A stretch of DNA of 50,013 bases, taken from the sequence record OZ346186.1; one strand, given 5' to 3'. Positions 1 to 50,013 of this stretch are shown piece after piece; positions within the stretch are counted from its first letter, which is position 1, and each line of letters begins with the position of its first letter. The translations under genes were made by a program, and so were the position numbers. The stretch is from a phage. The notes beneath the pieces are model-generated. The model was not told the origin of the DNA, did not search any database, and saw only the letters and a list, made by a program, of their open reading frames with translations.

Positions 1-1569
1 ATGCTGATTTGGGAAGACTTAACAGCGGCGCAAAAACGCGCCGTTAAGGAAATGAGCGAATATTCATTCGAAAAGATGATCCGCATTTGGTTTCAACTTC
101 TCCAGGGGCAAAGGTTCTTAGGAAACTGGCATTTCAGTTACCTATGTAGCGAAGTTGAAAAAATCATCAAAGGAGAGTCACAGAATGTAATTTTCAACAT
201 AACGCCAGGCAGTGGTAAAACAGAGATATTCTCGATCCACATGTCACCTTATGCGTCATTGAAAAGTAAGAAGGTGCGAAATCTTAATCTTTCGTTTAGT
301 GATGGCCTTGTCCAGCAGAATAGCAACCGAATTAAGGAGATTATTGGTTCTCCAGAATGGCAGGAGCTATGGCCTGGAAAGCTGGCAAAGGCGAGCGCAA
401 AGGATTTGATTGTAACCGATGGCGGCAAGGTTAAATTACAAGTTAACTCGCGTTCTATCGGTGGTCAGGTTACTGGTCTGCGTGGCGGATACATGGACGA
501 TGGATTTACTGGTATGCTGGTTCTTGATGATCCAGACAAACCGGATGACATGCTTTCTAAGGTAAAGCGAGAAGCCGGACACATGCGGCTAAAGAACACG
601 GTTCGATCGCGTCGAATGAAGGACACCACGCCAATTGTGATGGTTCAGCAACGCCTACACGTCAATGATTCAACATGGTTCATGACAAACGGCGGCATGG
701 GCGGTATCAAGTTTAAGGTGGTTAGTATTCCGGCGCTCGTTACTAAGGAATATCGCGAAACACTTCCTGATTGGTTAAAGCCTGAGTTTGATCGCGATGT
801 TTTGTCCAGTAAGCCAGTGATGATTGATGGAGTTGCTCATTATTCATTCTGGCCTGCTAAGGAAAGCGCGGAGGAATTGCTTGCGCTTCGAAATGCTGAT
901 CCGTACACGTTCGCTAGTCAGTATCAGCAACAGCCTGTTGCGCTTGGCGGTAACGTGTTTAAAACAGAGTGGTTTCAGTATTACGGCAGCAGCGAGAAAT
1001 GCACGCTACCAAAACCGGATCGCTTTGAATATACATTTATCACGGTTGATACCGCACAGAAAACAGGGGAGCTTAACGACTACTCCGTGATCTGTTATTG
1101 GGGGATGTATAAAGATCGCGTTTACTTCATTGATGGTGTTCGCGGAAAATGGGAAGCACCAGACCTTGAGACTAATTTTGTTGCGTTCGTTAATCAGTGC
1201 TGGAAGCGCAATAAAGAATGCGGAACGTTGCGAAGGATTCATGTTGAAGATAAATCGTCTGGCACTGGTTTGATTCAGAGTGCAGCGAAAAAAATAATGA
1301 TCAAGATCAATCCCGTTCAGCGCGATAAAGACAAGGTTACTCGTGCAATGGACGCAGCGCCAGTAATGCGCGCCGGACGCGTAGCACTTCCAGAATCCCA
1401 CCCTATGCTGGCTGAGATACTGGCTGAAGTTGCGGCGTTTACATTCGATGATTCGCATCCTCATGATGATATTGTTGATAACATCATTGATGCTGTTAAC
1501 ATTGAAATGAACATGGCAGATGATCCGGTAGGAAGAATGAAAAAATTGGCAGGTTTGCGGAACAAATAG
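1..1569 (+). CDS. terL: terminase large subunit
   Basis: 522-aa ORF at head of late operon, directly upstream of portal; window begins at its ATG, which overlaps the stop of the terS ORF at the window end if circular. Confidence 0.8.
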   Translation: MLIWEDLTAAQKRAVKEMSEYSFEKMIRIWFQLLQGQRFLGNWHFSYLCSEVEKIIKGESQNVIFNITPGSGKTEIFSIHMSPYASLKSKKVRNLNLSFSDGLVQQNSNRIKEIIGSPEWQELWPGKLAKASAKDLIVTDGGKVKLQVNSRSIGGQVTGLRGGYMDDGFTGMLVLDDPDKPDDMLSKVKREAGHMRLKNTVRSRRMKDTTPIVMVQQRLHVNDSTWFMTNGGMGGIKFKVVSIPALVTKEYRETLPDWLKPEFDRDVLSSKPVMIDGVAHYSFWPAKESAEELLALRNADPYTFASQYQQQPVALGGNVFKTEWFQYYGSSEKCTLPKPDRFEYTFITVDTAQKTGELNDYSVICYWGMYKDRVYFIDGVRGKWEAPDLETNFVAFVNQCWKRNKECGTLRRIHVEDKSSGTGLIQSAAKKIMIKINPVQRDKDKVTRAMDAAPVMRAGRVALPESHPMLAEILAEVAAFTFDDSHPHDDIVDNIIDAVNIEMNMADDPVGRMKKLAGLRNK

Positions 1570-1595
1570 CACGAATCGACAAACCAATATATAAT
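1566..1595 (+). promoter_or_regulatory. degenerate box copy (ATAGCACGAATCGACAAACC) + TATAAT after terL
   Basis: stop TAG embedded; TATAAT 1590-1595; immediately followed by terminator hairpin. Confidence 0.3.
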
Positions 1596-1596
1596 C

Positions 1597-1622
1597 AAAG
1601 GCTGGTAAATCCAGCCTTTTTT
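1597..1622 (+). terminator. rho-independent terminator-like hairpin + T-tract after terL
   Basis: aaaggctgg..ccagccttt stem then TTTTT. Confidence 0.5.
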
Positions 1623-1637
1623 ATTGGAGGAAAGATA

Positions 1638-2918
1638 ATGAGTAAATCACGAATCGTTAAGGCTGACGGCTATAACGAGATCTTTAAAGGCGAGAATTGC
1701 AAATCGCGAGTAGAGCAACCATTCTACATGCAATCAATGCCATACAAGACACTTGCTGACTTTTACGAAAAAGATGGCCTGGCAAAAAGGATTATTGACG
1801 TAGTACCAGAGGAAATGGTTTCCCCTGGCTTTACTGTTGACGGCGTGGCAGACGAGGCGGCATTCCGTTCTTTGTGGGATGAGAAGCGATTGAATGCAAA
1901 AATCATTGATGCGCTTTGCTGGTCGCGTTTGTTTGGCGGATCTGCAATCATTGCTCTTGTTCAGGATGGGCGAGCGCTCAAATCACCTGTAAAGCCTGGA
2001 GCTATTCTGGAAGATGTGCGCGTTTATGATCGTTATCAGATTCGCGTTGAAGCGCGCGAAACTAATCCCCGCAAGGTTCGCTATGGTGAGCCAGTGCTTT
2101 ACACTGTAACGCCAGGCGGAGACTTGCCGGAATACCAGGTACACTACACGCGTGTTTGCATTATCGACGGTGAGCGGATACCTAACGCAAAGCGACGCAG
2201 CAATGATGGATGGGGTGAGTCAGTTCTTAACAAGAGACTTGTTGAGTCCATTGTTGATTATAACTATTGTGAAACATTGGCAACGCAATTATTGCGGCGG
2301 AAGCAACAGGCAGTATGGAAAGCTAAAGGACTCGCTGACTTGTGCGATGATGAGGAGGGAGTTAGCGCGGCACGCCTGAGACTTGCGCAGGTTGACGATG
2401 AGGGTGGAGTAGGCAAGGCCATTGGTATTGATGCTGAGGATGAGGAATATGATGTTCTTAACTCTGATATTAGCGGCGTTGATTCTTTTCTGGAAAAGAA
2501 AATGGATCGCATCGTTTCCCTTTCAGGTATTCATGAAATCATCCTGAAAAATAAAAACGTTGGCGGCGTTAGCGCAAGCCAAAACACGGCGCTTGAAACA
2601 TTCTATAAACTGATTGAACGAAAGCGCATTGAGGATTACAAGCCTATCCTTGAATTTCTATTACCGTTCATCATTAGTGAGCAGGAGTGGAGCATTGAGT
2701 TCTCACCTTTGAGCGTACCTAGCGATAAAGATCAGGCTGAAATTCTGAATAAGAATATCGACTCAATCAGCAAGGCTATTGATGGTCAGTTCCTTGATGT
2801 TGAAGAAGCGCGAGACACGTTGCGAGCAATCGCCCCAAGCGTTAAACTAAAGGACACTAATAAAATCAAGCTGCCGGAGCCAGCGGAGCCGGAGCCAGGC
2901 ACACAGGGGAATGAGTAA
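1638..2918 (+). CDS. portal protein
   Basis: 426-aa ORF after terL; SD ggagg 8 nt upstream of ATG; position and size typical of siphovirus portal. Confidence 0.75.
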   Translation: MSKSRIVKADGYNEIFKGENCKSRVEQPFYMQSMPYKTLADFYEKDGLAKRIIDVVPEEMVSPGFTVDGVADEAAFRSLWDEKRLNAKIIDALCWSRLFGGSAIIALVQDGRALKSPVKPGAILEDVRVYDRYQIRVEARETNPRKVRYGEPVLYTVTPGGDLPEYQVHYTRVCIIDGERIPNAKRRSNDGWGESVLNKRLVESIVDYNYCETLATQLLRRKQQAVWKAKGLADLCDDEEGVSAARLRLAQVDDEGGVGKAIGIDAEDEEYDVLNSDISGVDSFLEKKMDRIVSLSGIHEIILKNKNVGGVSASQNTALETFYKLIERKRIEDYKPILEFLLPFIISEQEWSIEFSPLSVPSDKDQAEILNKNIDSISKAIDGQFLDVEEARDTLRAIAPSVKLKDTNKIKLPEPAEPEPGTQGNE

Positions 2919-3682
2919 TGAAAGTGAAGGGCGTCGTTAAACAATGGCGCTTTCCTGAAGCAAGCGAGCGGCAATTTAGCCGCTCAATTCAGGAGGCAAT
3001 TAGAGATCTTGTGGTTCTCATGCGCAAGCGAACAAAAGCGATGAAGTTTGACGCAGCAGATAATGAGATCAACAGCGCAGAAGATGAAATTAACAGCCTG
3101 GCAACTGACCTTATAGCTGGCATTGTTTCAACTCTTCCTGCAATCGCGTTGACCATTTATAAATTCAATGCGAAGCAGTTTATCAATGTTGCCAAGTCAA
3201 CTGGCGGAAAGGATAACACGGCGGTAATTGTTTTGATCGCGATTGGCGCTAACGCTAACGAGGAGTGGTATCAGACGCTTTACGGTCAATGGCACGGCCT
3301 TACAGAATCATCGCTAAGGAAGTTATTCACAAATATTGTGTCTGACTGGTCAACAAACATTCGCAATGCAAACTTTCGCGGAAGCAATGATAAACAGGTT
3401 AATGATCTTGCAGAAAAGAGATTTGCTGTTTATAGCTCCTGGGGTAAAACTAGATCAGAAAACATTATCGGCGCGTGGAATAGTCGCCTGATGCGCCAGC
3501 GCCTTTATGATGCTAAGGTGACTCATTATTTCTGGCATGGGATGTTAGATGATAGAGAGCGATTGCAGCATGTGTTATGGGAAGGTAAAAGAATAGCGCT
3601 TGATGCAATTCATGATTTCCCTGGTGAGCCGTGGGGTTGCCGTTGCTGGGCGATTCCAGATTGGAATAATAAAGGAGAGTAA
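2918..3682 (+). CDS. head morphogenesis / minor head protein
   Basis: 254-aa ORF, ATG overlaps portal stop (TAATG); position typical of SPP1 gp7 / Mu F-like proteins. Confidence 0.5.
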   Translation: MKVKGVVKQWRFPEASERQFSRSIQEAIRDLVVLMRKRTKAMKFDAADNEINSAEDEINSLATDLIAGIVSTLPAIALTIYKFNAKQFINVAKSTGGKDNTAVIVLIAIGANANEEWYQTLYGQWHGLTESSLRKLFTNIVSDWSTNIRNANFRGSNDKQVNDLAEKRFAVYSSWGKTRSENIIGAWNSRLMRQRLYDAKVTHYFWHGMLDDRERLQHVLWEGKRIALDAIHDFPGEPWGCRCWAIPDWNNKGE

Positions 3683-3685
3683 TTA

Positions 3686-4798
3686 ATGAAGGCAAAACAA
3701 AGATTTGATAGCGTCCAGGTTAAGGCGCATTTTGATGATAATGGCTTTTTAGTGGATCGCCCAATTGTGGCGCGAATTGGCTTGCAGGAGTACCGCACAC
3801 CGTATGGAATCAGACGAGAGTTCCGTCCAGCGTCAGAGGTGTTCAAGGCTGATTCTCTTGCTACGTTCGCAGGTAAGCCGATCACTATCGGTCACGTCAC
3901 AGTGACGCCAGATAATGCGGATCAGGTTGTTGTCGGTTCATGCGCTGGTGCTGGTGTTCCAAATGGCGTTGGCGTTGAAGTTCCGTTAAGCATTTACTCA
4001 AAGCGAGCAATTGAGAGCGCAAAAAAGAAAGATACGGCTGAAATTTCAGTTGGTTACACATCAATTGATATTGATAAGCCAGGCTGGGGCAACAATAAAA
4101 CTGGTGATTACTTATTTGAGGAAGACATTAAAGAAGACTGGAAGCCGGATTCTCCTGATTGGGTTAAATTTGACGCCATTCAGACGAATATTCGCGTTAA
4201 TCACATTGCGCTTGTCTTTCGTGGTCGTGCTGGCATTGCCAAATTAAATCTTGATAGTGAACAAGATTTTCCGTATAGTGACGAGGTTCTAAATGACAAA
4301 GGAGATGAGGAAATGACAGTAAAAATTAAACTTGATGGCGCGGTAGAATTTGATGTTCCAAAGGCCGTTGCTGATCATATTGAGGCGTTAAAGGCAGATG
4401 CAAAAGCTGCAACCGAAAAAGCTGATGGCCTTGAGGCCGAGCGCGACGCCCTGAAAACTAAAGTAGATGGCATTCCGGCGCAGATTGCAGAAGCTGTTAA
4501 GAAGGCAAAGACTGACGCAGAAGAACATGCCAAGCTGGTTGCAGATGCAACTGAAATTGGCATCAAGTGTGACGGCTTGGACGCTAAAGCGATCAAGGTT
4601 GCTTACGTCAAAGAAGTCACTGGCGCTGATATTTCAGAAAAAGCCGATGCATATATTGAAACAGCTTTTGACCTTGCGAAGCAGTCTGATAAAATGGCGG
4701 CGCAGCGTAAATCTGTTAAGGGCGATTCTTTCGAATCTGGCAAGAGTGAAAAAACCGACTCCCTTGATCCTACTGCGCGTTTGAAAAAACTTAAATAA
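3686..4798 (+). CDS. scaffold / prohead protease-like protein
   Basis: 370 aa; C-terminal half Ala/Lys/Glu-rich and coiled-coil-like; sits between portal/morphogenesis genes and capsid. Confidence 0.45.
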   Translation: MKAKQRFDSVQVKAHFDDNGFLVDRPIVARIGLQEYRTPYGIRREFRPASEVFKADSLATFAGKPITIGHVTVTPDNADQVVVGSCAGAGVPNGVGVEVPLSIYSKRAIESAKKKDTAEISVGYTSIDIDKPGWGNNKTGDYLFEEDIKEDWKPDSPDWVKFDAIQTNIRVNHIALVFRGRAGIAKLNLDSEQDFPYSDEVLNDKGDEEMTVKIKLDGAVEFDVPKAVADHIEALKADAKAATEKADGLEAERDALKTKVDGIPAQIAEAVKKAKTDAEEHAKLVADATEIGIKCDGLDAKAIKVAYVKEVTGADISEKADAYIETAFDLAKQSDKMAAQRKSVKGDSFESGKSEKTDSLDPTARLKKLK

Positions 4799-4810
4799 GG
4801 AGAAATAAAC

Positions 4811-5323
4811 ATGGCTACAATTGGAGCAAGCTACTTTGCTGTAATGTCTCGTGCGTTACCTGGTCAGGTTTCTGACACTTCAGCTTATAATATTGATGGC
4901 GCTTGTGTTCTTGAGAATGCGTCAGGCAGTCAGAATCAGTCTGTTTTTGTTGGTGTGGCGGTCCAGCATGGCGGCGTTGATGCGATGGGTAATAAACTGA
5001 TCAAGCCTATGGCGGCAAGCGGCAAGGCTTACGGCGTTGCAATTCGTTCTCACTTTCAGACAACTTCGTCTGACGGTCGAATGATTTATGAATCTGGCAG
5101 CGGAATCAACGTAATGACTGAGGGGCGTGTTTGGATGTTGGCTAAAGACGCTTCCGCGCCAGCTTTCGGCACTGCAATCAAACTGTCTGATGATGGTCAG
5201 GTTGATACCACGTCTGGCACTATCGAAACAAACTGGATCGCGACTGGTGATTTCACCAAGTTTCAAGACTTGAAGCTGGTAGAGGTTCAGGTGCAAAAAG
5301 TTCCCGCAGTTTCAGCAGGTTAA
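4811..5323 (+). CDS. head structural protein (paralog of next gene)
   Basis: 170 aa; SD aaggag; followed by rho-independent terminator; shares sequence pattern with 5369..5803. Confidence 0.5.
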   Translation: MATIGASYFAVMSRALPGQVSDTSAYNIDGACVLENASGSQNQSVFVGVAVQHGGVDAMGNKLIKPMAASGKAYGVAIRSHFQTTSSDGRMIYESGSGINVMTEGRVWMLAKDASAPAFGTAIKLSDDGQVDTTSGTIETNWIATGDFTKFQDLKLVEVQVQKVPAVSAG

Positions 5324-5330
5324 TAAATAT

Positions 5331-5354
5331 GGCGCTCACTGAGCGCCTTTTTTA
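5331..5354 (+). terminator. rho-independent terminator
   Basis: ggcgctc act gagcgcc + TTTTTT. Confidence 0.65.
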
Positions 5355-5368
5355 TATTTGGGGTTATC

Positions 5369-5803
5369 ATGAGTGATTATTCAGTCATTGTTGGCGCTGA
5401 GTCGCCAGGGTGCATGGTCGATTCTTCAATAATGGTGATTAACGGATCTTTCGTGTGCGGAGATGAATTTATTGCGCCAGGTAAGATTGTGCGACTATCA
5501 CATATAACAAATGGATACAAAATAGCAAGTGTTAATGGGGATCTCGTTATTGGCGTGGCAGTAAGGCCGCCGGACTCGTGCATATATGAGGAGGGCGATC
5601 CAGTTAATGTGGTTAGTCGAGGTAATGTTTGGTGCTTAACTTATGAGAGCGAAGCGCCAGAATATGGAGATAAAGTATTTGTAACGCAAGATGGAGATGT
5701 GGCATACAGTGAAGGCGACTTGCTGATTGGTTGGATCTTTACTGGCGAACATGTAAAGGTTGATCATGATTCATATATTGTCGGGGTAAGCATTGACCCA
5801 TAA
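5369..5803 (+). CDS. head structural protein (paralog of previous gene)
   Basis: 144 aa; similar Gly/Val-rich pattern to 4811..5323. Confidence 0.5.
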   Translation: MSDYSVIVGAESPGCMVDSSIMVINGSFVCGDEFIAPGKIVRLSHITNGYKIASVNGDLVIGVAVRPPDSCIYEEGDPVNVVSRGNVWCLTYESEAPEYGDKVFVTQDGDVAYSEGDLLIGWIFTGEHVKVDHDSYIVGVSIDP

Positions 5804-5815
5804 CACAAAATTATG

Positions 5816-5843
5816 TTGCACGTTTAACAAAAAATGCTATCAT
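5816..5843 (+). promoter_or_regulatory. sigma70-like promoter TTGCAC-16-TATCAT upstream of major capsid gene, with an inverted box copy in its spacer
   Basis: -35 5816-5821, -10 5838-5843; box reverse complement 5822-5840. Confidence 0.4.
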
Positions 5844-5886
5844 TGGTCCGTTACATACTAACGACCTTTATATATGGAGGAAGAAA

Positions 5887-6861
5887 ATGGAAAAAGAAAA
5901 ATTTGATCAGCTAGATGCGGATATTGTTTCTAGCTATCTGGCTACTCGCGGCGTTAAAGGTGATGCGTCAGATATGGGTATTTGGGCCGCTCAAGAACTG
6001 CATAAGATTCGCTCTAATGCTTACGAGAAAGAATATCCGGCAGGTTCAGCGCTTCGTGTATTCCCTGTAACTAATGAGCTTTCTGATACTGATAAGACTT
6101 TTGAATATCAGATGTTTGACAGAGTTGGTTACGCAAAAATTATCGCTGATTACACCGACGACCTGCCGACCGTTGACGCGCTGATGTCTAGCGAGTTCGG
6201 TAAAGTATTCCGCCTGGGTAACTCGTTCTTGATCTCCATTGACGAAATCAAGGCTGGTCAGCGCACTGGTAAGAGCCTTTCCACTCGCAAGGCAAACGCA
6301 GCGCAAAACGCTCATGATCAGGAAGTTAACCGCCTGGTGTTTAAGGGTTCAAAGCCGCATAAGATTCTTTCGGTGTTTGAACACCCTAACCTGACAAAGA
6401 TCGTGTCAACTGGTTGGTTAAGTGCTGATGAAAACACTAAGTTCCCGCAGGCAGCATCTGATGAACTGGAAAAGGCTATTGAAACCATTCAGACCATCAC
6501 CAATGGTCAGCACCGCGCAACCAATATCTTGATTCCGCCGTCTATGCGCAAGGTTCTTTCCGTTCGAATGGAAAACACCACTGAAAGTTATCTGGAATAC
6601 TTCCAGAAACAAAACAGCGGAATCACCATCGACTCAATCGCAGAGCTTGAGGATATTGATGGCGCTGGAACGAAAGGTTGCCTGGTATATGAGAAAGACC
6701 CGATGAACATGTCGATCGAAATTCCAGAAGCATTTAACATGCTTCCGGCGCAACCAAAAGATCTGCATTTCAAAGTTCCGTGCACTTCAAAATGTACCGG
6801 CCTGACGATTTACCGTCCGTTTACGCTAGTACTTATTACTGGCTTGAAAAAATCAGGTTAA
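5887..6861 (+). CDS. major capsid protein
   Basis: 324 aa; own promoter-like element upstream and strong terminator downstream; position between head accessory genes and connectors. Confidence 0.6.
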   Translation: MEKEKFDQLDADIVSSYLATRGVKGDASDMGIWAAQELHKIRSNAYEKEYPAGSALRVFPVTNELSDTDKTFEYQMFDRVGYAKIIADYTDDLPTVDALMSSEFGKVFRLGNSFLISIDEIKAGQRTGKSLSTRKANAAQNAHDQEVNRLVFKGSKPHKILSVFEHPNLTKIVSTGWLSADENTKFPQAASDELEKAIETIQTITNGQHRATNILIPPSMRKVLSVRMENTTESYLEYFQKQNSGITIDSIAELEDIDGAGTKGCLVYEKDPMNMSIEIPEAFNMLPAQPKDLHFKVPCTSKCTGLTIYRPFTLVLITGLKKSG

Positions 6862-6874
6862 TCGTATAACATTT

Positions 6875-6902
6875 GGGAATCCTTAACTGGATTCCCTTTT
6901 TT
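6875..6902 (+). terminator. rho-independent terminator after major capsid gene
   Basis: gggaatcc..ggattccc + TTTTTT. Confidence 0.7.
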
Positions 6903-6917
6903 ATTGGAGGTTATGAA

Positions 6918-7190
6918 ATGGCTAAAGAAAAAACTGTAACGTTAAAGGTTTCCGGTGTGTGCCTTATCATTGTTGATGGCGAGCATTATCATCCAGGTAA
7001 AGAGTTTGATGTAGAAGAGTCAAAATTGAAAACAAGCGCGTTTGAATATCTAATTGCAAAAGGCGATCTTGAAGTTAAAGACAACTCCGCATTGAACGAA
7101 GAAATTAAACAGAGCGCAGCAAGCAAGCGTAAAAAAGACCCGCGAGAGGGCAAGAGCAAAGCCGAACTTGAAGACGGCGGCATCTATTAA
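6918..7190 (+). CDS. hypothetical head-associated protein
   Basis: 90 aa from ATG 6918 with SD ggagg; the longer track ORF from 6873 would read through the terminator hairpin. Confidence 0.5.
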
Positions 7191-7195
7191 TAAAG

Positions 7196-7220
7196 AGGGC
7201 GCTTATAGCGCCCTTTGTCA
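7196..7220 (+). terminator. terminator-like hairpin
   Basis: agggcgc ttata gcgccct + TTGT. Confidence 0.45.
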
Positions 7221-7237
7221 TATCTGGAGGAAACACA

Positions 7238-7654
7238 ATGGTTGATGAATTTTTCACTGACGCAGAAATCACGCAGCAAATCGTGAAATTAGCTCCACCG
7301 ATGAAGCAGATTGATCCAGATTTAATGGTGGCATGGATTGAGCTTGCAAAGGAATTTGTTTGCAAGAAGCGGTTTAAAGAATCATATCCTAAAGCGGTCG
7401 CTCTTTATACGTTGCACCTTATGACGCTTGACGGAGCGATGAAACAGGAAGGGGAAAGCGTAGATAGTTACTCGCGGCGCGTGGCGTCATTTTCCCTGAC
7501 TGGTGAATTTAGTCAGACATTTGATCGTGTGTCCGGCGATTCAAGCGGAAAAGAGATAAGGCAAACTCCGTGGGGTAAAATGTATGAAACGTTAAATCGC
7601 AAAAAAGGCGGCGGATTTGGTCTTGTTACTGGATTTAGGAGACGTTGCAAATGA
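7238..7654 (+). CDS. head-tail connector/adaptor (putative)
   Basis: 138 aa; SD ggagg; position between capsid and tail genes. Confidence 0.45.
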
Positions 7655-8022
7655 ACTATAACGAGATCGCAAGAATGGCAACCGAAGGAATTAACTTCTT
7701 TAGTGATGGCAACGGTGAGTTTAAGTGCATAACGCAGCGTGGAAGCGTTGAAATCATCGGAGGCGAAGAAGTAGAAAAGCCAGAGATCAGTGTAATGATT
7801 AAGGGTTTAATTCGCTCCCCAAAAGTCCGCGAGATTGACGGCGAGACAATACGAGTAACCGATAAGTTGGGAGTTTTTAACAATAAAGTTGAAATTAAGA
7901 ACGGGTATCATATTGATGTTGATGGTGAATTATATGTTGTAGTTGAAGCAAGACCAATCAGACAAACCAATGTCACTGTTGCTTATCGGCCTATTTTGAG
8001 AAGGATTTCTGTACATGGCTAA
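7651..8022 (+). CDS. head closure / neck protein (putative)
   Basis: 123 aa from ATG 7651 (SD aggaga 8 nt upstream); overlaps previous stop. Confidence 0.45.
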
Positions 8023-8458
8023 AAACTACACGATAAGGGAATTTCACGGCAACATTGATGCGTGGATAAACGCCGTTGATAATGGCCTGAAAGATTGCGT
8101 GGAGTTGTTCGCCGAAAAAGTGCATACAGATCTTGTTAAGCGTTCTCCGGTAGATACTGGTCGTTACCGTGGAAACTGGCAGGTAACAGCAAATAAGCCG
8201 CCATTGTATGCGCTTAACCAGTACGATAAGCACGGCGACAAAACGATAGCGGAAGGAAAACGCGCCATATACGCAATATTACGAGGTGGCGGAGCGGTAA
8301 GGGCCATTTATTTTTCAAATATGCTTATTTACGCTAACGCGCTTGAATACGGTCATTCAAAACAAGCGCCAGCGGGTGTGCTTGGTATTGTTGCCGTGAA
8401 GTTGCGTTCATATATGGCTGAAGCAATAAAAGAGTCGAGGGCTAAAAATGCACTATGA
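8015..8458 (+). CDS. HK97 gp10-like neck/tail completion protein
   Basis: 147 aa; motif PVDTGRYRGNW resembles the HK97 gp10 family signature. Confidence 0.5.
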   Translation: MAKNYTIREFHGNIDAWINAVDNGLKDCVELFAEKVHTDLVKRSPVDTGRYRGNWQVTANKPPLYALNQYDKHGDKTIAEGKRAIYAILRGGGAVRAIYFSNMLIYANALEYGHSKQAPAGVLGIVAVKLRSYMAEAIKESRAKNAL

Positions 8459-8846
8459 ATTAATGCTATCGGCGCGTAAGGCGCTGGCGACTGAATACGA
8501 GAGCAGATTCACGATCGCTTATGAAAACGTAGAGTTTACGCCACCTGGTGACGGTTCGCCGTGGTTGAAGTTTGACTATGCCGAAGTTGACACAGAATAC
8601 TTGTCATTGGATCGAAAATGCGTTTCATATATCGGAATGATTCAGGTTGGCATTGTGTTTCCACCAGGTTACGGAACTGACAGGCCGCGCGTTCTAGCTA
8701 AAGAGATTGCGCAATTCTTTTACGATGGTAAAATGCTGGAGCATGGTTATATATATGAGGGTGCAAGAGTTCACAAGCCGCTCAAGAGTGAAAGCGGTTG
8801 GATTCTCCCAATAAGGTTTTATGTTCGAATTGAAACAAAGGAGTAA
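8448..8846 (+). CDS. tail terminator (putative)
   Basis: 132 aa, immediately upstream of major tail protein. Confidence 0.45.
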   Translation: MHYELMLSARKALATEYESRFTIAYENVEFTPPGDGSPWLKFDYAEVDTEYLSLDRKCVSYIGMIQVGIVFPPGYGTDRPRVLAKEIAQFFYDGKMLEHGYIYEGARVHKPLKSESGWILPIRFYVRIETKE

Positions 8847-8851
8847 AAATT

Positions 8852-9514
8852 ATGCATTTACCAAATGGATCGCAAATTTTCGTTGAGAGCAATCGCGGAA
8901 GCGCTATTGAGGCAACGGCAGTATCAAACGCTAAAGATCCTGTATTCACCGTTGCATCTGGCGGTACTGCGTACAAGAAAGGTGATTATGTTATCATCAC
9001 TGCGTCCTCCTGGGGCAAGCTGATTGATCGTGTTATGCGTGTAAAGGCTAACGGTGAAGAAACAAGCGTGACTCTTGAGGGTGTTGATACTACCGATCAG
9101 AACGTGTTCCCGACTGGCGGCACTGCATCTTTTGCCAAGATTGATGCATGGACTGAGATCCCTTGCGTTCAGGATTTGTCGCAGGACGGCGGAGAACAGC
9201 AATATTACACTTATCAGTGTTTGGCGGACGACCAGGAGCAGCAGTTACCTACCTATAAGAGCGCCGTTTCTCTGACCTACACTTTTGCGCACGAATACGA
9301 TAACGCGATCTATCCGTTACTTCGTGCAGCAGACGAATCCGGTGAGGTGACCGCGCTTCGCATGTATGTACCGAAAGCGAAAGAGATGCGTTGCTGGGCT
9401 GGTGTCCTTTCGTTTAACGAGATCCCACAAACGACCGTTAACGAAATGGAAACTGTTTCCCTGTCTGTATCCCTGAAAGGTCGATTCACCTTCCTACCTT
9501 CTCAAGTAGCATAA
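8852..9514 (+). CDS. major tail protein
   Basis: 220 aa; SD aaaggag; strong terminator after stop; directly upstream of chaperone/frameshift and tape measure. Confidence 0.6.
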   Translation: MHLPNGSQIFVESNRGSAIEATAVSNAKDPVFTVASGGTAYKKGDYVIITASSWGKLIDRVMRVKANGEETSVTLEGVDTTDQNVFPTGGTASFAKIDAWTEIPCVQDLSQDGGEQQYYTYQCLADDQEQQLPTYKSAVSLTYTFAHEYDNAIYPLLRAADESGEVTALRMYVPKAKEMRCWAGVLSFNEIPQTTVNEMETVSLSVSLKGRFTFLPSQVA

Positions 9515-9520
9515 TCACAA

Positions 9521-9544
9521 GGGGCGTTGCGCCCCTTTTTTTGT
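9521..9544 (+). terminator. rho-independent terminator after major tail gene
   Basis: ggggcg ttg cgcccc + T9. Confidence 0.7.
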
Positions 9545-9581
9545 TACTGTACAATCATGCTACACGATTCATAATCAATTC

Positions 9582-9600
9582 TTTTAACAAAAAGTGCTAT
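9582..9600 (-). promoter_or_regulatory. box copy in orientation opposite to the late operon
   Basis: plus strand reads TTTTAACAAAAAGTGCTAT between terminator and chaperone gene. Confidence 0.35.
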
Positions 9601-9613
9601 CAAGGAGAAAGAA

Positions 9614-9931
9614 ATGTCAAAAATGAAATTGACGATTGGGCCGCTTCCTGACTTTAAATTACCAGTGAAATTTGCAATGCCTAACGGAGAAGATCAAACG
9701 ATTATCTTCACAGTTCGCCACCGCAAAACAAGTGAGATTCACGAGCGATACACGTCAGATACTCCAATGGGCGATGTTGAAATGATCACCTTCCTTGCTT
9801 CAGGTTGGAATCTTGATGATGAATTTAACGAAGAAAATATTAAACAGCTTCTTGATTACTACCCAGCAACAGCAATCGGATTAACTAGCGCATACATGAA
9901 AGCGCTTGCGGGGCAGCGAGTAAAAAACTAA
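9614..9931 (+). CDS. tail assembly chaperone (lambda G-like, short form)
   Basis: 105 aa between major tail protein and tape measure; ends VKN* with slippery A_AAA_AAC at 9922-9928. Confidence 0.7.
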   Translation: MSKMKLTIGPLPDFKLPVKFAMPNGEDQTIIFTVRHRKTSEIHERYTSDTPMGDVEMITFLASGWNLDDEFNEENIKQLLDYYPATAIGLTSAYMKALAGQRVKN

Positions 9932-10242
9932 AAAGGGCGGTTTACCTGTTTTATCAGAAACCGCCGACAGATGCAGAGCTTGAGGCCGTTGGCCTTACAA
10001 GGGCAGACTATGAAGGAGAAGATCCGCCAGAGGTTATATTTGATGAAAGCATGATGCAATCATGGGATATATTTTGCGCAATGCAAACGCAATGGAGATG
10101 TTCTGGCGGTGGCGCTTACGGATTTGATTATAATGTCTTGCCTATGCTTTTTGAGATTTACAAGGTTGAGGATCGCGAGATGGCGCTAAACGACTTGCGA
10201 ATCATGGAGCAAAAAGCACTTGAAATGATGCATTCAAAATAA
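9614..10242 (+). CDS. tail assembly chaperone, -1 frameshift fusion (lambda GT-like)
   Basis: -1 frame after the slippery heptamer is open from 9928 to stop at 10240-10242 (hand translation, no stops); canonical position. Confidence 0.6.
9922..9928 (+). other. programmed -1 ribosomal frameshift slippery heptamer AAAAAAC
   Basis: X_XXY_YYZ heptamer in zero frame, 1 codon before stop of chaperone ORF. Confidence 0.65.
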
Positions 10243-10264
10243 GCGCCTACGGGCGCTTTTTTAT
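10243..10264 (+). terminator. rho-independent terminator before tape measure gene
   Basis: agcgcc tacg ggcgct + TTTTTT. Confidence 0.65.
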
Positions 10265-10281
10265 TACCTGGAGGATTAATA

Positions 10282-12954
10282 ATGTCAGAACAATACGCAG
10301 GTTTGACGCTTGGGGTTGACGTTTCTCAACTCAACAATGCTGTAAAGTCTTTGCAGCAATTCAAGAAGGCAAACGACGACGCAAAGGGGAGCGTTGAGAG
10401 TTTTGTTGATTCAGAGGTTGTTGCAAGACAAAGAGCCAAACAACTGGCTGAGGAATTGGCAAAGCAGAAGCAAGAATTTAAAGCAATTCAGTCGGCAATA
10501 GATCCGACAGCAAGCAAAATGGATAAGTTGCGCCAGGCTGCGACACAGCTTGATGCGCTTTGGAAAAAAGGAATTGTGCCGGATGATACATTCTTTGAGT
10601 TAGGATCAATTCTTGAGACGCAGCAAAATAAACTGATCGCAACTAAAAAGGCACTAACTGAAGAAGGCCGCGCAGCGCTTGAGGAAGCAAAAAATAAGGC
10701 AAGAGCAGAGGCTGAGGCAAGAAAGTTCATTGCGGCATTGCAGGCGCAAGCTGACGCAGCGGAAAAAACAAAATCAGAGCTTGTAGAAATGAGAGCCGCA
10801 CAACTTGGAGTTAGTGCAGAGGCCGCGCCATTTATTGCAAAAATGAAGGAGCAGGAAAAACAAGCCTCAAAACTTGGCGTTTCTATGGGGCAGTACAAGC
10901 AAGCAATGGCGCAATTGCCAATGCAGATCACTGACGTTGTTACTTCTCTTGCTTCAGGTATGCCAGTATGGATGATCGCAATCCAGCAGGGCGGGCAAAT
11001 CAAGGACTCATTTGGCGGTGTTGCTAACACGTTTAAAGCGCTAATGACATTTGTCACGCCTTTAAGTGTAGGAATGACGGCGCTGACTGGTGCTCTTGGT
11101 TATGCTGCATATAATGCATACAAAGCAAATGCACAACTGAAGGAGATCACAAAAACCGTTCAGGAGGCAACTGGTCTTTCTGGTGATTTTGCGGAGCGGA
11201 TTGCAACTGGAATCCAGGCGCTATCTGACAAGACAGGTGAGAGCGCCGATAATCTGGCAAAGGCATACATAAGCACTAAGGATGGAGCAACCGAGGCCAT
11301 ACAAAAACTCGTCGATGTTGGGTTTACCTATGACGAAGCAAAGGTAAAGGTAAACGAATACAAGAATGCATCAAGTTTTGTAAGTCTCAACAATGAGATT
11401 GCTGATCACAAAAACAAGGTTCTTGAGCTTGGCGATTCGTGGTATGAAGTCTTAAAAGCGAAGAATGATTATGCTTCACCGTCCGGCGGGCTGTTGGGGA
11501 AAGAGCTTGGTTATGTAAATCCTATGTTGCAATTTGCGAAGAACACCTATGAGGATATAGGAAAGATCGTAAAAGATGCTAATAAGGATATGGCGGAACG
11601 AGCAGCACGCATCGACAGAGAAAATCTTTCCTTAAACAGAGTTCGAGCGGCGCAAGAGGCTTTAAACAAAGCCATAGAGGATCAGAAAAATGTAGCAAGG
11701 ACAGCAGACGAAGAGTTGAAAAAACGAGCAGCCGAGAACGTTGAGTTCAGGCGAAAAGAGCTTGAAGAGGCGAAGAAGGCACAGCAGCAAAAGGAGAAAG
11801 TTGGCGGAGTTGTAAAAGCACCAACAGAGCAGCTTGATAAGGAGCTATATGTGCTCAAGGCGCAACTTGAAACGCTGAAAGAGCACCGAACTGTAAATGA
11901 TGTTATTTCACGCCAGAGGCAATCTTTGTGGAGTATTGAAAAGCAGATCCAGATCCTAGAGGAAGCGCAAAGCAAACGTAAGCTGACAAAAGCTGAACAG
12001 GCGTTACTAAACGAGCAAAAAACAGTTCTTGCTATGGCAAAAGAAAAGGCAGAGATAGGCGATCAGATTGTTTTGCAACAGAGAAAGAACAAGCAATACC
12101 AGGAAGGGCTAAAGTTCATTCAGCAAACTTCAGATGCCATTGATGCTATGAACTTGCGACAGTCTGGAGCTACAGATCTGCAAATCCAGCGAGAGCTTGA
12201 GTTGAAGAAGTTGCGAACTGATTATGTTGCTGGTGGCGGTAGTATCGACGATGAAATTTATCAGCAGATGGAAGCAAAGCTGAAAGAGTATTACGCCACT
12301 GAGGATCAGCTTCGAAATAACTGGATTGCAGGAGCAAAAAACGCTTGGGAGGTTTACGGACAAGATGCAATGGATATGTACGGCAACGTGCAAGATATTG
12401 CAAGCGAGGCGCTCAATGGTCTAACCAATCAAATGGCTACATTCCTTGCAACAGGTAAGGCAAACTTTAAGAGCTTCGCAACGTCAATCATCCAAATGAT
12501 TATTCAGATGATCACAAAGATGGTTATCTTTAATGCCATATCTGGTGCGATTGGAGGTGACACTTGGACGATTGGAAGCCTTCTTAAAAATGTTGGATTT
12601 GCAACAGGTGGATACACTGGCGACGGCGGGAAGTATGAGCCAGCAGGTGTTGTCCATAAAGGCGAGTTTGTCATGACGAAGGAGGCCACGAAACGGATCG
12701 GAGTTGGAAATCTTTACAAAATGATGCGCGGTTATGCAAATGGCGGCGTTGTTGGCGGCACTTCATACACTGGCGGCGGAGTTTCATCTGGAGCAACAAA
12801 TCTTAATATTGGCGGGATCAGCGTTGATATTAACAACGGAAGCGATCCGAAAGGGTTGGAGACTGGTGTAAAAATGATTTTCACTGATATGATTAAGCGT
12901 TCCTGTACGCAGGGTGGGGAAGTTTACGAATTTGTTATGTCTAAGCGGGGGTGA
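10282..12954 (+). CDS. tape measure protein
   Basis: 890 aa, coiled-coil-rich N-terminal half, Gly-rich C-terminus; follows chaperone frameshift. Confidence 0.85.
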
Positions 12955-13010
12955 TAGTGAAACTTGAGCAATTCAAATGGTGCACGCAAACGCAAGGAGG
13001 CGGCGGCACT

Positions 13011-13307
13011 ATGACCACATCGAATAACGACAGGGAAATCTCATTTGGCAATGGTTACACGCAGGTTGCTTCAGGAGGGTTTAACACGGTACGCAGGGAG
13101 TTTCCCATTGTCTATGTTGGCAAGGATTACAGAGACGTTGTTGACTTCCTGAATGGACACAGGCTGAAGCCGTTTTTATGGTTTATGCCTGACGGTCAAC
13201 CTGGTCTATTCAGGGTAAAATCTGGTAGCGTTGGATTAACTCCAATATCAGCAACCGTTCAGGAAGTGAAAGCAACATTTACTGAACAATTTACATCAAT
13301 GCAATAA
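13011..13307 (+). CDS. minor tail protein (lambda gpM-like)
   Basis: 98 aa from ATG 13011 (SD aaggagg); motif ISFGNGYTQ matches the gpM conserved FGDGYSQ region. Confidence 0.65.
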   Translation: MTTSNNDREISFGNGYTQVASGGFNTVRREFPIVYVGKDYRDVVDFLNGHRLKPFLWFMPDGQPGLFRVKSGSVGLTPISATVQEVKATFTEQFTSMQ

Positions 13308-13311
13308 TTCA

Positions 13312-13336
13312 AGCCGCCTTTGTGCGGCTTTTTTAT
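13312..13336 (+). terminator. rho-independent terminator
   Basis: agccgc ctttgt gcggct + TTTTTT. Confidence 0.65.
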
Positions 13337-13368
13337 TGATGATACAATGTACGAAAGGAGGTGCAATT

Positions 13369-14130
13369 ATGGCTAATGAAACAACAGGTCGCGCGGATCT
13401 TGAAAATTGTCTGCAAAGCCTTTACCCTGGCGAGATTATCACGCTAATTGAAATTGACGGAACAAAGTTTGGCGCAAACATTTACCGCATACACAATGAG
13501 AACATCTCATACACTGCGGAAGAATTATTGCAGGCGCGAGAAACTGGAGTTCTTCCGCCGAAAGAGATTACATTCCGTGGTGAGGTTTACGGCGCGCGCC
13601 CGTTCGGAATATCAGGTATCAACTTCACAAGCAACGGAAAGGCTGATAAGCCACAATTGATACTGTCAAACCTTGACAGCCAGGTGAGCGCGATGATTCG
13701 CAACTTTAACGGCATGATGCAAGCTAAGGTTACAATCTGGATCACGCCAGCAGAATTAATGGGTAAAGATGGCAGCATTAAAGATGGCGCTTCAAGAAAG
13801 CTGGTTTATTACATTGAGCGCCCAAGCCATTACAATAGAATGATGGCAAAGTTTGATCTTACATCGCCTTATGATATGGATGGAATAATGATTCCTCCGC
13901 GAATAACTCAAAGCGTTTGTTATTGGGCGCAGCGTGGATGGTATCGAAGCGGAAAGGGTTGCGGATACAATGGATCGCGAATGTTTGACAAAGACAACAA
14001 TCCTGTAACCGATCCATCTCAAGACTTTTGCGCCGGAACTGTAACAGCGTGCAAACTTCGTTTTGGTGCAGATCAGCAGCTTGATTTTGGCGGTGCGCCA
14101 GTAGCAAGCCTGTTAAGGAGAAATCAGTGA
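13369..14130 (+). CDS. minor tail protein (lambda gpL-like)
   Basis: 253 aa; Cys-rich C-terminal region CxYxG...C...C resembling gpL; order M-L-K-I-J. Confidence 0.7.
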   Translation: MANETTGRADLENCLQSLYPGEIITLIEIDGTKFGANIYRIHNENISYTAEELLQARETGVLPPKEITFRGEVYGARPFGISGINFTSNGKADKPQLILSNLDSQVSAMIRNFNGMMQAKVTIWITPAELMGKDGSIKDGASRKLVYYIERPSHYNRMMAKFDLTSPYDMDGIMIPPRITQSVCYWAQRGWYRSGKGCGYNGSRMFDKDNNPVTDPSQDFCAGTVTACKLRFGADQQLDFGGAPVASLLRRNQ

Positions 14131-14861
14131 TGATTAGTGCAAAAATAAAACTTGAAATAATGCAGCACGTAAAAGATGAATACCCGCGCGAGGCGTGCGG
14201 TGTTATCACTCAAAAATCACGCGTGCAAAAATACCGCCGCATAACCAACGTACATGATGATCCTGAAAATCATTTTGAGATGGACGCAATTGAATACGTT
14301 GAAGCGTGCGAAAGTGGCGAGCTTATTGCTGTTGTGCATAGCCACACTGGAGACGGGGCAAGTACAATTCCAAGCGCCCATGATACATGCATGTGTGATG
14401 AAATGGGTGTTTCATGGGTTATTGTGTCATGGCCCGAAGGTGATATGAGAATCATTGAGCCTGAATCTCGTCCTCTGATTGGTCGCCCGTGGTCGCTTGG
14501 GGCGTATGATTGCTGGGGGCTTATTATGGCATGGCATAAGCAACATGGCGTTATCCTGAATGACTTCAGGAAACCATATGAATGGTGGAAGCCTGAGCAC
14601 GGTGAAAATCTTTATCAAGAAAATTATCTGAAAGAGGGCTTTATTGAAACAGGAGAGCCGCCAAAACCTGGTGATATGGTTATCTTTCAGCTTTCCGCGC
14701 CAGTGTGGAATCATGCAGGTATTTATCTTGGCAACAACCAATTGCTCCATCATGCCTTTGGCAAGTTGTCAAGTGTTGATTTGTATTCTGGATGGTATCA
14801 GGAACATGCAAAAATGGTTTGTAGACATAAGGATCTAAAATATGACTTTGAAGGTAATTAA
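14130..14861 (+). CDS. tail tip protein (lambda gpK-like, MPN/JAMM + NlpC/P60)
   Basis: HSHTGDGASTIPSAHD (JAMM HxH...S..D motif) plus downstream DCWGL Cys; ATG overlaps upstream stop. Confidence 0.8.
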   Translation: MISAKIKLEIMQHVKDEYPREACGVITQKSRVQKYRRITNVHDDPENHFEMDAIEYVEACESGELIAVVHSHTGDGASTIPSAHDTCMCDEMGVSWVIVSWPEGDMRIIEPESRPLIGRPWSLGAYDCWGLIMAWHKQHGVILNDFRKPYEWWKPEHGENLYQENYLKEGFIETGEPPKPGDMVIFQLSAPVWNHAGIYLGNNQLLHHAFGKLSSVDLYSGWYQEHAKMVCRHKDLKYDFEGN

Positions 14862-15438
14862 ATTATCTGGATCTTTAGGCCGAAGATTTGGAGTATTTCA
14901 TAAGCTGGCTGTTGATTCATACCCAGAAGCAATACGCGCACTATCTTCGCAGGTGGAAGGATTCAAGGACTACATGCAAAGCGAAGTAGGATCGCGTATG
15001 CGTTACGCTGTATTTGTTGACGGTAAGAATGTAGGACAGCACGATGAAAAAGCGTGGCAATGCGCAAAGGAAGTGAGGATTATTCCAATCCCAACAGGTT
15101 CAAAGTCTGGTGGGTTGTTTCAGGTTGTTCTTGGGGCGGTTATTATGGCGACTGCATTTTTCACTGGCGGCGCTTCACTTGCGTTGATGGGTGCTTTTGC
15201 ATCGTCTGCTTTCATGATGGGTGGTGCTATGGTGCTTGGCGGCGTAATGCAAATGATTTCACCACAGCAAGGCGGGTCGCGGCTATCATCCCAATCAGCA
15301 GAGAATAAGCCGTCTTACGCTTTTGGCGGTGCAGTTAACACAACGGCGGCAGGATACCCAATACCATTGCCATACGGTCAAAGGACCGTCGGCGGAGCTA
15401 TCTGGTCGGCTGGTAGTTATGCAGAAGATAAGGCTTAA
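14842..15438 (+). CDS. tail assembly protein (lambda gpI-like)
   Basis: 198 aa with Gly/Ala-rich hydrophobic C-terminal half; position after K-like gene. Confidence 0.65.
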   Translation: MTLKVIKLSGSLGRRFGVFHKLAVDSYPEAIRALSSQVEGFKDYMQSEVGSRMRYAVFVDGKNVGQHDEKAWQCAKEVRIIPIPTGSKSGGLFQVVLGAVIMATAFFTGGASLALMGAFASSAFMMGGAMVLGGVMQMISPQQGGSRLSSQSAENKPSYAFGGAVNTTAAGYPIPLPYGQRTVGGAIWSAGSYAEDKA

Positions 15439-15447
15439 TATAAAAGA

Positions 15448-15472
15448 GTCGCGCGTTGCGCGGCTTTTTTTT
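15448..15472 (+). terminator. rho-independent terminator before J-like gene
   Basis: GC-rich hairpin + T8. Confidence 0.6.
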
Positions 15473-15517
15473 GCCCGTATAATTCAACAAATCAAATAGC
15501 ACAAAAGGTGAAAAAGC

Positions 15518-18500
15518 ATGGCTGAAAATATGATAACGGGCAGTAAGGGTGGATCATCAAAACCTTATGTTCCGAAAGAGATGGAAGATAACCTGATCTC
15601 AATCAACAAAATCAAAATACTTCTTGCCGTTTCCGATGGTGAGTGCGATCCAAGTTTTACACTTCGCGATCTGTATCTTGATGATGTTCCGGTAATTGCA
15701 GACGACGGAACTGTTAACTACCAGGGTGTGAAAGCTGAATTTCGACCTGGAACGCAGACGCAAGATTACATCCAGGGATTTACTGACACATCAAGCGAAG
15801 TGACGCTGGCGCGTGACATTACTACATCAAATCCTTATGTAATTTCTGTAACCAACAAAACATTATCGGCTATCAGAATCAAAATGCTAATGCCAACAGG
15901 CATTAAGCAAGAGGATAACGGCGATCTTGTCGGCGTTAAGGTTACTTATGCTGTTGATATGGCTGTTGACGGAGACTCTTACAAAGAAGTATTGCTAGAC
16001 ACCATCGAAGGTAAAACGCGTTCCGGTTACGACAGAAGCCGAAGGATTGACCTTCCGGCATTTAATGATCGCGTATTGCTTAGGGTTAGAAGGGTTACGG
16101 CAGACAGCGCATCCTCTCGCGTTACTGATCTGATTAAGCTACAAAGTTACGCTGAGGTTATTGATGCAAAATTCCGTTATCCTCTGACTGGTCTTGTATA
16201 CGTTGAATTTGACAGTGAGTTGTTCCCTAACCAGATCCCTAACATTTCAATCAAGAAGAAATGGAAGTTAATTAATGTTCCGAGCAATTACGATCCGGTA
16301 ATGCGAGAGTATCACGGTTCATGGGATGGTACTTTCAAGAAAGCGTGGTCGAACAATCCGGCGTGGGTTCTTTATGACATTATCACAAACCAGCGATACG
16401 GATTAGATCAGCGAGAACTTGGCGTGCAGGTTGACAAATGGAGTCTTTACGAAGCGGCGCAATACTGCGATCAGAAAGTGCCGGATGGAAAAGGCGGTAC
16501 AGAGCCGCGTTATCTATGCGACGTTGTGATTCAAAGCCAGATTGAGGCTTATCAGCTTATTCGTGATATTTGCTCAATCTTCCGAGGCATGAGCTTTTGG
16601 AATGGCGAGAGCTTGTCAATCGTCATTGATAAGCCGCGCGATCCGTCGTACATCTTCACCAATGACAACGTTGTTGATGGTGATTTTCAGTACACAACAG
16701 CAAGCGAAAAGAGCATGTACACGCAGTGCAACGTGACGTTCGACGACGAACAAAACATGTACCAACAGGACGTAGAGGGCGTATTCGACACCGAGGCAGC
16801 ATTGCGATTTGGATACAATCCTACAAGCATAACAGCGATTGGATGTACACGCAGGAGTGAGGCTAATCGGCGCGGTCGATGGATACTAAAAACTAACTTG
16901 CGCAGCACTACGGTAAACTTTGCTACTGGACTGGAAGGCATGATCCCATCAATAGGTGATGTGATTGCTATTGCTGACAACTTTCACAGCAGCAACCTTA
17001 AGTTAAACCTATCAGGGCGCGTGATGGAAGTTTCAGGCTTGCAGGTGTTCGCTCCGTTTAAGATTGACGCGCGACCAGGTGATTTCATTATCATCAACAA
17101 GCCAGACGGGAAGCCAGTTAAGCGCACAATCTCAAAAGTAAGCGGTGACGGAAAAACCATTGAGCTAAATATTGGGTTTGGATTTGAGGTTAAACCTGAC
17201 ACGGTTTTTGCAATCGACCGCACTGATATTGCATTGCAGCAATACGTTGTAACGAGTATCGGCAAAGGTGATGATGATGATGAATTTACATACTCCATCA
17301 CGGCTGTTGAATATGACCCGAACAAATACGACGAGATTGATTATGGAGTAAACATTGACGACAGGCCAACTTCAATTGTCCAGCCTGACACAATGGCAGC
17401 GCCTGAAAATGTGCAAATATCCTCCTACTCGCGAATTGTCCAGGGTGCAAGCGTTGAAACAATGGTTGTGTCGTGGGATAAAGTACCTTACGCATCGCTG
17501 TATGAAATGCAGTGGCGAAAAGGTGATGGCAACTGGCTGAATACACCACAGACTGCAAACAAAGAAATTGAGGTTGAAGGTATTTATTCAGGAAACTACC
17601 AGGTAAGGGTTAGATCTGTTTCTGCTTCAGGTTCGACGTCGCCGTGGTCCAGAATTGTAACAGCTTCACTGACTGGTAAGGTAGGAGAGCCAGGCGCGCC
17701 AGTTAACTTAACTGCATCCGACAATGAGGTGTTTGGCATTCGTGTTAAGTGGGGGATGCCAGAAGGCAGCGGAGACACGGCATACATTGAGCTTCATCAG
17801 TCGCCGGATGGAACGGCTGAAAACTCAAGCCTGTTAACTCTGATCCCATATCCACAATATGAATACTGGCACGGTACGCTTCCGGCTGGTCATGTTGTAT
17901 GGTATAGAATCCGCAGTGTTGACAGAATCGGCAACGTTTCCGGATGGACTGATTTTGTTAGAGGCATGGCTTCAGATGATGTGGAGGCTGTTTTAGGCAA
18001 TATTCTTGATAAGATTTTTGATACCGAAGCAGGGAAGGATCTGAAAGAGAATGCCATTGATAGCGCAAACAAAATCAAGGATCAGGCGCAAAGCATCATT
18101 CAAAACGCATTGGCGAATGATGCAGACGTTAGGATTATGAGGAAGGAAAACGGAAAACGCAAAGCCGAATTCAGGCAATCAATACAGTTGATCGCAGATG
18201 AAACTGAGGCGCGCGTTACCGCAATGACGCAACTCAAGGCTGAATTTGACGAGGAAATAACTAGCGAAGTAACGAGGCTTGATCAGGCAATTGCAACAGA
18301 ATCGGAAACGCGAGCAACAGCCATTGAGGAATTGAAATCACAGATTGGAGATGATATTCAGGGGCAGTTAACGAGAGTTGAGGAGGCGATTGCAAGCGAA
18401 ACAGAGGCGCGCGTTTCTGCTGACACAGCATTAACAGCGAAGTTTGGAGATGTTGAATCAGCGTTGACGGAAAAACTTGATTCATGGGCTGGCGTTAATG

Positions 18501-18943
18501 GAGTTGGCGCACAGTACGCAATGAAACTTGGATTGACATACAACGGTCAGAAGTACAGTGCTGGTATGGTGATGCAGCTTTCGCAGGGTTCATCCGGCCT
18601 TATTTCGCAGATTTTGTTTGATGCGAACAGGTTCGCTATCATGACAAGTTCGACCGGAGGGTCGTATACATTGCCTTTTGTGGTTGAAAATAACCAAGTT
18701 TTCATTAACAGCCTGTTAGTGAAAAACGGATCAATCACAAACGCCATGATCGGTAACTTCATCCAATCAAACAATTACGTTTGGAATCAAACAGGATGGA
18801 GGCTGGATAAAAACGGAACGTTTGAAAATTATGGTTCTACTCCTGGAGAGGGGGCCATGAAAATGACAAGCGAAACGATCAGCGTTAGGGATGCAAACGG
18901 CGTTTTGCGTGTTCAGATTGGTAGGCTTACTGGTACGTGGTAA
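15518..18943 (+). CDS. central tail fibre / host specificity protein (lambda gpJ-like)
   Basis: 1141 aa, last gene of the M-L-K-I-J block; FN3-like segment and coiled-coil repeats near C-terminus. Confidence 0.8.
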   Translation: MAENMITGSKGGSSKPYVPKEMEDNLISINKIKILLAVSDGECDPSFTLRDLYLDDVPVIADDGTVNYQGVKAEFRPGTQTQDYIQGFTDTSSEVTLARDITTSNPYVISVTNKTLSAIRIKMLMPTGIKQEDNGDLVGVKVTYAVDMAVDGDSYKEVLLDTIEGKTRSGYDRSRRIDLPAFNDRVLLRVRRVTADSASSRVTDLIKLQSYAEVIDAKFRYPLTGLVYVEFDSELFPNQIPNISIKKKWKLINVPSNYDPVMREYHGSWDGTFKKAWSNNPAWVLYDIITNQRYGLDQRELGVQVDKWSLYEAAQYCDQKVPDGKGGTEPRYLCDVVIQSQIEAYQLIRDICSIFRGMSFWNGESLSIVIDKPRDPSYIFTNDNVVDGDFQYTTASEKSMYTQCNVTFDDEQNMYQQDVEGVFDTEAALRFGYNPTSITAIGCTRRSEANRRGRWILKTNLRSTTVNFATGLEGMIPSIGDVIAIADNFHSSNLKLNLSGRVMEVSGLQVFAPFKIDARPGDFIIINKPDGKPVKRTISKVSGDGKTIELNIGFGFEVKPDTVFAIDRTDIALQQYVVTSIGKGDDDDEFTYSITAVEYDPNKYDEIDYGVNIDDRPTSIVQPDTMAAPENVQISSYSRIVQGASVETMVVSWDKVPYASLYEMQWRKGDGNWLNTPQTANKEIEVEGIYSGNYQVRVRSVSASGSTSPWSRIVTASLTGKVGEPGAPVNLTASDNEVFGIRVKWGMPEGSGDTAYIELHQSPDGTAENSSLLTLIPYPQYEYWHGTLPAGHVVWYRIRSVDRIGNVSGWTDFVRGMASDDVEAVLGNILDKIFDTEAGKDLKENAIDSANKIKDQAQSIIQNALANDADVRIMRKENGKRKAEFRQSIQLIADETEARVTAMTQLKAEFDEEITSEVTRLDQAIATESETRATAIEELKSQIGDDIQGQLTRVEEAIASETEARVSADTALTAKFGDVESALTEKLDSWAGVNGVGAQYAMKLGLTYNGQKYSAGMVMQLSQGSSGLISQILFDANRFAIMTSSTGGSYTLPFVVENNQVFINSLLVKNGSITNAMIGNFIQSNNYVWNQTGWRLDKNGTFENYGSTPGEGAMKMTSETISVRDANGVLRVQIGRLTGTW

Positions 18944-18950
18944 AATCAAA

Positions 18951-18973
18951 GCGGGGCATTTGCCCCGCATTTA
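18951..18973 (+). terminator. terminator-like hairpin after J-like gene
   Basis: gcggggca tt tgccccgc then ATTTAT. Confidence 0.5.
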
Positions 18974-18986
18974 TGGAGGTTTAATA

Positions 18987-19292
18987 ATGGCTGAATATGG
19001 TGTTTCAACGTGGGATGCTAACGGGAAGTATAACAACTACGGAATCAAGCCAGTTTCCGTTGTTGGTGTCATTAGCCTTGCGGCTGGTCAGACAAGCGGA
19101 TCGTGGAGCTTTAGCATTCCAAGTGGTTTTAAGGTTGGGTATGTTGTTTCGCTTGATGAGGGTGCTAGAGGGGTTGGAAGGGAAATAGTAGCATCTGGAA
19201 ACACAATAAGAATCAGTCCTACATCTTCAGTTGGTGCAAATAGATATTCTTCTTCAAAGTGTGAGTTAGTTGTTTTTCTTGAGAGGGCTTAA
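18987..19292 (+). CDS. hypothetical tail-associated protein (MAEYG N-terminus)
   Basis: 101 aa from ATG 18987 (SD ggagg); AGG/AGA/ATA-rich codon usage. Confidence 0.5.
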   Translation: MAEYGVSTWDANGKYNNYGIKPVSVVGVISLAAGQTSGSWSFSIPSGFKVGYVVSLDEGARGVGREIVASGNTIRISPTSSVGANRYSSSKCELVVFLERA

Positions 19293-19293
19293 A

Positions 19294-19935
19294 ATGGCTG
19301 AATATGGAGCAATGTTATCTTTATCAAATGGGAATCCATTTATCACACCAAAATCAACGCCATTTTGCTTATATGGCAAGTACACTTATTCATCTTCTGG
19401 CACTTCTGCCTATCATAGCGCAAGCGCAAATATACCATTGAATCAATCTTATCCATGTATGGCATTTATAAAAACAACAAACACACAGCAGCCAACTGCA
19501 TTAATAGCTTACAGGAATGGTGGCAACATTTATGTAAACGGAGGCAATCCATACGGGCAATCATTTACAATGACTGTTTATATATTTGCCATATTCCCTC
19601 AAACTCTACCCAAATATGGTATGGCTATATGGGATGCAAGCGGCAAGTTGGTTTTAACTAATGAAAGCAGGGTGCTAACAGATCTTGTTACAATTGGTAC
19701 TCCTGGTTCTTCAGGTGGAACGAATATAGATCAAACGTTATCTGGTTCTTATGCCGTTTGCCCTTCAAGGCTTGGTGCGGTTGTAGGCATGGGTGCTTCT
19801 GACATATATACATCATGCAGGTATGATGGTTCAAGCACAAGGATAGGTGCAGCAAGGACAACGCCAGGAACAGGATCTATAACAAATAACGGAAATTCAA
19901 TAATTGCAATAAGGACTGATATTTACGACCAATGA
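19294..19935 (+). CDS. hypothetical tail-associated protein (MAEYG N-terminus, paralog-like)
   Basis: 213 aa; shares MAEYG start and a YG.AIWDASGK segment with previous gene; AT-rich. Confidence 0.5.
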   Translation: MAEYGAMLSLSNGNPFITPKSTPFCLYGKYTYSSSGTSAYHSASANIPLNQSYPCMAFIKTTNTQQPTALIAYRNGGNIYVNGGNPYGQSFTMTVYIFAIFPQTLPKYGMAIWDASGKLVLTNESRVLTDLVTIGTPGSSGGTNIDQTLSGSYAVCPSRLGAVVGMGASDIYTSCRYDGSSTRIGAARTTPGTGSITNNGNSIIAIRTDIYDQ

Positions 19936-19960
19936 AAAAGGGGCTTTCGCCCCTTTATTT
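19935..19960. terminator. bidirectional terminator between late operon and Cor-like gene
   Basis: A-tract, ggggc tttc gcccc, T-tract. Confidence 0.6.
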
Positions 19961-19964
19961 TTAT

Positions 19965-20192
19965 TTACATACTGCAATCAGCGTTTTTAAAGTTATCAAT
20001 ACTTACCCACTGAAAATTAAACGGATATCCAGCCTTAACAAGAGTGCGGTCGCCAACTCGTTTTACTCCAAAAATAGCAACTGAATACTGCATACCGCTA
20101 TTTTCATAAATAGCCGTGCATTCACGCTTAGGCATATTTGCGCAACCAGTCAGGGTTGCGGCTGCAATCAAAACGGCGATTAATTTTTTCAT
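19965..20192 (-). CDS. lipoprotein, Cor-like superinfection-exclusion candidate
   Basis: 75 aa, lipobox LTGC after 16-aa signal peptide; located just after tail genes as cor is in T1/phi80-type phages; preceded by box promoter. Confidence 0.5.
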   Translation of the reverse strand: MKKLIAVLIAAATLTGCANMPKRECTAIYENSGMQYSVAIFGVKRVGDRTLVKAGYPFNFQWVSIDNFKNADCSM

Positions 20193-20223
20193 CTTGGTAT
20201 CTCCTTAGTTGTTGTTGGTTGCA

Positions 20224-20267
20224 ACTATACACGATCTTGCGGCGGTCGTTTAGCAAAAAGTGCTATT
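20224..20267 (-). promoter_or_regulatory. conserved box (variant) + TATAGT, promoter cassette for Cor-like lipoprotein gene
   Basis: minus-strand box 20249-20267, -10-like 20224-20229, 18-nt spacer. Confidence 0.5.
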
Positions 20268-20340
20268 CTGTTCTTTTTGTTTTCCTGCGTTCTCAAATCT
20301 GCGGAGGCGTAAATTTAGCGCAAAAAGTGAGCAACAATAG

Positions 20341-20520
20341 AGCGTAATAAATACAGATAAATATATATATATATATATAAATCAATAAGTTAGCAGTATA
20401 TATATTTATATTTGTTTTTTCTTGTTATCTATGTTTTGTGTGATTTTGTGTGTCTGGTAATTTTATGTGGTTGTGTATGTGTCAGTGATTGTGTGTGTCT
20501 ATATATCTATATACGGCGCA
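20341..20520. repeat. AT-rich (TA)n and GT-rich low-complexity region with IHF-like site AATCAATAAGTTA; homolog of 40501-40720
   Basis: (TA)9 at 20361-20379; 15-mer aaatcaataagttag at 20379-20393; TGTG-rich 20431-20500. Confidence 0.6.
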
Positions 20521-20635
20521 AATGGAGGAACAAGAGAACAAAAAGACAACAAAGATATTTATCAATCACTTACATGTAAATTTTGTTATCCGATTCGCCT
20601 GGAACGTTGTTAGAACAGAAAAAACAAAATAACTG

Positions 20636-20663
20636 TTGACTAAACGCATTAAATAGCTAAAAT
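20636..20663 (+). promoter_or_regulatory. sigma70-like promoter TTGACT-16-TAAAAT upstream of exonuclease gene
   Basis: hexamers read directly at 20636-20641 and 20658-20663. Confidence 0.45.
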
Positions 20664-20692
20664 GCAGGCATACCAACAAACGAGGGCAAATA

Positions 20693-21754
20693 ATGAATAA
20701 GTTTATGGCGTACACCAGCGAAGAAATGAGCAACGAGCTTTATCACGATCCAGAAGCGTGGACGGCTGATTATGTTAGCGGTTCAAGCCTGGCAGAGATT
20801 TACAGCACATGCCCGGCAGCGTGGAAGTTCAAGCCGCGTGACGATAAGAGCAAGGCGCTAGTTTTTGGTACGCAGTCGCATACCAACTTTGAAAGCAAGG
20901 AGCTTTTCGAAAAAACTTATCGCCGTGCGCCAGCGCCAGAAGACTTTAAGGATCTGATAACCAGCCAAACGGCGCTTGCTGCAAAGCTGAAATCATTTGG
21001 CCTGAAAGGTACAACCGGAAAGACTTACCCCGAACTTATAAAAATGATGGTTGACTGCGGAGAAGACCTTAACGTCATGTGGTTAATCGACATGATCGCA
21101 GAAAGTCAGGCCAGGGCCGATGGGGTTCAGTTAATCGAGGCTAAAGATTACGATTCGTGCGTGGCAATGCGCCAGGTTCTGGAATCAATACCGGAACATA
21201 ACGCATGTATGAATAGCAAGACGGCACAGCGTGAATTATCGTTGTTCGGTGAAATTAACGGCGTAAAAGTCAAAGTGCGATGCGATCACGTTGACGTAAC
21301 AAAGAACGTCACCGCAACGCTGATTGATGGTTACGATGAAAAAGGCCAGCCGATTTGCCGCGATATTATTTATCCAGAGGCCATTGTGATCACAGACTAC
21401 AAAACTACAATGAGCGCGAATCCGGCTGAGTTTATGCGCCTGGCTTACAATCACGGCTATTATTTGAAAATGGCGTTGCAATGTGATTTATTCAGAAAAG
21501 CGTATCCAGAAGAAAAGCGACCTATAGTTGTGCGACTGTTAGCGCAAGAGAAGAAAGAGCCTTATTTGCCGTTGGCTTTCCGCATGAATAGCGAGCAGTT
21601 GAAGATCGGGCGCATTCAGTACATGAGCGTGATTAACCAGTTTGCCATGTGCCAGCAACATGACGTTTGGCCTTCGTATTCAAACGGTGAGCCTGAGGTT
21701 TGCCTTGATACTCCTGATTGGGTGCGCCGCCAGTTTAAGCAATATCTTATTTAA
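20693..21754 (+). CDS. recombination exonuclease (PD-(D/E)xK, RecE/lambda-Exo-like, putative)
   Basis: 353 aa; ITDYK motif; adjacent to Erf and SSB genes. Confidence 0.45.
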   Translation: MNKFMAYTSEEMSNELYHDPEAWTADYVSGSSLAEIYSTCPAAWKFKPRDDKSKALVFGTQSHTNFESKELFEKTYRRAPAPEDFKDLITSQTALAAKLKSFGLKGTTGKTYPELIKMMVDCGEDLNVMWLIDMIAESQARADGVQLIEAKDYDSCVAMRQVLESIPEHNACMNSKTAQRELSLFGEINGVKVKVRCDHVDVTKNVTATLIDGYDEKGQPICRDIIYPEAIVITDYKTTMSANPAEFMRLAYNHGYYLKMALQCDLFRKAYPEEKRPIVVRLLAQEKKEPYLPLAFRMNSEQLKIGRIQYMSVINQFAMCQQHDVWPSYSNGEPEVCLDTPDWVRRQFKQYLI

Positions 21755-21835
21755 ACAGCACAAATAGCTAAACAAATGAAAAATGCGGTGTTATAATTCA
21801 CCGCACAAGTTAACAACAAGCGTGAGGAAATAAAC

Positions 21836-22114
21836 ATGGAAAACAAGCAAGTGTCAGAGGTGGCAGTTCATATCAACAATTTTGCAACTGGCATGGCTAT
21901 GTTGCTTCGTGACTTTGTGGCGCCACTTGATCCAACTGCAGGCGAAGAAGAAATGGAGTACATCAGAAAAGTAATTGATGCGGTCGATAACGTCGTACTT
22001 ATTGCAACAATGAGCGAAGACAACGATGAAGCAATCAAGGCGGTAAAAGAAAGTTCTGATCGCATGATGGAAAATCTGATTAAATTACACACCAAAGAAG
22101 AAACAAAGCACTAA
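21836..22114 (+). CDS. hypothetical acidic protein
   Basis: 92 aa, Asp/Glu-rich; SD gtgagga; lies between exonuclease and Erf. Confidence 0.55.
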   Translation: MENKQVSEVAVHINNFATGMAMLLRDFVAPLDPTAGEEEMEYIRKVIDAVDNVVLIATMSEDNDEAIKAVKESSDRMMENLIKLHTKEETKH

Positions 22115-22159
22115 CAGCAATAAGGCGGCGAAAGCCGCCATGAATTATGGGAATTAATC

Positions 22160-22816
22160 ATGAAACTATCAGAGCAATTCGACAAGGTTTTACCAGCGCT
22201 GCATAAGGCTCGCAGCTTGTTTGTGAAGGTCAAAAAGGACAAGCAAAACACTCACCTTAAAAATCGTTACGCAACGCTTGATGCAGTTCTTGATGCAATC
22301 ACTCCGGCATTGAATGATAACGAGCTAATGTTGATGCAGGACATGATTGAAAGCGAACAACCTAACCGCATCAAAGTTGAGACAACCGTTCTTCATGTTT
22401 CCGGTCAGTGGGTGAAATTTTACGCAGAGCTACCAATCGTTAAAAACGATCCTCAAGGTGTCGGATCTGCATTCACATACGCGCGTCGTTATGCAGCCGC
22501 AGCCGCATTTGGCTTAAGCCAGGCAGACGATGACGCACAGATTGCCGTTAAATCTGCAAACGACTGGAAGCGTGACATTGAGAAATGCGAAAGCGTAAAC
22601 GAATTACAAGAAGTGCTCAAATCAGCATGGAAGGCAAGCGATCCGGCAAGCAAGCAGGTAATTAAAGAGCATTACGAAAAACGCAAAGCAGAGCTTGAGA
22701 TCGGAAAAGCACGAGGATTTAATCCGGCGCAACCACGGCAAAATCTCGCCACTACAGAAGTTGACATAAAAAACGACGAGCAAGTAAAATCACAAAGCAT
22801 AACTGATTTTGAATAA
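22160..22816 (+). CDS. Erf-family single-strand annealing protein
   Basis: 218 aa with [12 protein letters not shown] segment typical of ERF; followed by SSB. Confidence 0.65.
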
Positions 22817-22823
22817 TTGACAT

Positions 22824-22845
22824 GGGGCGCTTGCGCCCCTTTCTT
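22824..22845 (+). terminator. terminator-like hairpin after Erf gene
   Basis: ggggcgc..gcgcccc + TTTCTT. Confidence 0.5.
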
Positions 22846-22860
22846 ACAGGAGAATAAATA

Positions 22861-23301
22861 ATGCATATTATTACTGGTGAGATCAGAAAAGAGCCGCGAG
22901 TAAAACAAATGCCTAACGGCAGCACACTTTATGTGGTTGAGCTTTCAGAGCGATACAAAGATAAAGATGGAAACTGGCAATATACAAACTACAGTTTCTT
23001 TTTTAATGCCAAAACAGAAGGTCTTAATGGTTGGTATGCTGAGGCGTTTCAGGTTGGAAAGGTTATTTCTGTATCTTGCGATACGCTACGCATAGAAACG
23101 CGTGAATATAACGGAAAGATGTATTCAAGTTTAATGCCTGGTGGATTCGCAAATCTTATATTCAGCCAGCGCGGAGAAGGCCAGCCGCAACAGCAACAAC
23201 AAGGAGGATGGGGCCAGCCACAGCAACAGAATCAACAGCAACAACAACCCAAACAAAGCAATCAGCCTCCTATGGACTTTGACGACGACATTCCTTTCTG
23301 A
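22861..23301 (+). CDS. ssb: single-stranded DNA-binding protein
   Basis: 146 aa; Gln/Gly-rich linker and acidic C-terminal tail DFDDDIPF typical of SSB. Confidence 0.8.
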   Translation: MHIITGEIRKEPRVKQMPNGSTLYVVELSERYKDKDGNWQYTNYSFFFNAKTEGLNGWYAEAFQVGKVISVSCDTLRIETREYNGKMYSSLMPGGFANLIFSQRGEGQPQQQQQGGWGQPQQQNQQQQQPKQSNQPPMDFDDDIPF

Positions 23302-23306
23302 TCAGC

Positions 23307-23330
23307 AAAGGGGCATTACGCCCCTTTTTC
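23307..23330. terminator. bidirectional terminator between SSB and minus-strand gene
   Basis: AAA ggggc attac gcccc TTTTT. Confidence 0.6.
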
Positions 23331-23573
23331 ACTTTCAGCCATTCCAAGCACGGCAATAACCTTAACAGCAATTCTCTTTGCAAGTTCAGTTTGATGAGCG
23401 TTCAGCTTTCCAGTGGTCATTATTGACAACATTCCGCTCATACTTCCAAGCCCGTTAAAATCTGACATTGCCGATTTCATTATTGATATTGGCGAATGAC
23501 CTTCATCAGCTATTTTGTGCGCTCTCTCTGACAGGTCTTTAACTACCTGATCTATTCCTTCACTTTTCGTCAT
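23316..23573 (-). CDS. hypothetical protein
   Basis: 85 aa; SD aagga upstream of ATG at 23573. Confidence 0.5.
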   Translation of the reverse strand: MTKSEGIDQVVKDLSERAHKIADEGHSPISIMKSAMSDFNGLGSMSGMLSIMTTGKLNAHQTELAKRIAVKVIAVLGMAESEKGA

Positions 23574-23609
23574 TTACTTTTCCTTCAGGAGTTGATTGCT
23601 GTTCTGGCA

Positions 23610-23699
23610 TTACAGGCCACCAACAGCACCACCAAGTCCAGCCGCGCCAGCTTCGCCACCAAAACCACCACCAGTAGGGAGTAAAGTCATATCTGACAT
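23610..23699 (-). CDS. Gly-rich 29-aa peptide (MSDMTLLPTGGGFGGEAGAAGLGGAVGGL)
   Basis: hand-translated; SD gaggaa 6 nt upstream of ATG; not in ORF track (below 60 aa). Confidence 0.35.
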   Translation of the reverse strand: MSDMTLLPTGGGFGGEAGAAGLGGAVGGL

Positions 23700-23834
23700 A
23701 GTAAATTCCTCTTTGACGTTAAGAAAATTAAAAAAAATTTGCAACATTTATGTTACGACAAAGAGTATGCGCCTAACTGTCAGGAATAGATATAAAGCAT
23801 TTGTAAGCGATATGTAAGCAACTAGCATAAAGAC

Positions 23835-23862
23835 GAAAAAAAGCGCAGCATGAGCCGCGCTT
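23835..23862 (-). terminator. rho-independent terminator after tail fibre gene
   Basis: minus strand aagcgc..gcgctt followed by T-tract (plus-strand A-tract 23835-23840). Confidence 0.5.
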
Positions 23863-23877
23863 TGGTTAAAAATATTG

Positions 23878-26073
23878 TTATTTATTGAGCAGTGCAGCAA
23901 CAGCCGCCTTTAATTCGTCTATCTCCTTTTGCTGGTTTTCGATCATTCCTCCCATGTAAACCATAGCGCAAGCCATATCAGCCATGATAACGTTATTGTC
24001 AAGCGCTAATGTATCATCTGCTTTGTCAACAACAATTTGACGATCCACATATTCTTCACCTTCATCATTAACGCCTATAACATCTGCAAAAATGTCCCCG
24101 CCAGGTACTAGTTTTACATATTCAGGATCTATTTTTAGCAGATCCTGAGCTATCATCCCGAATCGCTGGATGTTGCTTCCATTGTATTTAAACATTGTAG
24201 GCAGCCACTGCATAACGCGATCATAGCTTTCTTTTCCATCTGTATAAATTATATCGTGCTTTAAATCCCTGTCAGAGTTAGCGGCCTTTTGAAAAATGAA
24301 ATTTCCACTTGATGACCATGTAGTTATATCGTTTGATGCTGGCTGGAACTGGAAGTTACAGAAAAAATTACCATCACCACGAAGCCTTAACGAGCAAAAA
24401 GGCCATGCATTATTTCCTTGTGGAATAAGACCCCAAGTTGCGCGAATAGGATAGCCACCAGTTGACTGTGTTCCCCATGAAAGACCTGGCGCCCAACCAC
24501 CGTCATTGTTAGCAACAATCTCACCCCAAACAAGAGCATTACCCCAATAATTTGGATCGTCCCACCCCATTTGTTGAGTTCTTCCGGTGTATTGAGCAGA
24601 ATGCGTTCTGCCGTCAGGGTAAAACTTGTGCATATAGCTTTGAACACCATGCTTATACAGTTCAATCCCAAAAGACTCAATTTGGGCAGTATCACCTCTG
24701 ATCAAACCTGCGATAGCGTAATCGTTATACCAGTTGTAACGACTTACACCAGTCCATGTGTTTATCGGCGGGTTCATAATTGAAAATAGTTGTGACGGAT
24801 TGTGTTCATTTCCTTCAGCATAAAAACCAGCCCCAGGAGCTAAGGAAATACTTTTCGCCCCTGAAAAAGTACCATTTTCATTAAACTGATAATACTGTGA
24901 TGCACCATTATGAAATACGCCTATTGTATGCTTTCCTACGCCTACTTGAGTCTCAAAATAAGACTGAGAAGATCCAATATCTTCACCTTGTGTACTCTTT
25001 AGTTTTGAATGGTATATACCTGCGTTTGCAGTATTTGCATTTTCCGTTTCATTTTCAACATTAAGGCTTAGAAATTTTGGTGCATGTTTTTCGCCAAGCC
25101 CTATATTGTTTCTGATGCCATTTGCGTCAATAGCTCCAGTACCACCAGAAGAAATAGCTAAAGGCACAGTTTCAAATGAGCCAGATCCTGAAGTGTCTCT
25201 CTGAAAAACAAGAAGACCATCATTTCTGATAACAAGCCTATATTCTCTATTTCTAGAGTACAAGATAGTATGCACGTAATCCTGAAAAAATGAATCAATG
25301 CTAAGCGTCTGGCGAGCAGATTCGATGTCAGAAAGATCTTTAAGGTTCTGATCCTTATGCAATAGATTTTCAGGATTTACCTGTTGCGCCCACTGGCGAG
25401 CTTCATCACGCGCAGTTTCAGCGCCAGCCTTTGCATTATTTGCCTCAACGGCATGATTTCCAGCAGTATCACGCGCCAATTCAGCCTGATCGCGAGCACC
25501 GAAAGCCTCTTGTTTAATGGCTTCCGTTTCGATTATAGCTGAATCTTTAATCTGTTGCGTTTGCGCCTTGATTGCGTCAGTGTCTGATTTAATCTGGTTT
25601 GTTTCAGCAACAGCAGAATCCTTTATCTGCTGAGTGTTGTTTTTCAGTTGTTCAGTAGCAGCACGATCATTGGCCGTTTTCTCTGCATCACCTTTAACCT
25701 GATTAGCCAGATCTTGCAACTGTTTCAGGTCAAAGTTTTTGAAAAATTCAATAGCTTCCTCGATCTGAGTTTCTTTGCTTTGGTAGTAGCGCAGAGTTTC
25801 CGCAACATCTTGCGCCAGGCCGTCAACCGTGATTGAGTCATGCAGCAAAATAATGTAATTGCTTCGCCCAATTTCAGCTCCTCCAGTTGTGATGGCGCGG
25901 ATTTGTGTATCGCTGATAACTTCACTGATCACAGCCGCTTGGAATGGTGCATCAATGAAAAAGATTGTTGCACCAGGACGAATGAGCGTTAGTTGCTCTC
26001 GCCATTTCGTTTCGTATCCAGTTATATAACCTTGAGCGTCCATTGACGCCTGTCCGGTTCTGTAAATTGCCAT
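23878..26073 (-). CDS. tail fibre with C-terminal intramolecular chaperone (peptidase S74-like) domain
   Basis: 731 aa from ATG 26073 (SD gggaga); C-terminus LKHDIIYTDGKESYDRVMQWL...GMIAQDL resembles S74 chaperone domain; repeats in N-terminal third; track ORF start at 26172 reads through terminator. Confidence 0.75.
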   Translation of the reverse strand: MAIYRTGQASMDAQGYITGYETKWREQLTLIRPGATIFFIDAPFQAAVISEVISDTQIRAITTGGAEIGRSNYIILLHDSITVDGLAQDVAETLRYYQSKETQIEEAIEFFKNFDLKQLQDLANQVKGDAEKTANDRAATEQLKNNTQQIKDSAVAETNQIKSDTDAIKAQTQQIKDSAIIETEAIKQEAFGARDQAELARDTAGNHAVEANNAKAGAETARDEARQWAQQVNPENLLHKDQNLKDLSDIESARQTLSIDSFFQDYVHTILYSRNREYRLVIRNDGLLVFQRDTSGSGSFETVPLAISSGGTGAIDANGIRNNIGLGEKHAPKFLSLNVENETENANTANAGIYHSKLKSTQGEDIGSSQSYFETQVGVGKHTIGVFHNGASQYYQFNENGTFSGAKSISLAPGAGFYAEGNEHNPSQLFSIMNPPINTWTGVSRYNWYNDYAIAGLIRGDTAQIESFGIELYKHGVQSYMHKFYPDGRTHSAQYTGRTQQMGWDDPNYWGNALVWGEIVANNDGGWAPGLSWGTQSTGGYPIRATWGLIPQGNNAWPFCSLRLRGDGNFFCNFQFQPASNDITTWSSSGNFIFQKAANSDRDLKHDIIYTDGKESYDRVMQWLPTMFKYNGSNIQRFGMIAQDLLKIDPEYVKLVPGGDIFADVIGVNDEGEEYVDRQIVVDKADDTLALDNNVIMADMACAMVYMGGMIENQQKEIDELKAAVAALLNK

Positions 26074-26130
26074 GCGTTTTCTCCCATGTTGCATGTTAAT
26101 GTCAATGCAGATAATAGCATTTGATAAGGC

Positions 26131-26154
26131 AAAAAAAAACCCCGCAATGCGGGG
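26131..26154 (-). terminator. rho-independent terminator between primase and tail fibre genes
   Basis: minus strand ccccgc att gcgggg + T9. Confidence 0.65.
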
Positions 26155-26172
26155 TAAAAGTAGCAGTGACAT

Positions 26173-27105
26173 TTAGAGAAGAGATTCAGGTTTGTAAACC
26201 TTCCTCTCTATCCCTTGCCTGTAATTATCATTAATCGGCATCATAATTTCAAGACCTCTTTCCTCAGCAGCAATGATCGCGTCACGGTCTGTACTCTTAC
26301 AGACAACTCGCATTCTTCTGTTGCCTTTATACCTGTAAGCTACAATCTCAATGTTAGTTGCATCAAAGCAGGCCCAAACCTCTTGACCAGTTGCAAGGTG
26401 AATATGTTGCGCATCAATCCAGTCAACGCAAAGATAGATCGTCTTATCTGTGCTTCCTGTTCTCACAATTGACCCGCGCGTGTAGTCCTTTGCGAGAAAA
26501 GACTTATTACCTTCTTCATCAATGAAAAGCACATTGCACATTTCATCATCAATTTCATCTGAATGTACCAGGTAACATGGGAGCGCGTGAATGTATCGAC
26601 CATCTTTAACGCCGCATTCATAATGACCATCTTCAGGCGGGTATATTCCTTCATATGTGCTTAACGGCGTGCGATCAAATTTTAGTGTTTTTGACATAAC
26701 GCGATCGCAGCATTCATGGCTTGCCTGTTTCCCAAATGAATAACCAGAATCACGAGATACTCGCTTATTTGCCTTGATTCTATAGTCCTGCGGAACTTTT
26801 CCAAGAAAGCGGCCCAAAATATTGATCACTTCGCTGTAAGGTTCTCCGGTTAGTTTCATGATCCAACCAATTCCAGTATCATTACCGCACACGTTGCAGA
26901 TCGCACCGCCATCGCCTTTTTTATCGCCAAGTTTATCCGTCCACCTGAAGCGATCCTTTCCGCCGCAGTGGGGGCAAGATTGATGCTTGCCGTTAAAAAC
27001 TTCATTTGGAAGACCGCAAATACTTTGTAGCGCCTCACGCCATAATCCCTGCATATATGGGAGAACATCTTCCTTTTGATAAACCATAAAGTTTTCGTTA
27101 TTCAT
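26173..27105 (-). CDS. DNA primase (zinc-ribbon type, putative)
   Basis: CPHCGGKDRFRW...CNVCG zinc-binding motif typical of phage primase N-termini; start ATG 27105 preferred over TTG 27120. Confidence 0.5.
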   Translation of the reverse strand: MNNENFMVYQKEDVLPYMQGLWREALQSICGLPNEVFNGKHQSCPHCGGKDRFRWTDKLGDKKGDGGAICNVCGNDTGIGWIMKLTGEPYSEVINILGRFLGKVPQDYRIKANKRVSRDSGYSFGKQASHECCDRVMSKTLKFDRTPLSTYEGIYPPEDGHYECGVKDGRYIHALPCYLVHSDEIDDEMCNVLFIDEEGNKSFLAKDYTRGSIVRTGSTDKTIYLCVDWIDAQHIHLATGQEVWACFDATNIEIVAYRYKGNRRMRVVCKSTDRDAIIAAEERGLEIMMPINDNYRQGIERKVYKPESLL

Positions 27106-27162
27106 ATGCACCTCAAACAAAAAAAAGCCTGACAGATGATAACATCATGCCAGGCATTGTTT

Positions 27163-27636
27163 TTAGCAATTAGTGCTTTCAGGTTTATACAGGAATCCTC
27201 CAGGTTCATAATCTGACATTCTTACCACTCGCAACATTTCACGCTTATCACATCTCTTTGTGAGCGGTTTGCCATTGGAATCAAATCGCAGATCTGGACG
27301 GCAGAATGACGCGCGATAGCCTTGACAACCATATTTCTTGTAATCGTTATGCACCTTTTGAGCGCCAGCGGCTGAAATCATACCGCGAACGCGCCACTGA
27401 TTTACAGTTTGCTGGCTAACGTTAAGACGCTTTGCCATTGCTGACACGCTGCCGTAATACTCAATAAGAATGTCAAGCCGTGCTTTTAGTCCGGCGCGCA
27501 CTTCATCTTTTAAAACATAGTATCCTGTAGGGCGCTTGCGCTTTTTCTTATCTTTACCCCGTCGAGTTCCGTTATTGCCATTAATTGTGCGCTTGTCAAT
27601 CTTGCCTGTTGATACTGCGATTCGCTGTTCTTTCAT
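27163..27636 (-). CDS. HTH DNA-binding protein (putative transcription regulator)
   Basis: 157 aa; basic N-terminus (KDKKKRKR) and helix-turn-helix-like AKRLNVSQQTVNQWR. Confidence 0.45.
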   Translation of the reverse strand: MKEQRIAVSTGKIDKRTINGNNGTRRGKDKKKRKRPTGYYVLKDEVRAGLKARLDILIEYYGSVSAMAKRLNVSQQTVNQWRVRGMISAAGAQKVHNDYKKYGCQGYRASFCRPDLRFDSNGKPLTKRCDKREMLRVVRMSDYEPGGFLYKPESTNC

Positions 27637-27648
27637 TATTCATTCTCC

Positions 27649-27692
27649 AATAGCATTTTTTGTTAAACGATGATTTAATGATTGTGTATTAT
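27649..27692 (+). promoter_or_regulatory. conserved box AATAGCATTTTTTGTTAAAC + 18-nt spacer + TATTAT (promoter cassette for helicase operon)
   Basis: box 27649-27668, -10-like 27687-27692; divergent from HTH regulator gene. Confidence 0.5.
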
Positions 27693-27725
27693 ACACGCCA
27701 AATGGCATTACTCAAAGGTTTTAGA

Positions 27726-29765
27726 ATGATTCCAAACATTGAAAAGCAAATATCAGCACTTGGTGAAGCGGTAATTAAATCCATTCAGGAGCGATTCACT
27801 GTTGGCGAGATTGTGCCTTACCCTTACCAGTGCGTTGCATACGCTGAGATCGCAAAGCGTATGAAAAATTATGAGCATCCATTCTTTGTTAAAGCGTCCG
27901 TATCGGCTGGCAAAACATTGATGTTTGCAATGGTTGCTCACCAGTGCCGGAAAATGGGATTAAAAATGATGGTCCTTGCTCGCCAGGCTGAGATTGTGGA
28001 TCAGGATTCTGAAGAGATAACAAATCTTGGCGTGCCGAACTCAATCTATTGTGCAGGACTGAAGACAAAAAGCGCATACTTTCCGATTGTTGTTGGTTCT
28101 GAGGGCACTGTAGTTAATGGGCTGTTTAAAGCGCTTGGCGACTATGTTCCGCACGTTATCGGGATTGACGAGTGTCACCAGGTGGATTGGGAAGACCTTG
28201 CCGACGCCATAGAGAAAGACGAATCATTTTTACAAATGACAACGAAGAAAGGCGAAAAAGTACCAAATCCAGATTATGACATAACGAGCGATAACGAATG
28301 CGAAGAGTTCCTGATTGGTGAGGATGGCTTACCAATGGAGGGAACAGGCCGCACGCAATACACTGTTATTATCATGGAAATGATGCGACGTTGCAGGAAA
28401 GCATATGGTCATGAACTGCGCATCTTTGGTATGACTGGTTCGGAGTTTCGCGGAGTAGTCCCGATCCTGGTAGAAGACAAAAAACAGAAAGGATTCTGGC
28501 GTGAACAGGTTACTAATATTGACACCAACTACCTGATCAAATTCGGTTCTGTTGTGCCAACAAATTTTGGCGACGTTGGCGATCTAGGGTATGACCTTTC
28601 AGAGTTTGAGGCATCCAGCGAGGATGGCGTCGCAGACTTTGACGCTAAAACGCTTCGCAGGATGGAACAAAAAATTCATGAAGAAGCGACCATGACAAAG
28701 CGCATCATGGCGAAAGTTCACGAGATCTGTAAAAACCGTAACGGCGTACTTGTGACATGTGCAGGAGAAAGGCATTGCAAAGAGGCAGCGGCGGCATTGC
28801 CACCTGGAACGACTTACAGGATCATTACTGGTAAGACTGGCGACAACCAGCGCAAGGAGTGGTTGAAGGAAGCATACGAGGGGAAGGTAAAATACATCTT
28901 CCAGGTTCAGGCGCTAACAACTGGCGTTAACGTGCCGTTTTGGGATACGTCGGTTATATTGCGTAAGATTGGATCTCTTACGTTGCTGATTCAGCTTTTA
29001 GGGCGCGGAATGCGACTACTTAAGAAGTGGCATAAGGAGCAAGGATTCCAGAAAGATGATCATCTCGTCATGGATTTTTCAGGAACGATGGACGAGCTAG
29101 GGGAGCTTTATTTTGATCCGATACTGGAACAGGCGCAGCACCAGAAGCGATTCAGAAATGGTAAAGATCCGAAGCCTTGTCCTATTTGCGGAACTCTTAA
29201 CAGCTATTATGCTCGTCGCTGTATGCACGTAGACGAAGACGGCAACAGATGCGAGTGGTTCTTTAAATTCAGGACATGTGACGATCAGGTTGACCCACGC
29301 ACTAAAAAGATTATTCATCGCGGTTGTGGAACGAAAAATGATATTGCGGCCAGGGTGTGCAGACATTGCGACATGTCATTGATTGACCCTAACGAGAAGT
29401 TGAGCGGAAAGCACTACACAAAAAACGACTGGTTCCAGGTGCAATCTTTCTCGGTTGACATGACGAAAAACCAGAAAGGGATAATATTTAATTATGAGCT
29501 TTCCGATGGCATAGACACTTTCAGGGCGAGAGAGATATTTTTCCCTGAATCTGAGAGCCAAATTTGCCGCGCAAAATGGCGAAGCGTTGCTCTTAAGCAC
29601 ATACCAGATCGCCGCGTTGCTGGCATGGTGGCGAGCTATCGTAATGCACGAAAAATAATGCAATATGTTAATCACATTATGCCGCCATCGCGTGTGACTC
29701 ACCGCAAGACTAGCAAGGGAGAAGATAATTTGTACAAGAAGGAATTTAATTATGGCAATGACTGA
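27726..29765 (+). CDS. SF2 helicase (DEAH-box) with C-terminal Cys-rich zinc ribbons
   Basis: Walker A SVSAGKT, DEcH box GIDECH; start ATG 27726 chosen from spacing to box promoter; track ORF from 27660. Confidence 0.75.
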   Translation: MIPNIEKQISALGEAVIKSIQERFTVGEIVPYPYQCVAYAEIAKRMKNYEHPFFVKASVSAGKTLMFAMVAHQCRKMGLKMMVLARQAEIVDQDSEEITNLGVPNSIYCAGLKTKSAYFPIVVGSEGTVVNGLFKALGDYVPHVIGIDECHQVDWEDLADAIEKDESFLQMTTKKGEKVPNPDYDITSDNECEEFLIGEDGLPMEGTGRTQYTVIIMEMMRRCRKAYGHELRIFGMTGSEFRGVVPILVEDKKQKGFWREQVTNIDTNYLIKFGSVVPTNFGDVGDLGYDLSEFEASSEDGVADFDAKTLRRMEQKIHEEATMTKRIMAKVHEICKNRNGVLVTCAGERHCKEAAAALPPGTTYRIITGKTGDNQRKEWLKEAYEGKVKYIFQVQALTTGVNVPFWDTSVILRKIGSLTLLIQLLGRGMRLLKKWHKEQGFQKDDHLVMDFSGTMDELGELYFDPILEQAQHQKRFRNGKDPKPCPICGTLNSYYARRCMHVDEDGNRCEWFFKFRTCDDQVDPRTKKIIHRGCGTKNDIAARVCRHCDMSLIDPNEKLSGKHYTKNDWFQVQSFSVDMTKNQKGIIFNYELSDGIDTFRAREIFFPESESQICRAKWRSVALKHIPDRRVAGMVASYRNARKIMQYVNHIMPPSRVTHRKTSKGEDNLYKKEFNYGND

Positions 29766-30171
29766 TAAAGGCGATTATCTGGAGTTTTACGAAAGAGATC
29801 CGACAGATACTCTGAAAGAGGAATCGCACCAGATCGGGGCGTTTCAATGGGTAACTTATGCTCATCCTGAATTACTGGCATGGCATACGAAAAACGAGGG
29901 CGACAAGGGAATCGCCACCGCAATGATGGATCAGCAAGCCGGACTCGTTAAGGGCGTAAGTGATTTTATCATCCTGATTGGATTAAAAGGCCGTTACCCG
30001 TTTGCAGCAATTGAGATGAAACGCGTCAATAAGTCAGGCAAGGGGAAGGCTTCACCAGTCAGCAAGGAGCAAAAAGCCTTCTTGCGCCGTGTGCGTGAGC
30101 TTGGCGGATTCGCTGCCGTAACATACGGATATAAGCAATTCATGATCGCGGTAGAATACATGATGAAATAG
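29752..30171 (+). CDS. VRR-NUC domain nuclease
   Basis: 139 aa; D...E.K nuclease core (DFIILIG...AIEMKR) typical of VRR-NUC, commonly paired with phage helicases. Confidence 0.6.
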   Translation: MAMTDKGDYLEFYERDPTDTLKEESHQIGAFQWVTYAHPELLAWHTKNEGDKGIATAMMDQQAGLVKGVSDFIILIGLKGRYPFAAIEMKRVNKSGKGKASPVSKEQKAFLRRVRELGGFAAVTYGYKQFMIAVEYMMK

Positions 30172-30211
30172 CACTTTTTGTTAAAACAGGCGCGAAGGAT
30201 TGCGCCATAAT
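30167..30211 (+). promoter_or_regulatory. conserved box + hairpin + CATAAT (promoter cassette upstream of dam)
   Basis: box 30167-30187 includes stop TAG of VRR-NUC gene; hairpin ggcgc..gcgcc; -10-like 30206-30211. Confidence 0.5.
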
Positions 30212-30245
30212 AACACCAGTTCAACAAGCAACAGGTAATTAAGAA

Positions 30246-30947
30246 ATGAGCAAAGAAACCGAAGTGACATTTGAACAAATAGAACGCGAAACATTCATTG
30301 GCAATGCTCTCGCTACTGGTGGTCATTACCAGGCTGTTAAACCAAATCAATATTTCAAAGTGACTGGCAACCGATATAACGGCAGCAATACGCCGGACAT
30401 TGTGCGCGATTTGTGGTCTACGCCGTATGAGCTTGTCGCATGGATGGAAAGCGAATACGGTGATTATGACATCGACGCGGCGGCAAGCAAAGAAAATGCT
30501 GTATGTGAAAAATTCTACAGCAAGGAAACAAATTGCTTAAAGCGTTGGTGGGGTAGTAATAAGCATATATGGCTGAATCCACCGTACAGCAATATTACTC
30601 CATTTGTTAAGAAGGCGATTGAGCAAATGGAGCACAACAACCAGATCGACATTCTGTTACCTTGCGACACGTCAACAGGATGGTTTTATGAGGCGCAGCA
30701 GCGCGCAGCGGAAATCATCTGGATCACTGGCGAAGTTTACCAGGAGGACGGAACAGAATATTCCCGCACAGGACGCCTTGCGTTTACCTCGGCTCTTACA
30801 GGTAAGCCAGTGCAGGGAAACAACAAAGGAAGCGTTATTTTCATCATGCGCGAACTTAAAGAAGGTGAGCAGCAGAAAACTCGATACGTTAAAATCAGCG
30901 ACATTTGCCCTTCGGTGGCAGACCGTCGCGCACGGAAACGGAGCTAA
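30246..30947 (+). CDS. dam: DNA N6-adenine methyltransferase (Dam-like)
   Basis: 233 aa with NPPY catalytic motif (LNPPYS). Confidence 0.75.
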   Translation: MSKETEVTFEQIERETFIGNALATGGHYQAVKPNQYFKVTGNRYNGSNTPDIVRDLWSTPYELVAWMESEYGDYDIDAAASKENAVCEKFYSKETNCLKRWWGSNKHIWLNPPYSNITPFVKKAIEQMEHNNQIDILLPCDTSTGWFYEAQQRAAEIIWITGEVYQEDGTEYSRTGRLAFTSALTGKPVQGNNKGSVIFIMRELKEGEQQKTRYVKISDICPSVADRRARKRS

Positions 30948-30951
30948 AACC

Positions 30952-31209
30952 ATGCAAAAAGAAAGAAGCGTTTATTTAAATGAAACTGGCGAATGGTTGT
31001 TATTTCGCGCTATGGTATGCGATTCACTTGATAAAAACCCTAACGTGAAAAAGATGATTGATTGCGATCCGTGGGAATTTTCAAGCGCATTAGATATGAG
31101 CTTTGAGGAGACAAAAAAACTCCCGCTTGAAAAATGGAACGAGAAAATCAGAAATGACATGCAAGAATTTGTCGATTCGTGGAATTTTCAGCACGGAATA
31201 ATCCACTAA
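30952..31209 (+). CDS. hypothetical protein
   Basis: 85 aa from ATG 30952 (SD ggag); track ORF 30604..31209 is the same frame extended over dam. Confidence 0.55.
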   Translation: MQKERSVYLNETGEWLLFRAMVCDSLDKNPNVKKMIDCDPWEFSSALDMSFEETKKLPLEKWNEKIRNDMQEFVDSWNFQHGIIH

Positions 31210-31252
31210 TAGCACTTTTTGTTAAAACGCCCGACCTTGTGTCGGGCATAAT
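31208..31252 (+). promoter_or_regulatory. conserved box + hairpin + CATAAT
   Basis: box 31208-31228; hairpin gcccgac..gtcgggc; -10-like 31247-31252. Confidence 0.5.
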
Positions 31253-31284
31253 TATTTCATCAAAACGAACAAGAGGAAAACAAA

Positions 31285-31464
31285 ATGGTTGTTTACGATC
31301 CACGCGCTTTTAAAATTGCTCAAGAAGTTTCACGCGAATCTGTTGCTGGCGGTTCGGTTAACGGCTATCAGTTTGATTGGTCGGCAGCAATGACCTTGCT
31401 TAAGGTTGCATATGGTCACGCGCCAATTGAAACAGCGGAGGCATATTATAAGCATGAAGGTTGA
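31285..31464 (+). CDS. hypothetical protein
   Basis: 59 aa hand-translated; SD aagagga; downstream of box promoter at 31208. Confidence 0.5.
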   Translation: MVVYDPRAFKIAQEVSRESVAGGSVNGYQFDWSAAMTLLKVAYGHAPIETAEAYYKHEG

Positions 31465-31696
31465 ACAAGGTAGGCAGGCTGTATGGAATCACGCAAAGGA
31501 ATGCGGGATCGCAGAAGACATAGCCAGGATAGCGAAATATTTTGATATTGCTGACATAAGCATTATCAGCGGCGACAAAATGACATTTCTCAATGAGCGA
31601 CCGCGCAAAATGCATCGCGTACCTGCAATACCAACAAAGATTGATTTCAAAGAGGCTATGGCGAAAATTCGCGAGCCGCGCAAATACTACAAATGA
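31454..31696 (+). CDS. hypothetical protein
   Basis: 80 aa from ATG 31454 overlapping previous stop. Confidence 0.5.
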   Translation: MKVEQGRQAVWNHAKECGIAEDIARIAKYFDIADISIISGDKMTFLNERPRKMHRVPAIPTKIDFKEAMAKIREPRKYYK

Positions 31697-31707
31697 GGAT
31701 TATTATC

Positions 31708-31782
31708 ATGTGGCGTTTGTTACTTTTGCCCTTACCTGTTATGATGGCGATCTATATTGTATATGTTGTCATAATGAGATAA
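31708..31782 (+). CDS. 24-aa hydrophobic peptide (MWRLLLLPLPVMMAIYIVYVVIMR)
   Basis: hand-translated; SD gagga 8 nt upstream; its stop lies inside SD of the next gene. Confidence 0.3.
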   Translation: MWRLLLLPLPVMMAIYIVYVVIMR

Positions 31783-31794
31783 GGAGAATTTTTG

Positions 31795-32910
31795 ATGAAG
31801 CAAATCAAAATCACAGATGAACAATTTATCAATGAGCGCAAGCAGGGAAAGACATATAAGCAGATCGCTAATGAGTATGGTATGAACGTTCGCAGCATTG
31901 AGCGACGCGCGGCACGATTAGCAAAGCAAGGTAAAGTTACAACCATCGGATCACCTGGTTTTGGTGTTACTGGAGAATCAAAGCTAATTGATAAAGATGG
32001 CAATGTGGTTATGACATGGATTAAGACAAGTAAGGACCGCGAACAGTTAGAAGCATTAATGCAGGCCGCTATGGATGCATTTAGCGAAGAAGTTCCTCGA
32101 CTTGATCCACAGCCAGAATCACAAAAGGATTATAGCGAGACGTTATCACTGTATCCGATCTTTGACATGCACTTGGGCGCAATGGCGCATAAGCATGAAT
32201 GCGGCGAGAATTGGGATACAGCAACAGCAGAGCGCGTAATGAATAATTTCATTGATTATTCCATCCAGTGCGCTCCTGATAGTGAAAAAGCTGTTTTGCT
32301 GATTGGTGGTGATATGCTTCACAGCGACGGACTGGAAGCGGTAACGCCTGCAAGCGGTCACGTATTAGATCAAGATAGTCGATACGCAAAACTTGTTTAT
32401 GTTGCCATCCGGTCAGTGCGTAGAGCAATCACAAAGCTGTTATCAAAACACAAAAACGTCGAGATTCAGATTATTGAAGGAAACCACGACCAAAGCGGCA
32501 TGATCTGGTTGCGCGCAGCAATGGCGGCAGCATATGAGAATGAGCCACGAGTGCATGTTGATGTGTCTCCGCGAGTAGTTCATCACACACAATATGGCAA
32601 AACGTTCCTGGCATACCATCACGGGCATACTATCCGCAAACCTGAAACGTTGCTTATGATGTGCGCGGCAGACTGGCGAGAAGACTTCGGTAATTCAAAA
32701 ATGATGTATGCTCACGTAGGGCACTGGCATCATCAGACAGTAACTGAAACAAGCCTGGGCATTGTTGAAGTGCATAGCACTATGGCGGCAAAAGATGCAT
32801 ATGCGGCGCGCGGTGGATGGCGTTCTCGTCGCCGTGCGGCTGTTATTGTTTATGATAAAGAATACGGAGAAGTAGGGCGATTTATGCATTATCCAGAAAT
32901 GGCTGGTTGA
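31795..32910 (+). CDS. HTH domain fused to Mre11/SbcD-type metallophosphoesterase
   Basis: N-terminal HTH-like KTYKQIANEYGMNVRSIERRAARL; phosphoesterase motifs DMH, GGDMLH, GNHD, GHWHH. Confidence 0.55.
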   Translation: MKQIKITDEQFINERKQGKTYKQIANEYGMNVRSIERRAARLAKQGKVTTIGSPGFGVTGESKLIDKDGNVVMTWIKTSKDREQLEALMQAAMDAFSEEVPRLDPQPESQKDYSETLSLYPIFDMHLGAMAHKHECGENWDTATAERVMNNFIDYSIQCAPDSEKAVLLIGGDMLHSDGLEAVTPASGHVLDQDSRYAKLVYVAIRSVRRAITKLLSKHKNVEIQIIEGNHDQSGMIWLRAAMAAAYENEPRVHVDVSPRVVHHTQYGKTFLAYHHGHTIRKPETLLMMCAADWREDFGNSKMMYAHVGHWHHQTVTETSLGIVEVHSTMAAKDAYAARGGWRSRRRAAVIVYDKEYGEVGRFMHYPEMAG

Positions 32911-32953
32911 ACTTTTAATCATTAAAATATAAATATAAATCATCAATTTAATT

Positions 32954-32983
32954 GGGCGTGGCATTTTGCTTCGCCCTTTTTTT
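32954..32983 (+). terminator. rho-independent terminator before lysis cassette
   Basis: gggcg..cgccc + T7. Confidence 0.55.
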
Positions 32984-33056
32984 ATTCCTTTTTGTGCGTT
33001 CAATGGTTAGGATACAATCAATTAATTGTTGACTTTTATATACAGGAGATCTAATC

Positions 33057-33272
33057 ATGAAAGATTTTTTAAACGCTGCAACTTCCGGCACTGGCGGCGC
33101 GTCAATCACTGGCGCGGTAACTGGTCAAACAACTATCGCAATAGCCAGCTTAGTTTTGATGGCTGCATTTGGTATGTGGGGCGCTTATCTTCGCTGGCGT
33201 GATAGTAAGGCGCTACGTGACGCGCTTGAATGCGGTGATATTAAGAAAGCTATTGAGATCAGAGGTAAATAA
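33057..33272 (+). CDS. holin (single-TMD, pinholin-like)
   Basis: 71 aa, one hydrophobic segment, charged C-terminus, immediately upstream of endolysin. Confidence 0.6.
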
Positions 33273-33760
33273 TGAGTATAAAACAAAGAGTGACCGCTGC
33301 GGCTTTTGGCGTTGCTCTTGCCCTTACTTCTCCGCTACTGGAGGAAATAGAAGGAGTAAAATATAAGCCGTACAAAGATATTGCTGGAATATGGACGGTT
33401 TGCGCCGGAATAACTGGACATGACGTAATACCAGGTAAAACGTACACACAGAGAGAGTGCGATGCGCTACTGGCAAAGCATATCAAGATCGCAAAGGATG
33501 AAGTTGATAAGCGTGTGAAGGTTGACATTCCTGATACAATGCGCGCGGCGATGTATTCATTCACATACAATGCTGGCACTGGCGCTTTTAGAAATTCAAC
33601 CATGCTTAAGCTGATTAATAACGGTCGTTATATGGAAGCGTGCGATCAGTTATGGCGATGGACAAAATACACCAATCCAAAAACAGGAAAGAAAGAAACG
33701 TCTAAAGGACTGCGCAACCGCCGCGCGGTGGAATTTAAATATTGCATTAAGGATCTGTAA
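33272..33760 (+). CDS. endolysin, T4-lysozyme-type muramidase with SAR-like N-terminus
   Basis: E-x8-D-x5-T catalytic spacing ([16 protein letters not shown]); Gly/Ala-rich weakly hydrophobic N-terminal segment. Confidence 0.75.
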
Positions 33761-33762
33761 TT

Positions 33763-34161
33763 ATGCGAAAGTTATCAATAATCGCGATCGCTGTTATTTT
33801 GTCTGGATGTTCAAGCGTTACGCCACTGACCGGATTGATAGGAAGCAAGCCTGAGATAACAGCACAGGCAGGAGCGGAGAACGTAAAGCAGACCGTTGGA
33901 GTTACCGCAAAGCAGGACACCAGCACAAAACAGGAAACTACAATAAAGGAATCTGCGGTTGATAAGGTGGACACTTCCAGCAAGAAGGATTTCACTACGT
34001 CAACCATTCAGGCAAACACCATCAAGGCTGATAAAATCCAGGTTGTGCAGGGTGAGCAAAGGAAGTGGTACGATCCTATAATCTATTGCGCTGCAATTTT
34101 CAGTGGTCTTTTGTCAATGCTTTACTTTTCCTACCGCAAAGGCAACAAAAAGGAGGCTTAA
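33763..34161 (+). CDS. unimolecular spanin (u-spanin)
   Basis: 132 aa; N-terminal lipoprotein signal (lipobox LSGC) and C-terminal TMD; directly after endolysin. Confidence 0.6.
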   Translation: MRKLSIIAIAVILSGCSSVTPLTGLIGSKPEITAQAGAENVKQTVGVTAKQDTSTKQETTIKESAVDKVDTSSKKDFTTSTIQANTIKADKIQVVQGEQRKWYDPIIYCAAIFSGLLSMLYFSYRKGNKKEA

Positions 34162-34177
34162 CGCCTCCTTTGTTTTA
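34147..34177. terminator. bidirectional terminator after spanin gene
   Basis: aggaggc ttaac gcctcct flanked by A- and T-tracts. Confidence 0.6.
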
Positions 34178-34396
34178 TAGTGAATCCATCAAATCTTGAA
34201 AGCTGTTTCCGCTATAATCATTCTCGACAAGAATGTAAGCACCTTTCTTCTTTATATCCCATAACATTTCATTGTATTCGTAACGATTTATTTCAAACGT
34301 GCTGCCATCTTCTCTTGTCGCAGTTCCTTTGTCGTTGAAAACATCAAAAGTTACATTGATGATTTTTGTCTCTTTCTTTGTTACTTTGATAGCCAT
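34175..34396 (-). CDS. hypothetical protein
   Basis: 73 aa from ATG 34396 (SD gagga); downstream of box promoter 34430-34474. Confidence 0.55.
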   Translation of the reverse strand: MAIKVTKKETKIINVTFDVFNDKGTATREDGSTFEINRYEYNEMLWDIKKKGAYILVENDYSGNSFQDLMDSL

Positions 34397-34429
34397 TTTT
34401 AAAATCCTCATATTCGTTTCGATGAAACA

Positions 34430-34474
34430 AATATACCCGATACGAGATCGGGAGTCTTAACAAAAAGTGCTATT
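34430..34474 (-). promoter_or_regulatory. conserved box + hairpin + TATATT (minus strand)
   Basis: box 34454-34474 includes stop of 34470..34664; hairpin cccgat..atcggg; -10-like 34430-34435. Confidence 0.5.
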
Positions 34475-34664
34475 CAATACGCTTTACAGTAACCAACAAA
34501 ACGCCGTCCTCATCACACAAATTATGCTCTGATATATCAAACGCTCGCATGTCAGAATGAATGAGCGTTAACATTGCGTGCATGAAGTCGTCATGTGAGA
34601 TTGAACTTGCGGCGCAGAACTTCAATATTTTGTCTATTAGCATTTGACGTAAACAATTCTTCAT
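34470..34664 (-). CDS. hypothetical ORF overlapping previous gene in +1 frame (possible frameshift partner)
   Basis: stop TAG is embedded in a box copy like other real genes; overlaps 34591..34983 by 74 nt. Confidence 0.35.
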   Translation of the reverse strand: MKNCLRQMLIDKILKFCAASSISHDDFMHAMLTLIHSDMRAFDISEHNLCDEDGVLLVTVKRIE

Positions 34665-34983
34665 CGCTCATTTCTCCGATCCTTAAAACATCCCTTACCC
34701 ATTCGTTTTGCATACCTTCCAGACTGTAAAGTTCAAACGAGAAAGGTCGATTTGCAGACCCTTTCTTACACCAGAACTTTCCACCAACTCCATCAAGATA
34801 ACCAGCGGTCATCATTCTTGCGCAAAACTCTTTTGAAACGGCGGTTGCAAACATTCTCGGCGTAAATCCTGCGGCCCTTGCGAGCCGCTCACATTCTCTA
34901 TGCTGAAATATAAATTTTGCGATATGTTGACGTGTAAACCATTCGAATGACTCACACCAGCGATACAGATCCAGAAGAAACAT
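34591..34983 (-). CDS. hypothetical protein
   Basis: 130 aa; start overlaps stop of replication protein gene. Confidence 0.5.
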   Translation of the reverse strand: MFLLDLYRWCESFEWFTRQHIAKFIFQHRECERLARAAGFTPRMFATAVSKEFCARMMTAGYLDGVGGKFWCKKGSANRPFSFELYSLEGMQNEWVRDVLRIGEMSDEELFTSNANRQNIEVLRRKFNLT

Positions 34984-34985
34984 AA

Positions 34986-36569
34986 TTACCCCAGCAATGT
35001 TGGATTTACGAAAACAACGCCATTAATCACACAAATATAATTTCTTTCTTCAAGCATCGGCAGCAGTTGCGTTTCCATACGCTTCATTACGCCAGCCTGA
35101 CCAACAAACGGCTTAACTTTTCGTGCAGCCTCATATATGGCGCGCACATTCAAGATTCCCTTGTTAGCCTTACCGTGTCGAGTGATAATCTCGATTAGTT
35201 TACCCATTTCAGCATCATCACCAGCATAGCCAGAAGCGTTGGCGGCGCTAATGTATGTTTTGCTCAACTCGCTAAACATCAGCAGTGCTTCTTGAACGGT
35301 TTCAACTTCAATCTCTTTCGACTTCTGAGGGTATCCACCAGGATTAAACCAGTTGCGGATAGTGTGCAAAACCGAAGCAATCCTGATCACCTGCTTATCC
35401 ATTTTGCCAAGAGCACCGCGCAGCATTGTATGCGAATACTTTCCGCCATCGGCAAGGTGCGGTTCCATCTCCTGACGAGCCATGTTAAGAACTCGCATTG
35501 CTGATTTGCTGATCTTAAGCTGGATGTTTGATTCACTCATGATGTTATGGATCAGCTTGAAATATTGGCTTTTCAGTTCTCCATCAACAGGTTCATAAGT
35601 AGAATCACCGTTATCATCAACAAACTTTCTACGGCCTAAAAATGATTCCTCACGCACAAGCAAATAACGCTCACTCACACCGATACCGCGCGATCCTGCA
35701 TCCATGATGGCATTTATTGTTTCATCCTGGGCAATTACCGCCATACAGCCAAGAGCTTTAAAACTCATATTGTTGTCAGCGTTTGCACGAGCTATAGAAA
35801 CATGACCATGATCCCATGCTTTTAGCACAAGTTCGCTGTTGGTTTTACGTTCGCTATTGGCATATGTCAGACCTAAAAGGCTGTTAATACTTGTTGCCTC
35901 GTCTGAAATCACAGCAAAGTTACCCTGGCGATTGTTGATTCTTGCAAGTCCTTCCGGCGTTGTGTCGGACACAGGGAAAACGATGTCACACATCTTTTCC
36001 AGTTTTTCTTCCAGATCTTCTTTCTCCTGGTACAGAGACTCCATATCAGCGCCGGAGCGCTCGCTTTTCATCTCTTTTGCAAGACCTGCCAACTTTGCCT
36101 GAATCTTTTTTCTTTCCTTCTTTCGATGATCATTAATTCTTTCCACTTCAGCAACCATAGGAGCAAGTGCCAGGCTGTTAACGGCAGATTTACCAGTTGA
36201 TGGAGGCTGGCTTGTGACAACGTAAAGAGCGGTTGGTTGATCCGTTCCGTGATACTCAACCGTGAAGCGTCCAAGCATTGCAGCAGATACACAGCCGATA
36301 AAATGCATATATGCCGATGATTCAGGGAATTGAACAGATCGAGCAATGTTTCGCGCCAACTTTCCAACAACATCAACATCATTGCCAAGAGAAATTACAG
36401 GGTAGCGATCGTTTCCGTTATTAACATCATTAACCTCACCCCAAAAGCTGGACGATTGACGGTATCCGTTAGCCTGAATGGACACGCGCACCGGAGACAA
36501 TCCTTGTGCATCAGCTAATTCGATAATTTGTTTTGGTGTTAGTTTATTGGTTTCAAACGAAAAATTCAT
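34986..36569 (-). CDS. P-loop replication ATPase (helicase/primase-associated, putative)
   Basis: 527 aa from ATG 36569 (SD aaggag); Walker A SQPPSTGKS and Walker B-like AVISDE. Confidence 0.55.
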   Translation of the reverse strand: MNFSFETNKLTPKQIIELADAQGLSPVRVSIQANGYRQSSSFWGEVNDVNNGNDRYPVISLGNDVDVVGKLARNIARSVQFPESSAYMHFIGCVSAAMLGRFTVEYHGTDQPTALYVVTSQPPSTGKSAVNSLALAPMVAEVERINDHRKKERKKIQAKLAGLAKEMKSERSGADMESLYQEKEDLEEKLEKMCDIVFPVSDTTPEGLARINNRQGNFAVISDEATSINSLLGLTYANSERKTNSELVLKAWDHGHVSIARANADNNMSFKALGCMAVIAQDETINAIMDAGSRGIGVSERYLLVREESFLGRRKFVDDNGDSTYEPVDGELKSQYFKLIHNIMSESNIQLKISKSAMRVLNMARQEMEPHLADGGKYSHTMLRGALGKMDKQVIRIASVLHTIRNWFNPGGYPQKSKEIEVETVQEALLMFSELSKTYISAANASGYAGDDAEMGKLIEIITRHGKANKGILNVRAIYEAARKVKPFVGQAGVMKRMETQLLPMLEERNYICVINGVVFVNPTLLG

Positions 36570-36596
36570 TGATGATAACTCCTTTTTGATGCGGCA

Positions 36597-36641
36597 ATAA
36601 TACCGCACCAATGCTACCCGCATTTAACAAAAAATGCTATT
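36597..36641 (-). promoter_or_regulatory. conserved box (variant) + TATTAT, upstream of replication ATPase gene
   Basis: box 36621-36641 includes stop TAG of 36637..36858; -10-like 36597-36602. Confidence 0.5.
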
Positions 36642-36858
36642 TTATCCGCTCTATGCTAACTAAGATTTTTTCTGGTTCCTTTGCACTATGGCAATGCGCG
36701 GTTACAGAATCAACAAAATCAAAGTAAAGTGATTTGTGATATGAGAATCCAATCAGCCACCCAACCATCGTTTTCTTTATTGGCCTGACTACATCGCCAG
36801 GCTTGAAGGTTTTTGTTGCTGAATAAGTCACCTTATAGCGATATTCAGTCTTGATCAC
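36637..36858 (-). CDS. hypothetical protein
   Basis: 73 aa; stop TAG embedded in box copy. Confidence 0.55.
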   Translation of the reverse strand: MIKTEYRYKVTYSATKTFKPGDVVRPIKKTMVGWLIGFSYHKSLYFDFVDSVTAHCHSAKEPEKILVSIERIK

Positions 36859-37241
36859 TTATACATAGCCTCAAACAAATGACAGCCACCAGCGGAAAAC
36901 CCTACTTCTTCGCGGTATAGCGTCCAGCGGTCGCCAGCTTCATCAAACACATAACCAGCAACAGCGCCAAGCGCGCGGCCTTGCTCAATCTGGTAGCGCT
37001 TTCCTTCTTTGAAATGCTTTTTACAAGGGATCTTGTGATCTACAAAGGTGCATTTAATTGTTTTTGTCTTGATATGACGATAGTCAGACTCAACAGCGTT
37101 TTGCCACTTACTACCCTTTGTAATGCTCTTTACCTGGAATTGTTCCAACTCGATCACATCATCGCTACCAGCAATTTTTTCGTATACAGCTTTATAACGA
37201 CCGTTCATCAAAACGTTGGTTTTATTGCAGATAACTTTCAT
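36855..37241 (-). CDS. hypothetical Cys-containing protein
   Basis: 128 aa; SD aaggag; downstream of box promoter 37272-37317. Confidence 0.55.
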   Translation of the reverse strand: MKVICNKTNVLMNGRYKAVYEKIAGSDDVIELEQFQVKSITKGSKWQNAVESDYRHIKTKTIKCTFVDHKIPCKKHFKEGKRYQIEQGRALGAVAGYVFDEAGDRWTLYREEVGFSAGGCHLFEAMYK

Positions 37242-37271
37242 CGTTTATTTCTCCTTTCGTTTCGGTGAAGT

Positions 37272-37317
37272 GATTATGCCAGGCTTTTACACCTGGCTTT
37301 TAACAAAAAGTGCTATT
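37272..37317 (-). promoter_or_regulatory. conserved box + hairpin + ATAATC (minus strand)
   Basis: box 37297-37317 includes stop TAG of methyltransferase-like gene; hairpin gccagg..cctggc; -10-like 37272-37277. Confidence 0.5.
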
Positions 37318-38023
37318 TTGCGTTAGCTTCAAAGATTGCGCGAGCAAAACCGCGCGGTGTGAGGGAGCGGATCATCTTTGTACGAGATGATTTTCCGCCA
37401 GTTTTGGCCCAGCCAGGATTATCCTTGTCGTCCTCTTTCGGTAGGATCGTTGCGCGCGGAGGAATAACAAAGCCGTTACCAGTCCAAAGGCATGTTTTCT
37501 TAAAGTACCGATCCCGCGCCGGAATAATATCAGGGAAGTCGGGATGTTTATCATCTTCCGGCAGATAGCCAGCGTAATCGCACGGATGGAACGTATAATC
37601 AGGCTTACGCCATAACGTTGACAGCTTGCCTACAGGATTCTCTATCATGTAAGGAACACCGAAATAATCAGCGATATGCGCGGCTATTTTGCAAGTGTCG
37701 GCGGCCTCATTTTGGAAGTTAGGATTTTCCATGCGCTTTTTAGCCCAATGGCGAGATCCGCTGTTTGCTAATTGTGTGCAAGGTGGGAAGGCCATAATGA
37801 AATCAGGCTTACCCCAATTTTCAAGTTTTGCGGTATATTTGAATAGATCATCAATCCACACATTAACGTAAAAAATGTTATCATGGATTATGCGCACTGA
37901 TTGGTAATCGCCGTGATCGGCATCATCGTAATTAAAGCAAATGCATTTATAACCAGCATCAGCCCAATCTTTAACAGCCTTACCAGATCCATCAAACAAA
38001 GAGAAAATTAAACCTTTATACAT
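37313..38023 (-). CDS. DNA (cytosine-5)-methyltransferase-like protein (short)
   Basis: motifs FDGSG (motif I-like), FPPCTQ (PC motif IV-like), ENPVG (ENV motif VI-like); only 236 aa so target-recognition domain unclear. Confidence 0.4.
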   Translation of the reverse strand: MYKGLIFSLFDGSGKAVKDWADAGYKCICFNYDDADHGDYQSVRIIHDNIFYVNVWIDDLFKYTAKLENWGKPDFIMAFPPCTQLANSGSRHWAKKRMENPNFQNEAADTCKIAAHIADYFGVPYMIENPVGKLSTLWRKPDYTFHPCDYAGYLPEDDKHPDFPDIIPARDRYFKKTCLWTGNGFVIPPRATILPKEDDKDNPGWAKTGGKSSRTKMIRSLTPRGFARAIFEANAK

Positions 38024-38032
38024 TTCATCACC

Positions 38033-38257
38033 TCAAAACGGAAAGCATCGCGGGCAGTTAGGATCAAAATTGCATCCGCAATCATTGACAATCATAGTTG
38101 GATCTGCAAATGCAGCGCCGCATTCATGATCCATATCCATTTCACCCAGCGCATCATCAAGCGTTCTGATCTTATATGCAACTTCAAGCGCTGCCTCTTT
38201 ATTTAATCCGGCATCTTCAGCCATTTGCAGGCGCTCAAAAAATCCGTCCTGACTCAT
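38033..38257 (-). CDS. hypothetical Cys-rich protein
   Basis: 74 aa with CGCNFDPNCPRC. Confidence 0.5.
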   Translation of the reverse strand: MSQDGFFERLQMAEDAGLNKEAALEVAYKIRTLDDALGEMDMDHECGAAFADPTMIVNDCGCNFDPNCPRCFPF

Positions 38258-38367
38258 TTCATAATCTCCTTTATAGCAACCAAAATAATAGCAAGACCAG
38301 CAGTGACAACAAAAAGACCAGCAAGGACAATCATCACTACAAATAAAATATCAAGAAATTTCATCAT
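38254..38367 (-). CDS. 37-aa single-pass membrane peptide
   Basis: hand-translated MMKFLDILFVVMIVLAGLFVVTAGLAIILVAIKEIMK; SD aaggtga; stop overlaps next ATG (ATGA). Confidence 0.35.
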   Translation of the reverse strand: MMKFLDILFVVMIVLAGLFVVTAGLAIILVAIKEIMK

Positions 38368-38414
38368 TATTATCACCTTTATTTAAAGGGAGGCGGAAAC
38401 CTCCCATTGGTTAA

Positions 38415-38642
38415 TCATACAGCCTTCCAGCTTTCAATAAACATGCTGTTTTCTTCCAGCAGTTTAATCAATTCTTCGCGCGTGTATTTGCGGATTTTAC
38501 TACCTGGATGTGAGCCAACAACAAACACACCTTTACCACTCGTGATTGTTAACTGGTTGATTCCGCAAGATTTATCCATCTTAATTGCGACGCGGTGATG
38601 TGCATCAACAGTGTTCATGATGTTAGTAACTTTAGCTTTCAT
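38415..38642 (-). CDS. hypothetical protein
   Basis: 75 aa from ATG 38642 (SD gagga); downstream of box promoter 38673-38715. Confidence 0.55.
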   Translation of the reverse strand: MKAKVTNIMNTVDAHHRVAIKMDKSCGINQLTITSGKGVFVVGSHPGSKIRKYTREELIKLLEENSMFIESWKAV

Positions 38643-38672
38643 TATGCAATCCTCATTATATTTGGTGTGATA

Positions 38673-38715
38673 ACTATACCAGGTTTGAGAAATATTGTTT
38701 AGCAATTCGTGCTAT
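38673..38715 (-). promoter_or_regulatory. conserved box (variant ATAGCACGAATTGCTAAAC) + TATAGT (minus strand)
   Basis: box about 38697-38715; -10-like 38673-38678. Confidence 0.45.
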
Positions 38716-38816
38716 CAGTTGAAATAGCTATGGCGCTTTGCTCGCTTGCCGTCTCCGCCATAATGATCATTTGCAACAGCTACCATCCAGGAATTATGGA
38801 ATATTATTAGCTTCAT
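38715..38816 (-). CDS. hypothetical 33-aa ORF
   Basis: hand-translated; stop TGA abuts box copy as in real genes, but no SD. Confidence 0.2.
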   Translation of the reverse strand: MKLIIFHNSWMVAVANDHYGGDGKRAKRHSYFN

Positions 38817-39098
38817 CTAATTAATGCCAACAACGTTAAAACTTACAGCTTTTGTTGCGCTAAATACATACGCTTCAACAGCCTCACCAAATACACGAAT
38901 TTTTCCATAGCCGTACTGCGAATTCATATTGCGCCAAACCGTCCTGTTAGAACAGAACGCGTTACCAGTCTTGATAAGATTATCCATCTCTTTTCTTAGG
39001 TCATGATAATCAAGCCAGAATCTATAAGCGCGTTGTTTAATGAGTTGCGCCTTGATTGTTTCGGCTGAGTTTTTAAAATCGCTGTTTTTGTATGCCAT
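38817..39098 (-). CDS. hypothetical protein
   Basis: 93 aa; start overlaps upstream stop. Confidence 0.55.
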   Translation of the reverse strand: MAYKNSDFKNSAETIKAQLIKQRAYRFWLDYHDLRKEMDNLIKTGNAFCSNRTVWRNMNSQYGYGKIRVFGEAVEAYVFSATKAVSFNVVGIN

Positions 39099-39292
39099 TA
39101 CACAACCTCCATAAAAGTATTGAATCCACGCAGTTTGAAAGCATTGCCATGTTTAACAACGTTCCATGTCAGGCCGGAGTGATACGCAACCATATCCTCA
39201 AGATCAATTGTGATGATAGCGCCTTTCTTAAAGATTCCTTTCTCGTGAGTGGTGTCACGCTGTACAACTTTAACATCAACCTGATTTTCCAT
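39098..39292 (-). CDS. hypothetical protein
   Basis: 64 aa from ATG 39292 (SD gagga); downstream of box promoter. Confidence 0.5.
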   Translation of the reverse strand: MENQVDVKVVQRDTTHEKGIFKKGAIITIDLEDMVAYHSGLTWNVVKHGNAFKLRGFNTFMEVV

Positions 39293-39322
39293 TTTTTTAA
39301 TCCTCGTTCGTTGTCGATGCGC

Positions 39323-39369
39323 ATAATATACCAATCAGAGGCGCATCGGTTTTAACAAAAAGTGCTATT
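39323..39369 (-). promoter_or_regulatory. conserved box + TATTAT (minus strand)
   Basis: box 39349-39369 abuts stop TAA of 39369..39635; -10-like about 39323-39328. Confidence 0.5.
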
Positions 39370-39635
39370 TAGTCCAGGAATTCGATTTCGCGCTCGCCAG
39401 TTAACGGATCTTTAATCCAGAATCCGAGCGCCTCACCGTAAATACCGCCATAGAATCCAAGCGCCGACAGATCCTCACCTTTAACAAATACCAGATCCCC
39501 GCTACGGCTTACGTGAGATACGTTAACGATAACCGGAAAGGTGCGATCCTTAAATGCAGGCCGCAGGGCGTAACACCCGTTATTGAGCAAACGTGCTTTG
39601 CGCTTAACTGGAATAGGTGCATTGATTCGCGCCAT
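39369..39635 (-). CDS. hypothetical protein
   Basis: 88 aa; stop TAA fused to box copy. Confidence 0.55.
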   Translation of the reverse strand: MARINAPIPVKRKARLLNNGCYALRPAFKDRTFPVIVNVSHVSRSGDLVFVKGEDLSALGFYGGIYGEALGFWIKDPLTGEREIEFLD

Positions 39636-39648
39636 CTTTATTTCTCCT

Positions 39649-39894
39649 TCATTGTTGATCGTGTTTAACTGCCATCAGAATATCACATGACTCGTTAATA
39701 AATTTTGCCATGCGCTTATCATCCCCATCAGGGATTAGCGCGTTAAACTCGCGTTTGCTACTGAACACAGTCACTTTATGGAATGATGCGAACGGCATCG
39801 ACGGGAACTCGACGGTTTGCGTCAAGATCCGCAATCCCATCTTTTTGGCCCTTACTTGGGCCTCAGCGAGTTCAAAATCCACTTCATTAATCAT
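39649..39894 (-). CDS. hypothetical protein
   Basis: 81 aa. Confidence 0.5.
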   Translation of the reverse strand: MINEVDFELAEAQVRAKKMGLRILTQTVEFPSMPFASFHKVTVFSSKREFNALIPDGDDKRMAKFINESCDILMAVKHDQQ

Positions 39895-40163
39895 TTCTTG
39901 ATCTCCTCAGCGATAAACTTCAGGACTTTGCGCAAAAACACTTCATTATTGATGGTCGCTGGCAATTCTTCTTTTACTTCTTGCGGCAGGTAAACGTTGC
40001 CATGCCAGGTTAAGCAATCGTAGTTGATACGATAAGAGCAAAGCCACTCGCAATCGTTATCCGCTTCCCAAATGCAGAGTTGCAGAACATCACCGAAATC
40101 CTCAACAGTCAGATCCAGACCGTGACGCTTTGCAAAGTTGAAAGTGGTTTTGCTGATGTTCAT
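39891..40163 (-). CDS. hypothetical protein (first gene of leftward early block)
   Basis: 90 aa; SD caggag; downstream of box promoter 40201-40246. Confidence 0.55.
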   Translation of the reverse strand: MNISKTTFNFAKRHGLDLTVEDFGDVLQLCIWEADNDCEWLCSYRINYDCLTWHGNVYLPQEVKEELPATINNEVFLRKVLKFIAEEIKK

Positions 40164-40200
40164 TTGCTTTCTCCTGATGGGTATCTCGTTTCGATGTGTG

Positions 40201-40246
40201 CATTATGCCGAATCCAGTCAGGCACGTTTTAACAAAAAGTGCTATT
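40201..40246 (-). promoter_or_regulatory. conserved box + ATAATG (minus strand), first promoter of leftward early block
   Basis: box 40226-40246; -10-like 40201-40206. Confidence 0.5.
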
Positions 40247-40260
40247 TGCTTACTGGTCAT

Positions 40261-40300
40261 TATTCCATCTATTCCATTAATCAGGAATAACAGGAATAAC
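40261..40300. repeat. short tandem direct repeats (attccat x2; caggaataa x2)
   Basis: tattccatctattccatt and caggaataacaggaataac read directly. Confidence 0.5.
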
Positions 40301-40500
40301 TCATTCGCGATCACCTGGATTGGGAGACTTTGAGTTTGGTCAATTTTAATCAAGTGATTAACTTTTTGTGTGGAGGGGATAGAGAAACGCGGCCTCTTGC
40401 GTCCTTTCCGGCAATCCTGGCGCGCACATCTGTTATTTTTGTTCCCCATGTTATCTCAAATAAGCCTCCGCACTTTTAGATAACAGAATCGGCGTTCATA

Positions 40501-40720
40501 AACAAAAAGAACAAAATAAAATTTATATATATACCCATAAAATCAATAAGTTAGTTATATATGTATTTATATTTGTTATTTACTGTTGAGCTTGTTATAT
40601 GGGTATATGGTGGGGTGGTATTGTTTGTGGTGATATGTATGTGTGATTGTATATTTTTTAATCAATGGTGATGTGTGGTGATTTTTGTATGTATATATAT
40701 GGGTATGGAGCAATCCTCCG
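40501..40720. repeat. AT-rich and GT-rich low-complexity region with IHF-like site; homolog of 20341-20520
   Basis: same 15-mer at 40540-40554 followed by similar tatat..tatttatatttgtt and GTG/TGG-rich stretch. Confidence 0.6.
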
Positions 40721-40899
40721 TCAACCAAGTCAACAAGGTCATTTTTAACAGAAAAACCAATGACTTAACTGAAGCATTTTGTTATCTTTAAACGCGCCAC
40801 ATGACAAAAATTGTTATTAAAACACAAAAATACATTGACACGTATGAAAGGCAAGGCAATAATGCATCCAGTTTAAACGCAACAAAAGGAGTAGACGCC

Positions 40900-41385
40900 A
40901 TGAGCGAAGAAAATATTAGCACCATGTCGCGTAGTGAGTTCTGCGATATGCTTCGCAGCCTGGGTGCGGCAATTGGTAGCGGCGAGCGTAACAATGTATT
41001 CATGCCAGCACTTTTCTTGTGCGCTAACGTGGAGAACGGCGACGCAATTACAGCATCGTACATGCGCCAGGTTGTAAACCGCGTACCAGAAGTGAAGCAA
41101 AAAGGCGTGATCAGCATTAAGCGAAAGGTGACTGATGAGGGTGATGGCTTTGTGTTTACGCTCACAGAAGCCAAAAGCAAGCCACGCGTTCTGACTGGTG
41201 AAGAAATCGACGAGATCGCAGAAAAGCGCGCAGAGAAGGCGGTAAGCAAAATTCTTAATCACCTGGTAAGCGTAATGCCAAATATCACAGACCTGGAAGG
41301 CGACAAACTTGCTGGAGCGTGTGAGGCTATCGGGCGCTACCAGGATATGATTCGTAAACTCGCTGGAGGAAAAGAGGATGAATAA
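40900..41385 (+). CDS. hypothetical protein (first gene of rightward block)
   Basis: 161 aa from ATG 40900 (SD aaaggag); track ORF from 40801. Confidence 0.55.
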   Translation: MSEENISTMSRSEFCDMLRSLGAAIGSGERNNVFMPALFLCANVENGDAITASYMRQVVNRVPEVKQKGVISIKRKVTDEGDGFVFTLTEAKSKPRVLTGEEIDEIAEKRAEKAVSKILNHLVSVMPNITDLEGDKLAGACEAIGRYQDMIRKLAGGKEDE

Positions 41386-41638
41386 GGCATTAATTGGAGT
41401 TTTGATTGCAATTGCTACCCTGACCGGATGCGAAAAGGCATCGGAATCAACGGTTGTCGTAGGCGTGGAGTCAGATTTCAAAGTCGGTCGCCTGTTCACT
41501 GTTGACGGATGCACAGCATACAGATTCTATGATAACGGTCGCGCGATCTATTACACCAATTGCAAAGGCGCAACGGATAGCACGTACAACAGCGGAAAGA
41601 ACGTAATGCACCAGCAAGTCACAACAGATATTAAATAG
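41378..41638 (+). CDS. lipoprotein
   Basis: 86 aa; signal peptide MNKALIGVLIAIATLTGC nearly identical to that of the Cor-like gene; stop TAG embedded in box. Confidence 0.55.
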   Translation: MNKALIGVLIAIATLTGCEKASESTVVVGVESDFKVGRLFTVDGCTAYRFYDNGRAIYYTNCKGATDSTYNSGKNVMHQQVTTDIK

Positions 41639-41678
41639 CACTTTTTGTTAAAACGCCAGGCGCAAAACCTGGCATAAT
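41634..41678 (+). promoter_or_regulatory. conserved box + hairpin + CATAAT
   Basis: box 41634-41654 includes stop TAG; hairpin gccagg..cctggc; -10-like 41673-41678. Confidence 0.5.
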
Positions 41679-41710
41679 AGCCTCATCGAAACGAGATTGA
41701 GGAAAACAAA

Positions 41711-41896
41711 ATGGCACGTCGCATCACCAAAGACCTTAAAGTCCTGAACAAAGAAAACGTAGTTAAAATTCTGGTTATCTGGGGCTACAACGAAGAAACA
41801 GCAAAGCAGAAGGTAGAGGCAGGTTATGACCTGGCTGTAAAAGCAATGCCAAACGACGACGCCAAAGGAATTGCAAACTATGTAGCTTTCTTTTAA
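41711..41896 (+). CDS. hypothetical protein
   Basis: 61 aa; SD gagga; conserved leader. Confidence 0.5.
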   Translation: MARRITKDLKVLNKENVVKILVIWGYNEETAKQKVEAGYDLAVKAMPNDDAKGIANYVAFF

Positions 41897-41911
41897 TTAG
41901 CAGGTGAATAA

Positions 41912-42097
41912 ATGAAAACGAAATTAGTCCATAAATCAGAAATCAAGATCGGCGATACTGTGATTCACAACGGAGAGCTTAGAACGGTTGGCAAAGAGTC
42001 AATAAGCCACGATGAATTTATGGGGATTTTGTTGTTCGGTGACTCTTATCGTCTTGGTTACAAGATGGTTGAGCTTGTGGAAGAAGTGAAATTCTAA
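41912..42097 (+). CDS. hypothetical small protein
   Basis: 61 aa; SD aggtga; pattern SEIKIGDTV...G.LRTV shared with 42345..42527. Confidence 0.5.
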   Translation: MKTKLVHKSEIKIGDTVIHNGELRTVGKESISHDEFMGILLFGDSYRLGYKMVELVEEVKF

Positions 42098-42141
42098 ATA
42101 GCACTTTTTGTTAAAACTCAAAAACGATAACCAGGCATAAT
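42097..42141 (+). promoter_or_regulatory. conserved box + CATAAT
   Basis: box 42097-42117; -10-like 42136-42141; followed by about 200-nt leader. Confidence 0.5.
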
Positions 42142-42344
42142 AAATCACATAGACGGGCGGCAAGGATTGCTGCGGGAGAGGAGCAACGCAGGGGCTTGAT
42201 CGAAGTGTCATGATTCCCAACCGTTAGGCCAGAACTATCACACTCGCCACCAGGCAGAACGCTAGATAGGTCACTGAGCTGAGGCTACCGACGAAGTGAA
42301 GCCCGTCACCAAAGATTAAACGATTATTTATGTGAAAGGGGTTA

Positions 42345-42527
42345 ATGATGGATAAGATCATCAAAATGAGCGAAGTCAAGCCGGGAATGATGGTTAAGTT
42401 TGCTGGCAAATATCGCCTGGTACTGGATAACTGCCGAAAAGAGAACATTCTCACCATTCGCGTTAACGGCAAGGCGCAGCTATTCGCCCCCACCTCAGAT
42501 ATTAATGTTGAGGTCAGAATTAAGTAA
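42345..42527 (+). CDS. hypothetical small protein (paralog-like of 41912..42097)
   Basis: 60 aa; possible start at 42348; preceded by about 200-nt leader. Confidence 0.5.
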   Translation: MMDKIIKMSEVKPGMMVKFAGKYRLVLDNCRKENILTIRVNGKAQLFAPTSDINVEVRIK

Positions 42528-42595
42528 TAAGCCAGGGCCGGATTTCCGGCCTATAACAAGAAATAATTTTGTTAAACCAATCAGGAGAAATCACC

Positions 42596-43501
42596 ATGTT
42601 AAAACTTGCTGACATTAAATTCCCGATCACCTTCGAATCTCGCGGCGTTGGTCATTTCATGTTTACCGACGAGAAGACATGCACTAAGTTTAACGAATAC
42701 GGAAGTCCAAACGCTTCAACAATGGAGATTGAACACTTCATTGAAGCGCACAATAAACACTACAACTCACTCAGAGACTACGGTTACGCAATGCCAGGCT
42801 ACACTTGCTTGCACTATAAGCCATACAGGGGCCAGGTGTTACCAGTGCGCTCACCGGAACGCGCAGAGATTCCGATGGTCCATATGAAAACCTGCGACTA
42901 CAAAAAGCTGTGGTGCTTAAGTGTGGACAATATCAAGTATCCGATCACGTTCCATACGACTGGTAACTCAACGATTCGCTTCACATCACGCGACAATGGC
43001 GTTTATAGCGATGGTACGAAATCAGAGTTGAAAGTTGATTTCTTTGTTAATGGTCACAACAAATTCAATCCACACAATGAAGAGGATAAGGTGTACTACG
43101 TGGAAGATATTACAAAACACTTGTTTGGAGAAACACCATTCGGCGGCGGAAAGACGTCAATTCAGAAAATCATTGGCGAGGAGATCCACAAAGCTGCTAC
43201 CGAAATGAAAGCGCCTGGAGGCTGTAAGATTGATAAAAGCGACCTTGTCACCATTCGTTCAAAGATTGGCGGAGTTGAATACGAGGGCGCAATTGAAAAA
43301 ATGCCGCTCGGCGCTTCAATCATCGGCATCAAAGACGACAACGGCGATTGGCATGATGTTTCTTTCCCGATCAAGCGTATCGAAGTGCACGACGACTTGA
43401 TTTGCCTCCTGGCGCATCATGGTAGCTATAAGAACAATCCGTTCTCCGCAGAGCTAAACATCAAGCGCGGAACGATGGTTAAGTGGAAGGTTAAAGTGTA
43501 A
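42596..43501 (+). CDS. hypothetical protein with internal tandem domain duplication
   Basis: 301 aa from ATG 42596 (SD caggag); two repeats each containing IKFPITF / IKYPITF. Confidence 0.55.
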   Translation: MLKLADIKFPITFESRGVGHFMFTDEKTCTKFNEYGSPNASTMEIEHFIEAHNKHYNSLRDYGYAMPGYTCLHYKPYRGQVLPVRSPERAEIPMVHMKTCDYKKLWCLSVDNIKYPITFHTTGNSTIRFTSRDNGVYSDGTKSELKVDFFVNGHNKFNPHNEEDKVYYVEDITKHLFGETPFGGGKTSIQKIIGEEIHKAATEMKAPGGCKIDKSDLVTIRSKIGGVEYEGAIEKMPLGASIIGIKDDNGDWHDVSFPIKRIEVHDDLICLLAHHGSYKNNPFSAELNIKRGTMVKWKVKV

Positions 43502-43544
43502 ATAGCACGAATTGTTAAAACTCAAATGTGGGGCCAGGTATAAT
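43501..43544 (+). promoter_or_regulatory. conserved box (variant AATAGCACGAATTGTTAAAAC) + TATAAT
   Basis: box 43501-43521; -10 43539-43544 inside inverted repeat ggcc..ggcc. Confidence 0.5.
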
Positions 43545-43574
43545 GGCCTCACTTTCAACGAAGGGGATAAAACG

Positions 43575-43805
43575 ATGTACATTAACAAGAAGATGAAATG
43601 CATTTCCGTTAACTATGGTTGCTCTGGCATGTTCAAGCCTGGCGAAATCTATATGGCGCAAAAGTTGAAATCATCAACCGGATCTTTTTACGTGAGCAAT
43701 AGTAAGGGGCATCGCATGTTCCTGAACGGCGGTGAAGGCACTAAGGTTATGGCACACGCTATGGTAATTGCTGAATTTGAGGAAGTGAAAGATGAAAACA
43801 AATAA
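43575..43805 (+). CDS. hypothetical protein
   Basis: 76 aa from ATG 43575; downstream of box promoter. Confidence 0.5.
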   Translation: MYINKKMKCISVNYGCSGMFKPGEIYMAQKLKSSTGSFYVSNSKGHRMFLNGGEGTKVMAHAMVIAEFEEVKDENK

Positions 43806-44013
43806 GCGCGTCAAGCACAAGTTTATTGATAATCATGGTGATTCACTTGAAGTATATAAGTTCGGAGATCTCGTGTTTATTGATGGCACGTTTGAAGGTG
43901 GACGCAGGCCGGATTTTAGGTCGATACTTACCGTTGACCAGGTGCGCAAGCTCGCGGATAAGTTAAATGATCTGGCAGATGAAATCGAATACAAGCAAAT
44001 CCATTTTAATTGA
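43792..44013 (+). CDS. hypothetical protein
   Basis: 73 aa; SD gaggaag. Confidence 0.5.
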   Translation: MKTNKRVKHKFIDNHGDSLEVYKFGDLVFIDGTFEGGRRPDFRSILTVDQVRKLADKLNDLADEIEYKQIHFN

Positions 44014-44024
44014 TAGGTTTGATA

Positions 44025-44564
44025 ATGAAAAAATACGAATTTGAACTTTGGGGAAGTAAATACCATTTTTCCACGAGCAAGCCGATTGTTATCGTTGACC
44101 TGGACGGCACTTTATCCGATGGAACGCATCGCTTGCACCTGCTACCGACAGAAGATTTGCACCTTACAGAAAGCTGGTCTGAGTTCAATAAGGCGGCTGT
44201 TGGAGATTCGCCGATTAAGAGCACGGTTGCAGTGGTTAACGGATTGTGGATGTCAGGATTTGCCATCGTTATCCTGACCGGACGAAGCGATGAAGTGATG
44301 GAGGACACCTGCAAATGGCTTAACGAAAACGGCATCAAGTACGATGCGTTAATCATGCGCCGCAAGGAAGACAACCGCAAAGACACAATCATCAAAGAAG
44401 AAGTCTTGCGCGCTATCGGCCTAGAAAACATCGTGTGCGCTTTTGATGATTCGCCGAACGTGGTTAAGCACTTCCGCAGCCTGGGAATCACAACCTATCA
44501 GGTCACGGAATACGACAAGCCACATAATCATATCCAATCGCATGGCGTGGAGGAATTGAAATGA
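44025..44564 (+). CDS. HAD-family phosphatase, T4 Pnk 3'-phosphatase-domain-like
   Basis: DLDGTL HAD motif I; C-terminal KDTIIKEEVL...FDDSPNVV resembles T4 polynucleotide kinase phosphatase domain. Confidence 0.6.
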   Translation: MKKYEFELWGSKYHFSTSKPIVIVDLDGTLSDGTHRLHLLPTEDLHLTESWSEFNKAAVGDSPIKSTVAVVNGLWMSGFAIVILTGRSDEVMEDTCKWLNENGIKYDALIMRRKEDNRKDTIIKEEVLRAIGLENIVCAFDDSPNVVKHFRSLGITTYQVTEYDKPHNHIQSHGVEELK

Positions 44565-44722
44565 CCTGGTTACTTTTAATCTTTGTCACAAGTTACAACT
44601 CCGCCGCTATTGAATCGCAAGAGTTCCACGGCGAATCAAGATGCCAGGAAGCACGAAAACAAGTTATTCTCCACATGTCAGATAGTGGGAAAGATGTAAC
44701 AGCGTTATGCGTTCGTAAATAG
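44561..44722 (+). CDS. 53-aa small secreted/membrane protein
   Basis: hand-translated; hydrophobic N-terminus MTWLLLIFVTSYNSAA; ATG overlaps upstream stop; stop TAG embedded in box. Confidence 0.4.
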   Translation: MTWLLLIFVTSYNSAAIESQEFHGESRCQEARKQVILHMSDSGKDVTALCVRK

Positions 44723-44762
44723 CACTTTTTGCAAAAACAGATTGTCGGGCTTGCTGTATAGT
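44718..44762 (+). promoter_or_regulatory. conserved box (variant ..TTTGCAAAAAC) + TATAGT
   Basis: box 44718-44738 includes stop TAG; -10-like 44757-44762. Confidence 0.5.
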
Positions 44763-44793
44763 AAGCCCATCTACAACAAACGAGGATTAAATC

Positions 44794-45057
44794 ATGGCTA
44801 ATAAAGTTGAGTTTTTCAAAGCGGTAGACAAGATTGACGGCGCGCCAAGTTTCTTTGCTATCCATTCCATTGACGGCGAAGACGTTGCATACAACGTGAT
44901 TAGTCGAGACGGTATATCAAAACTTAGTGACCTGGTGGGTTATATTGTGGCGAACGGGAAATGTGCATGGCCCGATTCGCCACGAGAGCCGCGCCGCCGC
45001 GACATGCAAAATCCAGTTCTGCTTTACACGCTGGTAATTGAAGGAGTCAACAAATGA
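44794..45057 (+). CDS. hypothetical protein
   Basis: 87 aa; SD gagga; downstream of box promoter. Confidence 0.5.
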   Translation: MANKVEFFKAVDKIDGAPSFFAIHSIDGEDVAYNVISRDGISKLSDLVGYIVANGKCAWPDSPREPRRRDMQNPVLLYTLVIEGVNK

Positions 45058-45239
45058 TTTGGTTACTTGTATTTTTGGTGGTTTTCTTTTATATTTCAGG
45101 CTTATTCATCTTCTGCGCGCTGGTGAAAACATGCGATTGCACGGATAAAGATCAGCCTCTTGTTCTGATGTTCTGGTTTGTGTGGTTTTGGGTTGCGCTT
45201 TACCAGATTGTACGGGATAAAAGCGGATTCAAGTGGTGA
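45054..45239 (+). CDS. small two-TMD membrane protein
   Basis: 61 aa, two hydrophobic segments; SD aaggag. Confidence 0.5.
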   Translation: MIWLLVFLVVFFYISGLFIFCALVKTCDCTDKDQPLVLMFWFVWFWVALYQIVRDKSGFKW

Positions 45240-45247
45240 TTCTTACT

Positions 45248-45272
45248 ATAGCGCATTCATGCAGTGCGCTAT
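45248..45272. promoter_or_regulatory. perfect 8-bp inverted repeat ATAGCGCA-N9-TGCGCTAT (operator or RNA stem-loop)
   Basis: read directly; half-site resembles the box core ATAGCAC. Confidence 0.35.
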
Positions 45273-45433
45273 GTTGAGATAACAACATGAGATCATGAAG
45301 ATGCGAAACTTCGAAAAAATCGTATCCAAGAAGAAGCGATACAGCTACTACGAGCACCAAGAGATGAATTAACGCTATCGCAAAAAGCGCCAGCGCAAAG
45401 GTAAACATTCCAGTAAACATGGAGAAAATCAAT

Positions 45434-46024
45434 ATGAAACGAGACATTATCATCCTTAACGGACCGCCAGGAGTTGGCAAAGATACGATTGCGGCATACT
45501 TAACGGGTCATCGTTACGCAGCGGTTAAAGCGTCATTTAAACAGCCTATGTTCGATATTGCATTCTCCATGCTTGGCGTTTACCGATATGACGAGTTCAT
45601 TGATCTGTATAACGACCGCGAGCAGAAAGAAAAGCCTCAAGCAATCTTGCAAGGCAAGTCGCCTCGCCAGTTCATGATCTGGATTAGCGAAGAAGTCATG
45701 AAGCCAGCTTTTGGCGAGCAATATTTTGGGGATCGCATGGTTGAGCAAGTACACGAGATGTACAGAGATTTAGCTGTTGTAATTAGTGATGGCGGATTCC
45801 CTGAAGAAATCAAGCCGCTCGTTAAGGCAGGCCATGAAGTTCACATTTGCCGACTGCATCGCGAAGGATTCACGTTTGATGGCGATTCGCGAAACTATAT
45901 TGACCTGAGCGGATACCATCACCGAGTCAAGCATTACGACTTCACAATGACTGATGGCGAGCCAGAAAAGACTGTTGACGAGATCATCAAAACTGTCCAG
46001 TGGAAACACATTAAGATTGAATAG
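45434..46024 (+). CDS. deoxynucleoside monophosphate kinase (T4 Dnk-like)
   Basis: P-loop GPPGVGKDT and QGKSPRQ segment resembling T4 gene 1 kinase; start 45434 has SD ggaga (track start 45419). Confidence 0.6.
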   Translation: MKRDIIILNGPPGVGKDTIAAYLTGHRYAAVKASFKQPMFDIAFSMLGVYRYDEFIDLYNDREQKEKPQAILQGKSPRQFMIWISEEVMKPAFGEQYFGDRMVEQVHEMYRDLAVVISDGGFPEEIKPLVKAGHEVHICRLHREGFTFDGDSRNYIDLSGYHHRVKHYDFTMTDGEPEKTVDEIIKTVQWKHIKIE

Positions 46025-46064
46025 CACGAATTGCTAAAAGCGGGGCGCAATGCCTCGCTATAAT
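46020..46064 (+). promoter_or_regulatory. conserved box (variant ATAGCACGAATTGCTAAAA) + TATAAT
   Basis: box 46020-46039 includes stop TAG of kinase gene; -10 46059-46064. Confidence 0.5.
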
Positions 46065-46094
46065 GCAAACACCAATCAACGAGAGGAAATCATC

Positions 46095-46496
46095 ATGGTA
46101 GAGTTAAACGACATTCGCGTTGGAACAAAATTTCGCGTAACCTGGGCAGATAAATATTGCGGAGTTAGTAAGGGCCAGGTTGTTACTGTGGATAGTATTT
46201 ATCGCGGATGCAGCAAAGACTTTCGCCGCCCACGCATCAAGAATGGCTATATCATTACTCGCCGTTTTGGCTTTGATCATTATTGCGTAGTGGCCACTCA
46301 AGGAGTTTTGATTGAGCTTCAGCGGATCAGCGATCATCGCGGCTGTCATGTCAAAACAACGAAGATACCATCTCAGCGATCGCGATACGATGCGCGCAGG
46401 ATGCGCAGGCTTGCACGAAACGCGATCAAGTTCAAAAAGCCTGGTGGTAACTTTTACCGAATGTACAAAGGGATTGCGCGAAATGCTGGAAAATAA
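46095..46496 (+). CDS. hypothetical basic protein
   Basis: 133 aa from ATG 46095 (SD gagagga); basic C-terminus. Confidence 0.5.
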   Translation: MVELNDIRVGTKFRVTWADKYCGVSKGQVVTVDSIYRGCSKDFRRPRIKNGYIITRRFGFDHYCVVATQGVLIELQRISDHRGCHVKTTKIPSQRSRYDARRMRRLARNAIKFKKPGGNFYRMYKGIARNAGK

Positions 46497-46614
46497 CAAC
46501 AACGCAACCAATCCAAAGCCGCCATTTGATTTTCATGAAATCATGATTGTGTTATTCTTTATTCTCTTAGTTATTTATTCAGTGAGGGCCGCACTATGGT
46601 TTTTAACGCACTAA
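46483..46614 (+). CDS. 43-aa membrane peptide
   Basis: overlaps both neighbours; SD aaggga; hydrophobic C-terminal half. Confidence 0.3.
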   Translation: MLENNNNATNPKPPFDFHEIMIVLFFILLVIYSVRAALWFLTH

Positions 46615-46859
46615 AACGAATCTTTAAACCTGAATACCGGATCGTTGCTTGCACAGAATGCAAGATTTATTATCTGCAACGCCGCCGCGTTATTAGTGGG
46701 GATTGGGAATATCTGACTGATGATGCTTTCGGCTTTTGGGCTATGGAGTTCAATAGCTACAGCGAAGCGCGTGAATACGCTAAAAAGTTGCACAAGTTCC
46801 GACCTTACAAACTGCGTTTGCTGGTTGTCAAAAAATGCGATGTGTGGGATCACGAATGA
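46596..46859 (+). CDS. hypothetical protein
   Basis: 87 aa; SD gaggg. Confidence 0.5.
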   Translation: MVFNALKRIFKPEYRIVACTECKIYYLQRRRVISGDWEYLTDDAFGFWAMEFNSYSEAREYAKKLHKFRPYKLRLLVVKKCDVWDHE

Positions 46860-47035
46860 AAAGAGTAATTATCATTTTTATTGCCGTTATCGCTGGTTGT
46901 TACCTGGCTTATAATTATAGCGGCATTGTTGAGTCAATCGGCGGGTTGATTATCTTCATGGCTGGTGGGTATGCTGGCTATTGTGATGGATTCGAAAACG
47001 GAAAGCGTTACATGCTGACCGGAAAAAAGAAGTAA
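46856..47035 (+). CDS. small lipoprotein/membrane protein
   Basis: 59 aa; N-terminal MKRVIIIFIAVIAGC with lipobox-like IAGC; ATG overlaps upstream stop. Confidence 0.4.
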   Translation: MKRVIIIFIAVIAGCYLAYNYSGIVESIGGLIIFMAGGYAGYCDGFENGKRYMLTGKKK

Positions 47036-47078
47036 TGCTAACCGCGCCGCTTCGGTGGCGCTAAAAGGAGGAAACAAA

Positions 47079-47366
47079 ATGGCTAAAAGCAATCGTAAAA
47101 TGTTGATTAACGCATTCGAAAAGGCGGCGCTTGAGCGTGGTTGGAATGACTCATTTCACACGGCAAACTGTATCCGCCGTTACGGATTCAAGAATTGTCG
47201 CTCATGGGCGCGTCAAATGGCTTCATGGTATGATCTTGATGCGCATTACCTTGATATGGATTGCGCCCTGGTTGAAATGATTGAGCAGGCCGCATTAGAG
47301 GATCGACCATTAACGCAATCTGATTTTGACGATTTTGTGCGCGATGAAATCTATTACATGAGCTAA
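47079..47366 (+). CDS. hypothetical protein
   Basis: 95 aa from ATG 47079 (SD aaaggagg). Confidence 0.5.
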   Translation: MAKSNRKMLINAFEKAALERGWNDSFHTANCIRRYGFKNCRSWARQMASWYDLDAHYLDMDCALVEMIEQAALEDRPLTQSDFDDFVRDEIYYMS

Positions 47367-47409
47367 TAGCACTTTTTGTTAAAACTTCCGCGAGGGCATT
47401 TGTTAAAGT
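47365..47409 (+). promoter_or_regulatory. conserved box + TAAAGT
   Basis: box 47365-47385 overlaps stop TAA; -10-like 47404-47409. Confidence 0.45.
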
Positions 47410-47441
47410 GTCCTCATTGAAGCGAAACAGAGGAAATCAAA

Positions 47442-47654
47442 ATGAAAATTCGAATCACCAGGGTTGACATTGACCGCAACGATGGAAGCATTACCCTTGA
47501 GCAATGCGGGTTCAAAGTTGGTGACATTGTAGAGGTTGACGGATTCTTTCGTGATGGTTCTTACTGCGTGTTAGCAATCCGCAACACAGAAGAAATTCGA
47601 ATCGGTGATAACATCGGCGTAAACCATGACGAATGCGAGGTAGTAGAAGAATGA
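47442..47654 (+). CDS. hypothetical small protein
   Basis: 70 aa; downstream of box promoter. Confidence 0.5.
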   Translation: MKIRITRVDIDRNDGSITLEQCGFKVGDIVEVDGFFRDGSYCVLAIRNTEEIRIGDNIGVNHDECEVVEE

Positions 47655-47914
47655 TCACGATTAACCTTTCAGAAGAGCAAGCACGCATTATGTTAGCGGC
47701 CTTTGGATGGAGAGAAAACATCGGGCTTCAAGCGACGGTAAAAATTTACGAGCCTGTGGCGTGCGAGGTTTTTAAGCAGTTGGAGCACGCTTTCGAGCCG
47801 TCAGGAACAGAACAGGCAGAAACAGCAGCCTGGTTTGGTGAGAACGGATACCGCGATCAGCAGATTGAAGACTGGAAGCGCAAAAACGAGGCTGCGGAGG
47901 AGGCCGGATTATGA
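47651..47914 (+). CDS. hypothetical protein
   Basis: 87 aa; ATG overlaps upstream stop. Confidence 0.5.
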   Translation: MITINLSEEQARIMLAAFGWRENIGLQATVKIYEPVACEVFKQLEHAFEPSGTEQAETAAWFGENGYRDQQIEDWKRKNEAAEEAGL

Positions 47915-48225
47915 TTTACATTCACTACTACCAGATCGGGACAAACGAGAACAAGAAAGAGCATCGTTTCATTCATGATGATTTTGACAAGGCAAAAGCC
48001 CAGCAACAGGTTTTAGGCGGCGTTATTCAGGCTTTTGAGCCAGTGGAAGACATAGAGCACCGAGAGCATTTGAAAGAGATTGTTGTTGATGAAATTTCAT
48101 CACTAATCGACGACATGACAAATCACGGTCCTGGTTCTCCGTGGGAAGAAGCTGGATCGACGGAGTGGGATTGCGCTAAAGTTGCAACGCTTAACAACTT
48201 TCGTGAGTTGCTCGACGATTTTTAA
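47911..48225 (+). CDS. hypothetical acidic protein
   Basis: 104 aa; SD ggaggagg; followed by terminator. Confidence 0.5.
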   Translation: MIYIHYYQIGTNENKKEHRFIHDDFDKAKAQQQVLGGVIQAFEPVEDIEHREHLKEIVVDEISSLIDDMTNHGPGSPWEEAGSTEWDCAKVATLNNFRELLDDF

Positions 48226-48235
48226 TTAAAATTGA

Positions 48236-48282
48236 ATGCCTCATACAGCGAACAGGACGCATTTTGACGAGGCATTTTTTTA
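48236..48282 (+). terminator. terminator-like hairpin + T7
   Basis: atgcctc..gaggcat + TTTTTTT. Confidence 0.5.
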
Positions 48283-48296
48283 GGTAAGGTGATTCA

Positions 48297-48425
48297 ATGG
48301 GTAGCTACATAAAACCGTCGCAATGGTGCGCACAGAAGCAAGAGGAAGCATTAGAGCGCGGCGATACTGAAACAGCAATGCACTATTTCGAGATGTACAA
48401 CTTGTGGAAGGGTAGAGGTCTGTAA
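48297..48425 (+). CDS. hypothetical 42-aa protein
   Basis: hand-translated; SD aaggtga. Confidence 0.35.
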   Translation: MGSYIKPSQWCAQKQEEALERGDTETAMHYFEMYNLWKGRGL

Positions 48426-48655
48426 TGTTTGGAATGAGCGAGGCACAATTCAACGCTGCAAAACGCCAGGCTAAGAAGTGCGGCGAGGCAATGAAGGCGG
48501 ATGTTGAAAAGCGCGGAAAGTATGTTGATGAAGTTATGAAGGGAATTATTGCCGAACATTATCAGCCAGTTGCGCCAATGCTGACAATTACCCAATTCAT
48601 CTGGTTATGTGGTTATCTTCGTGGGCGATGGGGAAACGCGTTTGACCGCGAATGA
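48425..48655 (+). CDS. hypothetical protein
   Basis: 76 aa; ATG overlaps upstream stop. Confidence 0.5.
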   Translation: MFGMSEAQFNAAKRQAKKCGEAMKADVEKRGKYVDEVMKGIIAEHYQPVAPMLTITQFIWLCGYLRGRWGNAFDRE

Positions 48656-48684
48656 TTGACAACGATTTCCTGATTGGTTAACAT
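48656..48684 (+). promoter_or_regulatory. sigma70-like promoter TTGACA-17-TAACAT
   Basis: hexamers at 48656-48661 and 48679-48684; followed by structured leader and terminator-like hairpin. Confidence 0.45.
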
Positions 48685-48747
48685 CTTCGGTGTTTACATA
48701 AGAGCGGCGTTAGTGCCGAACGGGTGGCGCGGTTGCCACGCAACAAC

Positions 48748-48790
48748 GGCGATATGCAGGTTTTTACCGTAAGACGTATCGCCTTTTTTA
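48748..48790 (+). terminator. terminator/attenuator-like hairpin in leader of 48802 gene
   Basis: ggcgata..tatcgcc + TTTTTT, about 60 nt downstream of sigma70-like promoter. Confidence 0.45.
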
Positions 48791-48801
48791 TAGGTGAATA
48801 T

Positions 48802-49035
48802 ATGGAAAAGTACAAATTAACTTTCATGTTTAATGGCATGGTGATGAATCCCCTAAATGGTTACGCTTGCAATAGCTTTTCTGTTACCGTGAATGAGGAT
48901 GAGATTGATGATGATGGCAAATTCATTCGAATTGGTGAATACTTGTACCCAGTTCACAATATCAATTGCATCAAACGCGAGATCGTAAAAGATGAAGTAC
49001 AAGGTAAGATTGACGATCAGGCGAATGGGGCGTAA
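48802..49035 (+). CDS. hypothetical protein
   Basis: 77 aa from ATG 48802 (SD aggtga); longer track ORF from 48724 would read through a terminator-like hairpin. Confidence 0.45.
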   Translation: MEKYKLTFMFNGMVMNPLNGYACNSFSVTVNEDEIDDDGKFIRIGEYLYPVHNINCIKREIVKDEVQGKIDDQANGA

Positions 49036-49173
49036 TTGCTCGTCATGCAGACAAAGTTTTGAATGTGAGGTTGAAGCTCGCGGAGAGCTTGAGGCAGCAG
49101 CAAGAGCAAAAGAGTTGTCCGGCGCTAATCAACACACTCACCAGTTTTCAATAGATCTTGTAAGGAAAATGTC

Positions 49174-49413
49174 ATGAGTTCTGTAATTATTTGTTTGGTT
49201 GCTTTAATCATTGGTGTTCTAATCGGCTTTGTTGCTGTATCTTTCGTGGTGGCTGTTGGTGTTCGCTATAAGTCAAAAAAAGGTGAATTTGCTTTAGCGT
49301 TTTGGGATGAAGATCAGAAAGTTTGGCAGGTTCGCGGTCACTATTTATCAATCGGTGGCAAGATTCACAGCACTATGAAAACAAATCCAGAAAAGGTAAA
49401 ATACAAGTATTGA
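49174..49413 (+). CDS. small membrane protein (N-terminal TMD)
   Basis: 79 aa; hydrophobic N-terminus; SD aagga. Confidence 0.5.
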   Translation: MSSVIICLVALIIGVLIGFVAVSFVVAVGVRYKSKKGEFALAFWDEDQKVWQVRGHYLSIGGKIHSTMKTNPEKVKYKY

Positions 49414-49420
49414 CAAACTA

Positions 49421-49443
49421 CCCGCCAAATGGCGGGTTTTTTA
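49421..49443 (+). terminator. rho-independent terminator before terS
   Basis: cccgcc aaat ggcggg + TTTTTT. Confidence 0.65.
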
Positions 49444-49459
49444 TTGTCTGCAATTTGTC

Positions 49460-49465
49460 TATAAT
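49460..49465 (+). promoter_or_regulatory. TATAAT -10 element upstream of terS without obvious -35 (possible activator-dependent late promoter)
   Basis: TATAAT 27 nt upstream of terS ATG, just after terminator. Confidence 0.3.
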
Positions 49466-49492
49466 GAGGCTTTGTTATAAGGAGGGCGCATT

Positions 49493-50013
49493 ATGGCTAA
49501 AAACGTTGAGCCAGCAGTAAAGGCTTGCAATTTTAAAAAACTATATAATAAACAATATGGCGATATTGCAAAAATGACAAAGGCGCACAAGTACACGCCG
49601 GAACAGGTATTTGATCTGGCTGTACGTTACTTTACGTGGGCTGAGGAAAACCATATACAGGCTGCGGAAACGGCATCCTTTCAAGGTGATGTATACGAAA
49701 GCAAGATTCACAAGCCGCGCGTGTTCACCTTAAATGGATTCCGCTTATTCGCTGGCCTTTCTGCTTCCGTGCTTGAAAAATGGCGACGCGAGCCAGGATT
49801 CAGCGATGTTATGGACTTTATCGACGGCGTTGTTTACGAGCAAAAATTCCAGCTTGCTGCAAACAATATTGTTAACGCCGGATTTATTGGTAAAGAGATC
49901 GGCATTGAAAAGCCAGCCACCGTTACCATTGAGAATAACACAAGCGCCAGCGTTGACGCTGTAACGGCGGAGGAGGTCAAAGAGGCGGTAATTGACATTT
50001 TGGAGAAGATATA
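49493..50013 (+). CDS. terS: terminase small subunit (3'-truncated by window end)
   Basis: ORF from ATG 49493 (SD aaggaggg) open to window end; last 2 nt TA plus window base 1 (A) would form TAA overlapping the terL ATG. Confidence 0.6.
   Translation, partial: MAKNVEPAVKACNFKKLYNKQYGDIAKMTKAHKYTPEQVFDLAVRYFTWAEENHIQAAETASFQGDVYESKIHKPRVFTLNGFRLFAGLSASVLEKWRREPGFSDVMDFIDGVVYEQKFQLAANNIVNAGFIGKEIGIEKPATVTIENNTSASVDAVTAEEVKEAVIDILEKI

Follow-up and report, generated by a model that had tools for sequence, protein, structure and literature searches.

Two reversed copies of a marbox-like direct repeat at predicted capsid and tail-chaperone promoters of phage OZ346186.1

The phage DNA analysed here (OZ346186.1; the window is the whole stretch of 50,013 nt) carries the 18-mer TTTAACAAAAARTGCTAT on the plus strand at 5823-5840 and 9583-9600, upstream of the major capsid and tail tape-measure chaperone genes. 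The initial annotation had correctly placed two such copies before these genes, although its starts, 5822 and 9582, lie one base early. The features of the two loci are as follows.

5799..5812, plus strand: A-rich block ATAACACAAAA, UP-element-like, directly before the -35; conserved among orthologous contexts
5816..5821, plus strand: -35 hexamer TTGCAC of the predicted capsid promoter P_MCP; orthologues have TTGCAC, TTGACG, TTGACC or TTGAAC
5821..5840, minus strand: reversed box copy 1, 20-bp marbox-type site ATAGCATTTTTTGTTAAACG, filling the P_MCP spacer (about -29..-10)
5835..5843, plus strand: TGn-extended -10 of P_MCP (TGC TATCAT); orthologues have TATCAT, TATTAT, TATATT or TATTCT
5845..5866, plus strand: hairpin starting 1-2 nt past the -10; consensus fold of 10 pairs, 3 with compensatory changes
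5887..6861, plus strand: major capsid protein gene (phrog_264, major head protein, E 1.4e-98; relatives annotated alike)
9519..9545, plus strand: intrinsic terminator after the major tail protein gene (scanner: 8 pairs, 6 GC, then a T-run)
9548..9575, plus strand: alternative rightward promoter-like site TGTACA-16-CATAAT (9/12 matches), whose start would fall at the box start
9550..9555, plus strand: rightward -10 TACAAT of the predicted tail-chaperone promoter, back-to-back with the leftward hexamer at a distance of 1 nt
9557..9562, minus strand: candidate -10 for leftward transcription, TAGCAT, spaced exactly 18 nt from the 20-bp box (class II register); predicted start ~9550
9581..9600, minus strand: reversed box copy 2, 20-bp site ATAGCACTTTTTGTTAAAAG, 13 nt before the chaperone ATG
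9614..9931, plus strand: tail tape-measure chaperone gene (phrog_569, phrog_17368; TfmS or tape measure chaperone in relatives)

The box is asymmetric: it lacks dyad symmetry and consists of two elements, GCAC and AAA, about 7 bp apart. Allowing up to three mismatches, the window holds 16 copies against 0.29 expected, a count matched by none of 100 shuffles, and the published marbox consensus adds three more (27162, 38698 and 46024). On the gene strand, ATAGCAC...TAAA recurs at 17-18 intergenic sites. Only the 5823 and 9583 copies are the reverse complement relative to their flanking genes, which bears out the earlier claim of inversion, now set against ~18 copies in the usual orientation; the plus-strand copy at 20249 is no exception, since relative to cor, on the minus strand, it reads forward. 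Early or replication genes follow most of the ~18 forward copies. Their layout is that of a promoter cassette in which the box takes the place of the -35, followed after 17-18 bp by (C/T)ATAAT, and at nearly all of the 17-18 forward sites the -10 agrees with the consensus at five or more of six positions. The forward copies are class II in type and are listed with their -10 and its distance.

19965..20192, minus strand: cor gene (Cor, phrog_1119)
20247..20266, minus strand: copy for the cor gene; TATAGT, 17 nt
21755..21774, plus strand: degenerate copy ACAGCACAAATAGCTAAACA; TATAAT, 17 nt
27160..27179, minus strand: copy AAAGCACTAATTGCTAAAAA upstream of the primase gene, equivalent of TLS DR10; TATCAT, 18 nt
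27650..27669, plus strand: copy for the helicase-side genes; TATTAT, 17 nt, overlapping an opposite-strand TATAAT
30168..30187, plus strand: copy; CATAAT, 18 nt
31209..31228, plus strand: copy; CATAAT, 18 nt
34454..34473, minus strand: copy with AAG replacing AAA; TATATT, 18 nt
36621..36640, minus strand: copy; TATTAT, 18 nt
37297..37316, minus strand: copy; CATAAT, 18 nt
38696..38715, minus strand: copy, GAA variant; TATAGT, 17 nt
39349..39368, minus strand: copy; TATATT, 18 nt
40226..40245, minus strand: copy; CATAAT, 18 nt
41635..41654, plus strand: copy; box, 18 nt, CATAAT, N4, TCATCGAAACGA, SD, ATG
42098..42117, plus strand: copy; CATAAT, 18 nt
43502..43521, plus strand: copy, GAA variant; TATAAT, 17 nt
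44719..44738, plus strand: copy; TATAGT, 18 nt
46021..46040, plus strand: copy, GAA variant; TATAAT, 18 nt
47366..47385, plus strand: copy; TAAAGT, 18 nt

This box is the published "21-nt direct repeat" of T1-like phages, aaATAGCACnnnTTGnTAAAA (TLS reannotation, PMC11447400), with which it shares the TTT, GAA and AAA variant classes, a position ~76 nt before start codons and ~18-20 copies per genome. Table S1 of that study gives entry DR7 as reversed and upstream of the capsid gene, on which the text is silent; reversed copies, their promoter contexts and a marbox match are not described there (PMC11447400). The box also agrees with the E. coli marbox consensus gcannwwntgnnaaa at all specified positions. 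Searched without mismatches, this consensus matches the window 18 times against 1.69 expected, all 18 matches being repeat copies, and the variation among repeats falls mostly at the N/W/Y positions of the consensus. A SoxS site identified by ChIP-seq in Salmonella, GCATTTTTTGCTAAA, is an exact variant of the phage box, and the mar marbox, CCACGTTTTGCTAAA, differs from it at two positions. A link between the T1-like repeat and the marbox was not found in the searchable literature; the initial annotation recognised neither the identity of the box with the T1-like repeat nor its match, in class II geometry, to the host MarA/SoxS/Rob marbox.

The forward cassettes closely resemble the class II promoters of MarA, SoxS and Rob (or RamA), in which the sites cluster ~41 bp upstream of the transcription start at promoters without a -35; the phage cassette agrees in both respects. 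At micF the elements are ACAGCACTGAATGTCAAAAC, 18 nt and TAGAAT, against ATAGCACTTTTTGTTAAAAC, 17-18 nt and (C/T)ATAAT in the phage: in both, an asymmetric box of 20 bp in forward orientation stands in for the -35, none being recognisable, and lies 17-18 bp (18 bp at micF) from the -10 with its GCAC element at -47..-44. Rob touches -47G and -45A of this GCAC in the Rob-RNAP-micF structure, and the phage GCAC occupies -47..-44 relative to the predicted start. The phage departs from the host class II promoters in being virulent, in carrying ~18 such promoters per 50 kb, and in having a near-invariant, consensus-perfect box where host marboxes are degenerate; moreover, its reversed copies are not in an activating geometry for their own downstream genes. 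A further parallel comes from the T4 middle promoters, where a MotA box, used together with AsiA, stands in for the -35 while the sigma70 -10 is kept. In T4, however, the MotA box is centred at ~-30 and its readers are phage proteins synthesised once infection has begun, whereas the box in OZ346186.1 is centred at ~-41 and matches a host activator site.

T1-like phages are virulent. TLS is described as such by authors who also suggested a comparison with the stoperators of mycobacteriophage L5 (PMC11447400). Stoperators are likewise numerous, short, asymmetric and intergenic, with an orientation preference, but they are bound by the repressor of a temperate phage and block elongation, whereas the forward copies here stand at a fixed distance from a -10 and upstream of predicted starts, the signature of an activator. 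That geometry also bears on the notion that no sequence-specific transcription factor is involved, and that the box acts on RNA polymerase alone (UP-like or as a displaced -35) or in RNA as a boxA-like antitermination signal, which we regard as very unlikely. The base composition of the box is rich in A and T, with a TTTTT..AAA pattern, terminators are abundant in the late region, and the reversed orientation contains TTTAACAA, the 3' part of rrn boxA. UP elements were, in addition, suggested by the TLS authors (PMC11447400). Nevertheless, at 22 nt from the -10, TTGTTA is too distant for a -35; UP elements do not require 18 invariant asymmetric bases and would not be conserved inside a spacer; the GCUC core of boxA is missing; and each forward copy precedes its own predicted start, while copy 1 would not be transcribed from P_MCP.

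By its site, the box-binding factor looks like host MarA/SoxS/Rob, an identity that we infer, as we do the direction of its effect. No AraC/XylS-type protein is encoded in OZ346186.1, and the obvious phage-encoded candidate is of a different kind.

27163..27636, minus strand: 157-aa Cro-type HTH protein, rival factor candidate (phrog_2856, transcriptional regulator)

Pfam YdaS_toxin and P22_Cro score slightly under the cut-off for this protein, and its structural matches in the PDB are Cro-like (5w8y, 3bd1). It is conserved in T1, TLS, haarsle and Rtp, it has an HTH, and its own leader bears a box, the 27650 copy lying reversed there, 13 nt before the regulator ATG. The repeat is also conserved beyond what a degenerate marbox needs, as in its ATA prefix, and this extra conservation could reflect a dedicated factor. 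Were this regulator the reader, the likeness to the marbox would be convergence or coincidence, and the reversed copies would still be operators; we consider this unlikely. The early copies without a -35 need an activator at infection, before any phage protein is present, and proteins with a single Cro-type HTH normally bind dyad-symmetric operators, whereas the box has no dyad. Furthermore, the two-element GCAC/AAA layout is typical of dual-HTH monomers of the AraC family, and the register of the box is identical to that of micF. A Keio screen with the TLS-like phage LL5, in which rob, marA and soxS are not among the reported hits, speaks for a phage-encoded reader; it also implies that no single one of the three, which are redundant at marboxes, is essential.

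Against a host factor of this family stands its low availability without stress, when there is little MarA or SoxS and most Rob is aggregated, yet T1-like phages grow well in the laboratory.

At copy 1, the sigma70 promoter proposed in the initial annotation is present: TTGCAC (5816-5821), a 16-nt spacer and TATCAT (5838-5843), with the TGCTAT end of the box supplying both the TGn and the first three bases of the -10 hexamer. A generic promoter scanner did not call P_MCP because TTGCAC matches TTGACA at only three of six positions; in most genera the -35 is 5/6 to consensus. The A-rich block carries 1.4-2.0 bits at positions free of search-pattern constraint (54 distinct contexts). The downstream hairpin is weak in OZ346186.1 (-6.6 kcal/mol, z -0.14), its TLS equivalent being annotated as terminator T35, and a transcript started at the predicted P_MCP start would miss most of its 5' arm. 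Among 12 relatives picked by gene annotation, which also defines the orthologous site, 11 carry copy 1 there, spanning at least seven named genera and two unclassified Klebsiella phages, and in every case the order is TTGNNN, 1 nt, box, TATNNT; the copy is thereby kept in most genera of the family that were sampled. In 56 IMG/VR matches, too, the copy is followed by a capsid homologue (54-98% identity); where it stands, which way it faces and how it is fused to the -35 and -10 stay the same down to 54% capsid identity, while the flanks diverge. No antisense -10 at the 5823 copy is conserved across orthologous sites.

Copy 1 is probably an operator, as its placement and the host parallels suggest, and the role of operator or early-to-late switch that had been proposed for it is plausible for a marbox filling the -35/-10 spacer of the predicted capsid promoter. 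The core of the E. coli rob promoter, AAAAAATGCTATTAT, is nearly identical to that of P_MCP, AAAAAATGCTATCAT, with a backward marbox between -35 and -10 in both; the phage site matches perfectly, whereas the rob marbox is degenerate in its RE2 half. Schneiders and Levy reportedly found in 2006 that the rob promoter is repressed via this backward marbox in the core promoter. At pbpG, a parallel in position, a marbox between -35 and -10 mediates repression by MarA and SoxS (PMC12052159). Both are host genes under stress control, whereas the phage site would gate a late gene.

A spacer marbox can also activate, so the effect at P_MCP could be of either sign. In the flgBP2 promoter, a marbox at -16..-30, within the core-promoter spacer and beside the -10, serves activation by MarA through DNA distortion that perturbs the -11 base pair (PMC12781870). 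The GCA end of the phage box abuts the P_MCP -10, and a MarA/SoxS/Rob-like factor activating P_MCP in the same manner is conceivable, if improbable. flgBP2, however, is a sigma28-dependent promoter with a melting defect, and its marbox lies ~3 bp farther upstream. P_MCP should be strong enough without an activator, given its TGn-extended near-consensus -10, mostly 5/6 -35 and A-rich upstream block; the sigma70 precedent, pbpG, is repressive, as reportedly is rob; and one activator for capsid and early genes would abolish temporal order.

Copy 2 is built differently. Of 28 distinct intergenic sequences that separate the major tail protein gene from the chaperone gene, 15 have the box reversed, 12 lack it and one has it forward. 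An antisense TAnnnT 18 nt from the box is found in 16/16 box-carrying sequences against 0/11 box-less ones, an association that could in part reflect co-inheritance of one inserted segment. Positions T1, A2 and T6 of this hexamer are fixed while 3-5 vary, the signature of selection on a -10. A TGn extension accompanies it in 10 of the 12 relatives shown, and OZ346186.1 lacks one. On the other strand, nearly all lineages have TAnAAT after the terminator T-run, whether the box is present or not; the CATAAT of the alternative site at 9548..9575 is specific to the window and is not conserved in T1, tonn or BrunoManser. The prediction is thus a leftward class II promoter made up of copy 2 and the antisense TAGCAT, standing back-to-back with the predicted rightward tail promoter; the same layout, with a real gene downstream, is seen in the divergent regulator/helicase region at 27650. 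Antisense promoters had been proposed for both reversed copies: the proposal finds in silico support at 9583 and none at 5823, and treating the two together, right as to their inversion, overlooked their different architectures.

Such conservation also makes it hardly credible that the reversed copies are inert leftovers of early cassettes, inserted backwards by recombination between repeats. The repeats are many and could mediate rearrangement, copy 2 occurs in only about half of the lineages, and the Rtp-like IME253 carries a forward cassette with an extra gene at this locus. Yet copy 1 keeps its placement and promoter fusion over the capsid divergence given above, and the T1, A2 and T6 of the copy 2 hexamer are kept against variable neighbours.

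With no more than even confidence, we propose that the box is a marbox-type activator site whose forward copies serve early promoters and whose reversed copies restrain late ones. At the ~18 early promoters, the factor would activate from a box standing in for the -35, and the reversed copies would place its site where the late gene downstream cannot be activated. Copy 1, when bound, would most likely act as an operator, holding the capsid promoter down while the early promoters are active. At copy 2, the active factor would draw RNA polymerase to the leftward promoter, whose use would occlude the rightward tail-chaperone promoter and direct antisense transcripts into the major tail gene. The factor that turns on the early genes of the phage would thus probably also hold back its late genes, at both the capsid and the tail promoters.

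Alignment of all copies of the box, the asymmetric repeat of T1-like phages, in a single orientation revealed that only those at 5823 and 9583 run opposite to the neighboring genes. At both sites the plus strand reads TTTAACAAAAARTGCTAT (5823-5840, hereafter copy 1, and 9583-9600, copy 2), confirming the reversed orientation reported in the initial annotation, and the genes that follow are, as it had proposed, those for the capsid and the tail chaperone, with the major head protein and the tape-measure chaperone as products. The sigma70-type arrangement TTGCAC-16-TATCAT that it described around the first copy is likewise present, at 5816-5843. In total, 16 box copies were recovered at three or fewer mismatches, against 0.29 expected by chance, and none of 100 shuffles reached 16. 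The plus-strand copy at 20249 is an ordinary forward copy, serving the minus-strand cor gene. Read on the gene strand, most copies belong to a stereotyped cassette that comprises an upstream stop codon, ATAGCACTTTTTGTTAAA, 20 nt, (C/T)ATAAT, 4-5 nt, TCATCGAAACGA, a Shine-Dalgarno sequence and the ATG. Three extra copies had escaped the initial search pattern, all of the GCACTAATTGCTAAA/GCACGAATTGCTAAA variant class and all with a strong -10 at 17-18 nt:

27162-27179, minus strand, extra box copy
38698-38715, minus strand, extra box copy
46021-46038, plus strand, extra box copy

The TCATCGAAACGA block is kept in all early cassettes (e.g. 41683-41694), and its position 4-5 nt past the early -10 would therefore make it the first bases of the predicted early transcripts. 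About one-third of early promoters additionally carry an inverted repeat of variable sequence in the 18-nt spacer between box and -10 (41656-41674, 31230-31248 and 37278-37296; e.g. GCCAGGcgcaaaaCCTGGC), which may terminate or stabilize the upstream transcript.

The window region shares 96-98% identity with the T1-like siphoviruses Escherichia phage haarsle and its relatives pSf-1 and SFP17 (Drexlerviridae, Hanrivervirus). Plus-strand genes extend from terL to the tail fibre, through about 19.9 kb; four blocks that alternate in strand make up the remainder and contain the replication and lysis genes together with many small early ones. Position 1 is exactly the terL start codon and 1-50013 spans about one genome, which looks complete and circularly permuted, with terS probably running off the right end. 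An AT-rich gap separates the cor promoter from the exonuclease VIII gene and contains a (TA)n run at about 20340-20365, at a place where haarsle carries an annotated repeat_region. About 20 records named 'Campylobacter phage' (e.g. E6, MG065643) are ~92% identical to this coliphage-type genome; their host is probably wrongly labeled, or they are contaminants.

In sequence (aaATAGCACnnnTTGnTAAAA), intergenic location and multiplicity per genome, the box corresponds to the 21-nt direct repeat of T1-like phages. The 2024 reannotation of TLS described 18 intergenic copies of this repeat, ~76 nt 5' of start codons and pointing the way that transcription runs, and reported it also from T1, Rtp and Rogue1; its authors suggested stoperators, enhancer sites or UP elements and regarded its function as an open question for T1-like phages (PMC11447400). 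Unlike the published TLS rule, copies 1 and 2 of the window run against the direction of transcription. Table S1 of the same paper lists an entry, DR7 (neg, 15044..15024, atATAGCATTTTTTGTTAAAc), that its text does not discuss (PMC11447400); we find that DR7 is reversed, lies directly 5' of the TLS capsid gene and is the counterpart of the window copy at 5823. The repeat itself is thus already known. What is new relative to the searchable literature is the reversal of two copies, in two different late-promoter architectures, the conservation of these reversed arrangements, and the match of the repeat to the marbox in class II register. Our literature searches found no paper linking marboxes to T1-like phages and no transcript or transcription start site (TSS) mapping for Drexlerviridae.

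MarA, SoxS and Rob bind the marbox, which the Grainger laboratory defines as 5'-gcannwwntgnnaaa-3'; a class II promoter is defined as one in which a forward marbox overlaps the -35. The box sequence GCACTTTTTGTTAAA agrees with this consensus at 10 of 10 specified positions, as do its GAA and TAA variants. An independent search of the window with the consensus returned 18 exact matches (1.69 expected), every one a repeat copy; both reversed copies and 16 others thus show no mismatch. A 20-bp form, AYnGCACnnWnnRYYAAAYn, is found in PMC2064960, and at its position 19 many phage copies have A instead of Y, as does micF. The box is asymmetric, with GCAC and YAAA elements ~7 bp apart and an A/T-rich, poorly conserved spacer between them, which is the marbox layout. 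A loose anchor drew about 20 unrelated TAGCA sites into the box profile, so that only the 25 distinct ATAGCAY 20-mers were interpreted; in these, variation is focused on positions 8-10, 14 and 19-20, while GCA(C/T), TG and AAA are kept. Across four genomes, most of the variation in the box falls where the marbox consensus has N, W or Y.

The register of the forward copies is that of the chromosomal micF promoter. The latter reads ACAGCACTGAATGTCAAAAC, 18 nt, TAGAAT; the phage cassettes read ATAGCACTTTTTGTTAAAAC, 17-18 nt, (C/T)ATAAT at 17-18 sites, with nearly all -10s matching the consensus at 5/6 or better. Class II geometry (forward marbox, center at ~-41, ~18 bp to the -10, no recognizable -35) was found at 17-18 forward copies; being reversed, the copies at 5823 and 9583 lack it with respect to the capsid and chaperone genes. 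A cryo-EM structure of the complex that micF forms with Rob and RNA polymerase shows Rob touching -47G and -45A of GCAC, and with the phage -10 set to -12..-7, the phage GCAC falls at -47..-44. ChIP-seq combined with TSS mapping in Salmonella placed class II sites ~41 bp 5' of the start, in promoters devoid of a -35, and a SoxS-bound site from the same study, GCATTTTTTGCTAAA, is a 15-mer that is an exact variant of the phage box. From sequence and geometry, we infer that a host activator of the MarA/SoxS/Rob family acts at the forward copies, which would be class II promoters, and we rate the finding as one of putative marbox-controlled promoters in a phage genome. An AraC/XylS-type protein encoded by the phage was not recognizable in Pfam scans of early ORFs or by tblastn.

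Several other readings of the box were considered and rejected. A MarA-like protein of the phage's own was sought by Pfam in 20 early ORFs of at least 85 aa, with no HTH_18 or HTH_AraC at E <= 0.01, and tblastn with MarA and SoxS queries gave a best E of about 2. The TTGTTA inside the box lies 22 nt from the -10, too far for a displaced -35. A sigma54-like element has the form TGGCAC-N5-TTGC; the TAGCAC-N3-TTG of the box has the wrong spacing and lacks GG, and this reading leaves the conserved -10 unexplained. Consensus sequences for IHF, Fis and CRP gave no convincing match, and a boxA-like RNA element shares only TTTAACAA, the GCUC core being absent. If all copies were promoters in the TTTAAC...GCTAT direction, the early ones would receive TATTTA-type hexamers, contributed by the upstream TAA stop, and no -35. 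An L5-type stoperator is bound by a prophage repressor within transcribed intergenic regions and stops elongation in one orientation; the forward copies instead have the geometry of activator sites, 5' of the -10 with a constant distance of 17-18 bp. The early ORFs scanned contained no CI-type repressor, the only HTH protein found being a Cro-type regulator.

At the predicted capsid promoter (P_MCP), TTGCAC is followed by 1 nt, the 15-mer marbox and TATCAT, placing the marbox of copy 1 between the -35 and -10 of a predicted sigma70 promoter. Of the 16 spacer bases, 15 come from the box, as do the TGn of the extended -10 and the first three bases of its hexamer. A generic promoter scanner run on the window did not call P_MCP, because its -35 scores only 3/6. 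A reversed box occupies the capsid site in 11 of 12 annotation-anchored relatives (Hanrivervirus, Tlsvirus, Warwickvirus, Henuseptimavirus, Sertoctavirus, Eclunavirus, Tunavirus T1 and two Klebsiella phages), the only relative without it being the Rtp-like IME253. In 10 of the 11 carriers, the layout is TTG(C/A)(A/C)N, 1 nt, TTTARCAANNNRTGC, TAT(C/T/A)(A/T/C)T; Klebsiella phage K50_evo26 has two box substitutions and a 17-nt spacer. An IMG/VR scan added 56 matches directly 5' of capsid homologs at 54-98% identity, with an A-rich block 5' of the -35 also conserved, although unenforced by the search pattern. The information content of P_MCP is partly circular, since its contexts were selected with the pattern, and we prefer the annotation-anchored comparison of 12 relatives.

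Activation from copy 1 was considered in both directions. A leftward class II promoter was rejected: the antisense hexamer in the window is TATGGG, no -10 is conserved at 17-18 nt, and across 54 contexts the antisense hexamers (TAGCAC, TATGCG, TATTGG and similar) reach at most 4/6 and mostly lack T6. Class I marboxes, which are reversed and lie 5' of a -35, are centered about 62 or 72 bp before the TSS in the Salmonella ChIP-seq and TSS mapping study. Class I activation of the capsid or chaperone gene, although compatible with the orientation, implies starts at ~5892-5902 and ~9652-9662, inside the coding sequences. With no antisense class II -10 and a class I start inside the ORF, copy 1 would therefore be non-activating in either direction. 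Schneiders and Levy reportedly found in 2006 that a backward marbox between the -35 and -10 of rob mediates the repressive action of MarA, SoxS and Rob. The core of the E. coli rob promoter, ...ACAGCAAAAAATGCTATTAT... (K-12 NC_000913 4635311-4635400), is almost identical to the P_MCP core TTTAACAAAAAATGCTATCAT, and at pbpG a marbox in the promoter spacer leads to repression (PMC12052159). The placement of copy 1 is of this repressive core-promoter type, as in rob and pbpG. Since a marbox at -16..-30 of the sigma28 promoter flgBP2 leads to activation (PMC12781870), the sign of the effect at P_MCP is one that we infer.

A conserved hairpin at 5845-5866 begins 1-2 nt past the P_MCP -10 and shows three compensatory pairs across genera; it is weak in the window (-6.6 kcal/mol), and its TLS equivalent is an annotated terminator (PMC11447400). 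Transcripts started at P_MCP would lack most of the 5' arm, and read-through transcripts would carry the whole hairpin.

Copy 2 is set in a different architecture. Of the 28 distinct sequences compared for the intergenic region that separates the major tail protein gene from the chaperone gene, 15 carry a reversed box, 12 none and one, Rtp-like, a forward cassette, with presence and absence interleaved among subfamilies. In all lineages, a rightward TAnAAT follows straight after the terminator. On the antisense strand, all box carriers show the 20-bp box, 18 nt and TAnnnT (16 of 16 with the box vs 0 of 11 without it). Positions 1, 2 and 6 of this leftward hexamer are fixed and 3-5 variable; a preceding TGn occurs in 10 of the 12 relatives shown and is absent from the window. 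The window hexamer, TAGCAT (9557-9562), lies one base from the rightward TACAAT (9550-9555), and together with copy 2 it is a complete predicted class II promoter, back-to-back with the rightward one. The antisense-promoter role that the initial annotation had offered for both reversed copies is thus supported in silico at copy 2 (TAGCAT at 18 nt) and fails at copy 1, which has no conserved antisense -10. The predicted leftward promoter aims into the terminator and the major tail gene's 3' end. Because copy 2 sits at about +21..+38 of the rightward promoter, it is not a core-promoter marbox of the rob/pbpG type. The scanner's only call at the chaperone site, TGTACA-16-CATAAT, is window-specific, and its start would fall at the box edge.

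The divergent region between the regulator and helicase genes at 27650 has the same layout as copy 2. Its class II promoter drives a real gene, and for the opposite gene, which encodes the phage regulator, the box is reversed and ends 13 nt short of the ATG. In IME253, the same tail/chaperone locus (4965-5364) holds a forward class II cassette leading to an extra 82-aa gene, and the locus seems to be a hotspot for cassette gain and loss.

In T1, TLS, haarsle and the window, truly reversed copies were found only before late structural genes, at the capsid gene in all four and at the chaperone gene in three. T1 has a third (34902-34919), before the Shine-Dalgarno sequence of the side tail fibre gene, 6 nt past TAAAAT and over the predicted start. 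Degenerate forward copies without class II geometry also occur in the late region, and those at T1 terS and the tail-tip J gene lie over or just 3' of late -10s:

Window 1566-1585, plus strand, degenerate forward copy after terL and before the portal gene, without class II geometry
Window 15496-15515, plus strand, degenerate forward copy between TATAAT and the tail-tip J gene ATG, equal to TLS DR8
T1 8362 and 25021, degenerate forward late-region copies without class II geometry, one overlapping the -10 and TSS of the terS promoter

Early promoters thus hold the box in one strict activating register, and late promoters hold it in several non-activating positions and in either orientation. Late promoters share a common design of their own, in which TAnAAT comes a few bases after the hairpin and T-run of an intrinsic terminator and no -35 is present (window 9519-9555, 15450-15485 and 49420-49470; T1 8320-8360); these are the 'transcriptons' of the T1 literature.

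The composite mechanism, to which we give about an even chance, assigns early activation and late hindrance to a single factor, most likely MarA/SoxS/Rob of the host, or RamA in some hosts. This factor would activate the early cassettes; while active, it would hinder the capsid promoter from its operator within the spacer, and the tail promoter by way of antisense RNA and competition from the leftward promoter. Late gene expression would rise once its activity falls, speculatively by titration on replicating phage DNA with ~20 sites per genome, by decay of MarA and SoxS, which are short-lived, after host shut-off, or by a phage anti-activator. Counted against this mechanism were the following: rob, marA and soxS, which are redundant, are all absent from the reported hits of a Keio screen with the TLS-like phage LL5; Rob is largely aggregated under standard conditions; and the repeat is conserved beyond the needs of the marbox consensus.

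The main rival holds that the 157-aa regulator encoded by the phage is the box-binding factor. Its single Cro-type HTH fits an asymmetric two-element site poorly, and the protein cannot be present when the first promoters fire. In this regulator (27163-27636, minus strand), the HTH covers residues about 54-91, the N-terminus is very basic and the C-terminus rich in Cys; it could be the late-gene activator.

Extended to the family, the host-factor mechanism would mean that the T1-like (Drexlerviridae) programme is wired to host MarA/SoxS/Rob: ~18 consensus-perfect class II marboxes would capture activator and RNA polymerase early, the reversed ones (capsid, tail and regulator leader) would hold late genes off, and the switch would be the loss or titration of a host, not a phage-made, protein. 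This we regard as possible, at slightly under an even chance. The marbox/class II reading offers a definite mechanism, open to test with reagents already available, and would explain why the only reversed copies are sited at late promoters, where RNA polymerase would be blocked or diverted by the very factor that fires the early ones. T1-like phages often contaminate laboratories and are candidates for therapy. If true, this reading would answer the published open question on the 21-nt repeat, add a phage example to the few known marboxes inside core promoters, and couple the infection programme to the state of the host with respect to antibiotic and oxidative stress. The timing and yield of a virulent phage would then depend on the host mar/sox/rob state, which determines as well how far antibiotics are tolerated and how much there is of TolC, the TLS-type phage receptor; such dependence, if true, would bear on combinations of phage and antibiotic.

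Follow-up and report, generated by a model that had tools for sequence, protein, structure and literature searches.

The gene pair downstream of the J-like fiber gene as a probable FhuA-recognition module of a T1-like siphophage

The cor cassette was described by Wietzorrek in 2006 for the phages T1, HK022, N15, ES18, and phi80, all of which use FhuA, and it is absent in relatives that do not use FhuA, as far as this work is summarized in PMC13164509. In Drexlerviridae, Dhillonvirus, and lambdoid phages, the allele found at the "RBP locus downstream of gpJ" tracks the use of FhuA (PMC8594841; bioRxiv 10.64898/2026.04.02.716166; PMC13164509). A 2026 preprint confirmed the link between this locus and the receptor with genome-wide screens and calls the porin-specific modules after gpJ unrelated families (10.64898/2026.04.02.716166). 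For phage JLBYU60, which carries the same pair of proteins (here termed A, the smaller one, and B), multimer models dock both proteins on the tip of the spike, the best complex with FhuA is obtained for a 23-kDa "hand-like" protein, and A is taken to be the Ig-like C-terminal domain of gpJ in detached form (PMC12309495). Lewis et al. took J itself as the receptor-binding protein (RBP), and in the cryo-EM map of T1 the distal J fiber and gp31/gp32 are not visible (PMC11945409). Structural searches for the pair returned no matches in a further study, which suggested a role in exclusion (PMC13164509).

The locus analyzed here agrees with the T1-type cassette in its place after J, gene order, orientation, protein families, and the convergent cor, and nothing essential sets the two apart. 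The allele belongs to the Hanrivervirus subgroup, and its B lacks a ∼12–16-residue insertion (around residue 165) that is present in most members of the B family. The C-terminal receptor-binding domain of lambda gpJ would serve the same function at the tip of the same fiber. The RBP of Oekolampad (Bas18; RBPoeko), solved on LptDE (PDB code 9RPT; PMC12685063), shares its three-dimensional fold with the model of B. In contrast to B, however, it comprises 321 amino acids, is encoded on the opposite strand without an A-like partner gene, and binds LptD. In the BtuB module of Bas04 and Bas06, every component has a homologue in the locus analyzed here. The two are alike in their YG hairpin starts, a terminal ...YD, the lipoprotein signal peptide, and a nearly identical J tip, whereas the BtuB module differs in the opposite strand, the order lipoprotein–small–large, a similarity below BLAST detection, and its specificity for BtuB.

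T5 pb5 consists of one polypeptide of roughly 640 amino acids. The T5 system is alike in its logic: pb5 is a monomeric RBP that sits non-covalently on a trimeric central fiber and binds FhuA, and the periplasmic lipoprotein Llp blocks FhuA (PMC9586334). However, no sequence relation of pb5 to A or B was detected, and its locus lies elsewhere in the T5 genome; pb5 is an analogue and not a relative.

The window, i.e. the whole stretch of phage DNA that was analyzed, comprises 50,013 nucleotides (sequence record OZ346186.1). The features of the locus are collected in Table 1. J, A, and B lie on the same strand, with 44 nt between the J stop and the A start and a single base between A and B, and a GGAGG ribosome-binding site precedes ORF A. 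A promoter scan of positions 18700–20800 found 6 promoters versus 6.4 expected from shuffles and thus indicated no separate promoter for A and B. The counterparts in T1 are gp32, gp31, and cor, and RefSeq notes equate gp32/gp31 with N15 gp22/gp23 and with HK022 proteins. In T1, the site matching the hairpin behind J is annotated as a rho-independent terminator. Neither A nor B matched a Pfam family at E ≤ 1 or an NCBIfam family at E ≤ 0.1.

Table 1. Features of the receptor locus (positions in the window)
Feature	Position	Strand	Evidence
J-like gene, gpJ-like central tail fiber/tip attachment protein, 1141 aa	15518–18943	+	Pfam matches exceeding cut-off (FNIII-A_GpJ, Phage-tail_3, Phage_Tail_Tip); PHROG 31 "central tail fiber J"
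GC-rich hairpin GCGGGGCAnnnGCCCCGC in the J–ORF A gap; left cassette edge	18951–18968		Terminator scan, reported on minus strand
ORF A, 101 aa, small β-sandwich, candidate tip protein	18987–19292	+	PHROG 557, E 3.8e-30; orthologue of T1 gp32/N15 gp22
YGVSTWDANGK hairpin motif, A residues 4–14	18996–19028	+	BLASTP, profile alignments, motif HMM
ORF B, 213 aa, two-domain all-β, candidate FhuA-binding RBP	19294–19935	+	PHROG 425, E 1.8e-68, full length; orthologue of T1 gp31/N15 gp23
YGMAIWDASGK, internal motif copy, B residues 108–118, start of second domain of B	19615–19647	+	BLASTP, profile alignments, motif HMM
Terminator-like hairpin between convergent B and cor	19937–19956		Terminator scan; T1 annotated terminator at equivalent place
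cor, superinfection-exclusion lipoprotein, 75 aa, lipobox LTGC	19965–20192	-	NCBIfam equivalog NF047972 "phage exclusion lipoprotein Cor", 66 bits vs cut-off 31; PHROG 1119, E 1e-26
Exchangeable receptor cassette (A, B, and mature part of Cor)	18958–20142		blastn vs Bas06 KarlJaspers

The cassette locus, which has already been published, is 99.9% identical to that of the deposited Escherichia phages herni and vB_EcoS_G29-2 (Drexlerviridae, Tempevirinae, Hanrivervirus), and the window phage is, judged from its sequence, a Hanrivervirus. Thirteen GenBank records (MG065636–MG065688) named "Campylobacter phage A14b/A13a/A136..." with C. jejuni as host also show 95–97% nucleotide identity to the locus; these are probably mislabeled or contaminating coliphages. 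Between cor and a recE-like exonuclease gene lies a ∼450-nt AT-rich intergenic stretch (20250–20700, GC about 0.30), which is conserved in Bas06. The early or middle promoters of the recombination genes are probably located in this stretch. Further downstream, the RefSeq entry of herni names a 92-residue ORF (window 21836–22114, plus strand) "tail length tape measure protein" and gives the same name to a small ORF beside the real tape measure gene, both implausible, propagated annotations.

Homologues of A, B, and Cor were found in T1, Bas03, Bas05, and Bas09, all four of which are FhuA phages, whereas tblastn at E ≤ 1e-3 detected neither A nor B homologues in Bas04 and Bas06, which are BtuB phages (receptor assignments of the BASEL phages from PMC8594841, supplement file 5). 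Identities to the proteins of these four FhuA phages are 58–68% for A and 55–89% for Cor; in T1, tblastn gave 58% identity for A (E = 3e-36) and 54% for B (E = 1e-64). The gene layout after J is the same in these four phages and in JLBYU41, a Hanrivervirus for which FhuA dependence has been shown experimentally (PMC10373560) and whose A, B, and Cor are 99, 97.6, and 96% identical to the window proteins. A homologue of B is also present in Bas17 KarlBarth, another FhuA phage. A, B, and cor carry the features of the FhuA-type cassette, namely position and strand after gpJ, membership in PHROG 557 and PHROG 425, and a convergent cor. The pattern of homologues and the near-identity to the FhuA-dependent JLBYU41 indicate that the receptor of the window phage is almost certainly FhuA. 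The first-pass annotation had suggested receptor-binding or fiber-accessory proteins from the position of the two genes downstream of the central fiber gene. This reading is supported, as the pair represents the FhuA-tracking allele of the locus after gpJ and the fold of B is nearest to the RBP 9rpt_C. The pair is the already described FhuA-associated pair of T1-like and lambda-like phages, and the finding is real and essentially known.

The resemblance between A and B, from which that annotation had started, is borne out by the translations. Both proteins begin with MAEYG, and the internal motif of B resembles the start of A (Table 1). A pairwise alignment extends this similarity beyond the first 5 residues, if narrowly: BLASTP aligned residues 1–14 of A with residues 105–118 (E = 6e-4) and 1–14 (E = 0.14) of B and returned only such short matches. 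For the family comparison, sets of 110 B relatives and 105 A relatives were collected and aligned. The hairpin (Y/W)G-x3-(W/Y)D-x2-G is kept in 57/63 sequences of the A family and 84/87 of the B family, and in the six frames of the window a motif HMM built from both families matches only the start of A and the internal copy in B (scores 31.8 and 24.0, with 5.6 for the next best). The strict WDA-type motif HMM does not pick up the N terminus of B, whose likeness to A rests on MAEYG...NGxP and on a profile alignment over 79 columns.

In this profile alignment, the A family was compared with the N-terminal half of B (p = 1.3e-4, probability 54%). The family profiles also align the N terminus of A with the start of the second half of B (p = 1.6e-5 to 7.9e-5). 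In the AlphaFold models, the six strands of A (residues 24–31, 38–41, 48–55, 65–70, 73–78, and 92–100) nearly match in position those of the first domain of B (residues 25–33, 41–48, 55–62, 69–75, 78–85, and 92–99). The 79-column alignment and the correspondence of the six strands are moderate evidence that A is probably a paralogue of the first domain of B. Apart from the hairpin, no similarity between the two halves of B was detectable (E = 0.29), so that a three-fold internal repeat is not demonstrated. An exhaustive search of 1.84 billion representatives with the A profile returned about 60 stand-alone proteins of ∼100 residues, some fragments, and a few giant repetitive proteins. No B-like protein of ∼210 residues was among them, and the search thus adds no independent proof that A corresponds to a domain of B. 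Foldseek of A against BFVD likewise gave no clear B-like match and found mainly other siphovirus proteins of ∼95–125 residues, including one of Pseudomonas phage 98PfluR60PP.

Two segments near the C terminus of J, ISVRDANGVLRV and GWRLDKNGTF, had been picked out by eye as hairpins of the A/B type and were dropped, because the motif HMM has no match in J. A 139-residue ENA protein (P0213) from a 1.37-Mb bacterial contig joins the C terminus of J (...VQVGRLTGCSD) in frame to an A-like start (MAYGIQTWDASGK...), after which a frameshift follows. It looks like a decayed prophage that has lost the intergenic region between J and A and, being a frameshifted remnant in a bacterial contig, was rejected as an argument for a J–A fusion.

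The structure predictions proposed as a check in the first-pass annotation were made for both proteins. A is modeled as a single β-sandwich (AF2, pLDDT 86) and B as two all-β domains (pLDDT 91.5). The predicted model of B is closest in fold to 9rpt_C, an experimentally proven siphophage RBP, with a sequence identity of 14% in the structural alignment with RBPoeko. At the sequence level, no similarity was detectable between the B profile and the Bas18 RBP (hhalign E = 0.16). Searches of PDB sequences with A, B, and the B-family profile found no relevant relative, the hits being a stretch of lambda gpI (E = 0.83) and an enoyl reductase (E = 0.27); pb5 was not matched at E ≤ 10, although pb5 structures are present in the PDB.

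The internal motif of B is modeled as a β-hairpin (strands 111–113 and 119–122) and lies in the stretch of residues 91–160, the most conserved of B. The motif of A lies in the most conserved yet least confidently modeled part of A. In both proteins, residues 11–30 are among the most conserved blocks and have the lowest pLDDT. Conservation together with poor modeling of the first ∼20–30 residues is the behavior expected of a segment that becomes ordered on a partner. Poor order has likewise been noted for the tail-proximal parts of RBPoeko and T5 pb5 (PMC12685063).

Comparison of the family profiles links the FhuA-type pair to modules for other receptors. The BtuB module of Bas04 FritzSarasin and Bas06 KarlJaspers consists of an 89-residue lipoprotein and proteins of 91 and 204 residues. 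The B family aligned with the profile of the 204-residue family over 199 columns (probability 96.9%, E = 1.5e-10), and the A family aligned with the 91-residue protein (probability 90%, E = 1.7e-6), a relationship that BLAST-level searches miss. The small BtuB protein starts with MA(Q)YGYAIYD, whereas the large one starts with MYGMQI..DG, carries an internal HGIAFYNxxG, and ends with ...YD as in B. These alignments argue that the modules, at least those for FhuA and BtuB, are diverged relatives and not unrelated families.

The YncD module of Bas10 carries the same motif at the same positions as A and B: its 101-residue protein starts with PGLQAWDASGNL, and its 217-residue protein contains YLDVFDASGNLV near residue 105. 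Full-length profile similarity between the large YncD protein and B is not significant (E = 0.02). Within this module of Bas10 IsaakIselin (L009, positions 5506–6473, minus strand), the N-terminal hairpin of the small protein and the internal hairpin of the large protein share an identical DASGNLV. The motifs thus seem more similar within the YncD module than between modules, which could reflect co-evolution or gene conversion.

The claim of the first-pass annotation that both genes are rich in AGG, AGA, and ATA codons was confirmed by codon statistics against the other 70 ORFs (Fisher's test). All 12 arginine codons of A and B are AGA or AGG, compared with 176/730 (24%) in the other ORFs (p = 5e-8), and 14/23 isoleucine codons are ATA, compared with 138/956 (14%; p = 6e-7). 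The second gene, noted as visibly AT-rich, has a GC content of 0.396 versus 0.440 for the window, and its GC3 (0.272) is the lowest of all 72 ORFs. GC3 of A is 0.327, against 0.445 ± 0.058. The cassette as a whole has a GC content of 0.403, as low as in only 4.4% of windows of equal size. Two small genes elsewhere in the window (13011–13307 and 23316–23573) are also rich in AGA/AGG or ATA (5/6 arginine codons and 5/7 isoleucine codons). Richness in rare codons is therefore not unique to A and B, though B is the extreme in GC3.

The same rare-codon and low-GC3 bias relative to the neighboring J is found in the orthologues of T1, Bas03, Bas05, and Bas09 (50–68% protein identity), a distance at which synonymous sites can be assumed to be saturated. 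A bias common to orthologues so diverged looks like a lasting property of the module and less like a mark of recent import. It looks maintained, and the cause may be selection for low or slow expression or the circulation of the module in a gene pool richer in AT.

Comparison with Bas06 KarlJaspers, a phage of the same genus that uses BtuB, delimits the cassette. In blastn, identity is 94.5% up to position 18318 and 84.5% over 18384–18957, no similarity is found over 18958–20142, and 93.6% identity resumes from 20143. The break identifies A, B, and the mature part of Cor as a swapped cassette. Because this stretch is replaced wholesale in a BtuB-using phage of the same genus, the foreign origin suggested for the pair holds in the sense of a horizontally exchanged cassette; the codon and GC3 bias does not look like a sign of recent import.

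The left border of the cassette is the hairpin just after J, and the right border lies 49 nt inside cor. These first 49 nt of cor (20143–20192, minus strand) are ∼94% shared with the otherwise dissimilar exclusion lipoprotein gene of Bas06. The position of this border accounts for the signal peptide MKKLIAVLIAA..LTGC that the dissimilar Cor and BtuB-module lipoproteins have in common. On the other side of the cassette, the C-terminal 80 residues of J are almost the same whether a phage uses FhuA or BtuB, and a C terminus that is near-invariant across receptors fits a common docking platform. J itself differs in length (1141 residues versus 1192 in Bas06) and shows the drop from 94.5 to 84.5% identity in 18318–18957. 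Over its last 250 residues, J shares 96% identity with Bas09 (FhuA) and 89% with Bas04 (BtuB). Going by these alignments, the distal segment of J has its own mosaic history that is only partly coupled to the receptor cassette.

Based on the correlation with receptor use, the similarity in fold, and the in silico complexes of others, we assign a probability of about 0.78 to the reading that A and B form the FhuA-specific host-recognition module of a T1-like siphophage, which travels with its cognate exclusion gene cor. A and B are most likely a detachable receptor-binding tip of the tail. Both proteins would be made late together with the tail genes, as suggested by their position on the same strand after J, the GGAGG motif in front of A, and the start of B one base on. 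They would then dock non-covalently onto the far tip of the trimeric J-like fiber, whose C terminus is almost invariant, probably via the conserved N-terminal arms that are poorly ordered in the monomer models. Fold, correlation, and published modeling suggest that B binds the FhuA barrel on its extracellular side and thereby makes adsorption irreversible. A, as a single β-sandwich and probable paralogue of the first domain of B, may serve as an adaptor or a second subunit of the tip. In the infected cell, Cor would block FhuA from the periplasmic side, as is known for the Cor family. Comparison of the genomes shows that A, B, and mature Cor are exchanged as a unit, with the 3′ end of J including the hairpin and the signal-peptide codons of the exclusion lipoprotein as conserved flanks for recombination, and this exchange would be the route by which close relatives switch between FhuA and BtuB.

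Rather than being part of the virion, A and B could be membrane-associated morons (accessory proteins) that work in the infected cell and contribute, with Cor, to superinfection exclusion, as proposed in PMC13164509. Both always accompany cor, and the names of their PHROGs imply an outer-membrane or membrane-associated moron of the Lom/Bor type. However, neither protein has a signal peptide, a lipobox, or a transmembrane segment, whereas Cor has a clear lipoprotein signal. The maximal Kyte–Doolittle values (19) are 1.05 for A and 0.93 for B, the MAEYG... N termini are acidic and not hydrophobic, and the models are soluble β-sandwiches. The two genes point the same way as the tail genes and almost abut them, and cor converges on them. 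In addition, the fold of B matches an RBP, and the homologous proteins of the BtuB module keep the same conserved end segments beside an almost identical J tip. We therefore consider a moron function quite improbable. A role of one or both proteins, most plausibly A, as assembly chaperone for the J tip or for B that is absent from the finished virion appears somewhat less remote, yet still unlikely. No chaperone family (Tfa or Caudo_TAP) was found within the Pfam and NCBIfam thresholds given above, A is well conserved among phages, most of all in its N-terminal arm, it is apparently related to the first domain of B, and published multimer models place it on the tip of the spike (PMC12309495). 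For B, the similarity to RBPoeko makes the chaperone role inapplicable.

The likeness of A and B might also be a matter of chance or low complexity, and the codon bias noise from short genes. In line with this, the pairwise matches span just 14 residues, the halves of B are mutually dissimilar, and the exhaustive A-profile search found no B-like protein. The hairpin, however, is kept in nearly all members of both families and is unique to two sites in the window, the BtuB and YncD modules show the same arrangement of motifs, and the codon bias is highly significant and reproduced at four orthologous loci. Chance is thereby effectively refuted already. As part of the preferred reading of A and B as a receptor-recognition module, the MAEYG start and the YG-x3-WDA-x-GK hairpin are likely conserved structural or docking elements of a superfamily.

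A more far-reaching scenario, which we regard as speculative and rather unlikely, is that a single ancestral pair, one small and one large protein, gave rise to the FhuA, BtuB, YncD, and LptD modules, that A and B form a pseudo-trimeric cap, and that the rare codons hold the cap at approximately one copy per virion. If this were true, A, the first domain of B, and the second domain of B, which all start with a hairpin of the YG...(W/Y/F)(D/N)xxG kind, would offer three equivalent elements to the three-fold tip of J, and the cap would turn a symmetric fiber into a single asymmetric receptor-binding surface.

To the described picture, the present analysis makes small additions: the fold link between B of the FhuA module and the solved LptD-binding RBP, the full-length homology of the large FhuA and BtuB proteins despite their opposite orientation, the right-hand junction within the lipoprotein signal peptide, the persistence of the codon bias across orthologues, and the probable paralogy of A and a domain of B. 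These additions leave the current picture unchanged and speak against the "membrane protein" annotations propagated in databases and against the recently suggested role in exclusion (PMC13164509). For the window phage, the practical yield is a confident prediction of FhuA as the receptor and the exact borders of the cassette. The short length of the locus and its defined recombination flanks make it attractive for the retargeting of phages. It decides on the outer-membrane receptor for a large group of coliphages, including T1-like laboratory contaminants, Dhillonvirus, and lambdoid prophages such as N15 and HK022.

Follow-up and report, generated by a model that had tools for sequence, protein, structure and literature searches.

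A conserved two-copy intergenic module in a T1-like phage as a candidate replication origin

The origin of phage lambda is single and lies inside gene O, where four iterons of 18-19 bp are arranged in one orientation. Phage P4 makes use of two separated cis elements, ori and crr, which carry the same short repeat (of the TGTTCACC type) and are needed together. In archaeal origins of the ORB-DUE kind, and in the core origins of SV40 and the papillomaviruses, opposed repeats flank a DNA unwinding element (DUE), an arrangement that suits the head-to-head loading of MCM or SF3 hexamers. Phage SPP1 possesses two origins in which direct repeats are combined with an AT-rich DUE, both of which are bound by gp38 (PMC6316719), and in the origins of E. 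coli PICIs two sets of iterons flank an AT-rich region (PMC6092414).

T1 belongs to the founding T phages and is a notorious contaminant of laboratories and fermenters, and the family Drexlerviridae is now common in therapy and defence-system collections. Recent papers nevertheless report that the origin of the T1-like phages was not found and leave the intergenic repeats of the family unexplained (PMC11447400; PMC7718038); for phage TLS, no lambda-like iterons were found by the authors (PMC11447400). Our own search of the accessible literature found neither mapped origins nor transcription start sites or RNA-seq data for T1-like phages.

Two copies of one intergenic module

The DNA analysed here (sequence record OZ346186.1, of which the whole stretch of 50,013 nucleotides is called the window) belongs to a T1-like siphovirus of the genus Hanrivervirus, family Drexlerviridae, and is 99% identical to phage egaa. 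An initial annotation had singled out the 500 bp gap at 20193-20692 as the longest non-coding stretch and as a candidate origin or regulatory hub. It is not the longest, as the gap at 40164-40899, here called the right gap, measures 736 bp; the two together account for 2.5% of the window. The 500 bp gap holds one copy of a conserved non-coding module of approximately 370-400 bp that occurs twice and lies between divergent early promoters. A profile built from 21 left modules of non-Hanrivervirus phages, and hence from other genera only, was used in an nhmmer search and matched exactly two places in the window: the left module at 20265-20629 (plus strand, E 6.6e-51, model positions 4-358) and the right module at 40431-40830 (plus strand, E 1.3e-21, model positions 9-353). 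The homology to the right gap that had been placed at 40501-40720, in the same orientation, is therefore genuine but had been drawn too narrowly, since it embraces the whole module. Comparison with relatives, suggested as a check at the time, bears out the conservation of the region: the two-copy architecture is kept across several genera of the Drexlerviridae, full-length in both copies (E 1e-15 to 1e-51), and TLS, egaa, FritzSarasin and JakobBernoulli likewise have the full module in their right gaps. Right gaps of relatives were collected by means of BLAST hits and record ends; the downstream protein DUF7174 led to only two loci because its gene is not widely conserved. A degenerate pattern (GGCGYAAAT...RAACA...RAACA) run across IMG/VR returned 120 loci, mostly by chance, and was set aside; the profile accepted only the T1-like ones among them.

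The left copy stands between the gene for a 75-residue lipoprotein that is 56% identical to T1 Cor and that for a 353-residue PD-(D/E)XK exonuclease, as the initial annotation had it, and adjoins the exo-erf-ssb operon. The right copy heads a leftward operon that includes the gene for a DUF3987 helicase (34986-36623, minus strand), which starts about 3.5 kb from it. DUF3987 proteins have been described as replicative helicases of an MCM-like type whose C-terminus carries a winged helix-turn-helix (wHTH) (PMC4889955). Genes for a primase and an SF2 helicase are found at 26-30 kb, with a gene for a 157-residue Cro-like HTH protein, a Cro/YdaS-like regulator, beside the primase gene (27163-27636, minus strand). 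The replication genes thus comprise a primase and the DUF3987 helicase, and there is no polymerase gene. Both the wHTH of the helicase and the Cro-like protein diverge between T1 and the phage of the window.

The promoters on either side of the left module had been described correctly. Leftward transcription of the Cor-like gene would start from a box promoter at 20224-20268 on the minus strand, composed of a box (GAATAGCACTTTTTGCTAAACG, minus strand, 20247-20268) and a TATAGT element at 20229-20224. The box belongs to a family of 21-nt direct repeats with at least 15 copies; it corresponds to the aaATAGCACnnnTTGnTAAAA repeat described in the TLS paper (PMC11447400), matches the consensus, is intergenic and is oriented with its downstream gene. 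On the other side, a sigma70-like promoter for the exo-erf-ssb operon (TTGACT-16-TAAAAT, 20636-20663, plus strand, 10 of 12 matches) has spacing within the 16-18 bp range, is placed before the gene and is conserved across genera as TTGACTAAAcGC...GCTAyAAT. Its counterpart in TLS is P51; the sigma70 promoters predicted there number only three. As promoter-like matches in the region number three against 4.3 in shuffled sequences, the argument for this promoter rests on its conservation and position. The right gap has the same frame, with a 100% copy of the box at 40226-40247 (minus strand) and a sigma70 promoter (TTGACA-17-AATAAT, 40835-40863, plus strand) that leads into the rightward early operon and corresponds in position to TLS P01. 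In TLS the third predicted sigma70 early promoter, P57, lacks the module, so that the module is more than a mere component of an early promoter.

Architecture of the module

A feature of the module that has not been described before is a set of pentamer triplets (YGTTH, or DAACR in the other direction), spaced 8-10 bp apart and placed in opposed orientation around a TA-rich core. In the left copy, read on the plus strand, array a1 (20266-20294) consists of three YGTTH pentamers, TGTTC at 20269, TGTTT at 20278 and CGTTC at 20288, 9-10 bp apart; it is kept across genera and has array b1 as its inverted counterpart. Array a2 (20412-20440) again holds three YGTTH pentamers, starting at 20413, 20423 and 20432. 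Opposed to a1 and a2 is b1 (20527-20556, GGAACAAGAGAACAAAAAGACAACAAAG), with GAACA at 20528 and 20536, the region of which forms a highly conserved GTGAACAAtGGAACAcAAAAACAACAA block in the cross-genus alignment. The a3 element (ATTTTGTTATCC) and array b2 (TAGAACAGAAAAAACAAAATAAC) follow at 20580-20633 and adjoin the sigma70 -35 hexamer. The corresponding parts of the right module are a1' (40431-40458), b0' (40500-40519), a2' (40574-40600) and a3' (40775-40786). The resulting layout, <<< >> TA <<< spacer >>> < >>, was found again in all 15 modules that were mapped in the Tempevirinae.

As sequences, the pentamers are both short and degenerate. Isolated GAACA or TGTTC words are common elsewhere in the window, so that it is the phased arrays that are distinctive and not the density of the words; the triple-pentamer pattern has two matches in the window, one in each gap, of which a2 is one. 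Pentamer positions are 76% identical across genera compared with 52% for the rest of the module, a difference not equalled in any of 364 circular shifts, and are the best-conserved positions of the module, conserved about as well as coding DNA. In T1, the two equivalent gaps (2.5% of the genome) hold all four GTGTAACA sites and all six TGTAACA/TGTTACA sites, and so show the same design with T1's own repeat, although the orientation of the pentamers appears to be mirrored relative to the Tempevirinae. The right module of egaa contains four successive GTTAT units. Degenerate as the pentamers are, the arrays are thus conserved, largely confined to the two sites and positioned on either side of a putative DUE.

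This element is the TA-rich core (20346-20411, plus strand), made up of the (TA)9 run at 20362-20379 noticed in the initial annotation, an IHF-like 15-mer at 20379-20393 and TATATATATTTATATTTG. No duplex stretch in the window is less stable than the cores of the two modules when free energy is calculated over 100 bp (z +5.5 for the left, starting at 20345, and +4.9 for the right; the next stretch has 3.2), and a core in which 50-55 of 60 positions are A or T was seen in 20 of 20 modules examined. Both cores are therefore AT-rich and of unusually low duplex stability, as is expected of a DNA unwinding element. The perfect (TA)9 is limited to the closest relatives, with TATATATACATACATATA in its place in other Hanriverviruses.

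Beyond a2 lies a GT-rich, C-poor tract, followed by TATATATCTATATA (20441-20513, plus strand), the most G+T-rich stretch of the window. That such a tract is real is clear from its composition: G+T reaches 82% at 20403-20502 and 81% at 40592-40691, higher than anywhere else in the window (mean 50, sd 6.4), and only five C residues occur within 20395-20500. In the right module the tract extends over about 40600-40712. Across the Tempevirinae its composition is conserved while its sequence and length vary. The left tract contains GTGTC three times, and its C residues were considered as primase sites of the T7 type; this idea was rejected because the tracts of TLS-type modules and of the right copy lack GTC. 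A G+C islet, CGGAGGCGTAAATTTAGC (GGCGTAAAT), lies at 20302-20319 on the plus strand and is repeated as GGCGCAAAT at 20515-20523, the islets being seen as conserved ccGGCGyAAAT blocks in the cross-genus alignment.

The IHF-like 15-mer of the initial annotation (AAATCAATAAGTTAG), at 20379-20393, has an identical copy within the right TA core at 40540-40554, and these are its only two occurrences in the window even when up to three mismatches are allowed. Its core AATCAATAAGTTA fits the consensus WATCAANNNNTTR, which has 10 matches in the window against 4.3 +/- 2.3 expected; four of the ten fall in the two gaps, all on the plus strand (20380, 20560, 40348 and 40541). The match at 20560 belongs to a second IHF-like site, TATCAATCACTTA (20560-20572, plus strand, an exact match to the consensus), which is kept as AATCAnnnACTTA, often with one mismatch, in the left and right modules of other genera. 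The right module of the window has an IHF-like AACCAATGACTTA at 40755-40767. The first site has been lost from TLS-type left modules. With consensus matches in an AT-rich context that are conserved in relatives, these are predicted IHF sites.

The earlier pairing of origin and regulatory hub is thus retained, with much stronger evidence that the module is a functional element. The emphasis that had been laid on (TA)9 and the GT tract is not retained, as these are its least conserved parts in sequence and the repeat arrays are the conserved ones. What had been a vague AT-rich gap is now a defined and conserved two-copy module, with named sub-elements and coordinates.

Possible functions

From sequence comparison we infer that, for the replication origins of this phage family, the modules are the best candidate at present, and the reading that we favour, with a probability of roughly 0.4, is that they are paired origins dependent on a phage initiator, like SPP1 oriL/oriR or the PICI ori. 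A phage DNA-binding protein would occupy the YGTTH/DAACR triplets, approximately one helical turn apart and facing each other across the AT-rich core; the Cro-like HTH protein and the winged helix at the C-terminus of the MCM-like DUF3987 helicase are candidates, and as both differ in T1 the comparison with T1 favours neither. IHF may introduce bends at both WATCAANNNNTTR-type sites, and negative supercoiling generated by the divergent box and sigma70 promoters could aid melting of the TA core. After loading of the helicase, priming would fall to the Zn-ribbon primase of the phage and elongation, in view of the missing phage polymerase gene, to host Pol III. By analogy with SPP1 oriR, the left copy, directly upstream of exo-erf-ssb, may also be a place where stalled forks give way to recombination-dependent concatemer synthesis. 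A more specific form of this model, in which the opposed repeats of T1-family origins serve head-to-head loading of the DUF3987 helicase around the DUE via its winged helix and the exo-erf-ssb copy acts as an SPP1-oriR-like switch to recombination-dependent replication, is tentative and on present evidence somewhat unlikely; if true, it would place the origin logic of archaea and eukaryotic viruses in a classic coliphage. The module is not an origin of the oriC type, as exact DnaA boxes (TTWTNCACA) are absent from both gaps, matches with one mismatch number none in the left gap and two in the right against 2.7 expected, and GATC sites (268 in the window) do not cluster, each gap having one and the modules none. 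Chi sites, looked for alongside, were also absent. Neither module lies in or beside an initiator or helicase gene, a position that is typical of origins though not universal, and replication of T1-like phages might be mainly recombination-dependent, which also counts against an origin.

The strongest competitor is an early-promoter control region, a possible but rather doubtful explanation, in which a phage regulator, for instance the Cro-like HTH protein, would use the arrays as operators or enhancer sites and loop the approximately 250 bp from a1 to b1 around IHF bends to switch both divergent promoters on or off, with the A-tracts of b2 and b0 acting as UP-like or curved DNA to strengthen the sigma70 promoter. 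Both copies do share one frame, with a box promoter on the left and a consensus sigma70 promoter on the right, and the sigma70 promoters concerned make up two of just three that are predicted for TLS; a1 adjoins the box and b2 the -35, at positions expected of activator, operator or UP elements, and this speaks against an origin. The genome encodes a Cro/YdaS-like regulator and the IHF-like sites are conserved. However, a conserved architecture of about 300 bp with an extreme AT core and triplets at -100 to -350 exceeds the known needs of early promoters, one of the three promoters does without the module, and the regulator's own gene has no arrays upstream. Operators of Cro-type dimers are typically palindromic, unlike direct triplets at 8-10 bp spacing. 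The arrays might instead bind a host factor, for example a response regulator of the OmpR/ArcA type or a nucleoid protein that recognises phased A-tract/TGTT repeats, so that early phage functions would be coupled to host physiology. Direct TGTTA/TGTTC repeats about one helical turn apart resemble the direct repeats of response regulators, and the egaa right module has its run of four GTTAT units. The ArcA box, TGTTA-N6-TGTTA, is strictly phased at 11 bp, whereas start-to-start spacing is 8-10 bp in all arrays; moreover the repeat differs between phage lineages on the same host (GAACA, GTTAT, GTGTAACA, GTAATC), an indication that the partner is encoded by the phage and not by the host. This explanation is improbable.

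A role as a pac or terminase recognition region is suggested by the T1 and TLS records, which start at the mapped pac end inside the right gap, by several GenBank records of relatives that were opened inside these gaps and by P1 pac, which likewise has repeats flanking the cleavage region and an IHF site. It is nonetheless very improbable for the module, because the mapped ends lie approximately 190-215 bp to its left, beside a separate palindromic array, the left copy is some 20 kb from any mapped end and a second site would give a second headful series, and no such series has been reported for T1 or TLS. The array in question (ATTCCAT twice and AGGAATAAC twice, 40259-40300) is found only in the right gap, outside the module, and is itself a candidate pac recognition site; the same array precedes the mapped genome end of T1 by about 40-70 bp, and in TLS this place is taken by another palindrome pair. 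The appearance of (TA)n and GT tracts as slippage products, and the variable sequence and length of the latter, would suit an AT-rich spacer or low-complexity DNA that has no function and separates divergent operons, but a full-length architecture kept across genera in both copies, with repeat positions conserved to the degree of coding DNA, already disfavours this and makes it highly improbable. For a small RNA or a small protein the odds appear slighter still. Mechanical ORFs exist at 20412-20579 and 20138-20347 and a few depositors have annotated a "hypothetical protein" here, but the ORFs are broken by indels of 1 and 2 nt between close relatives and no ORF is conserved. Rfam gave no match in the whole window at gathering score and, in a permissive search of the left gap, only mir-297 (E 0.52); no conserved internal promoter or terminator was found in the module, and its location between two outward-facing promoters means that transcription is not expected. 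Single-strand DNA folds of the two modules were no better than those of shuffled sequences (z -0.07 and -1.31), for which reason both a structured RNA and a hairpin or ssi-type origin were dropped.

Should the modules prove to be origins they would offer a bacterial model for the recruitment of an MCM-like helicase; should they be control regions instead, they would constitute a switch that governs two of three host-type early promoters.

Comparison with described origins

With the modules read as origins, several features are shared with SPP1. Both phages are virulent pac-type siphoviruses with two separated and similar origin elements, one of them in a long intergenic region, and both have genes that serve the switch to concatemer synthesis, namely those for an exonuclease, an annealing recombinase, an SSB and a junction resolvase. 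There is, however, no sequence similarity; the SPP1 boxes are direct repeats bound by gp38 and its helicase is of the DnaB type with a loader, whereas the window phage has opposed pentamer triplets and an MCM-like DUF3987 helicase. SPP1 oriL lies inside the initiator gene and neither module of the window is so placed. The PICI and SaPI origins share with the modules short, lineage-specific iterons that flank an AT-rich putative melting region, in a replicon of the primase/helicase type, but are situated immediately beside pri-rep and occur once per element. The modules come as two copies with IHF-like sites, are set between divergent promoters and lie far from the genes for the primase and the helicase.

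The lambda origin resembles the modules in having iterons beside an AT-rich stretch, in the help that nearby transcription gives to initiation and in its use of the host polymerase; it differs in its single copy within gene O and in the uniform orientation of its iterons. With P4, a satellite phage, the modules share the arrangement as two separated elements with a common short repeat; the T1-family primase is annotated as P4-alpha-like, and TGTTCAC occurs in a1 of TLS-type modules. Alpha nevertheless fuses primase, helicase and DNA-binding domains that belong to separate genes in the window phage, and the likeness of the sites comes without established homology. With the archaeal ORB-DUE origins and those of SV40 and the papillomaviruses the modules share their layout only, the window phage having no homologue of Orc1/Cdc6 or T-antigen.

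The paired modules and their genomic setting

The 500-bp region at 20193-20692 (the left gap) lies between divergent genes, a minus-strand gene for a 75-aa lipoprotein that is 56% identical to T1 Cor and a plus-strand gene for a PD-(D/E)XK exonuclease (DUF3799), after which come the Erf and SSB genes. The window has the T1 gene order and starts at the large terminase gene. The region is 99% identical in the Escherichia phages egaa, herni and G29-2 and 88-94% identical in ~60 further Hanrivervirus genomes (Drexlerviridae, Tempevirinae), and most depositors have placed no annotation there in relatives. The initial annotation took it for the longest non-coding stretch, but it is exceeded by the right gap (40164-40899), which spans 736 bp and has divergent small early genes on its two sides. 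One arm of a 48-nt inverted repeat (20137-20184 against 41389-41436, 79% complementary) falls in the Cor-like lipoprotein gene, at the end that encodes the signal peptide, and the other falls where an 86-aa ORF (41378-41638) starts; the repeat probably represents a pair of related lipoprotein signal sequences encoded on opposite strands.

The reported homology to 40501-40720 in the same orientation is real, but its extent is far wider, 20265-20629 against 40431-40830. The 560 nt preceding the exonuclease gene were collected from 45 IMG/VR relatives and the Tempevirinae members were aligned; an nhmmer profile made from 21 aligned sequences, none from Hanrivervirus, matched the window significantly in two places only. 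These were the left module, 20265-20629 (E 6.6e-51), and the right module, 40431-40830 (E 1.3e-21; model positions 9-353 of ~365), the remaining matches being reverse-strand self-similarity within both modules' regions and one match at E=1. Full-length modules were also recovered by this profile from the right gap of each of TLS, JakobBernoulli, FritzSarasin (Warwickvirus) and egaa; BLAST had missed the egaa copy. Each genome thus carries a pair of paralogous modules, 350-400 bp long and pointing the same way. In the Shigella phage 2019SD1 (MT360681 / IMGVR_UViG_2974632794_000001; L081 4408-4628) an insert of ~170-220 bp, which duplicates an interior segment of the exonuclease gene, splits the left-module GT tract, and the sigma70 promoter seems to be lost along with the region of the start codon; the rearrangement may be real or may have arisen in assembly. 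The records of egaa (MN850607), G29-2 (MK373798), BEK1-23 (MN158211) and BEK26 (MN158216) are opened within the right or left gap, which may stem from terminus calls close to pac or from assemblies that broke at the TA-rich cores.

Layout, composition and repeat arrays

Comparison with relatives' intergenic regions, proposed at the outset as a check, revealed a module layout conserved across genera. One fixed order, from array a1 to the -35 hexamer, emerged when sequences were aligned across genera and motifs were mapped in 15 modules. First comes a1, in which three YGTTH pentamers stand 9-10 bp from one another, then a small G+C islet (GGCGTAAAT) and b0, a pair of DAACR pentamers that is degenerate in the left copy of the window. 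The TA-rich core is next, followed by a2 (a further YGTTH triplet) and a GT-rich spacer that varies in both sequence and length and ends in TATATA. After GGCGyAAAT stand b1 (a DAACR triplet, which mirrors a1 in inverted orientation), another IHF-like site (AATCAnnnACTTA), a3 (ATTTTGTTATC), b2 and finally the -35 hexamer. Within the TA-rich core lies the IHF-like 15-mer named in the initial annotation, found at 20379-20393 with an identical copy at 40540-40554 and no others in the window with up to 3 mismatches. The IHF consensus WATCAANNNNTTR matches the window 10 times, where shuffling gives 4.3 +/- 2.3, and four of the ten matches, every one of them on the + strand, fall inside the two gaps. 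The (TA)9 is likewise present (20362-20379), its perfect form being private to the closest relatives, as others read TATATATACATACATATA.

By nearest-neighbour energies the two cores are the window's least stable stretches at both 100 bp and 200 bp (instability z +5.5 and +4.9; next stretch +3.2), and A+T makes up 50-55 of 60 core positions in all 20 modules examined. The GT-rich tract was also borne out, both cores being the window's top two 100-mers for G+T (82 and 81 against a mean of 50, sd 6.4), with 5 C in 106 nt of the left tract. A G+T-rich 80-mer comes after the core in all 20 modules (58-70/80 in Tempevirinae, 47-57 in T1-like phages), and the bias is therefore a conserved composition, not a conserved sequence.

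Pentamer positions, defined from the window sequence alone, were 76% identical across ten other-genus sequences against 52% at other module positions, a difference matched by none of 364 circular shifts. Lone pentamers are not distinctive within the window; the triple pattern occurs twice in 50 kb, once in each gap. The favoured word moves to GTTAT/ATAAC in right modules and is GTAATC/GATTAC in lineage L037. T1 (Tunavirinae) has TA-rich cores in both equivalent gaps with a different word: these gaps make up 2.5% of its 48.8-kb genome and hold 4/4 of its GTGTAACA sites and 6/6 of its TGTAACA/TGTTACA sites. As the word is lineage-specific while the layout is conserved, the arrays look like candidate binding sites for a phage-encoded protein.

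Promoters, the box family and the palindromic array

Each module carries a leftward 21-nt box promoter and a rightward near-consensus sigma70 promoter. Both had been predicted for the left gap and are present, the minus-strand box at 20247-20268, a member of a 21-nt repeat family, and the exonuclease promoter (TTGACT-16-TAAAAT) at 20636-20663. Only three sigma70 promoters, P01, P51 and P57, were predicted in TLS by its authors; P01 and P51 are those at the right edges of the two modules, and P57 drives the regulator-primase operon without a module. Its equivalent in the window is the sigma70-like TTGAGT-16-TATAAT (~27680-27708, minus strand). It lies in the gap of 90 bp that separates the Cro-like regulator gene from the SF2 helicase gene, together with a 21-nt box for the helicase at 27649-27670 (plus strand). 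The likely start codon of the helicase gene is ATG 27727 rather than the mechanically listed TTG 27660.

The box AAATAGCACTTTTTGTTAAAAC has at least 15 window sites, among them 41632-41679, 42095-42142, 31206-31253, 30165-30212 and 47363-47410, and 39349-39370 and 37297-37318 on the minus strand. About 20 nt past it stands CATAAT, often with a small hairpin between, and then a conserved leader, TCATCGAAACGAG...GAGGA. The spacing from the box TTGTTA to CATAAT is too long for a normal -35 role, and the whole resembles a class of promoters that depend on an activator. In TLS there are 18 such intergenic repeats of unknown function, which the authors leave as an open question (PMC11447400).

Most of the right gap's extra length is a segment with a palindromic array (40259-40300; ATTCCAT x2 facing AGGAATAAC x2) that occurs in this gap only and is separate from the module. 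It adjoins the mapped pac end, lying just left of the position that matches that of T1, and is a candidate terminase/pac recognition site. T1 shares it (NC_005833 ~48760-48800), and in TLS (AY308796 ~49790-49830) its place is taken by another palindrome pair, AGACCGATTGGTCT x2. ORFs across the right gap (window 40102-40449, minus strand; JakobBernoulli bas07_0066) overlap the box promoter and this array, and are likely spurious because they are not kept between near-identical genomes.

Origin or promoter control

The candidate origin or regulatory hub of the initial annotation stands as a real, conserved and better defined feature, which we infer to be of a known kind, an origin-like iteron/DUE module or a promoter-control hub. 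The modules are not oriC-like, as they contain no DnaA boxes and no GATC cluster; they also lack Chi. GATC is absent from both modules against 268 sites in the window (~1 per 187 bp), a frequency consistent with the phage-encoded Dam-like methylase (30246-30947). The module is probably not pac, since the mapped pac end (T1 and TLS record starts) lies in the right gap 190-215 bp to its left. A known RNA was rejected for want of a usable Rfam match, a stable single-strand fold by z of -0.07 and -1.31 for the two modules, and a coding region by 1- and 2-nt indels among close relatives that disrupt the mechanical ORFs.

According to two recent papers (PMC11447400, PMC7718038), the origin in T1-like phages is still to be identified, and literature searches for an origin map, transcription start sites or RNA-seq of the family came back empty. 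The phage encodes a Zn-ribbon primase, an SF2 helicase, a Cro/YdaS-like HTH protein adjoining the primase, a DUF3987 protein, exo, Erf, SSB and VRR-NUC proteins, but no polymerase. DUF3987 proteins have been described as replicative helicases of the MCM-like (SF6) type that carry a winged helix at the C terminus (PMC4889955). The main rival reading, somewhat less likely than the paired origins favoured below, is that the arrays are operator or enhancer sites controlling both flanking promoters, a role in keeping with the abutment of a1 and b2 on the promoters and with the Cro-like regulator. Both candidate binding proteins are 58-60% identical between T1 and the window phage and differ in their recognition regions as well, so both stand as candidates. 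Promoter control and origin function are in any case compatible.

We tentatively favour paired origins dependent on a phage initiator (probability about 0.4), on the grounds of the iteron-like layout, the precedent of SPP1 and the position of the left module directly in front of exo-erf-ssb. The layout has the look of iteron-type origins: opposed arrays of repeats, spaced by roughly one helical turn, flank the genome's weakest duplex, IHF-like sites would bend the module DNA and transcription from the divergent promoters would underwind the DNA between them. The defined module makes the replication start site of the T1 family directly testable. In SPP1 there are likewise two separated origins of similar organisation, both bound by one protein, and the suggestion has been made that the second sets off the change to recombination-dependent concatemer synthesis (PMC6316719).

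Follow-up and report, generated by a model that had tools for sequence, protein, structure and literature searches.

A repeated 21-base box in a phage genome matches the host marbox and probably marks class II MarA/SoxS/Rob-dependent promoters

The window analyzed here, a 50,013-nt stretch of DNA of a T1-like phage (sequence record OZ346186.1), carries a family of repeated 21-base boxes. A search with AATAGCACTTTTTGTTAAAAC returned 15 matches with three or fewer mismatches against 0.02 expected, a count reached by none of 100 shuffles, and looser searches together with an independent weight matrix bring the family to 21-22 copies. An earlier sequence-only reading had recognized about 19. Its positions are all correct to within 1-2 nt (the copy it placed at 38697 (-) is real, but lies at 38696-38716), and the boundaries it set, 20224 and 47409, correspond to the outer edge of the first -10 hexamer and that of the last. 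Copies that it missed lie at 9581-9601 (-), 5821-5841 (-) and 27160-27180 (-), with a degenerate one at 21754-21774 (+) and a vestigial one at 15495-15515 (+). The middle triplet of the box is variable (TTT, GAA, AAA or TAA), every variant fitting N-W-W; the copy at 46020 (+) has five mismatches to the search consensus because it belongs to the GAA subtype. Motif searching of the window and of related phages, as that reading had proposed, showed that the box recurs with its consensus conserved, in 696 records of phages of E. coli, Shigella, Salmonella, Klebsiella, Citrobacter and Enterobacter. A 2024 re-annotation of phage TLS describes the same 21-nt direct repeat in TLS, T1, Rtp and Rogue1 (PMC11447400).

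Most boxes form part of a module; the copies are described below, each with its score in bits against a weight matrix built from 33 E. coli MarA ChIP-seq sites alone and, for some, with its offset from the G of GCAC to the -10 hexamer. At the left end of the early region, module 20217..20267 (-), with a box at 20247-20267, a -10 TATAGT at 20224-20229 and a predicted start at 20217, would drive a cor-like gene starting at 20192 (17.5 bits, offset 34). The degenerate module 21754..21804 (+), AACAGCACAAATAGCTAAACA, has a stem bracketing its -10 TATAAT at 21792-21797, a predicted start at 21804 and a gene start at 21836 (16.4 bits, offset 34). The window's best match, GCACTAATTGCTAAA, lies in module 27129..27180 (-) and equals the published MarA consensus (19.5 bits, offset 35). 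This module overlaps the 3' end of the pir gene, its -10 TATCAT (27136-27141) falls within the loop of the pir terminator hairpin, and it is predicted to drive a primase gene, the same arrangement being present in T1 at 35995 (-). Beyond pir, module 27649..27699 (+), with its box at 27649-27669, -10 TATTAT at 27687-27692 and predicted start at 27699, would serve a helicase gene (ATG 27726; 15.3 bits, offset 34); the canonical sigma70 promoter of pir itself overlaps it back to back.

Module 30167..30218 (+), orthologous to T1 Pdam, precedes the dam methyltransferase gene (ATG 30246) and contains the upstream TAG inside its box, a spacer hairpin GGCGC-N8-GCGCC and a -10 CATAAT at 30206-30211 (17.0 bits, offset 35). 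In module 31208..31259 (+), a spacer hairpin GCCCGAC-N5-GTCGGGC that passes a terminator scan and shows compensatory changes in orthologs is followed by ATAATTATTT, a -10 CATAAT (31247-31252) and a gene start at 31285 (17.0 bits). Six modules then face leftward. Module 34423..34474 (-) has a terminator-like spacer hairpin CCCGAT-N5-ATCGGG followed by TATATTTGTT, a -10 TATATT at 34430-34435 and a gene start at 34396 (14.0 bits); module 36590..36641 (-), in which the stem GCGG/CCGC brackets the -10 TATTAT at 36597-36602, would drive a second helicase gene (ATG 36569; 15.3 bits, offset 35). Module 37266..37317 (-) combines a spacer hairpin GCCAGG-N7-CCTGGC with a -10 CATAAT at 37273-37278 and a gene start at 37241 (17.0 bits), and the GAA-subtype module 38666..38716 (-), GATAGCACGAATTGCTAAACA, has its -10 TATAGT at 38673-38678 before a gene start at 38642 (18.7 bits, offset 34). 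An 8-bp stem, CGATGCGC...GCGCATCG, brackets the -10 TATATT (39325-39330) of module 39318..39369 (-), with a gene start at 39292 (17.0 bits). The predicted first promoter of the leftward early gene block is module 40195..40246 (-), with -10 CATAAT at 40202-40207 and a gene start at 40163 (17.0 bits).

Rightward copies resume with module 41634..41685 (+), which has a spacer hairpin CCAGG-N7-CCTGG, a -10 CATAAT at 41673-41678 and a gene start at 41711 (17.0 bits). Module 42097..42148 (+; -10 CATAAT at 42136-42141; 17.0 bits) shows no clear hairpin and has a longer leader with no assigned gene. Stems bracket the -10 in the GAA-subtype module 43501..43551 (+; GGCC/GGCC around TATAAT at 43539-43544; gene start 43575; 18.1 bits, offset 34), in module 44718..44769 (+; GGGCTT/AAGCCC around TATAGT at 44757-44762; gene start 44794; 15.9 bits), whose GCACTTTTTGCAAAA may be compared with the E. 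coli xseA site gcattttttgcaaaa, and in module 47365..47416 (+; GAGGGCA/TGTCCTC around TAAAGT at 47404-47409; gene start 47442; 17.0 bits). The GAA-subtype module 46020..46071 (+) has the core GCACGAATTGCTAAA, a -10 TATAAT at 46059-46064 and a gene start at 46095 (18.7 bits). Among the late genes, a full module at 9550..9601 (-) points against transcription between the major tail protein gene and the next late gene, with a -10 TAGCAT at 9557-9562 (17.0 bits, offset 35), a position kept in T1 at 18850 (-). A box at 5821..5841 (-), also against the late genes and just before the major capsid gene, has a poor -10 (15.3 bits), with counterparts conserved in T1 (15086 (-)) and in TLS (DR7). The copy after the large terminase gene, 1565..1585 (+), is degenerate, as had been recognized at 1566; a true terminator follows it, and there is no -10 at module spacing (14.2 bits).

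These features indicate that the boxes belong to promoters, as the sequence-only reading had proposed. A -10-like TAnnnT hexamer lies at a fixed distance, and in 198 unique modules from 47 related sources the positions outside the selection are informative: G at -14 (1.14 bit), A at -11 (1.1), T at -10 (0.99), T at -7 (1.2), and C at -1 and A at +1 (1.06). Spacing is indeed fixed, but at 18 bp (or 17) rather than over the 17-19 bp first given. Among 227 unique high-scoring boxes, the best -10-like hexamer is at offset 35 in 141 and at offset 34 in 34, weak box matches giving a flat profile; in all, 77% of copies keep the 17-18 bp spacing to a conserved -10 and start site. The lack of a correctly spaced -35 was also borne out (mean match to TTGACA at 17 bp spacing, 2.05/6), and the early region holds no excess of canonical promoters (33 found, 41.6 expected). 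The G at -14 suggests extended -10 promoters, which tolerate a missing -35. Of the 19 proper modules, 18 have a box oriented like the gene that follows and one, 9581-9601 (-), does not; the predicted start lies 21-32 nt upstream of the start codon in 16 of the 18 modules oriented with a gene. A conserved 5' leader, A(+1)TCGAAACGA, had gone unseen. Overlap with the upstream stop codon holds for 13 of 21 boxes: the TAA or TAG that closes an upstream ORF of 45 codons or more falls at box positions -1 to 5. This use can account for part of the 5' conservation (AATAG).

A second feature not seen earlier is a GC-rich stem-loop that overlaps the core promoter in 88% of modules, either filling the spacer or bracketing the -10. 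The 198 modules have a mean folding energy of -11.3 kcal/mol (z = -3.1, with 74% at z < -2), compared with -4.9 kcal/mol (z = -0.04) for control segments, and orthologs keep the stem through double, compensatory changes to an extent reached by one of 500 shuffles. Each module therefore appears to be a terminator-like/promoter cassette. Structural selection on the hairpin would also be expected if box and hairpin formed an RNA-level unit, a processing, termination or antitermination signal in which the hexamer is a mere AU-rich tail; a terminator scan accepts several of the hairpins, in sense or antisense orientation, and the T1 and TLS annotators labeled some of them terminators. We regard this as highly improbable. 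Many hairpins have no U tract, the hexamer bears a sigma70 signature (invariant A at -11, T at -7, G at -14) with the conserved C(-1)A(+1) at the correct distance, and an RNA element needs no DNA-binding consensus with class II spacing.

By its sequence the box is a near-consensus marbox, the site of MarA, SoxS and Rob, host regulators of stress responses and antibiotic resistance. Against the MarA ChIP-seq consensus gcactaattgctaaa (PMC5684230), GCACTAATTGCTAAA matches at 15 of 15 positions and GCACGAATTGCTAAA at 14 of 15, with GCACTTTTTGTTAAA also present, and the box agrees with all 10 specified positions of the marbox search pattern gcannwwntgnnaaa (PMC12052159). The top 21 window matches to the MarA matrix are exactly the boxes, at 14.0-19.5 bits; 15 reach at least 16 bits, against 0.14 in shuffles, a score attained by 6 of the 33 E. 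coli sites themselves (leave-one-out median, 10.9 bits). The geometry is that of the archetypal class II promoter micF: the site is forward and centered near -41, and the -10 hexamer of micF, TAGAAT, likewise begins 35 nt after the G of GCAC. Class II promoters are defined by a forward site near -41, no recognizable -35 and a canonical -10 (PMC10268841, PMC9638938, PMC9178005), and a mean -35 match of 1.9 has been reported for those of Salmonella, versus the 2.05/6 of the phage modules. We consider it likely that each box provides the site from which MarA, SoxS or Rob activates a class II sigma70 promoter.

The A/T-rich center of the box, upstream of the -10, invites another account, in which the box is an intrinsic, activator-free RNA polymerase element that combines an UP-element-like alpha-CTD site with a displaced -35-like TTG. 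An UP element is among the functions suggested in the TLS paper (PMC11447400). The presumed tolerance of a missing -35 would fit, as would the assay of T1 box promoters with host components only: GFP reporters of 150-bp T1 fragments that carry box modules (Pdam, Porf65) were measured in phage-free E. coli W3110, and Pdam was also assayed in an E. coli cell-free extract (PMC6737242). We nonetheless find this account rather improbable. Conservation is strongest in GCAC and in TTG/TAAA, placed as in marboxes, rather than in the A/T tracts; the TTG is displaced upstream by 5 bp (half a helical turn) from the position that sigma region 4 reads; and the middle variation obeys the marbox rule N-W-W.

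The sequence-only reading had instead suggested a phage-specific promoter class that might need a phage factor. The near-perfect host marbox, the class II geometry and the fact that no AraC-type protein was detected among the window-encoded proteins make this probably not the case, and neither candidate it named fits. The gene 27163..27636 (-) encodes an ortholog of Pir/Orf23, a Cro/YdaS-like helix-turn-helix regulator 60% identical to T1 Orf23 (phrog_2856; Pfam YdaS and P22_Cro matches below threshold). The second, given as 31795..32910, is a DNA repair exonuclease gene at 31792-32910 (+) (phrog_704, E = 1.7e-151), whose lone helix-turn-helix signal is a sub-threshold HTH_28 match. A phage-encoded reader, whether Pir or a small early protein acting as a class II-type activator or sigma-appropriation factor, is still worth weighing. 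In T1, Pir acts as an activator of the box promoter Pdam and as a repressor of its own promoter, one that spans a box (PMC6737242), and the many early ORFs with no Pfam match could hide an unrecognized DNA-binding fold. The same source reports no effect of Pir on the box promoter Porf65. Because of this, and because Pir has a single Cro-like helix-turn-helix, Pir is at most a modulator and not a general box reader. No homolog of T1 Orf65, the other known regulator, was found in this phage. An unrelated protein would also have to copy a 15-bp asymmetric specificity together with the exact MarA/SoxS/Rob spacing. The box consensus does not co-vary with Pir: it stays unchanged in clades where Pir identity ranges over 57-100%, as would be predicted for a box read by a conserved protein of the host. 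Finally, the T1 reporters were measured in cells free of phage, the basal levels not being stated in the accessible text. We judge a phage reader unlikely.

In the mechanism that we favor, a monomer of a host AraC-family regulator would bind the asymmetric 20-bp site, most likely the constitutive, abundant Rob in unstressed cells and MarA or SoxS under stress (in Klebsiella and Salmonella also RamA). One helix-turn-helix would read GCAC (about -47 to -44) and the other (C/T)TAAA (about -37 to -33), centering the site near -41, where a -35 hexamer is normally required. Contacts with sigma region 4 and the alpha C-terminal domain would then recruit host RNA polymerase to the -10, 18 bp downstream and often with G at -14, and the conserved A 7 nt past the hexamer would be the first transcribed base of a 21-32 nt leader with AUCGAAACGA at its start and a GAGGA ribosome-binding site at its end. 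On both strands, about 19 such modules would drive replication genes as well as early and accessory ones, and each is packed into about 76 nt from the upstream stop codon, inside the box, to the next start codon. The variable-sequence stem-loop most likely forms in upstream read-through RNA, as a terminator, insulator or 3'-end stabilizer; transcripts from the module's own start do not contain the 5' arm and so would escape it.

Such dependence looks risky for a fast lytic phage, since MarA and SoxS are scarce without stress and Rob is described as largely sequestered and inactive (PMC5684230). The G at -14 could give appreciable factor-independent activity, leaving the marbox a mere modulator, and the effect of Pir on T1 Pdam implies that phage proteins also act on these promoters. 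We found no report in the open-access literature of rob, marA or soxS mutants resistant to T1-like phages; redundancy among the three genes would hide resistance in single-gene screens.

Oriented, intergenic, genome-wide sites also recall the mycobacteriophage stoperators, an analogy drawn in PMC11447400, and some 20 near-optimal sites in every copy of the phage genome would together outnumber the regulator molecules of a cell (for SoxS, about 2500 are quoted in PMC9638938). The boxes might thus serve mainly as binding sites, either stoperator-like roadblocks or decoys that soak up MarA/SoxS/Rob during phage DNA replication and thereby blunt the host stress/efflux response. We think this very improbable: neither role needs the fixed distance to a conserved -10 and start, and no repressor or lysogeny circuit that could use stoperators is known from this phage family. 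Titration of regulators could still be a side effect of real promoters.

The closest known systems are the class II MarA/SoxS/Rob (RamA) promoters of Enterobacteriaceae, such as micF, lpxC P2, lpxL P1 and rfaY P1. They share a canonical -10 and start site and the asymmetric 20-bp activator site, in which A/T-rich sequence parts the GCAC A site from the (C/T)AAA B site; it lies forward near -41, where it overlaps and replaces the -35. The 35-nt distance is shared with micF. Unlike these chromosomal promoters, the phage boxes occur in a virulent genome in about 20 near-identical copies that outscore most chromosomal sites, fused to an upstream stop codon and a GC-rich stem-loop in a cassette of about 76 nt, known here from sequence. 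The PeSLs (promoter-early stem-loops) of T4-like phages (PMC2839356, PMC4122927) are likewise short, repeated terminator/promoter cassettes that join a stem-loop to a host-polymerase promoter. They too are set among small early or accessory genes, and both kinds of cassette could plausibly be substrates of modular gene shuffling, but PeSLs contain ordinary sigma70 early promoters with no activator site and belong to a different phage family with a different sequence. T4 middle promoters also lack a -35, for which an activator site substitutes beside a sigma70 -10. Their MotA box, however, is centered at about -30 and read by phage-encoded MotA after AsiA remodels sigma, whereas the phage box lies near -41 and matches a host regulator, no MotA/AsiA-like system being evident.

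The direct repeats aaATAGCACnnnTTGnTAAAA of T1-like phages are the same element as the box, agreeing with it in consensus, in pointing the way of transcription and in lying about 76 nt from the start codon. The accessible part of PMC11447400 offers a stoperator, enhancer site or UP element, leaves the function open and makes no mention of a -10 at fixed spacing, of the hairpin or of the marbox identity. The repeat itself was thus already known, and its identity as a marbox is the new result. Given the near-perfect marbox match and its exact activating position, the phage probably uses MarA, SoxS and Rob of its host to switch on about 19 genes or operons.

The window is a T1-like siphovirus genome (Drexlerviridae, Tempevirinae) of 50 kb, 96-98% identical to Escherichia phages JLBYU09 and JLBYU41, Salmonella phage slyngel and Shigella phage pSf-1. 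Its repeated 21-nt box, AATAGCACTTTTTGTTAAAAC, is present in 15 copies at three or fewer mismatches (0.02 expected), and looser searches bring the family to 21-22 copies. When we searched the window again, the positions listed in the sequence-only reading proved essentially correct, and further boxes were found at 9581-9601(-), 5821-5841(-), 21754-21774(+) and 27160-27180(-). The overlap with stop codons described there also held: 13 of 21 boxes have the stop of the upstream gene at their positions -1 to 5. A -10-like hexamer, (T/C)AnnnT, does follow the box, at a spacing of 18 bp and sometimes 17 bp, not across the proposed range of 17-19 bp. We refer to the box together with this hexamer, the predicted start site and the leader as a module; in 16 modules the predicted start site precedes the start codon by 21-32 nt. 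The box is conserved in relatives: modules occur in T1, and whole-module matches were found in 696 phage records, whose named hosts are mainly Klebsiella, Escherichia, Shigella, Salmonella, Citrobacter and Enterobacter.

The box closely resembles the marbox, the DNA site of a family of host transcription activators. MarA, SoxS and Rob, and RamA elsewhere in the enterics, bind as monomers to an asymmetric site whose two parts are GCAC (the 'A site') and CAAA (the 'B site') (PMC9178005, PMC9638938). MarA ChIP-seq yielded the consensus gcactaattgctaaa (PMC5684230), and the same laboratory employs gcannwwntgnnaaa as a search pattern (PMC12052159). All 10 positions that this pattern specifies are matched by the phage cores GCACTTTTTGTTAAA and GCACGAATTGCTAAA, and agreement of the phage cores with the 15-nt MarA consensus ranges from 13 to 15 positions; an exact copy of the consensus, GCACTAATTGCTAAA, occurs at 27160-27180 of the window and at T1 39976. 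To guard against circularity, we built a weight matrix from 33 E. coli MarA ChIP-seq sites alone and scanned the window with it. The 21 best hits are exactly the boxes (14.0-19.5 bits), and 15 hits score at least 16 bits, compared with 0.14 in dinucleotide-preserving shuffles. On their own matrix, the E. coli sites have a leave-one-out median of 10.9 bits, with 6 of 33 scoring at least 16 bits.

The arrangement of the modules is that of a particular kind of MarA/SoxS/Rob promoter. In class II promoters, a forward marbox overlaps the -35 region with its center near -41, no -35 element is recognizable, and the -10 and start site are canonical (PMC10268841, PMC12052159, PMC9638938). Reading the micF promoter of E. 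coli K-12 directly, we found the G of GCAC 35 nt ahead of the first base of the -10 element TAGAAT. Offsets of 35 (141 sites) and 34 (34 sites) account for the best -10-like hexamer in 175 of 227 unique high-scoring phage sites, and the offset profile is flat for weak matrix hits. The ybjC marbox has a -10-like hexamer at an offset of 36, the -10 there being assigned in silico. The SoxS-type sites of nfo and sodA, taken as additional class II comparators, went undetected by the MarA-derived matrix. With the predicted start site as reference, the phage site is centered at approximately -40.5. In every module having a -10, GCAC...AAA reads toward the hexamer, with GCAC promoter-distal on the non-template strand, as in micF. 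The modules point toward the downstream gene, with the exception of an antisense copy at 9581-9601(-).

A box-anchored logo of 198 unique modules, drawn from 44 pir-gene neighborhoods in viral metagenome contigs plus T1 and pSf-1, defines the remaining promoter elements. Among positions outside the selection, information lies at -14 (G, 1.14 bit), -12 (T), -11 (A, 1.1), -10 (T), -8 (A), -7 (T, 1.2), -1 (C) and +1 (A, 1.06), a pattern characteristic of a sigma70 -10 with an extended -10 G and an optimal CA start, the start sites being predicted ones. Relative to the predicted start, the box runs from about -51 to -31, ATAGCAC occupying -50 to -44 and TTGnTAAA occupying -40 to -33. No -35 hexamer at proper spacing was found in the modules (mean TTGACA match, 2.05 of 6), and canonical sigma70 promoters are not enriched in the early region (33 observed, 41.6 expected). 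The extended -10 may confer some factor-independent activity. Judged by sequence, the phage modules have every feature expected of a class II MarA/SoxS/Rob promoter, and we consider it probable that the boxes are true MarA/SoxS/Rob sites acting as such.

A vestigial box, AATAGCACAAAAGGTGAAAAA, at 15495-15515(+) overlaps the ribosome-binding site and start codon of the gene for a 1141-aa tail protein and has an equivalent copy in TLS (DR8); it has no -10 downstream and is therefore not a promoter module. Two marboxes oppose the late structural operon, one in the module at 9550-9601(-) and one at 5821-5841(-). The former box (9581-9601(-)) has a proper -10, TAGCAT, and some 20 nt further on meets the major-tail-protein terminator in reverse complement. 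T1 retains both positions (18850- and 15086-), and the capsid-proximal one also corresponds to TLS DR7. These marboxes may give rise to short antisense RNAs.

The repeat itself is already known. According to the 2024 re-annotation of phage TLS (PMC11447400), TLS carries 21 copies of aaATAGCACnnnTTGnTAAAA, oriented with transcription and about 76 nt ahead of start codons; similar repeats are stated for T1, Rtp and Rogue1, and only three canonical sigma70 promoters are reported in TLS. The authors distinguish three repeat subtypes, TTT, GAA and AAA, offer a stoperator, an enhancer site or an UP element as guesses, and list function as an open question (PMC11447400). The three subtypes are the permitted N-W-W positions of the marbox. 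Literature searches for a link between T1-like phages and the marbox, MarA, SoxS or Rob found none, and an exact-string search for the box returned nothing relevant; recognition of the repeat as a class II marbox promoter seems to be new. The marbox reading answers the question raised for the TLS repeat in a directly testable way. It also explains an annotation puzzle, namely that canonical promoter searches yield almost nothing in these genomes.

The features of the modules bear on the earlier guesses and on other candidates. An UP element, the site of the alpha-CTD, follows an A/T-tract consensus that extends from -59 to -38, lacks conserved G or C and lies upstream of a functional -35; the box is best conserved at G, C, A, C and TTG, reaches -31 and is followed by no -35. 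Stoperators of the mycobacteriophage L5 type share with the boxes an oriented, intergenic distribution. They are asymmetric sites spread across transcription units and read by an immunity repressor, with no fixed relation to promoters, whereas the boxes keep a fixed distance of 17-18 bp to a -10; an immunity repressor is neither known nor detected here. The motif TAGCAC-N3-TTG(C/T) recalls a sigma54 promoter, TGGCAC-N5-TTGC, in which the GG and GC elements lie 10 bp apart and transcription starts about 12 nt after GC. The spacing in the phage motif is 2 bp too short, GG is absent and GC often so, and a sigma54 reading would leave the conserved -10 and start unexplained. The reverse complement, GTTTTAACAA, beside a hairpin is suggestive of an rrn boxA/nut-like element, but that strand is antisense to every gene. 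The T4 MotA box is wrongly positioned (-30 versus -41), and by-eye comparison with the IHF, Fis and CRP consensus sequences gave no fit.

If the box is a class II marbox, the question is which protein reads it. No AraC-type protein was detected in the window: tblastn with MarA, SoxS and the N-terminal domain of Rob revealed no phage MarA-like protein, nor did a 3-sequence HMM run over 549 six-frame ORFs (best E 0.1), and an HTH_18/AraC match was absent from Pfam results for 30 early ORFs. The box consensus is constant across clades in which the regulator Pir (T1 Orf23) retains 57-81% identity, which argues for a slowly evolving host reader. The sequence-only reading had suggested that a phage factor may be needed, naming two candidates. 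One, the ORF at 27163-27636(-), is the Pir ortholog (60% identical); the other, at 31792-32910, is a DNA repair exonuclease. In T1, the 150-bp Pdam and Porf65 fragments, within which we verified box modules, were measured as GFP reporters in phage-free E. coli W3110, the text consulted stating no basal levels; Pdam was also assayed in E. coli cell-free extract (PMC6737242). According to the same text, Pir activates Pdam and not Porf65 (PMC6737242), making it a modulator and not a general reader of the box. T1 Orf65, considered as a universal box binder, has no homolog in the window. Together, the lack of an AraC-type protein, the invariant box, the phage-free reporters and the selectivity of Pir point to a host protein as reader. 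Rob is constitutive and the tightest marbox binder among the host paralogs; MarA and SoxS need induction. We infer that Rob could provide basal use of the modules, with MarA, SoxS or RamA supplying a boost under stress. Rob has been described as largely sequestered (PMC5684230).

The promoters around pir have features of their own. Within 27640-27700 of the window, the pir promoter diverges from the helicase marbox promoter, and the two overlap back to back. In the corresponding T1 pair, both -10 hexamers fall on the same base pairs and the box is crossed by the 5' UTR of pir, so that any box-bound protein would also repress pir. The cor-recE intergenic region of T1 (29851-30377) contains several TGTAAC/GTTACA copies, including the palindrome TGTAAC-N10-GTTACA, and the pir promoter likewise contains TTGTAACG. 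Pir represses both promoters, and these sequences are candidates for its operators.

A GC-rich dyad overlaps the core promoter of most modules, either filling the 18-bp spacer (for example 31229-31247, GCCCGAC-N5-GTCGGGC) or bracketing the -10 (39318-39369). A significant stem-loop overlaps the core promoter in 174 of 198 modules. Across all 198, the 37-nt core segment has a mean folding energy of -11.3 kcal/mol (z = -3.1, with z < -2 in 74%), compared with -4.9 kcal/mol (z = -0.04) for control segments 300 nt downstream. Stem sequence varies from module to module, and among orthologs of one module the stem is kept via double changes (5 such cells; 1 of 500 shuffles attained this number). That stems differ between modules while pairing persists speaks against the hairpin being a shared protein operator. 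A simple terminator scan picks up some of the hairpins in the sense or antisense direction, and several have been annotated as terminators by the T1 and TLS annotators. At 27129-27180 the -10 sits in the loop of a true terminator; here, read-through RNA would terminate and transcripts begun within the loop would escape. The unit may thus be viewed as a composite cassette of stop codon, marbox, stem-loop, promoter and leader, with a putative role for the hairpin. It would work similarly to the PeSLs of T4-like phages, which also combine a repeated intergenic stem-loop with an early promoter (PMC4122927); the resemblance is functional only, the sequences being unrelated.

Other early-region elements stand apart from the marbox modules. 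The best canonical promoter match of the early region (TTGACA-17-AATAAT, 11/12; 40835-40863(+)) heads the rightward early block and is likely an immediate-early promoter comparable to TLS P01. It lies inside a long ORF call (40801-41385), and the true gene start is therefore probably further downstream. The recE-like gene has a canonical sigma70 promoter without a marbox at 20636-20690(+), TTGACT-17-TAAAAT. In the T1 version, at approximately 30320-30378, the promoter is followed by an A(+1)TCG(T)AAACGA...GGAG leader typical of marbox modules; the leader in the window, ATACCAACAAACGAGGG, is a looser match. The occurrence of such a leader without a marbox suggests a 5'-UTR design that is general to the phage family and not tied to the marbox. 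Two AT-rich/GT-rich low-complexity stretches at 20340-20520 and 40510-40710, one in each of the two zones of divergent transcription, share aaatcaataagttag...tatatttgtt and could be origin-like or packaging-related repeats. The small early ORF at 39098-39334(-) matches Pfam PF25180, 'Phage antiviral trigger protein Gp54' (E 2.8e-37).

If the marbox reading is true, this would be, within the searchable literature, the first virulent phage family with promoters built on the sites of host multiple-antibiotic-resistance and oxidative-stress regulators. The modules, at about 76 nt each, would also offer engineering parts: promoter cassettes that are compact, insulated and inducible. We speculate, tentatively and from sequence, that in T1-like phages (Drexlerviridae of enteric bacteria) most non-structural gene expression has come under the control of host MarA/SoxS/Rob/RamA. 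That the phage strongly depends on these regulators, or senses its host through them, is conceivable but the less probable outcome. [quoted passage not shown] With about 20 near-optimal marboxes in each copy, phage DNA would titrate the regulators as it replicates, and the host efflux and stress response would collapse. Through this titration of MarA/SoxS/Rob, infected cells could show altered expression of AcrAB-TolC and of porins; the related phage TLS uses TolC as its receptor. Phage development would then be tied to bile, salicylate, antibiotics and redox stress, with a bearing on phage-antibiotic synergy or antagonism in therapy.

Follow-up and report, generated by a model that had tools for sequence, protein, structure and literature searches.

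A lateral tail fibre gene in a conserved slot of a T1-like phage, with a distal module probably replaced by recombination inside the gene

The window, meaning the whole 50,013-nucleotide stretch of phage DNA analysed here (record OZ346186.1), represents a Hanrivervirus-like phage of the T1 type, a coliphage of the Drexlerviridae with 97% identity to vB_EcoS_G29-2 and 96% to slyngel over 10 kb. Between its SSB and primase genes lies the gene of a 731-residue tail fibre, a position and identity which the earlier note had recognised and which the neighbouring coordinates bear out (Table 1). The mechanical open reading frame covers 23878-26172 (764 aa); the ATG at 26073, preceded by GGGAGAA (a GGGAG ribosome-binding site), gives a protein of 731 residues with the N-terminus MAIYRTGQ, as in G29-2 and slyngel, where the annotated genes measure 2196 nt. 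PHROG tail-fibre families match the protein (best E=2.4e-190), and its closest relatives are the tail fibres of G29-2 (YP_009901604) and slyngel, both of 731 aa, with 97.5% and 96.2% amino acid identity, respectively. These share the position, both terminators and the allele, and depart from the window only in point differences and, close to the 3' end, in a single small patch (23801-24000) of 83-85% identity to G29-2.

Table 1. Features of the fibre locus, in positions of the window.
Feature	Position	Strand	Basis or remark
SSB	22861-23301	+	C-terminal end DDDIPF
85-aa open reading frame	23316-23573	-	between SSB and fibre gene
Terminator-like hairpin, downstream of fibre gene	23840..23863	-	10 pairs (6 GC), then T-run
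Lateral tail fibre gene, 731 aa and stop codon	23878..26073	-	open reading frame with ribosome-binding site, PHROG, G29-2 homologue
C-terminal intramolecular chaperone (Peptidase_S74), aa 601-731	23881..24273	-	follows predicted autocleavage site Ser600; holds 3' breakpoints
Distal shaft and presumed receptor-binding region, aa about 251-600	24274..25323	-	horizontally mobile module
Helical, coiled-coil-like shaft, aa about 127-250	25324..25695	-	bears QQIKDSA repeats; holds 5' recombination breakpoints
N-terminal virion-anchor domain, aa 1 to ~126	25696..26073	-	conserved in Drexlerviridae and other small siphoviruses; follows backbone
TGCTATTAT, extended -10-like motif, possible fibre-gene promoter	26111..26119	-	by eye; conserved in relatives
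Terminator-like hairpin, after primase, upstream of fibre gene	26139..26155	-	7 pairs (6 GC), then T9
Primase	26173-27120	-	

The fibre protein is composed of four successive parts. The anchor is homologous to that of other Drexlerviridae lateral tail fibres, with 65% identity to KP36 over aa 1-126 and 36% to the T1 fibre over aa 1-330, and tblastn with it returned 1003 phage records, where most matches from Klebsiella Webervirus span only aa 1 to ~129. An N-terminal collar-attachment region of the T5 type was not found, since aa 1-142 have no counterpart in the T5-like phage VEc33 and carry the Drexlerviridae anchor instead. In the shaft, QQIKDSA occurs in exactly two copies (aa 148 and 173) within a helical stretch rich in Q, A, E and K of imperfect 11-14-residue periodicity; the underlying DNA holds three 17-nt copies at spacings of 33 and 42 nt, and TRF detected no tandem DNA repeat array in the fibre gene. 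The repeats previously described as N-terminal thus exist, but are situated in the shaft beyond the anchor rather than at the extreme N-terminus.

Cleavage sites of S74 chaperones, as known from endosialidases and T5 pb1, consist of a conserved serine followed by an acidic/Lys motif. In the fibre protein, Pfam places Peptidase_S74 (PF13884) at aa 600-654 (E=3.3e-8, 34.2 bits against a cut-off of 22), in line with the C-terminal domain that had been proposed from the letters, and the motif S600-DRDLKHDI is present, with its S, D, R, D and K invariant in an alignment of 35 sequences. Autocleavage is predicted after Ser600. An AlphaFold2 monomer prediction of aa 255-731, made from a 35-sequence alignment, is built of beta-strand units (pLDDT 73.4, pTM 0.38, best at model residues about 90-240). 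Foldseek of this model against the PDB gave no match at E < 0.001, with a best TM-score of at most 0.16. Because a monomer model is unsuitable for an intertwined trimer, no fold is drawn for the tip.

That the protein acts enzymatically, as a tailspike or depolymerase, instead of serving as a passive fibre is improbable. It was on endosialidase tailspikes that S74 chaperones were originally described, and phmmer against PDB sequences aligns the first 179 residues with capsule depolymerases of Klebsiella phages (7VYV, 7VZ3, 7LZJ; E about 6e-51, 5.7e-51 for 7VYV). However, PDB matches are confined to these residues, that is, to the common anchor and the start of the shaft, Pfam finds no hydrolase, lyase or beta-helix family in aa 180-600, and the beta-strand model of the distal part has no significant match to any enzyme. 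The Webervirus depolymerases (including KP36 gp49), homologous in anchor and shaft start, differ in possessing capsule-degrading domains, with no S74 chaperone homology detected. The nearest homologues are instead lateral fibre genes of T5-like phages; among solved T5 pb1 structures, phmmer gave no hit at E < 0.01.

The position of the gene is shared widely. An SSB gene followed by fibre and primase genes on the opposite strand is found in T1 (ST27/ST26/ST24), atuna, MikeNSara, slyngel, SFP17, vojen, egaa and JakobBernoulli, with slot and orientation identical in T1 and in each Hanrivervirus and Warwickvirus genome examined, as in all Tempevirinae examined. In this slot, recE/erf/ssb on one side and primase on the other enclose the fibre gene, which runs against the tail operon; the latter, its J-like gene (15518-18943) included, occupies the plus strand. 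Webervirus KP36 shows a rearranged variant in which, unlike in the window, the recE-erf-ssb block shares the strand of the fibre gene and is placed on its opposite side. High conservation and complete synteny have been described for the flanks of the fibre gene (Maffei et al., 2021; PMC8594841, S1C Fig). A location convergent with recE-erf-ssb, downstream of primase and opposite to the tail operon, is ancestral for T1-like phages. The separation from the tail operon that the earlier note had stressed is correct as a description of placement; it is no evidence of recent acquisition, because the slot is fixed in T1, Warwickvirus and all Hanrivervirus examined.

Terminator-like structures on both sides of the gene were likewise confirmed, a scan finding two minus-strand hairpins. 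Both sites are annotated as terminators in G29-2, and the one at 26139-26155 is retained in T1, Warwickvirus and Hanrivervirus. Between it and the fibre start, the motif TGCTATTAT may be the promoter of the fibre gene, being invariant in 9 Hanrivervirus/Warwickvirus sequences amid varying intergenic bases; T1 lacks it. A sigma-70 -35/-10 scan, whose overall count was near shuffle expectation (15 vs 12.4), did not flag TGCTATTAT and gave no promoter in the interval from the primase terminator to the fibre start.

Comparison with relatives reveals a mosaic within the gene. The same-genus phages SFP17, vojen, egaa and JakobBernoulli are 93-100% identical to the window in the flanks and N-terminus, but give no DNA alignment across about 24300-25530, the exchanged segment as a whole spanning ~24000-25600; their chaperone regions are 67-92% identical to the window. 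Conversely, Warwickvirus atuna and MikeNSara are 91-98% identical in the module and merely 70-83% in the flanks. The 5' breakpoints fall at ~25533-25717, with identity beginning at 25533 (SFP17, JakobBernoulli), 25692 (vojen) or 25717 (egaa). The 3' breakpoints fall at ~23966-24308, where similarity to same-genus phages with other alleles returns at 24308/24267 (about aa 589-602), reaching 92% in the last 100 nt, and similarity to T5-like VEc33 stops at 23966, about aa 703. The parts tracking the backbone lie outside these boundaries: the anchor (first ~125-180 aa, or 375-540 nt), the last 30-40 codons (~100 nt) and both terminators.

Outside the Drexlerviridae, the segment 23966-25160 recurs with nucleotide identities of 88.6% in T5-like VEc33 and 86.9% in Seuratvirus SD04. 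In a lambdoid E. coli prophage, a protein of 77% amino acid identity is encoded at the side-tail-fibre (stf) position after a J-like gene, and database homologues of the module number 166. The module is thus discordant with its flanks in identity and present in unrelated backbones, and these profiles point to a horizontal exchange that is real but internal to the fibre gene. In G29-2 and slyngel, the fibre gene is as similar to the window as the flanks are (96-98%); no fibre exchange has occurred since the window phage diverged from these two.

These data also bear on the extent of the exchanged unit, which the earlier note had taken to be the entire gene bracketed by its terminators, a self-contained host-range cassette recently inserted into the early region. 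The flanking hairpins, the orientation against the tail operon and a whole-gene GC below that of the neighbours all suit that account, which is nevertheless very unlikely. Slot and orientation are those of T1 and the other Tempevirinae, and the terminators, the first 375-540 nt and the last ~100 nt are conserved to the same degree as primase and SSB in same-genus phages with different alleles. Moreover, the N-terminal 130 codons carry backbone codon usage, and identity to G29-2 and slyngel shows no step at the gene borders. What holds of the cassette is that the middle and distal part has moved between phage lineages; placement is identical in T1 and the Tempevirinae examined, and identity of the distal segment is not uniformly high, with all breakpoints internal to the gene.

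Composition, described in the earlier note as AT-rich in the centre, differs clearly only at third codon positions. Total GC of the gene is 0.421 against 0.440 for the window, a weak signal because it reaches only the 12th percentile of equal-length windows. In contrast, GC3 of codons about 100-630 is 0.28-0.31, below all 288 control windows (290 codons each, from 12 other genes of >= 300 aa; mean 0.451, minimum 0.352). The codon log-ratio of the distal module is -0.058 vs +0.198 +/- 0.082 in controls, and that of aa 131-731 lies below all 25 control genes, while the first 130 codons resemble the backbone (GC3 0.415). Low GC3 is however common to all fibre alleles checked at the locus (JakobBernoulli 0.295, egaa 0.309, T1 0.368), and so marks the locus rather than this allele; fibre genes of T5-like, Seuratvirus and Webervirus phages also fall below their own backbones, for which reason it may be a property of fibre genes rather than the mark of a specific donor. 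A T5-like backbone fits the codon usage of the distal module as well as, or slightly better than, the module's own backbone does. The direction of transfer was not read from GC3, a use rejected because every lineage checked has a fibre-gene GC3 below that of its backbone.

That no transfer occurred at all, the distal part having diverged fast in place under diversifying selection with third positions made AT-rich by amino-acid content or weak codon selection, would accommodate this shared low GC3 but is scarcely credible, given that the module is 87-89% identical in nucleotides in Demerecviridae and Queuovirinae while nothing else in the compared loci can be aligned with the window, that it is closer to Warwickvirus than the flanks are, that it is unalignable where same-genus flanks are nearly identical, and that the identity transitions are sharp.

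Very probably, therefore, this is the gene for the lateral (side) tail fibre of a Hanrivervirus-type T1-like phage, residing in its ancestral slot, with the distal module swapped by recombination inside the gene. The conserved anchor would fix the fibre to the tail tip region and be continued by the repeat-bearing helical shaft, while the distal shaft and tip would bind a surface glycan, most likely of the O-antigen type, for reversible primary adsorption, by analogy with the lateral fibres of T5-like phages. The S74 chaperone would drive trimer folding and then be lost through autocleavage after Ser600. Host-range variation would arise by homologous recombination within the gene, with the conserved anchor and shaft serving as one homology arm and the conserved chaperone and 3' end as the other, the module between them being replaced from a pool common to Warwickvirus, T5-like Demerecviridae, Seuratvirus and lambdoid prophages. 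A primary-receptor role for the O-antigen has been proposed for this locus, along with conservation at the far 5' end of the fibre gene only (Maffei et al., 2021; PMC8594841). The fibre is evidently dispensable on some hosts, since the bacteria used to isolate relatives with this allele include K-12 lacking O-antigen (atuna), other E. coli and Salmonella. In the literature searched, no experiment on the receptor of the OSYSP/phiLLS-type allele came to light.

Several known systems resemble the window fibre in one portion and depart from it in another. The T1 fibre ST26 (FibB) agrees in slot, orientation and anchor, its distal two-thirds being unrelated. The lateral (L-shaped) fibres of Tequintavirus VEc33, phiLLS and OSYSP are homologous over the distal 480 aa only; aa 459-935 of VEc33 are 81% identical to aa 250-729 here, and the DNA similarity extends over 1.2 kb with the S74 chaperone included. 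The VEc33 fibre differs in its length (940 aa), its N-terminal attachment region and its last ~28 codons, and its gene adjoins one of the T5 type annotated as 'collar tail protein for L-shaped tail fibre attachment'. ORF54 of T1-like SH6, detected in virions by mass spectrometry (LC-MS/MS), was described as a T1virus/Hk578virus chimera with a T1-type N-terminus and a foreign C-terminus with Peptidase_S74 (Hamdi et al., 2017; PMC5238451); by that description it shares the slot and differs in donor lineage (Hk578virus/Dhillonvirus) and allele. The Drexlerviridae fibre locus of Maffei et al. (2021), with a conserved 5' end and variable remainder, corresponds to the arrangement seen here. Mosaicism of the fibre locus is already published (Hamdi et al., 2017; Maffei et al., 2021), and conceptually nothing is changed, as modular exchange of tail-fibre tips, also at this locus, has been described. 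The value lies mainly in correct annotation, which would identify the phage's host-range determinant for primary adsorption, and in documenting one allele across four siphovirus lineages. For engineering, the gene would most naturally be cut at two junctions, behind the anchor at about aa 125-180 and ahead of the chaperone at about aa 600.

More speculatively, and with rather low probability, a single tip cassette may flow mainly from low-GC T5-like phages to Drexlerviridae, Seuratvirus and lambdoid prophages, with shaft repeats and S74 chaperone as universal recombination arms and the small downstream genes as uncharacterised fibre accessory factors. This would imply one receptor specificity common to virulent and temperate siphoviruses of four lineages. 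As to these small genes, Pfam gave nothing above threshold, the 85-aa frame having a sub-threshold match to Amdase (17.5 bits vs a cut-off of 25.9), and PHROGs places them solely in families without known function. G29-2 and slyngel carry four of them between SSB and fibre gene, a set known in Hanrivervirus and Seuratvirus; three are deleted in the window, which retains one together with a 29-aa gene stub.

Megablast with positions 20000-30000 matched 434 phage records, the best being Escherichia phage vB_EcoS_G29-2 (97.0%, full coverage) followed by Salmonella phage slyngel (96.3%), both belonging to Hanrivervirus (Drexlerviridae, Tempevirinae), T1-like siphoviruses of about 51 kb. The fibre gene lies on the minus strand, 5 kb beyond the plus-strand head and tail block. 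The earlier note had described a 731-aa protein with an S74-type C-terminus, encoded between SSB and primase and flanked by terminators, all of which is confirmed: the start is shared with the G29-2 and slyngel annotations, both neighbours are in place, hairpins occur on either side at sites on which the G29-2 annotators agree, and Pfam Peptidase_S74 matches aa 600-654 (E=3.3e-8; 34.2 bits vs a cut-off of 22). Around the domain start the residues read ...QKAAN-S600-DRDLKHDI, and S, D, R, D and K do not vary across 35 aligned homologues. By PHROGs the protein falls into tail-fibre families (best E=2.4e-190), and the G29-2 record already describes its fibre as 'partially similar to putative tail tip protein [Escherichia phage OSYSP]'. 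As for the proposed N-terminal TQQIKDSA repeats, QQIKDSA is present at aa 148 and aa 173, within a Q/A/E/K-rich helical stretch of loose 11-14-residue periodicity, but no tandem DNA array was found in the fibre gene. The SSB-fibre interval holds an 85-aa ORF and a 29-aa stub.

Coordinates of the fibre gene and of surrounding features
Feature	Position	Strand	Remarks
Packaging, head and tail genes up to J-like protein	1-19935	+	
J-like protein gene	15518-18943	+	
SSB	22861-23301		flanks fibre gene on one side; ends DDDIPF
Terminator-like hairpin	23863-23840	-	hairpin scan; same site marked in G29-2 annotation
Mechanical ORF	23878-26172	-	ORF call
Fibre start ATG	26073	-	GGGAGAA just upstream; 731-aa product
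TGCTATTAT	26119-26111	-	resembles extended -10 element
Terminator-like hairpin	26155-26139	-	hairpin scan; same site marked in G29-2 annotation
Primase	26173-27120		flanks fibre gene on other side

Residues 1 to about 126 are conserved in ~1000 phage records, most Klebsiella matches being limited to this part, and are read here as a putative virion-attachment domain, a role also proposed for the N-terminal part by Maffei et al. (PMC8594841). Residues 1-179 match the N-termini of the solved Klebsiella-phage depolymerases 7VYV, 7VZ3 and 7LZJ (E about 6e-51). Beyond the anchor, aa about 127-250 form a helical repeat shaft, aa about 251-600 are mainly beta-strand units in the predicted model, and aa 601-731 constitute the intramolecular chaperone. 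No significant solved structural neighbour of the distal part was found, a monomer model of a trimer being a poor probe.

The placement of the gene had been taken as a sign of acquisition, which is not borne out. T1 itself carries its tail fibre gene, ST26 (32695-34881), on the minus strand, flanked by ST27 and primase ST24; the gene converges with recE-erf and has a terminator after its 3' end. Order and orientation are unchanged in Warwickvirus atuna and MikeNSara and in Hanrivervirus G29-2, slyngel, SFP17, vojen, egaa and JakobBernoulli. The only exception is Webervirus KP36, where recE-erf-ssb shares the strand of the fibre gene and flanks it at the opposite end, the fibre gene consequently being convergent with the J-like gene. 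Gene order points firmly to an ancestral, fixed position, one already known since the T1 genome annotation; Maffei et al. (PMC8594841) describe strongly conserved flanks in full synteny. Exchange has taken place within the gene, in its middle and presumed receptor-binding part (the distal module).

This is evident from an identity profile in 100-nt steps over 22801-27200 against ten loci. Against G29-2 and slyngel, fibre gene and flanks alike show 96-98% identity, the sole small divergent patch vs G29-2 being 23801-24000. Identity to SFP17, vojen, egaa and JakobBernoulli is 93-100% over SSB, the small ORF, both terminators, primase and the 5' 375-540 nt of the fibre gene, after which the alignment breaks off at 25533, 25692 or 25717 according to the phage. 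In three of these four it returns at 24308 or 24267, the start of the S74 domain, with 67-82% identity across this region and up to 92% over the final 100 nt; in the interval no DNA aligns. Warwickvirus atuna and MikeNSara, on the other hand, are 91-98% identical over 24000-25600 with flanks at just 70-83%. Insertion of the whole gene into the early region as a cassette with its two terminators is contradicted, the terminators and the 5' end of the gene being conserved with the backbone in same-genus phages.

The module also crosses families. Positions 23966-25160 are common to T5-like VEc33 (Demerecviridae, Tequintavirus; 88.6% nt identity) and Seuratvirus SD04 (Queuovirinae; 86.9%). In VEc33 the match is a lateral fibre gene adjoining an annotated 'collar tail protein for L-shaped tail fibre attachment', and its aa 459-935 are 81% identical to fibre aa 250-729. 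A database search gave 166 homologues of aa 255-731, among them 814-aa proteins encoded in E. coli chromosomes (77% identity). One of these belongs to a lambdoid prophage, where it follows a J-like gene and stands at the side-tail-fibre position (E. coli GCA_910664985.1, locus positions 8001-10445); the module therefore circulates in temperate phages too. This prophage adjoins genes whose Pfam matches, together with the K-12 gene order, fit abgT/abgB/abgA/abgR. Judged by breakpoints and cross-family matches, the mobile unit is delimited as roughly aa 180-600, and in some events as far as about aa 700. The proposed horizontally exchanged host-range cassette holds for this internal module, exchanged between lineages, but not for the whole terminator-bracketed gene. 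Breakpoints fall in the conserved anchor/shaft and in the conserved chaperone plus 3' end, which could plausibly serve as homology arms. Mosaicism is itself already known (PMC8594841; PMC5238451), the fibre of T1-like SH6, which carries an S74 domain, having been reported to be a T1virus/Hk578virus chimera (PMC5238451); the useful additions are mapped breakpoints, the four-lineage spread of the allele and quantitative codon evidence.

The AT-rich centre noted by eye is weak in total GC, which for the fibre gene (0.421 vs 0.440) is unremarkable at the 12th percentile among equal-length windows, but clear at synonymous sites. GC at third codon positions (GC3) is 0.28-0.31 at fibre codons about 100-630, lower than in any of 288 control windows, each 290 codons long and taken from the 12 remaining genes that reach 300 aa (mean 0.451, SD 0.039, minimum 0.352). 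The per-codon log-likelihood ratio of the phage's own codon table vs a T5-like backbone table is positive in 25/25 control genes (+0.08 to +0.41, mean +0.198) and backbone-like in the anchor (aa 1-130, +0.148), while the rest of the fibre falls below all 25 (aa 131-250, -0.012; aa 251-600, -0.058; aa 601-731, +0.041). Central-part GC3 of other alleles at this locus is 0.295 in JakobBernoulli, 0.309 in egaa and 0.37 in T1, SFP17 and vojen; in KP36 it is 0.51 vs 0.59 in neighbours, and fibre GC3 is below the phage's own backbone in VEc33 (0.258 vs 0.294) and SD04 (0.284 vs 0.414). Because unrelated alleles and the fibres of other lineages are also low, low GC3 reads as a trait of the fibre gene class or of a shared pool, not the mark of one recent event.

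Regarding function, an O-antigen-type glycan is the probable target, bound reversibly by the fibre, by analogy with T5-like lateral fibres and in line with a proposal for Drexlerviridae (PMC8594841), and a J-associated receptor-binding protein would carry out irreversible binding. The orthologous protein was detected in SH6 virions (PMC5238451). Relatives that share this allele come from isolations on K-12, on other E. coli and on Salmonella, and the fibre is therefore dispensable on rough hosts. O157:H7 was the isolation host of several T5-like carriers, a lead and no more.

The primase-side hairpin ends the regulator-primase transcription unit, and the fibre gene plausibly constitutes a separate one. 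TGCTATTAT is invariant in Hanrivervirus and Warwickvirus amid variable bases and is missing from T1; a generic promoter scan, with overall counts near chance, did not flag it.

Between SSB and fibre, the window lacks 1436 bp present in G29-2, slyngel and most Hanrivervirus (G29-2 locus 4132-5566; window 23574-23877, junction 23613-23619), corresponding to three of four small genes, G29-2 gp55-57 (PHROGs 8329, 9157 and 9288, families with no assigned function). A gp54 homologue (23316-23573) and the stub of gp57 are kept, the latter Gly-rich, with its ATG at 23699 and its stop at the junction; full gp57 has a Gly-rich N-terminus and a Cys-rich C-terminus. Henu8 and several 47-kb records have an identical contiguous junction. 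The four Hanrivervirus genes (G29-2 locus 3828-5653) are syntenic with four of SD04 (locus 2765-4819; 55-69% aa identity), both sets lie downstream of the fibre, and they may encode fibre-associated factors.

The 221-aa gene at 19270-19935, beyond the J-like gene, has the lowest GC (0.393) and GC3 (0.279) among genes of at least 150 aa, under the whole-gene values of the fibre. It may be exchange-prone too, since it falls downstream of gpJ, in the bona fide receptor-binding-protein locus of Maffei et al. (PMC8594841). The AT-richest stretches are 20193-20692, 34001-34500 and 40501-41000 (GC 0.35-0.37), the first being a ~500-bp gap without a convincing gene, between Cor-like exclusion and recE-like genes, and possibly an early promoter or regulatory region. 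G29-2 gp51 (locus 2339-2617; 92 aa, between recE and erf; window homologue 21836-22114) is titled 'tail length tape measure protein' in RefSeq, probably an annotation error given ORF size and position. Lastly, ~20 unannotated GenBank records named 'Campylobacter phage' (MG0656xx; stated host C. jejuni) match this phage at 93-95% identity across the 10-kb query and are probably contaminant or mislabelled coliphages.
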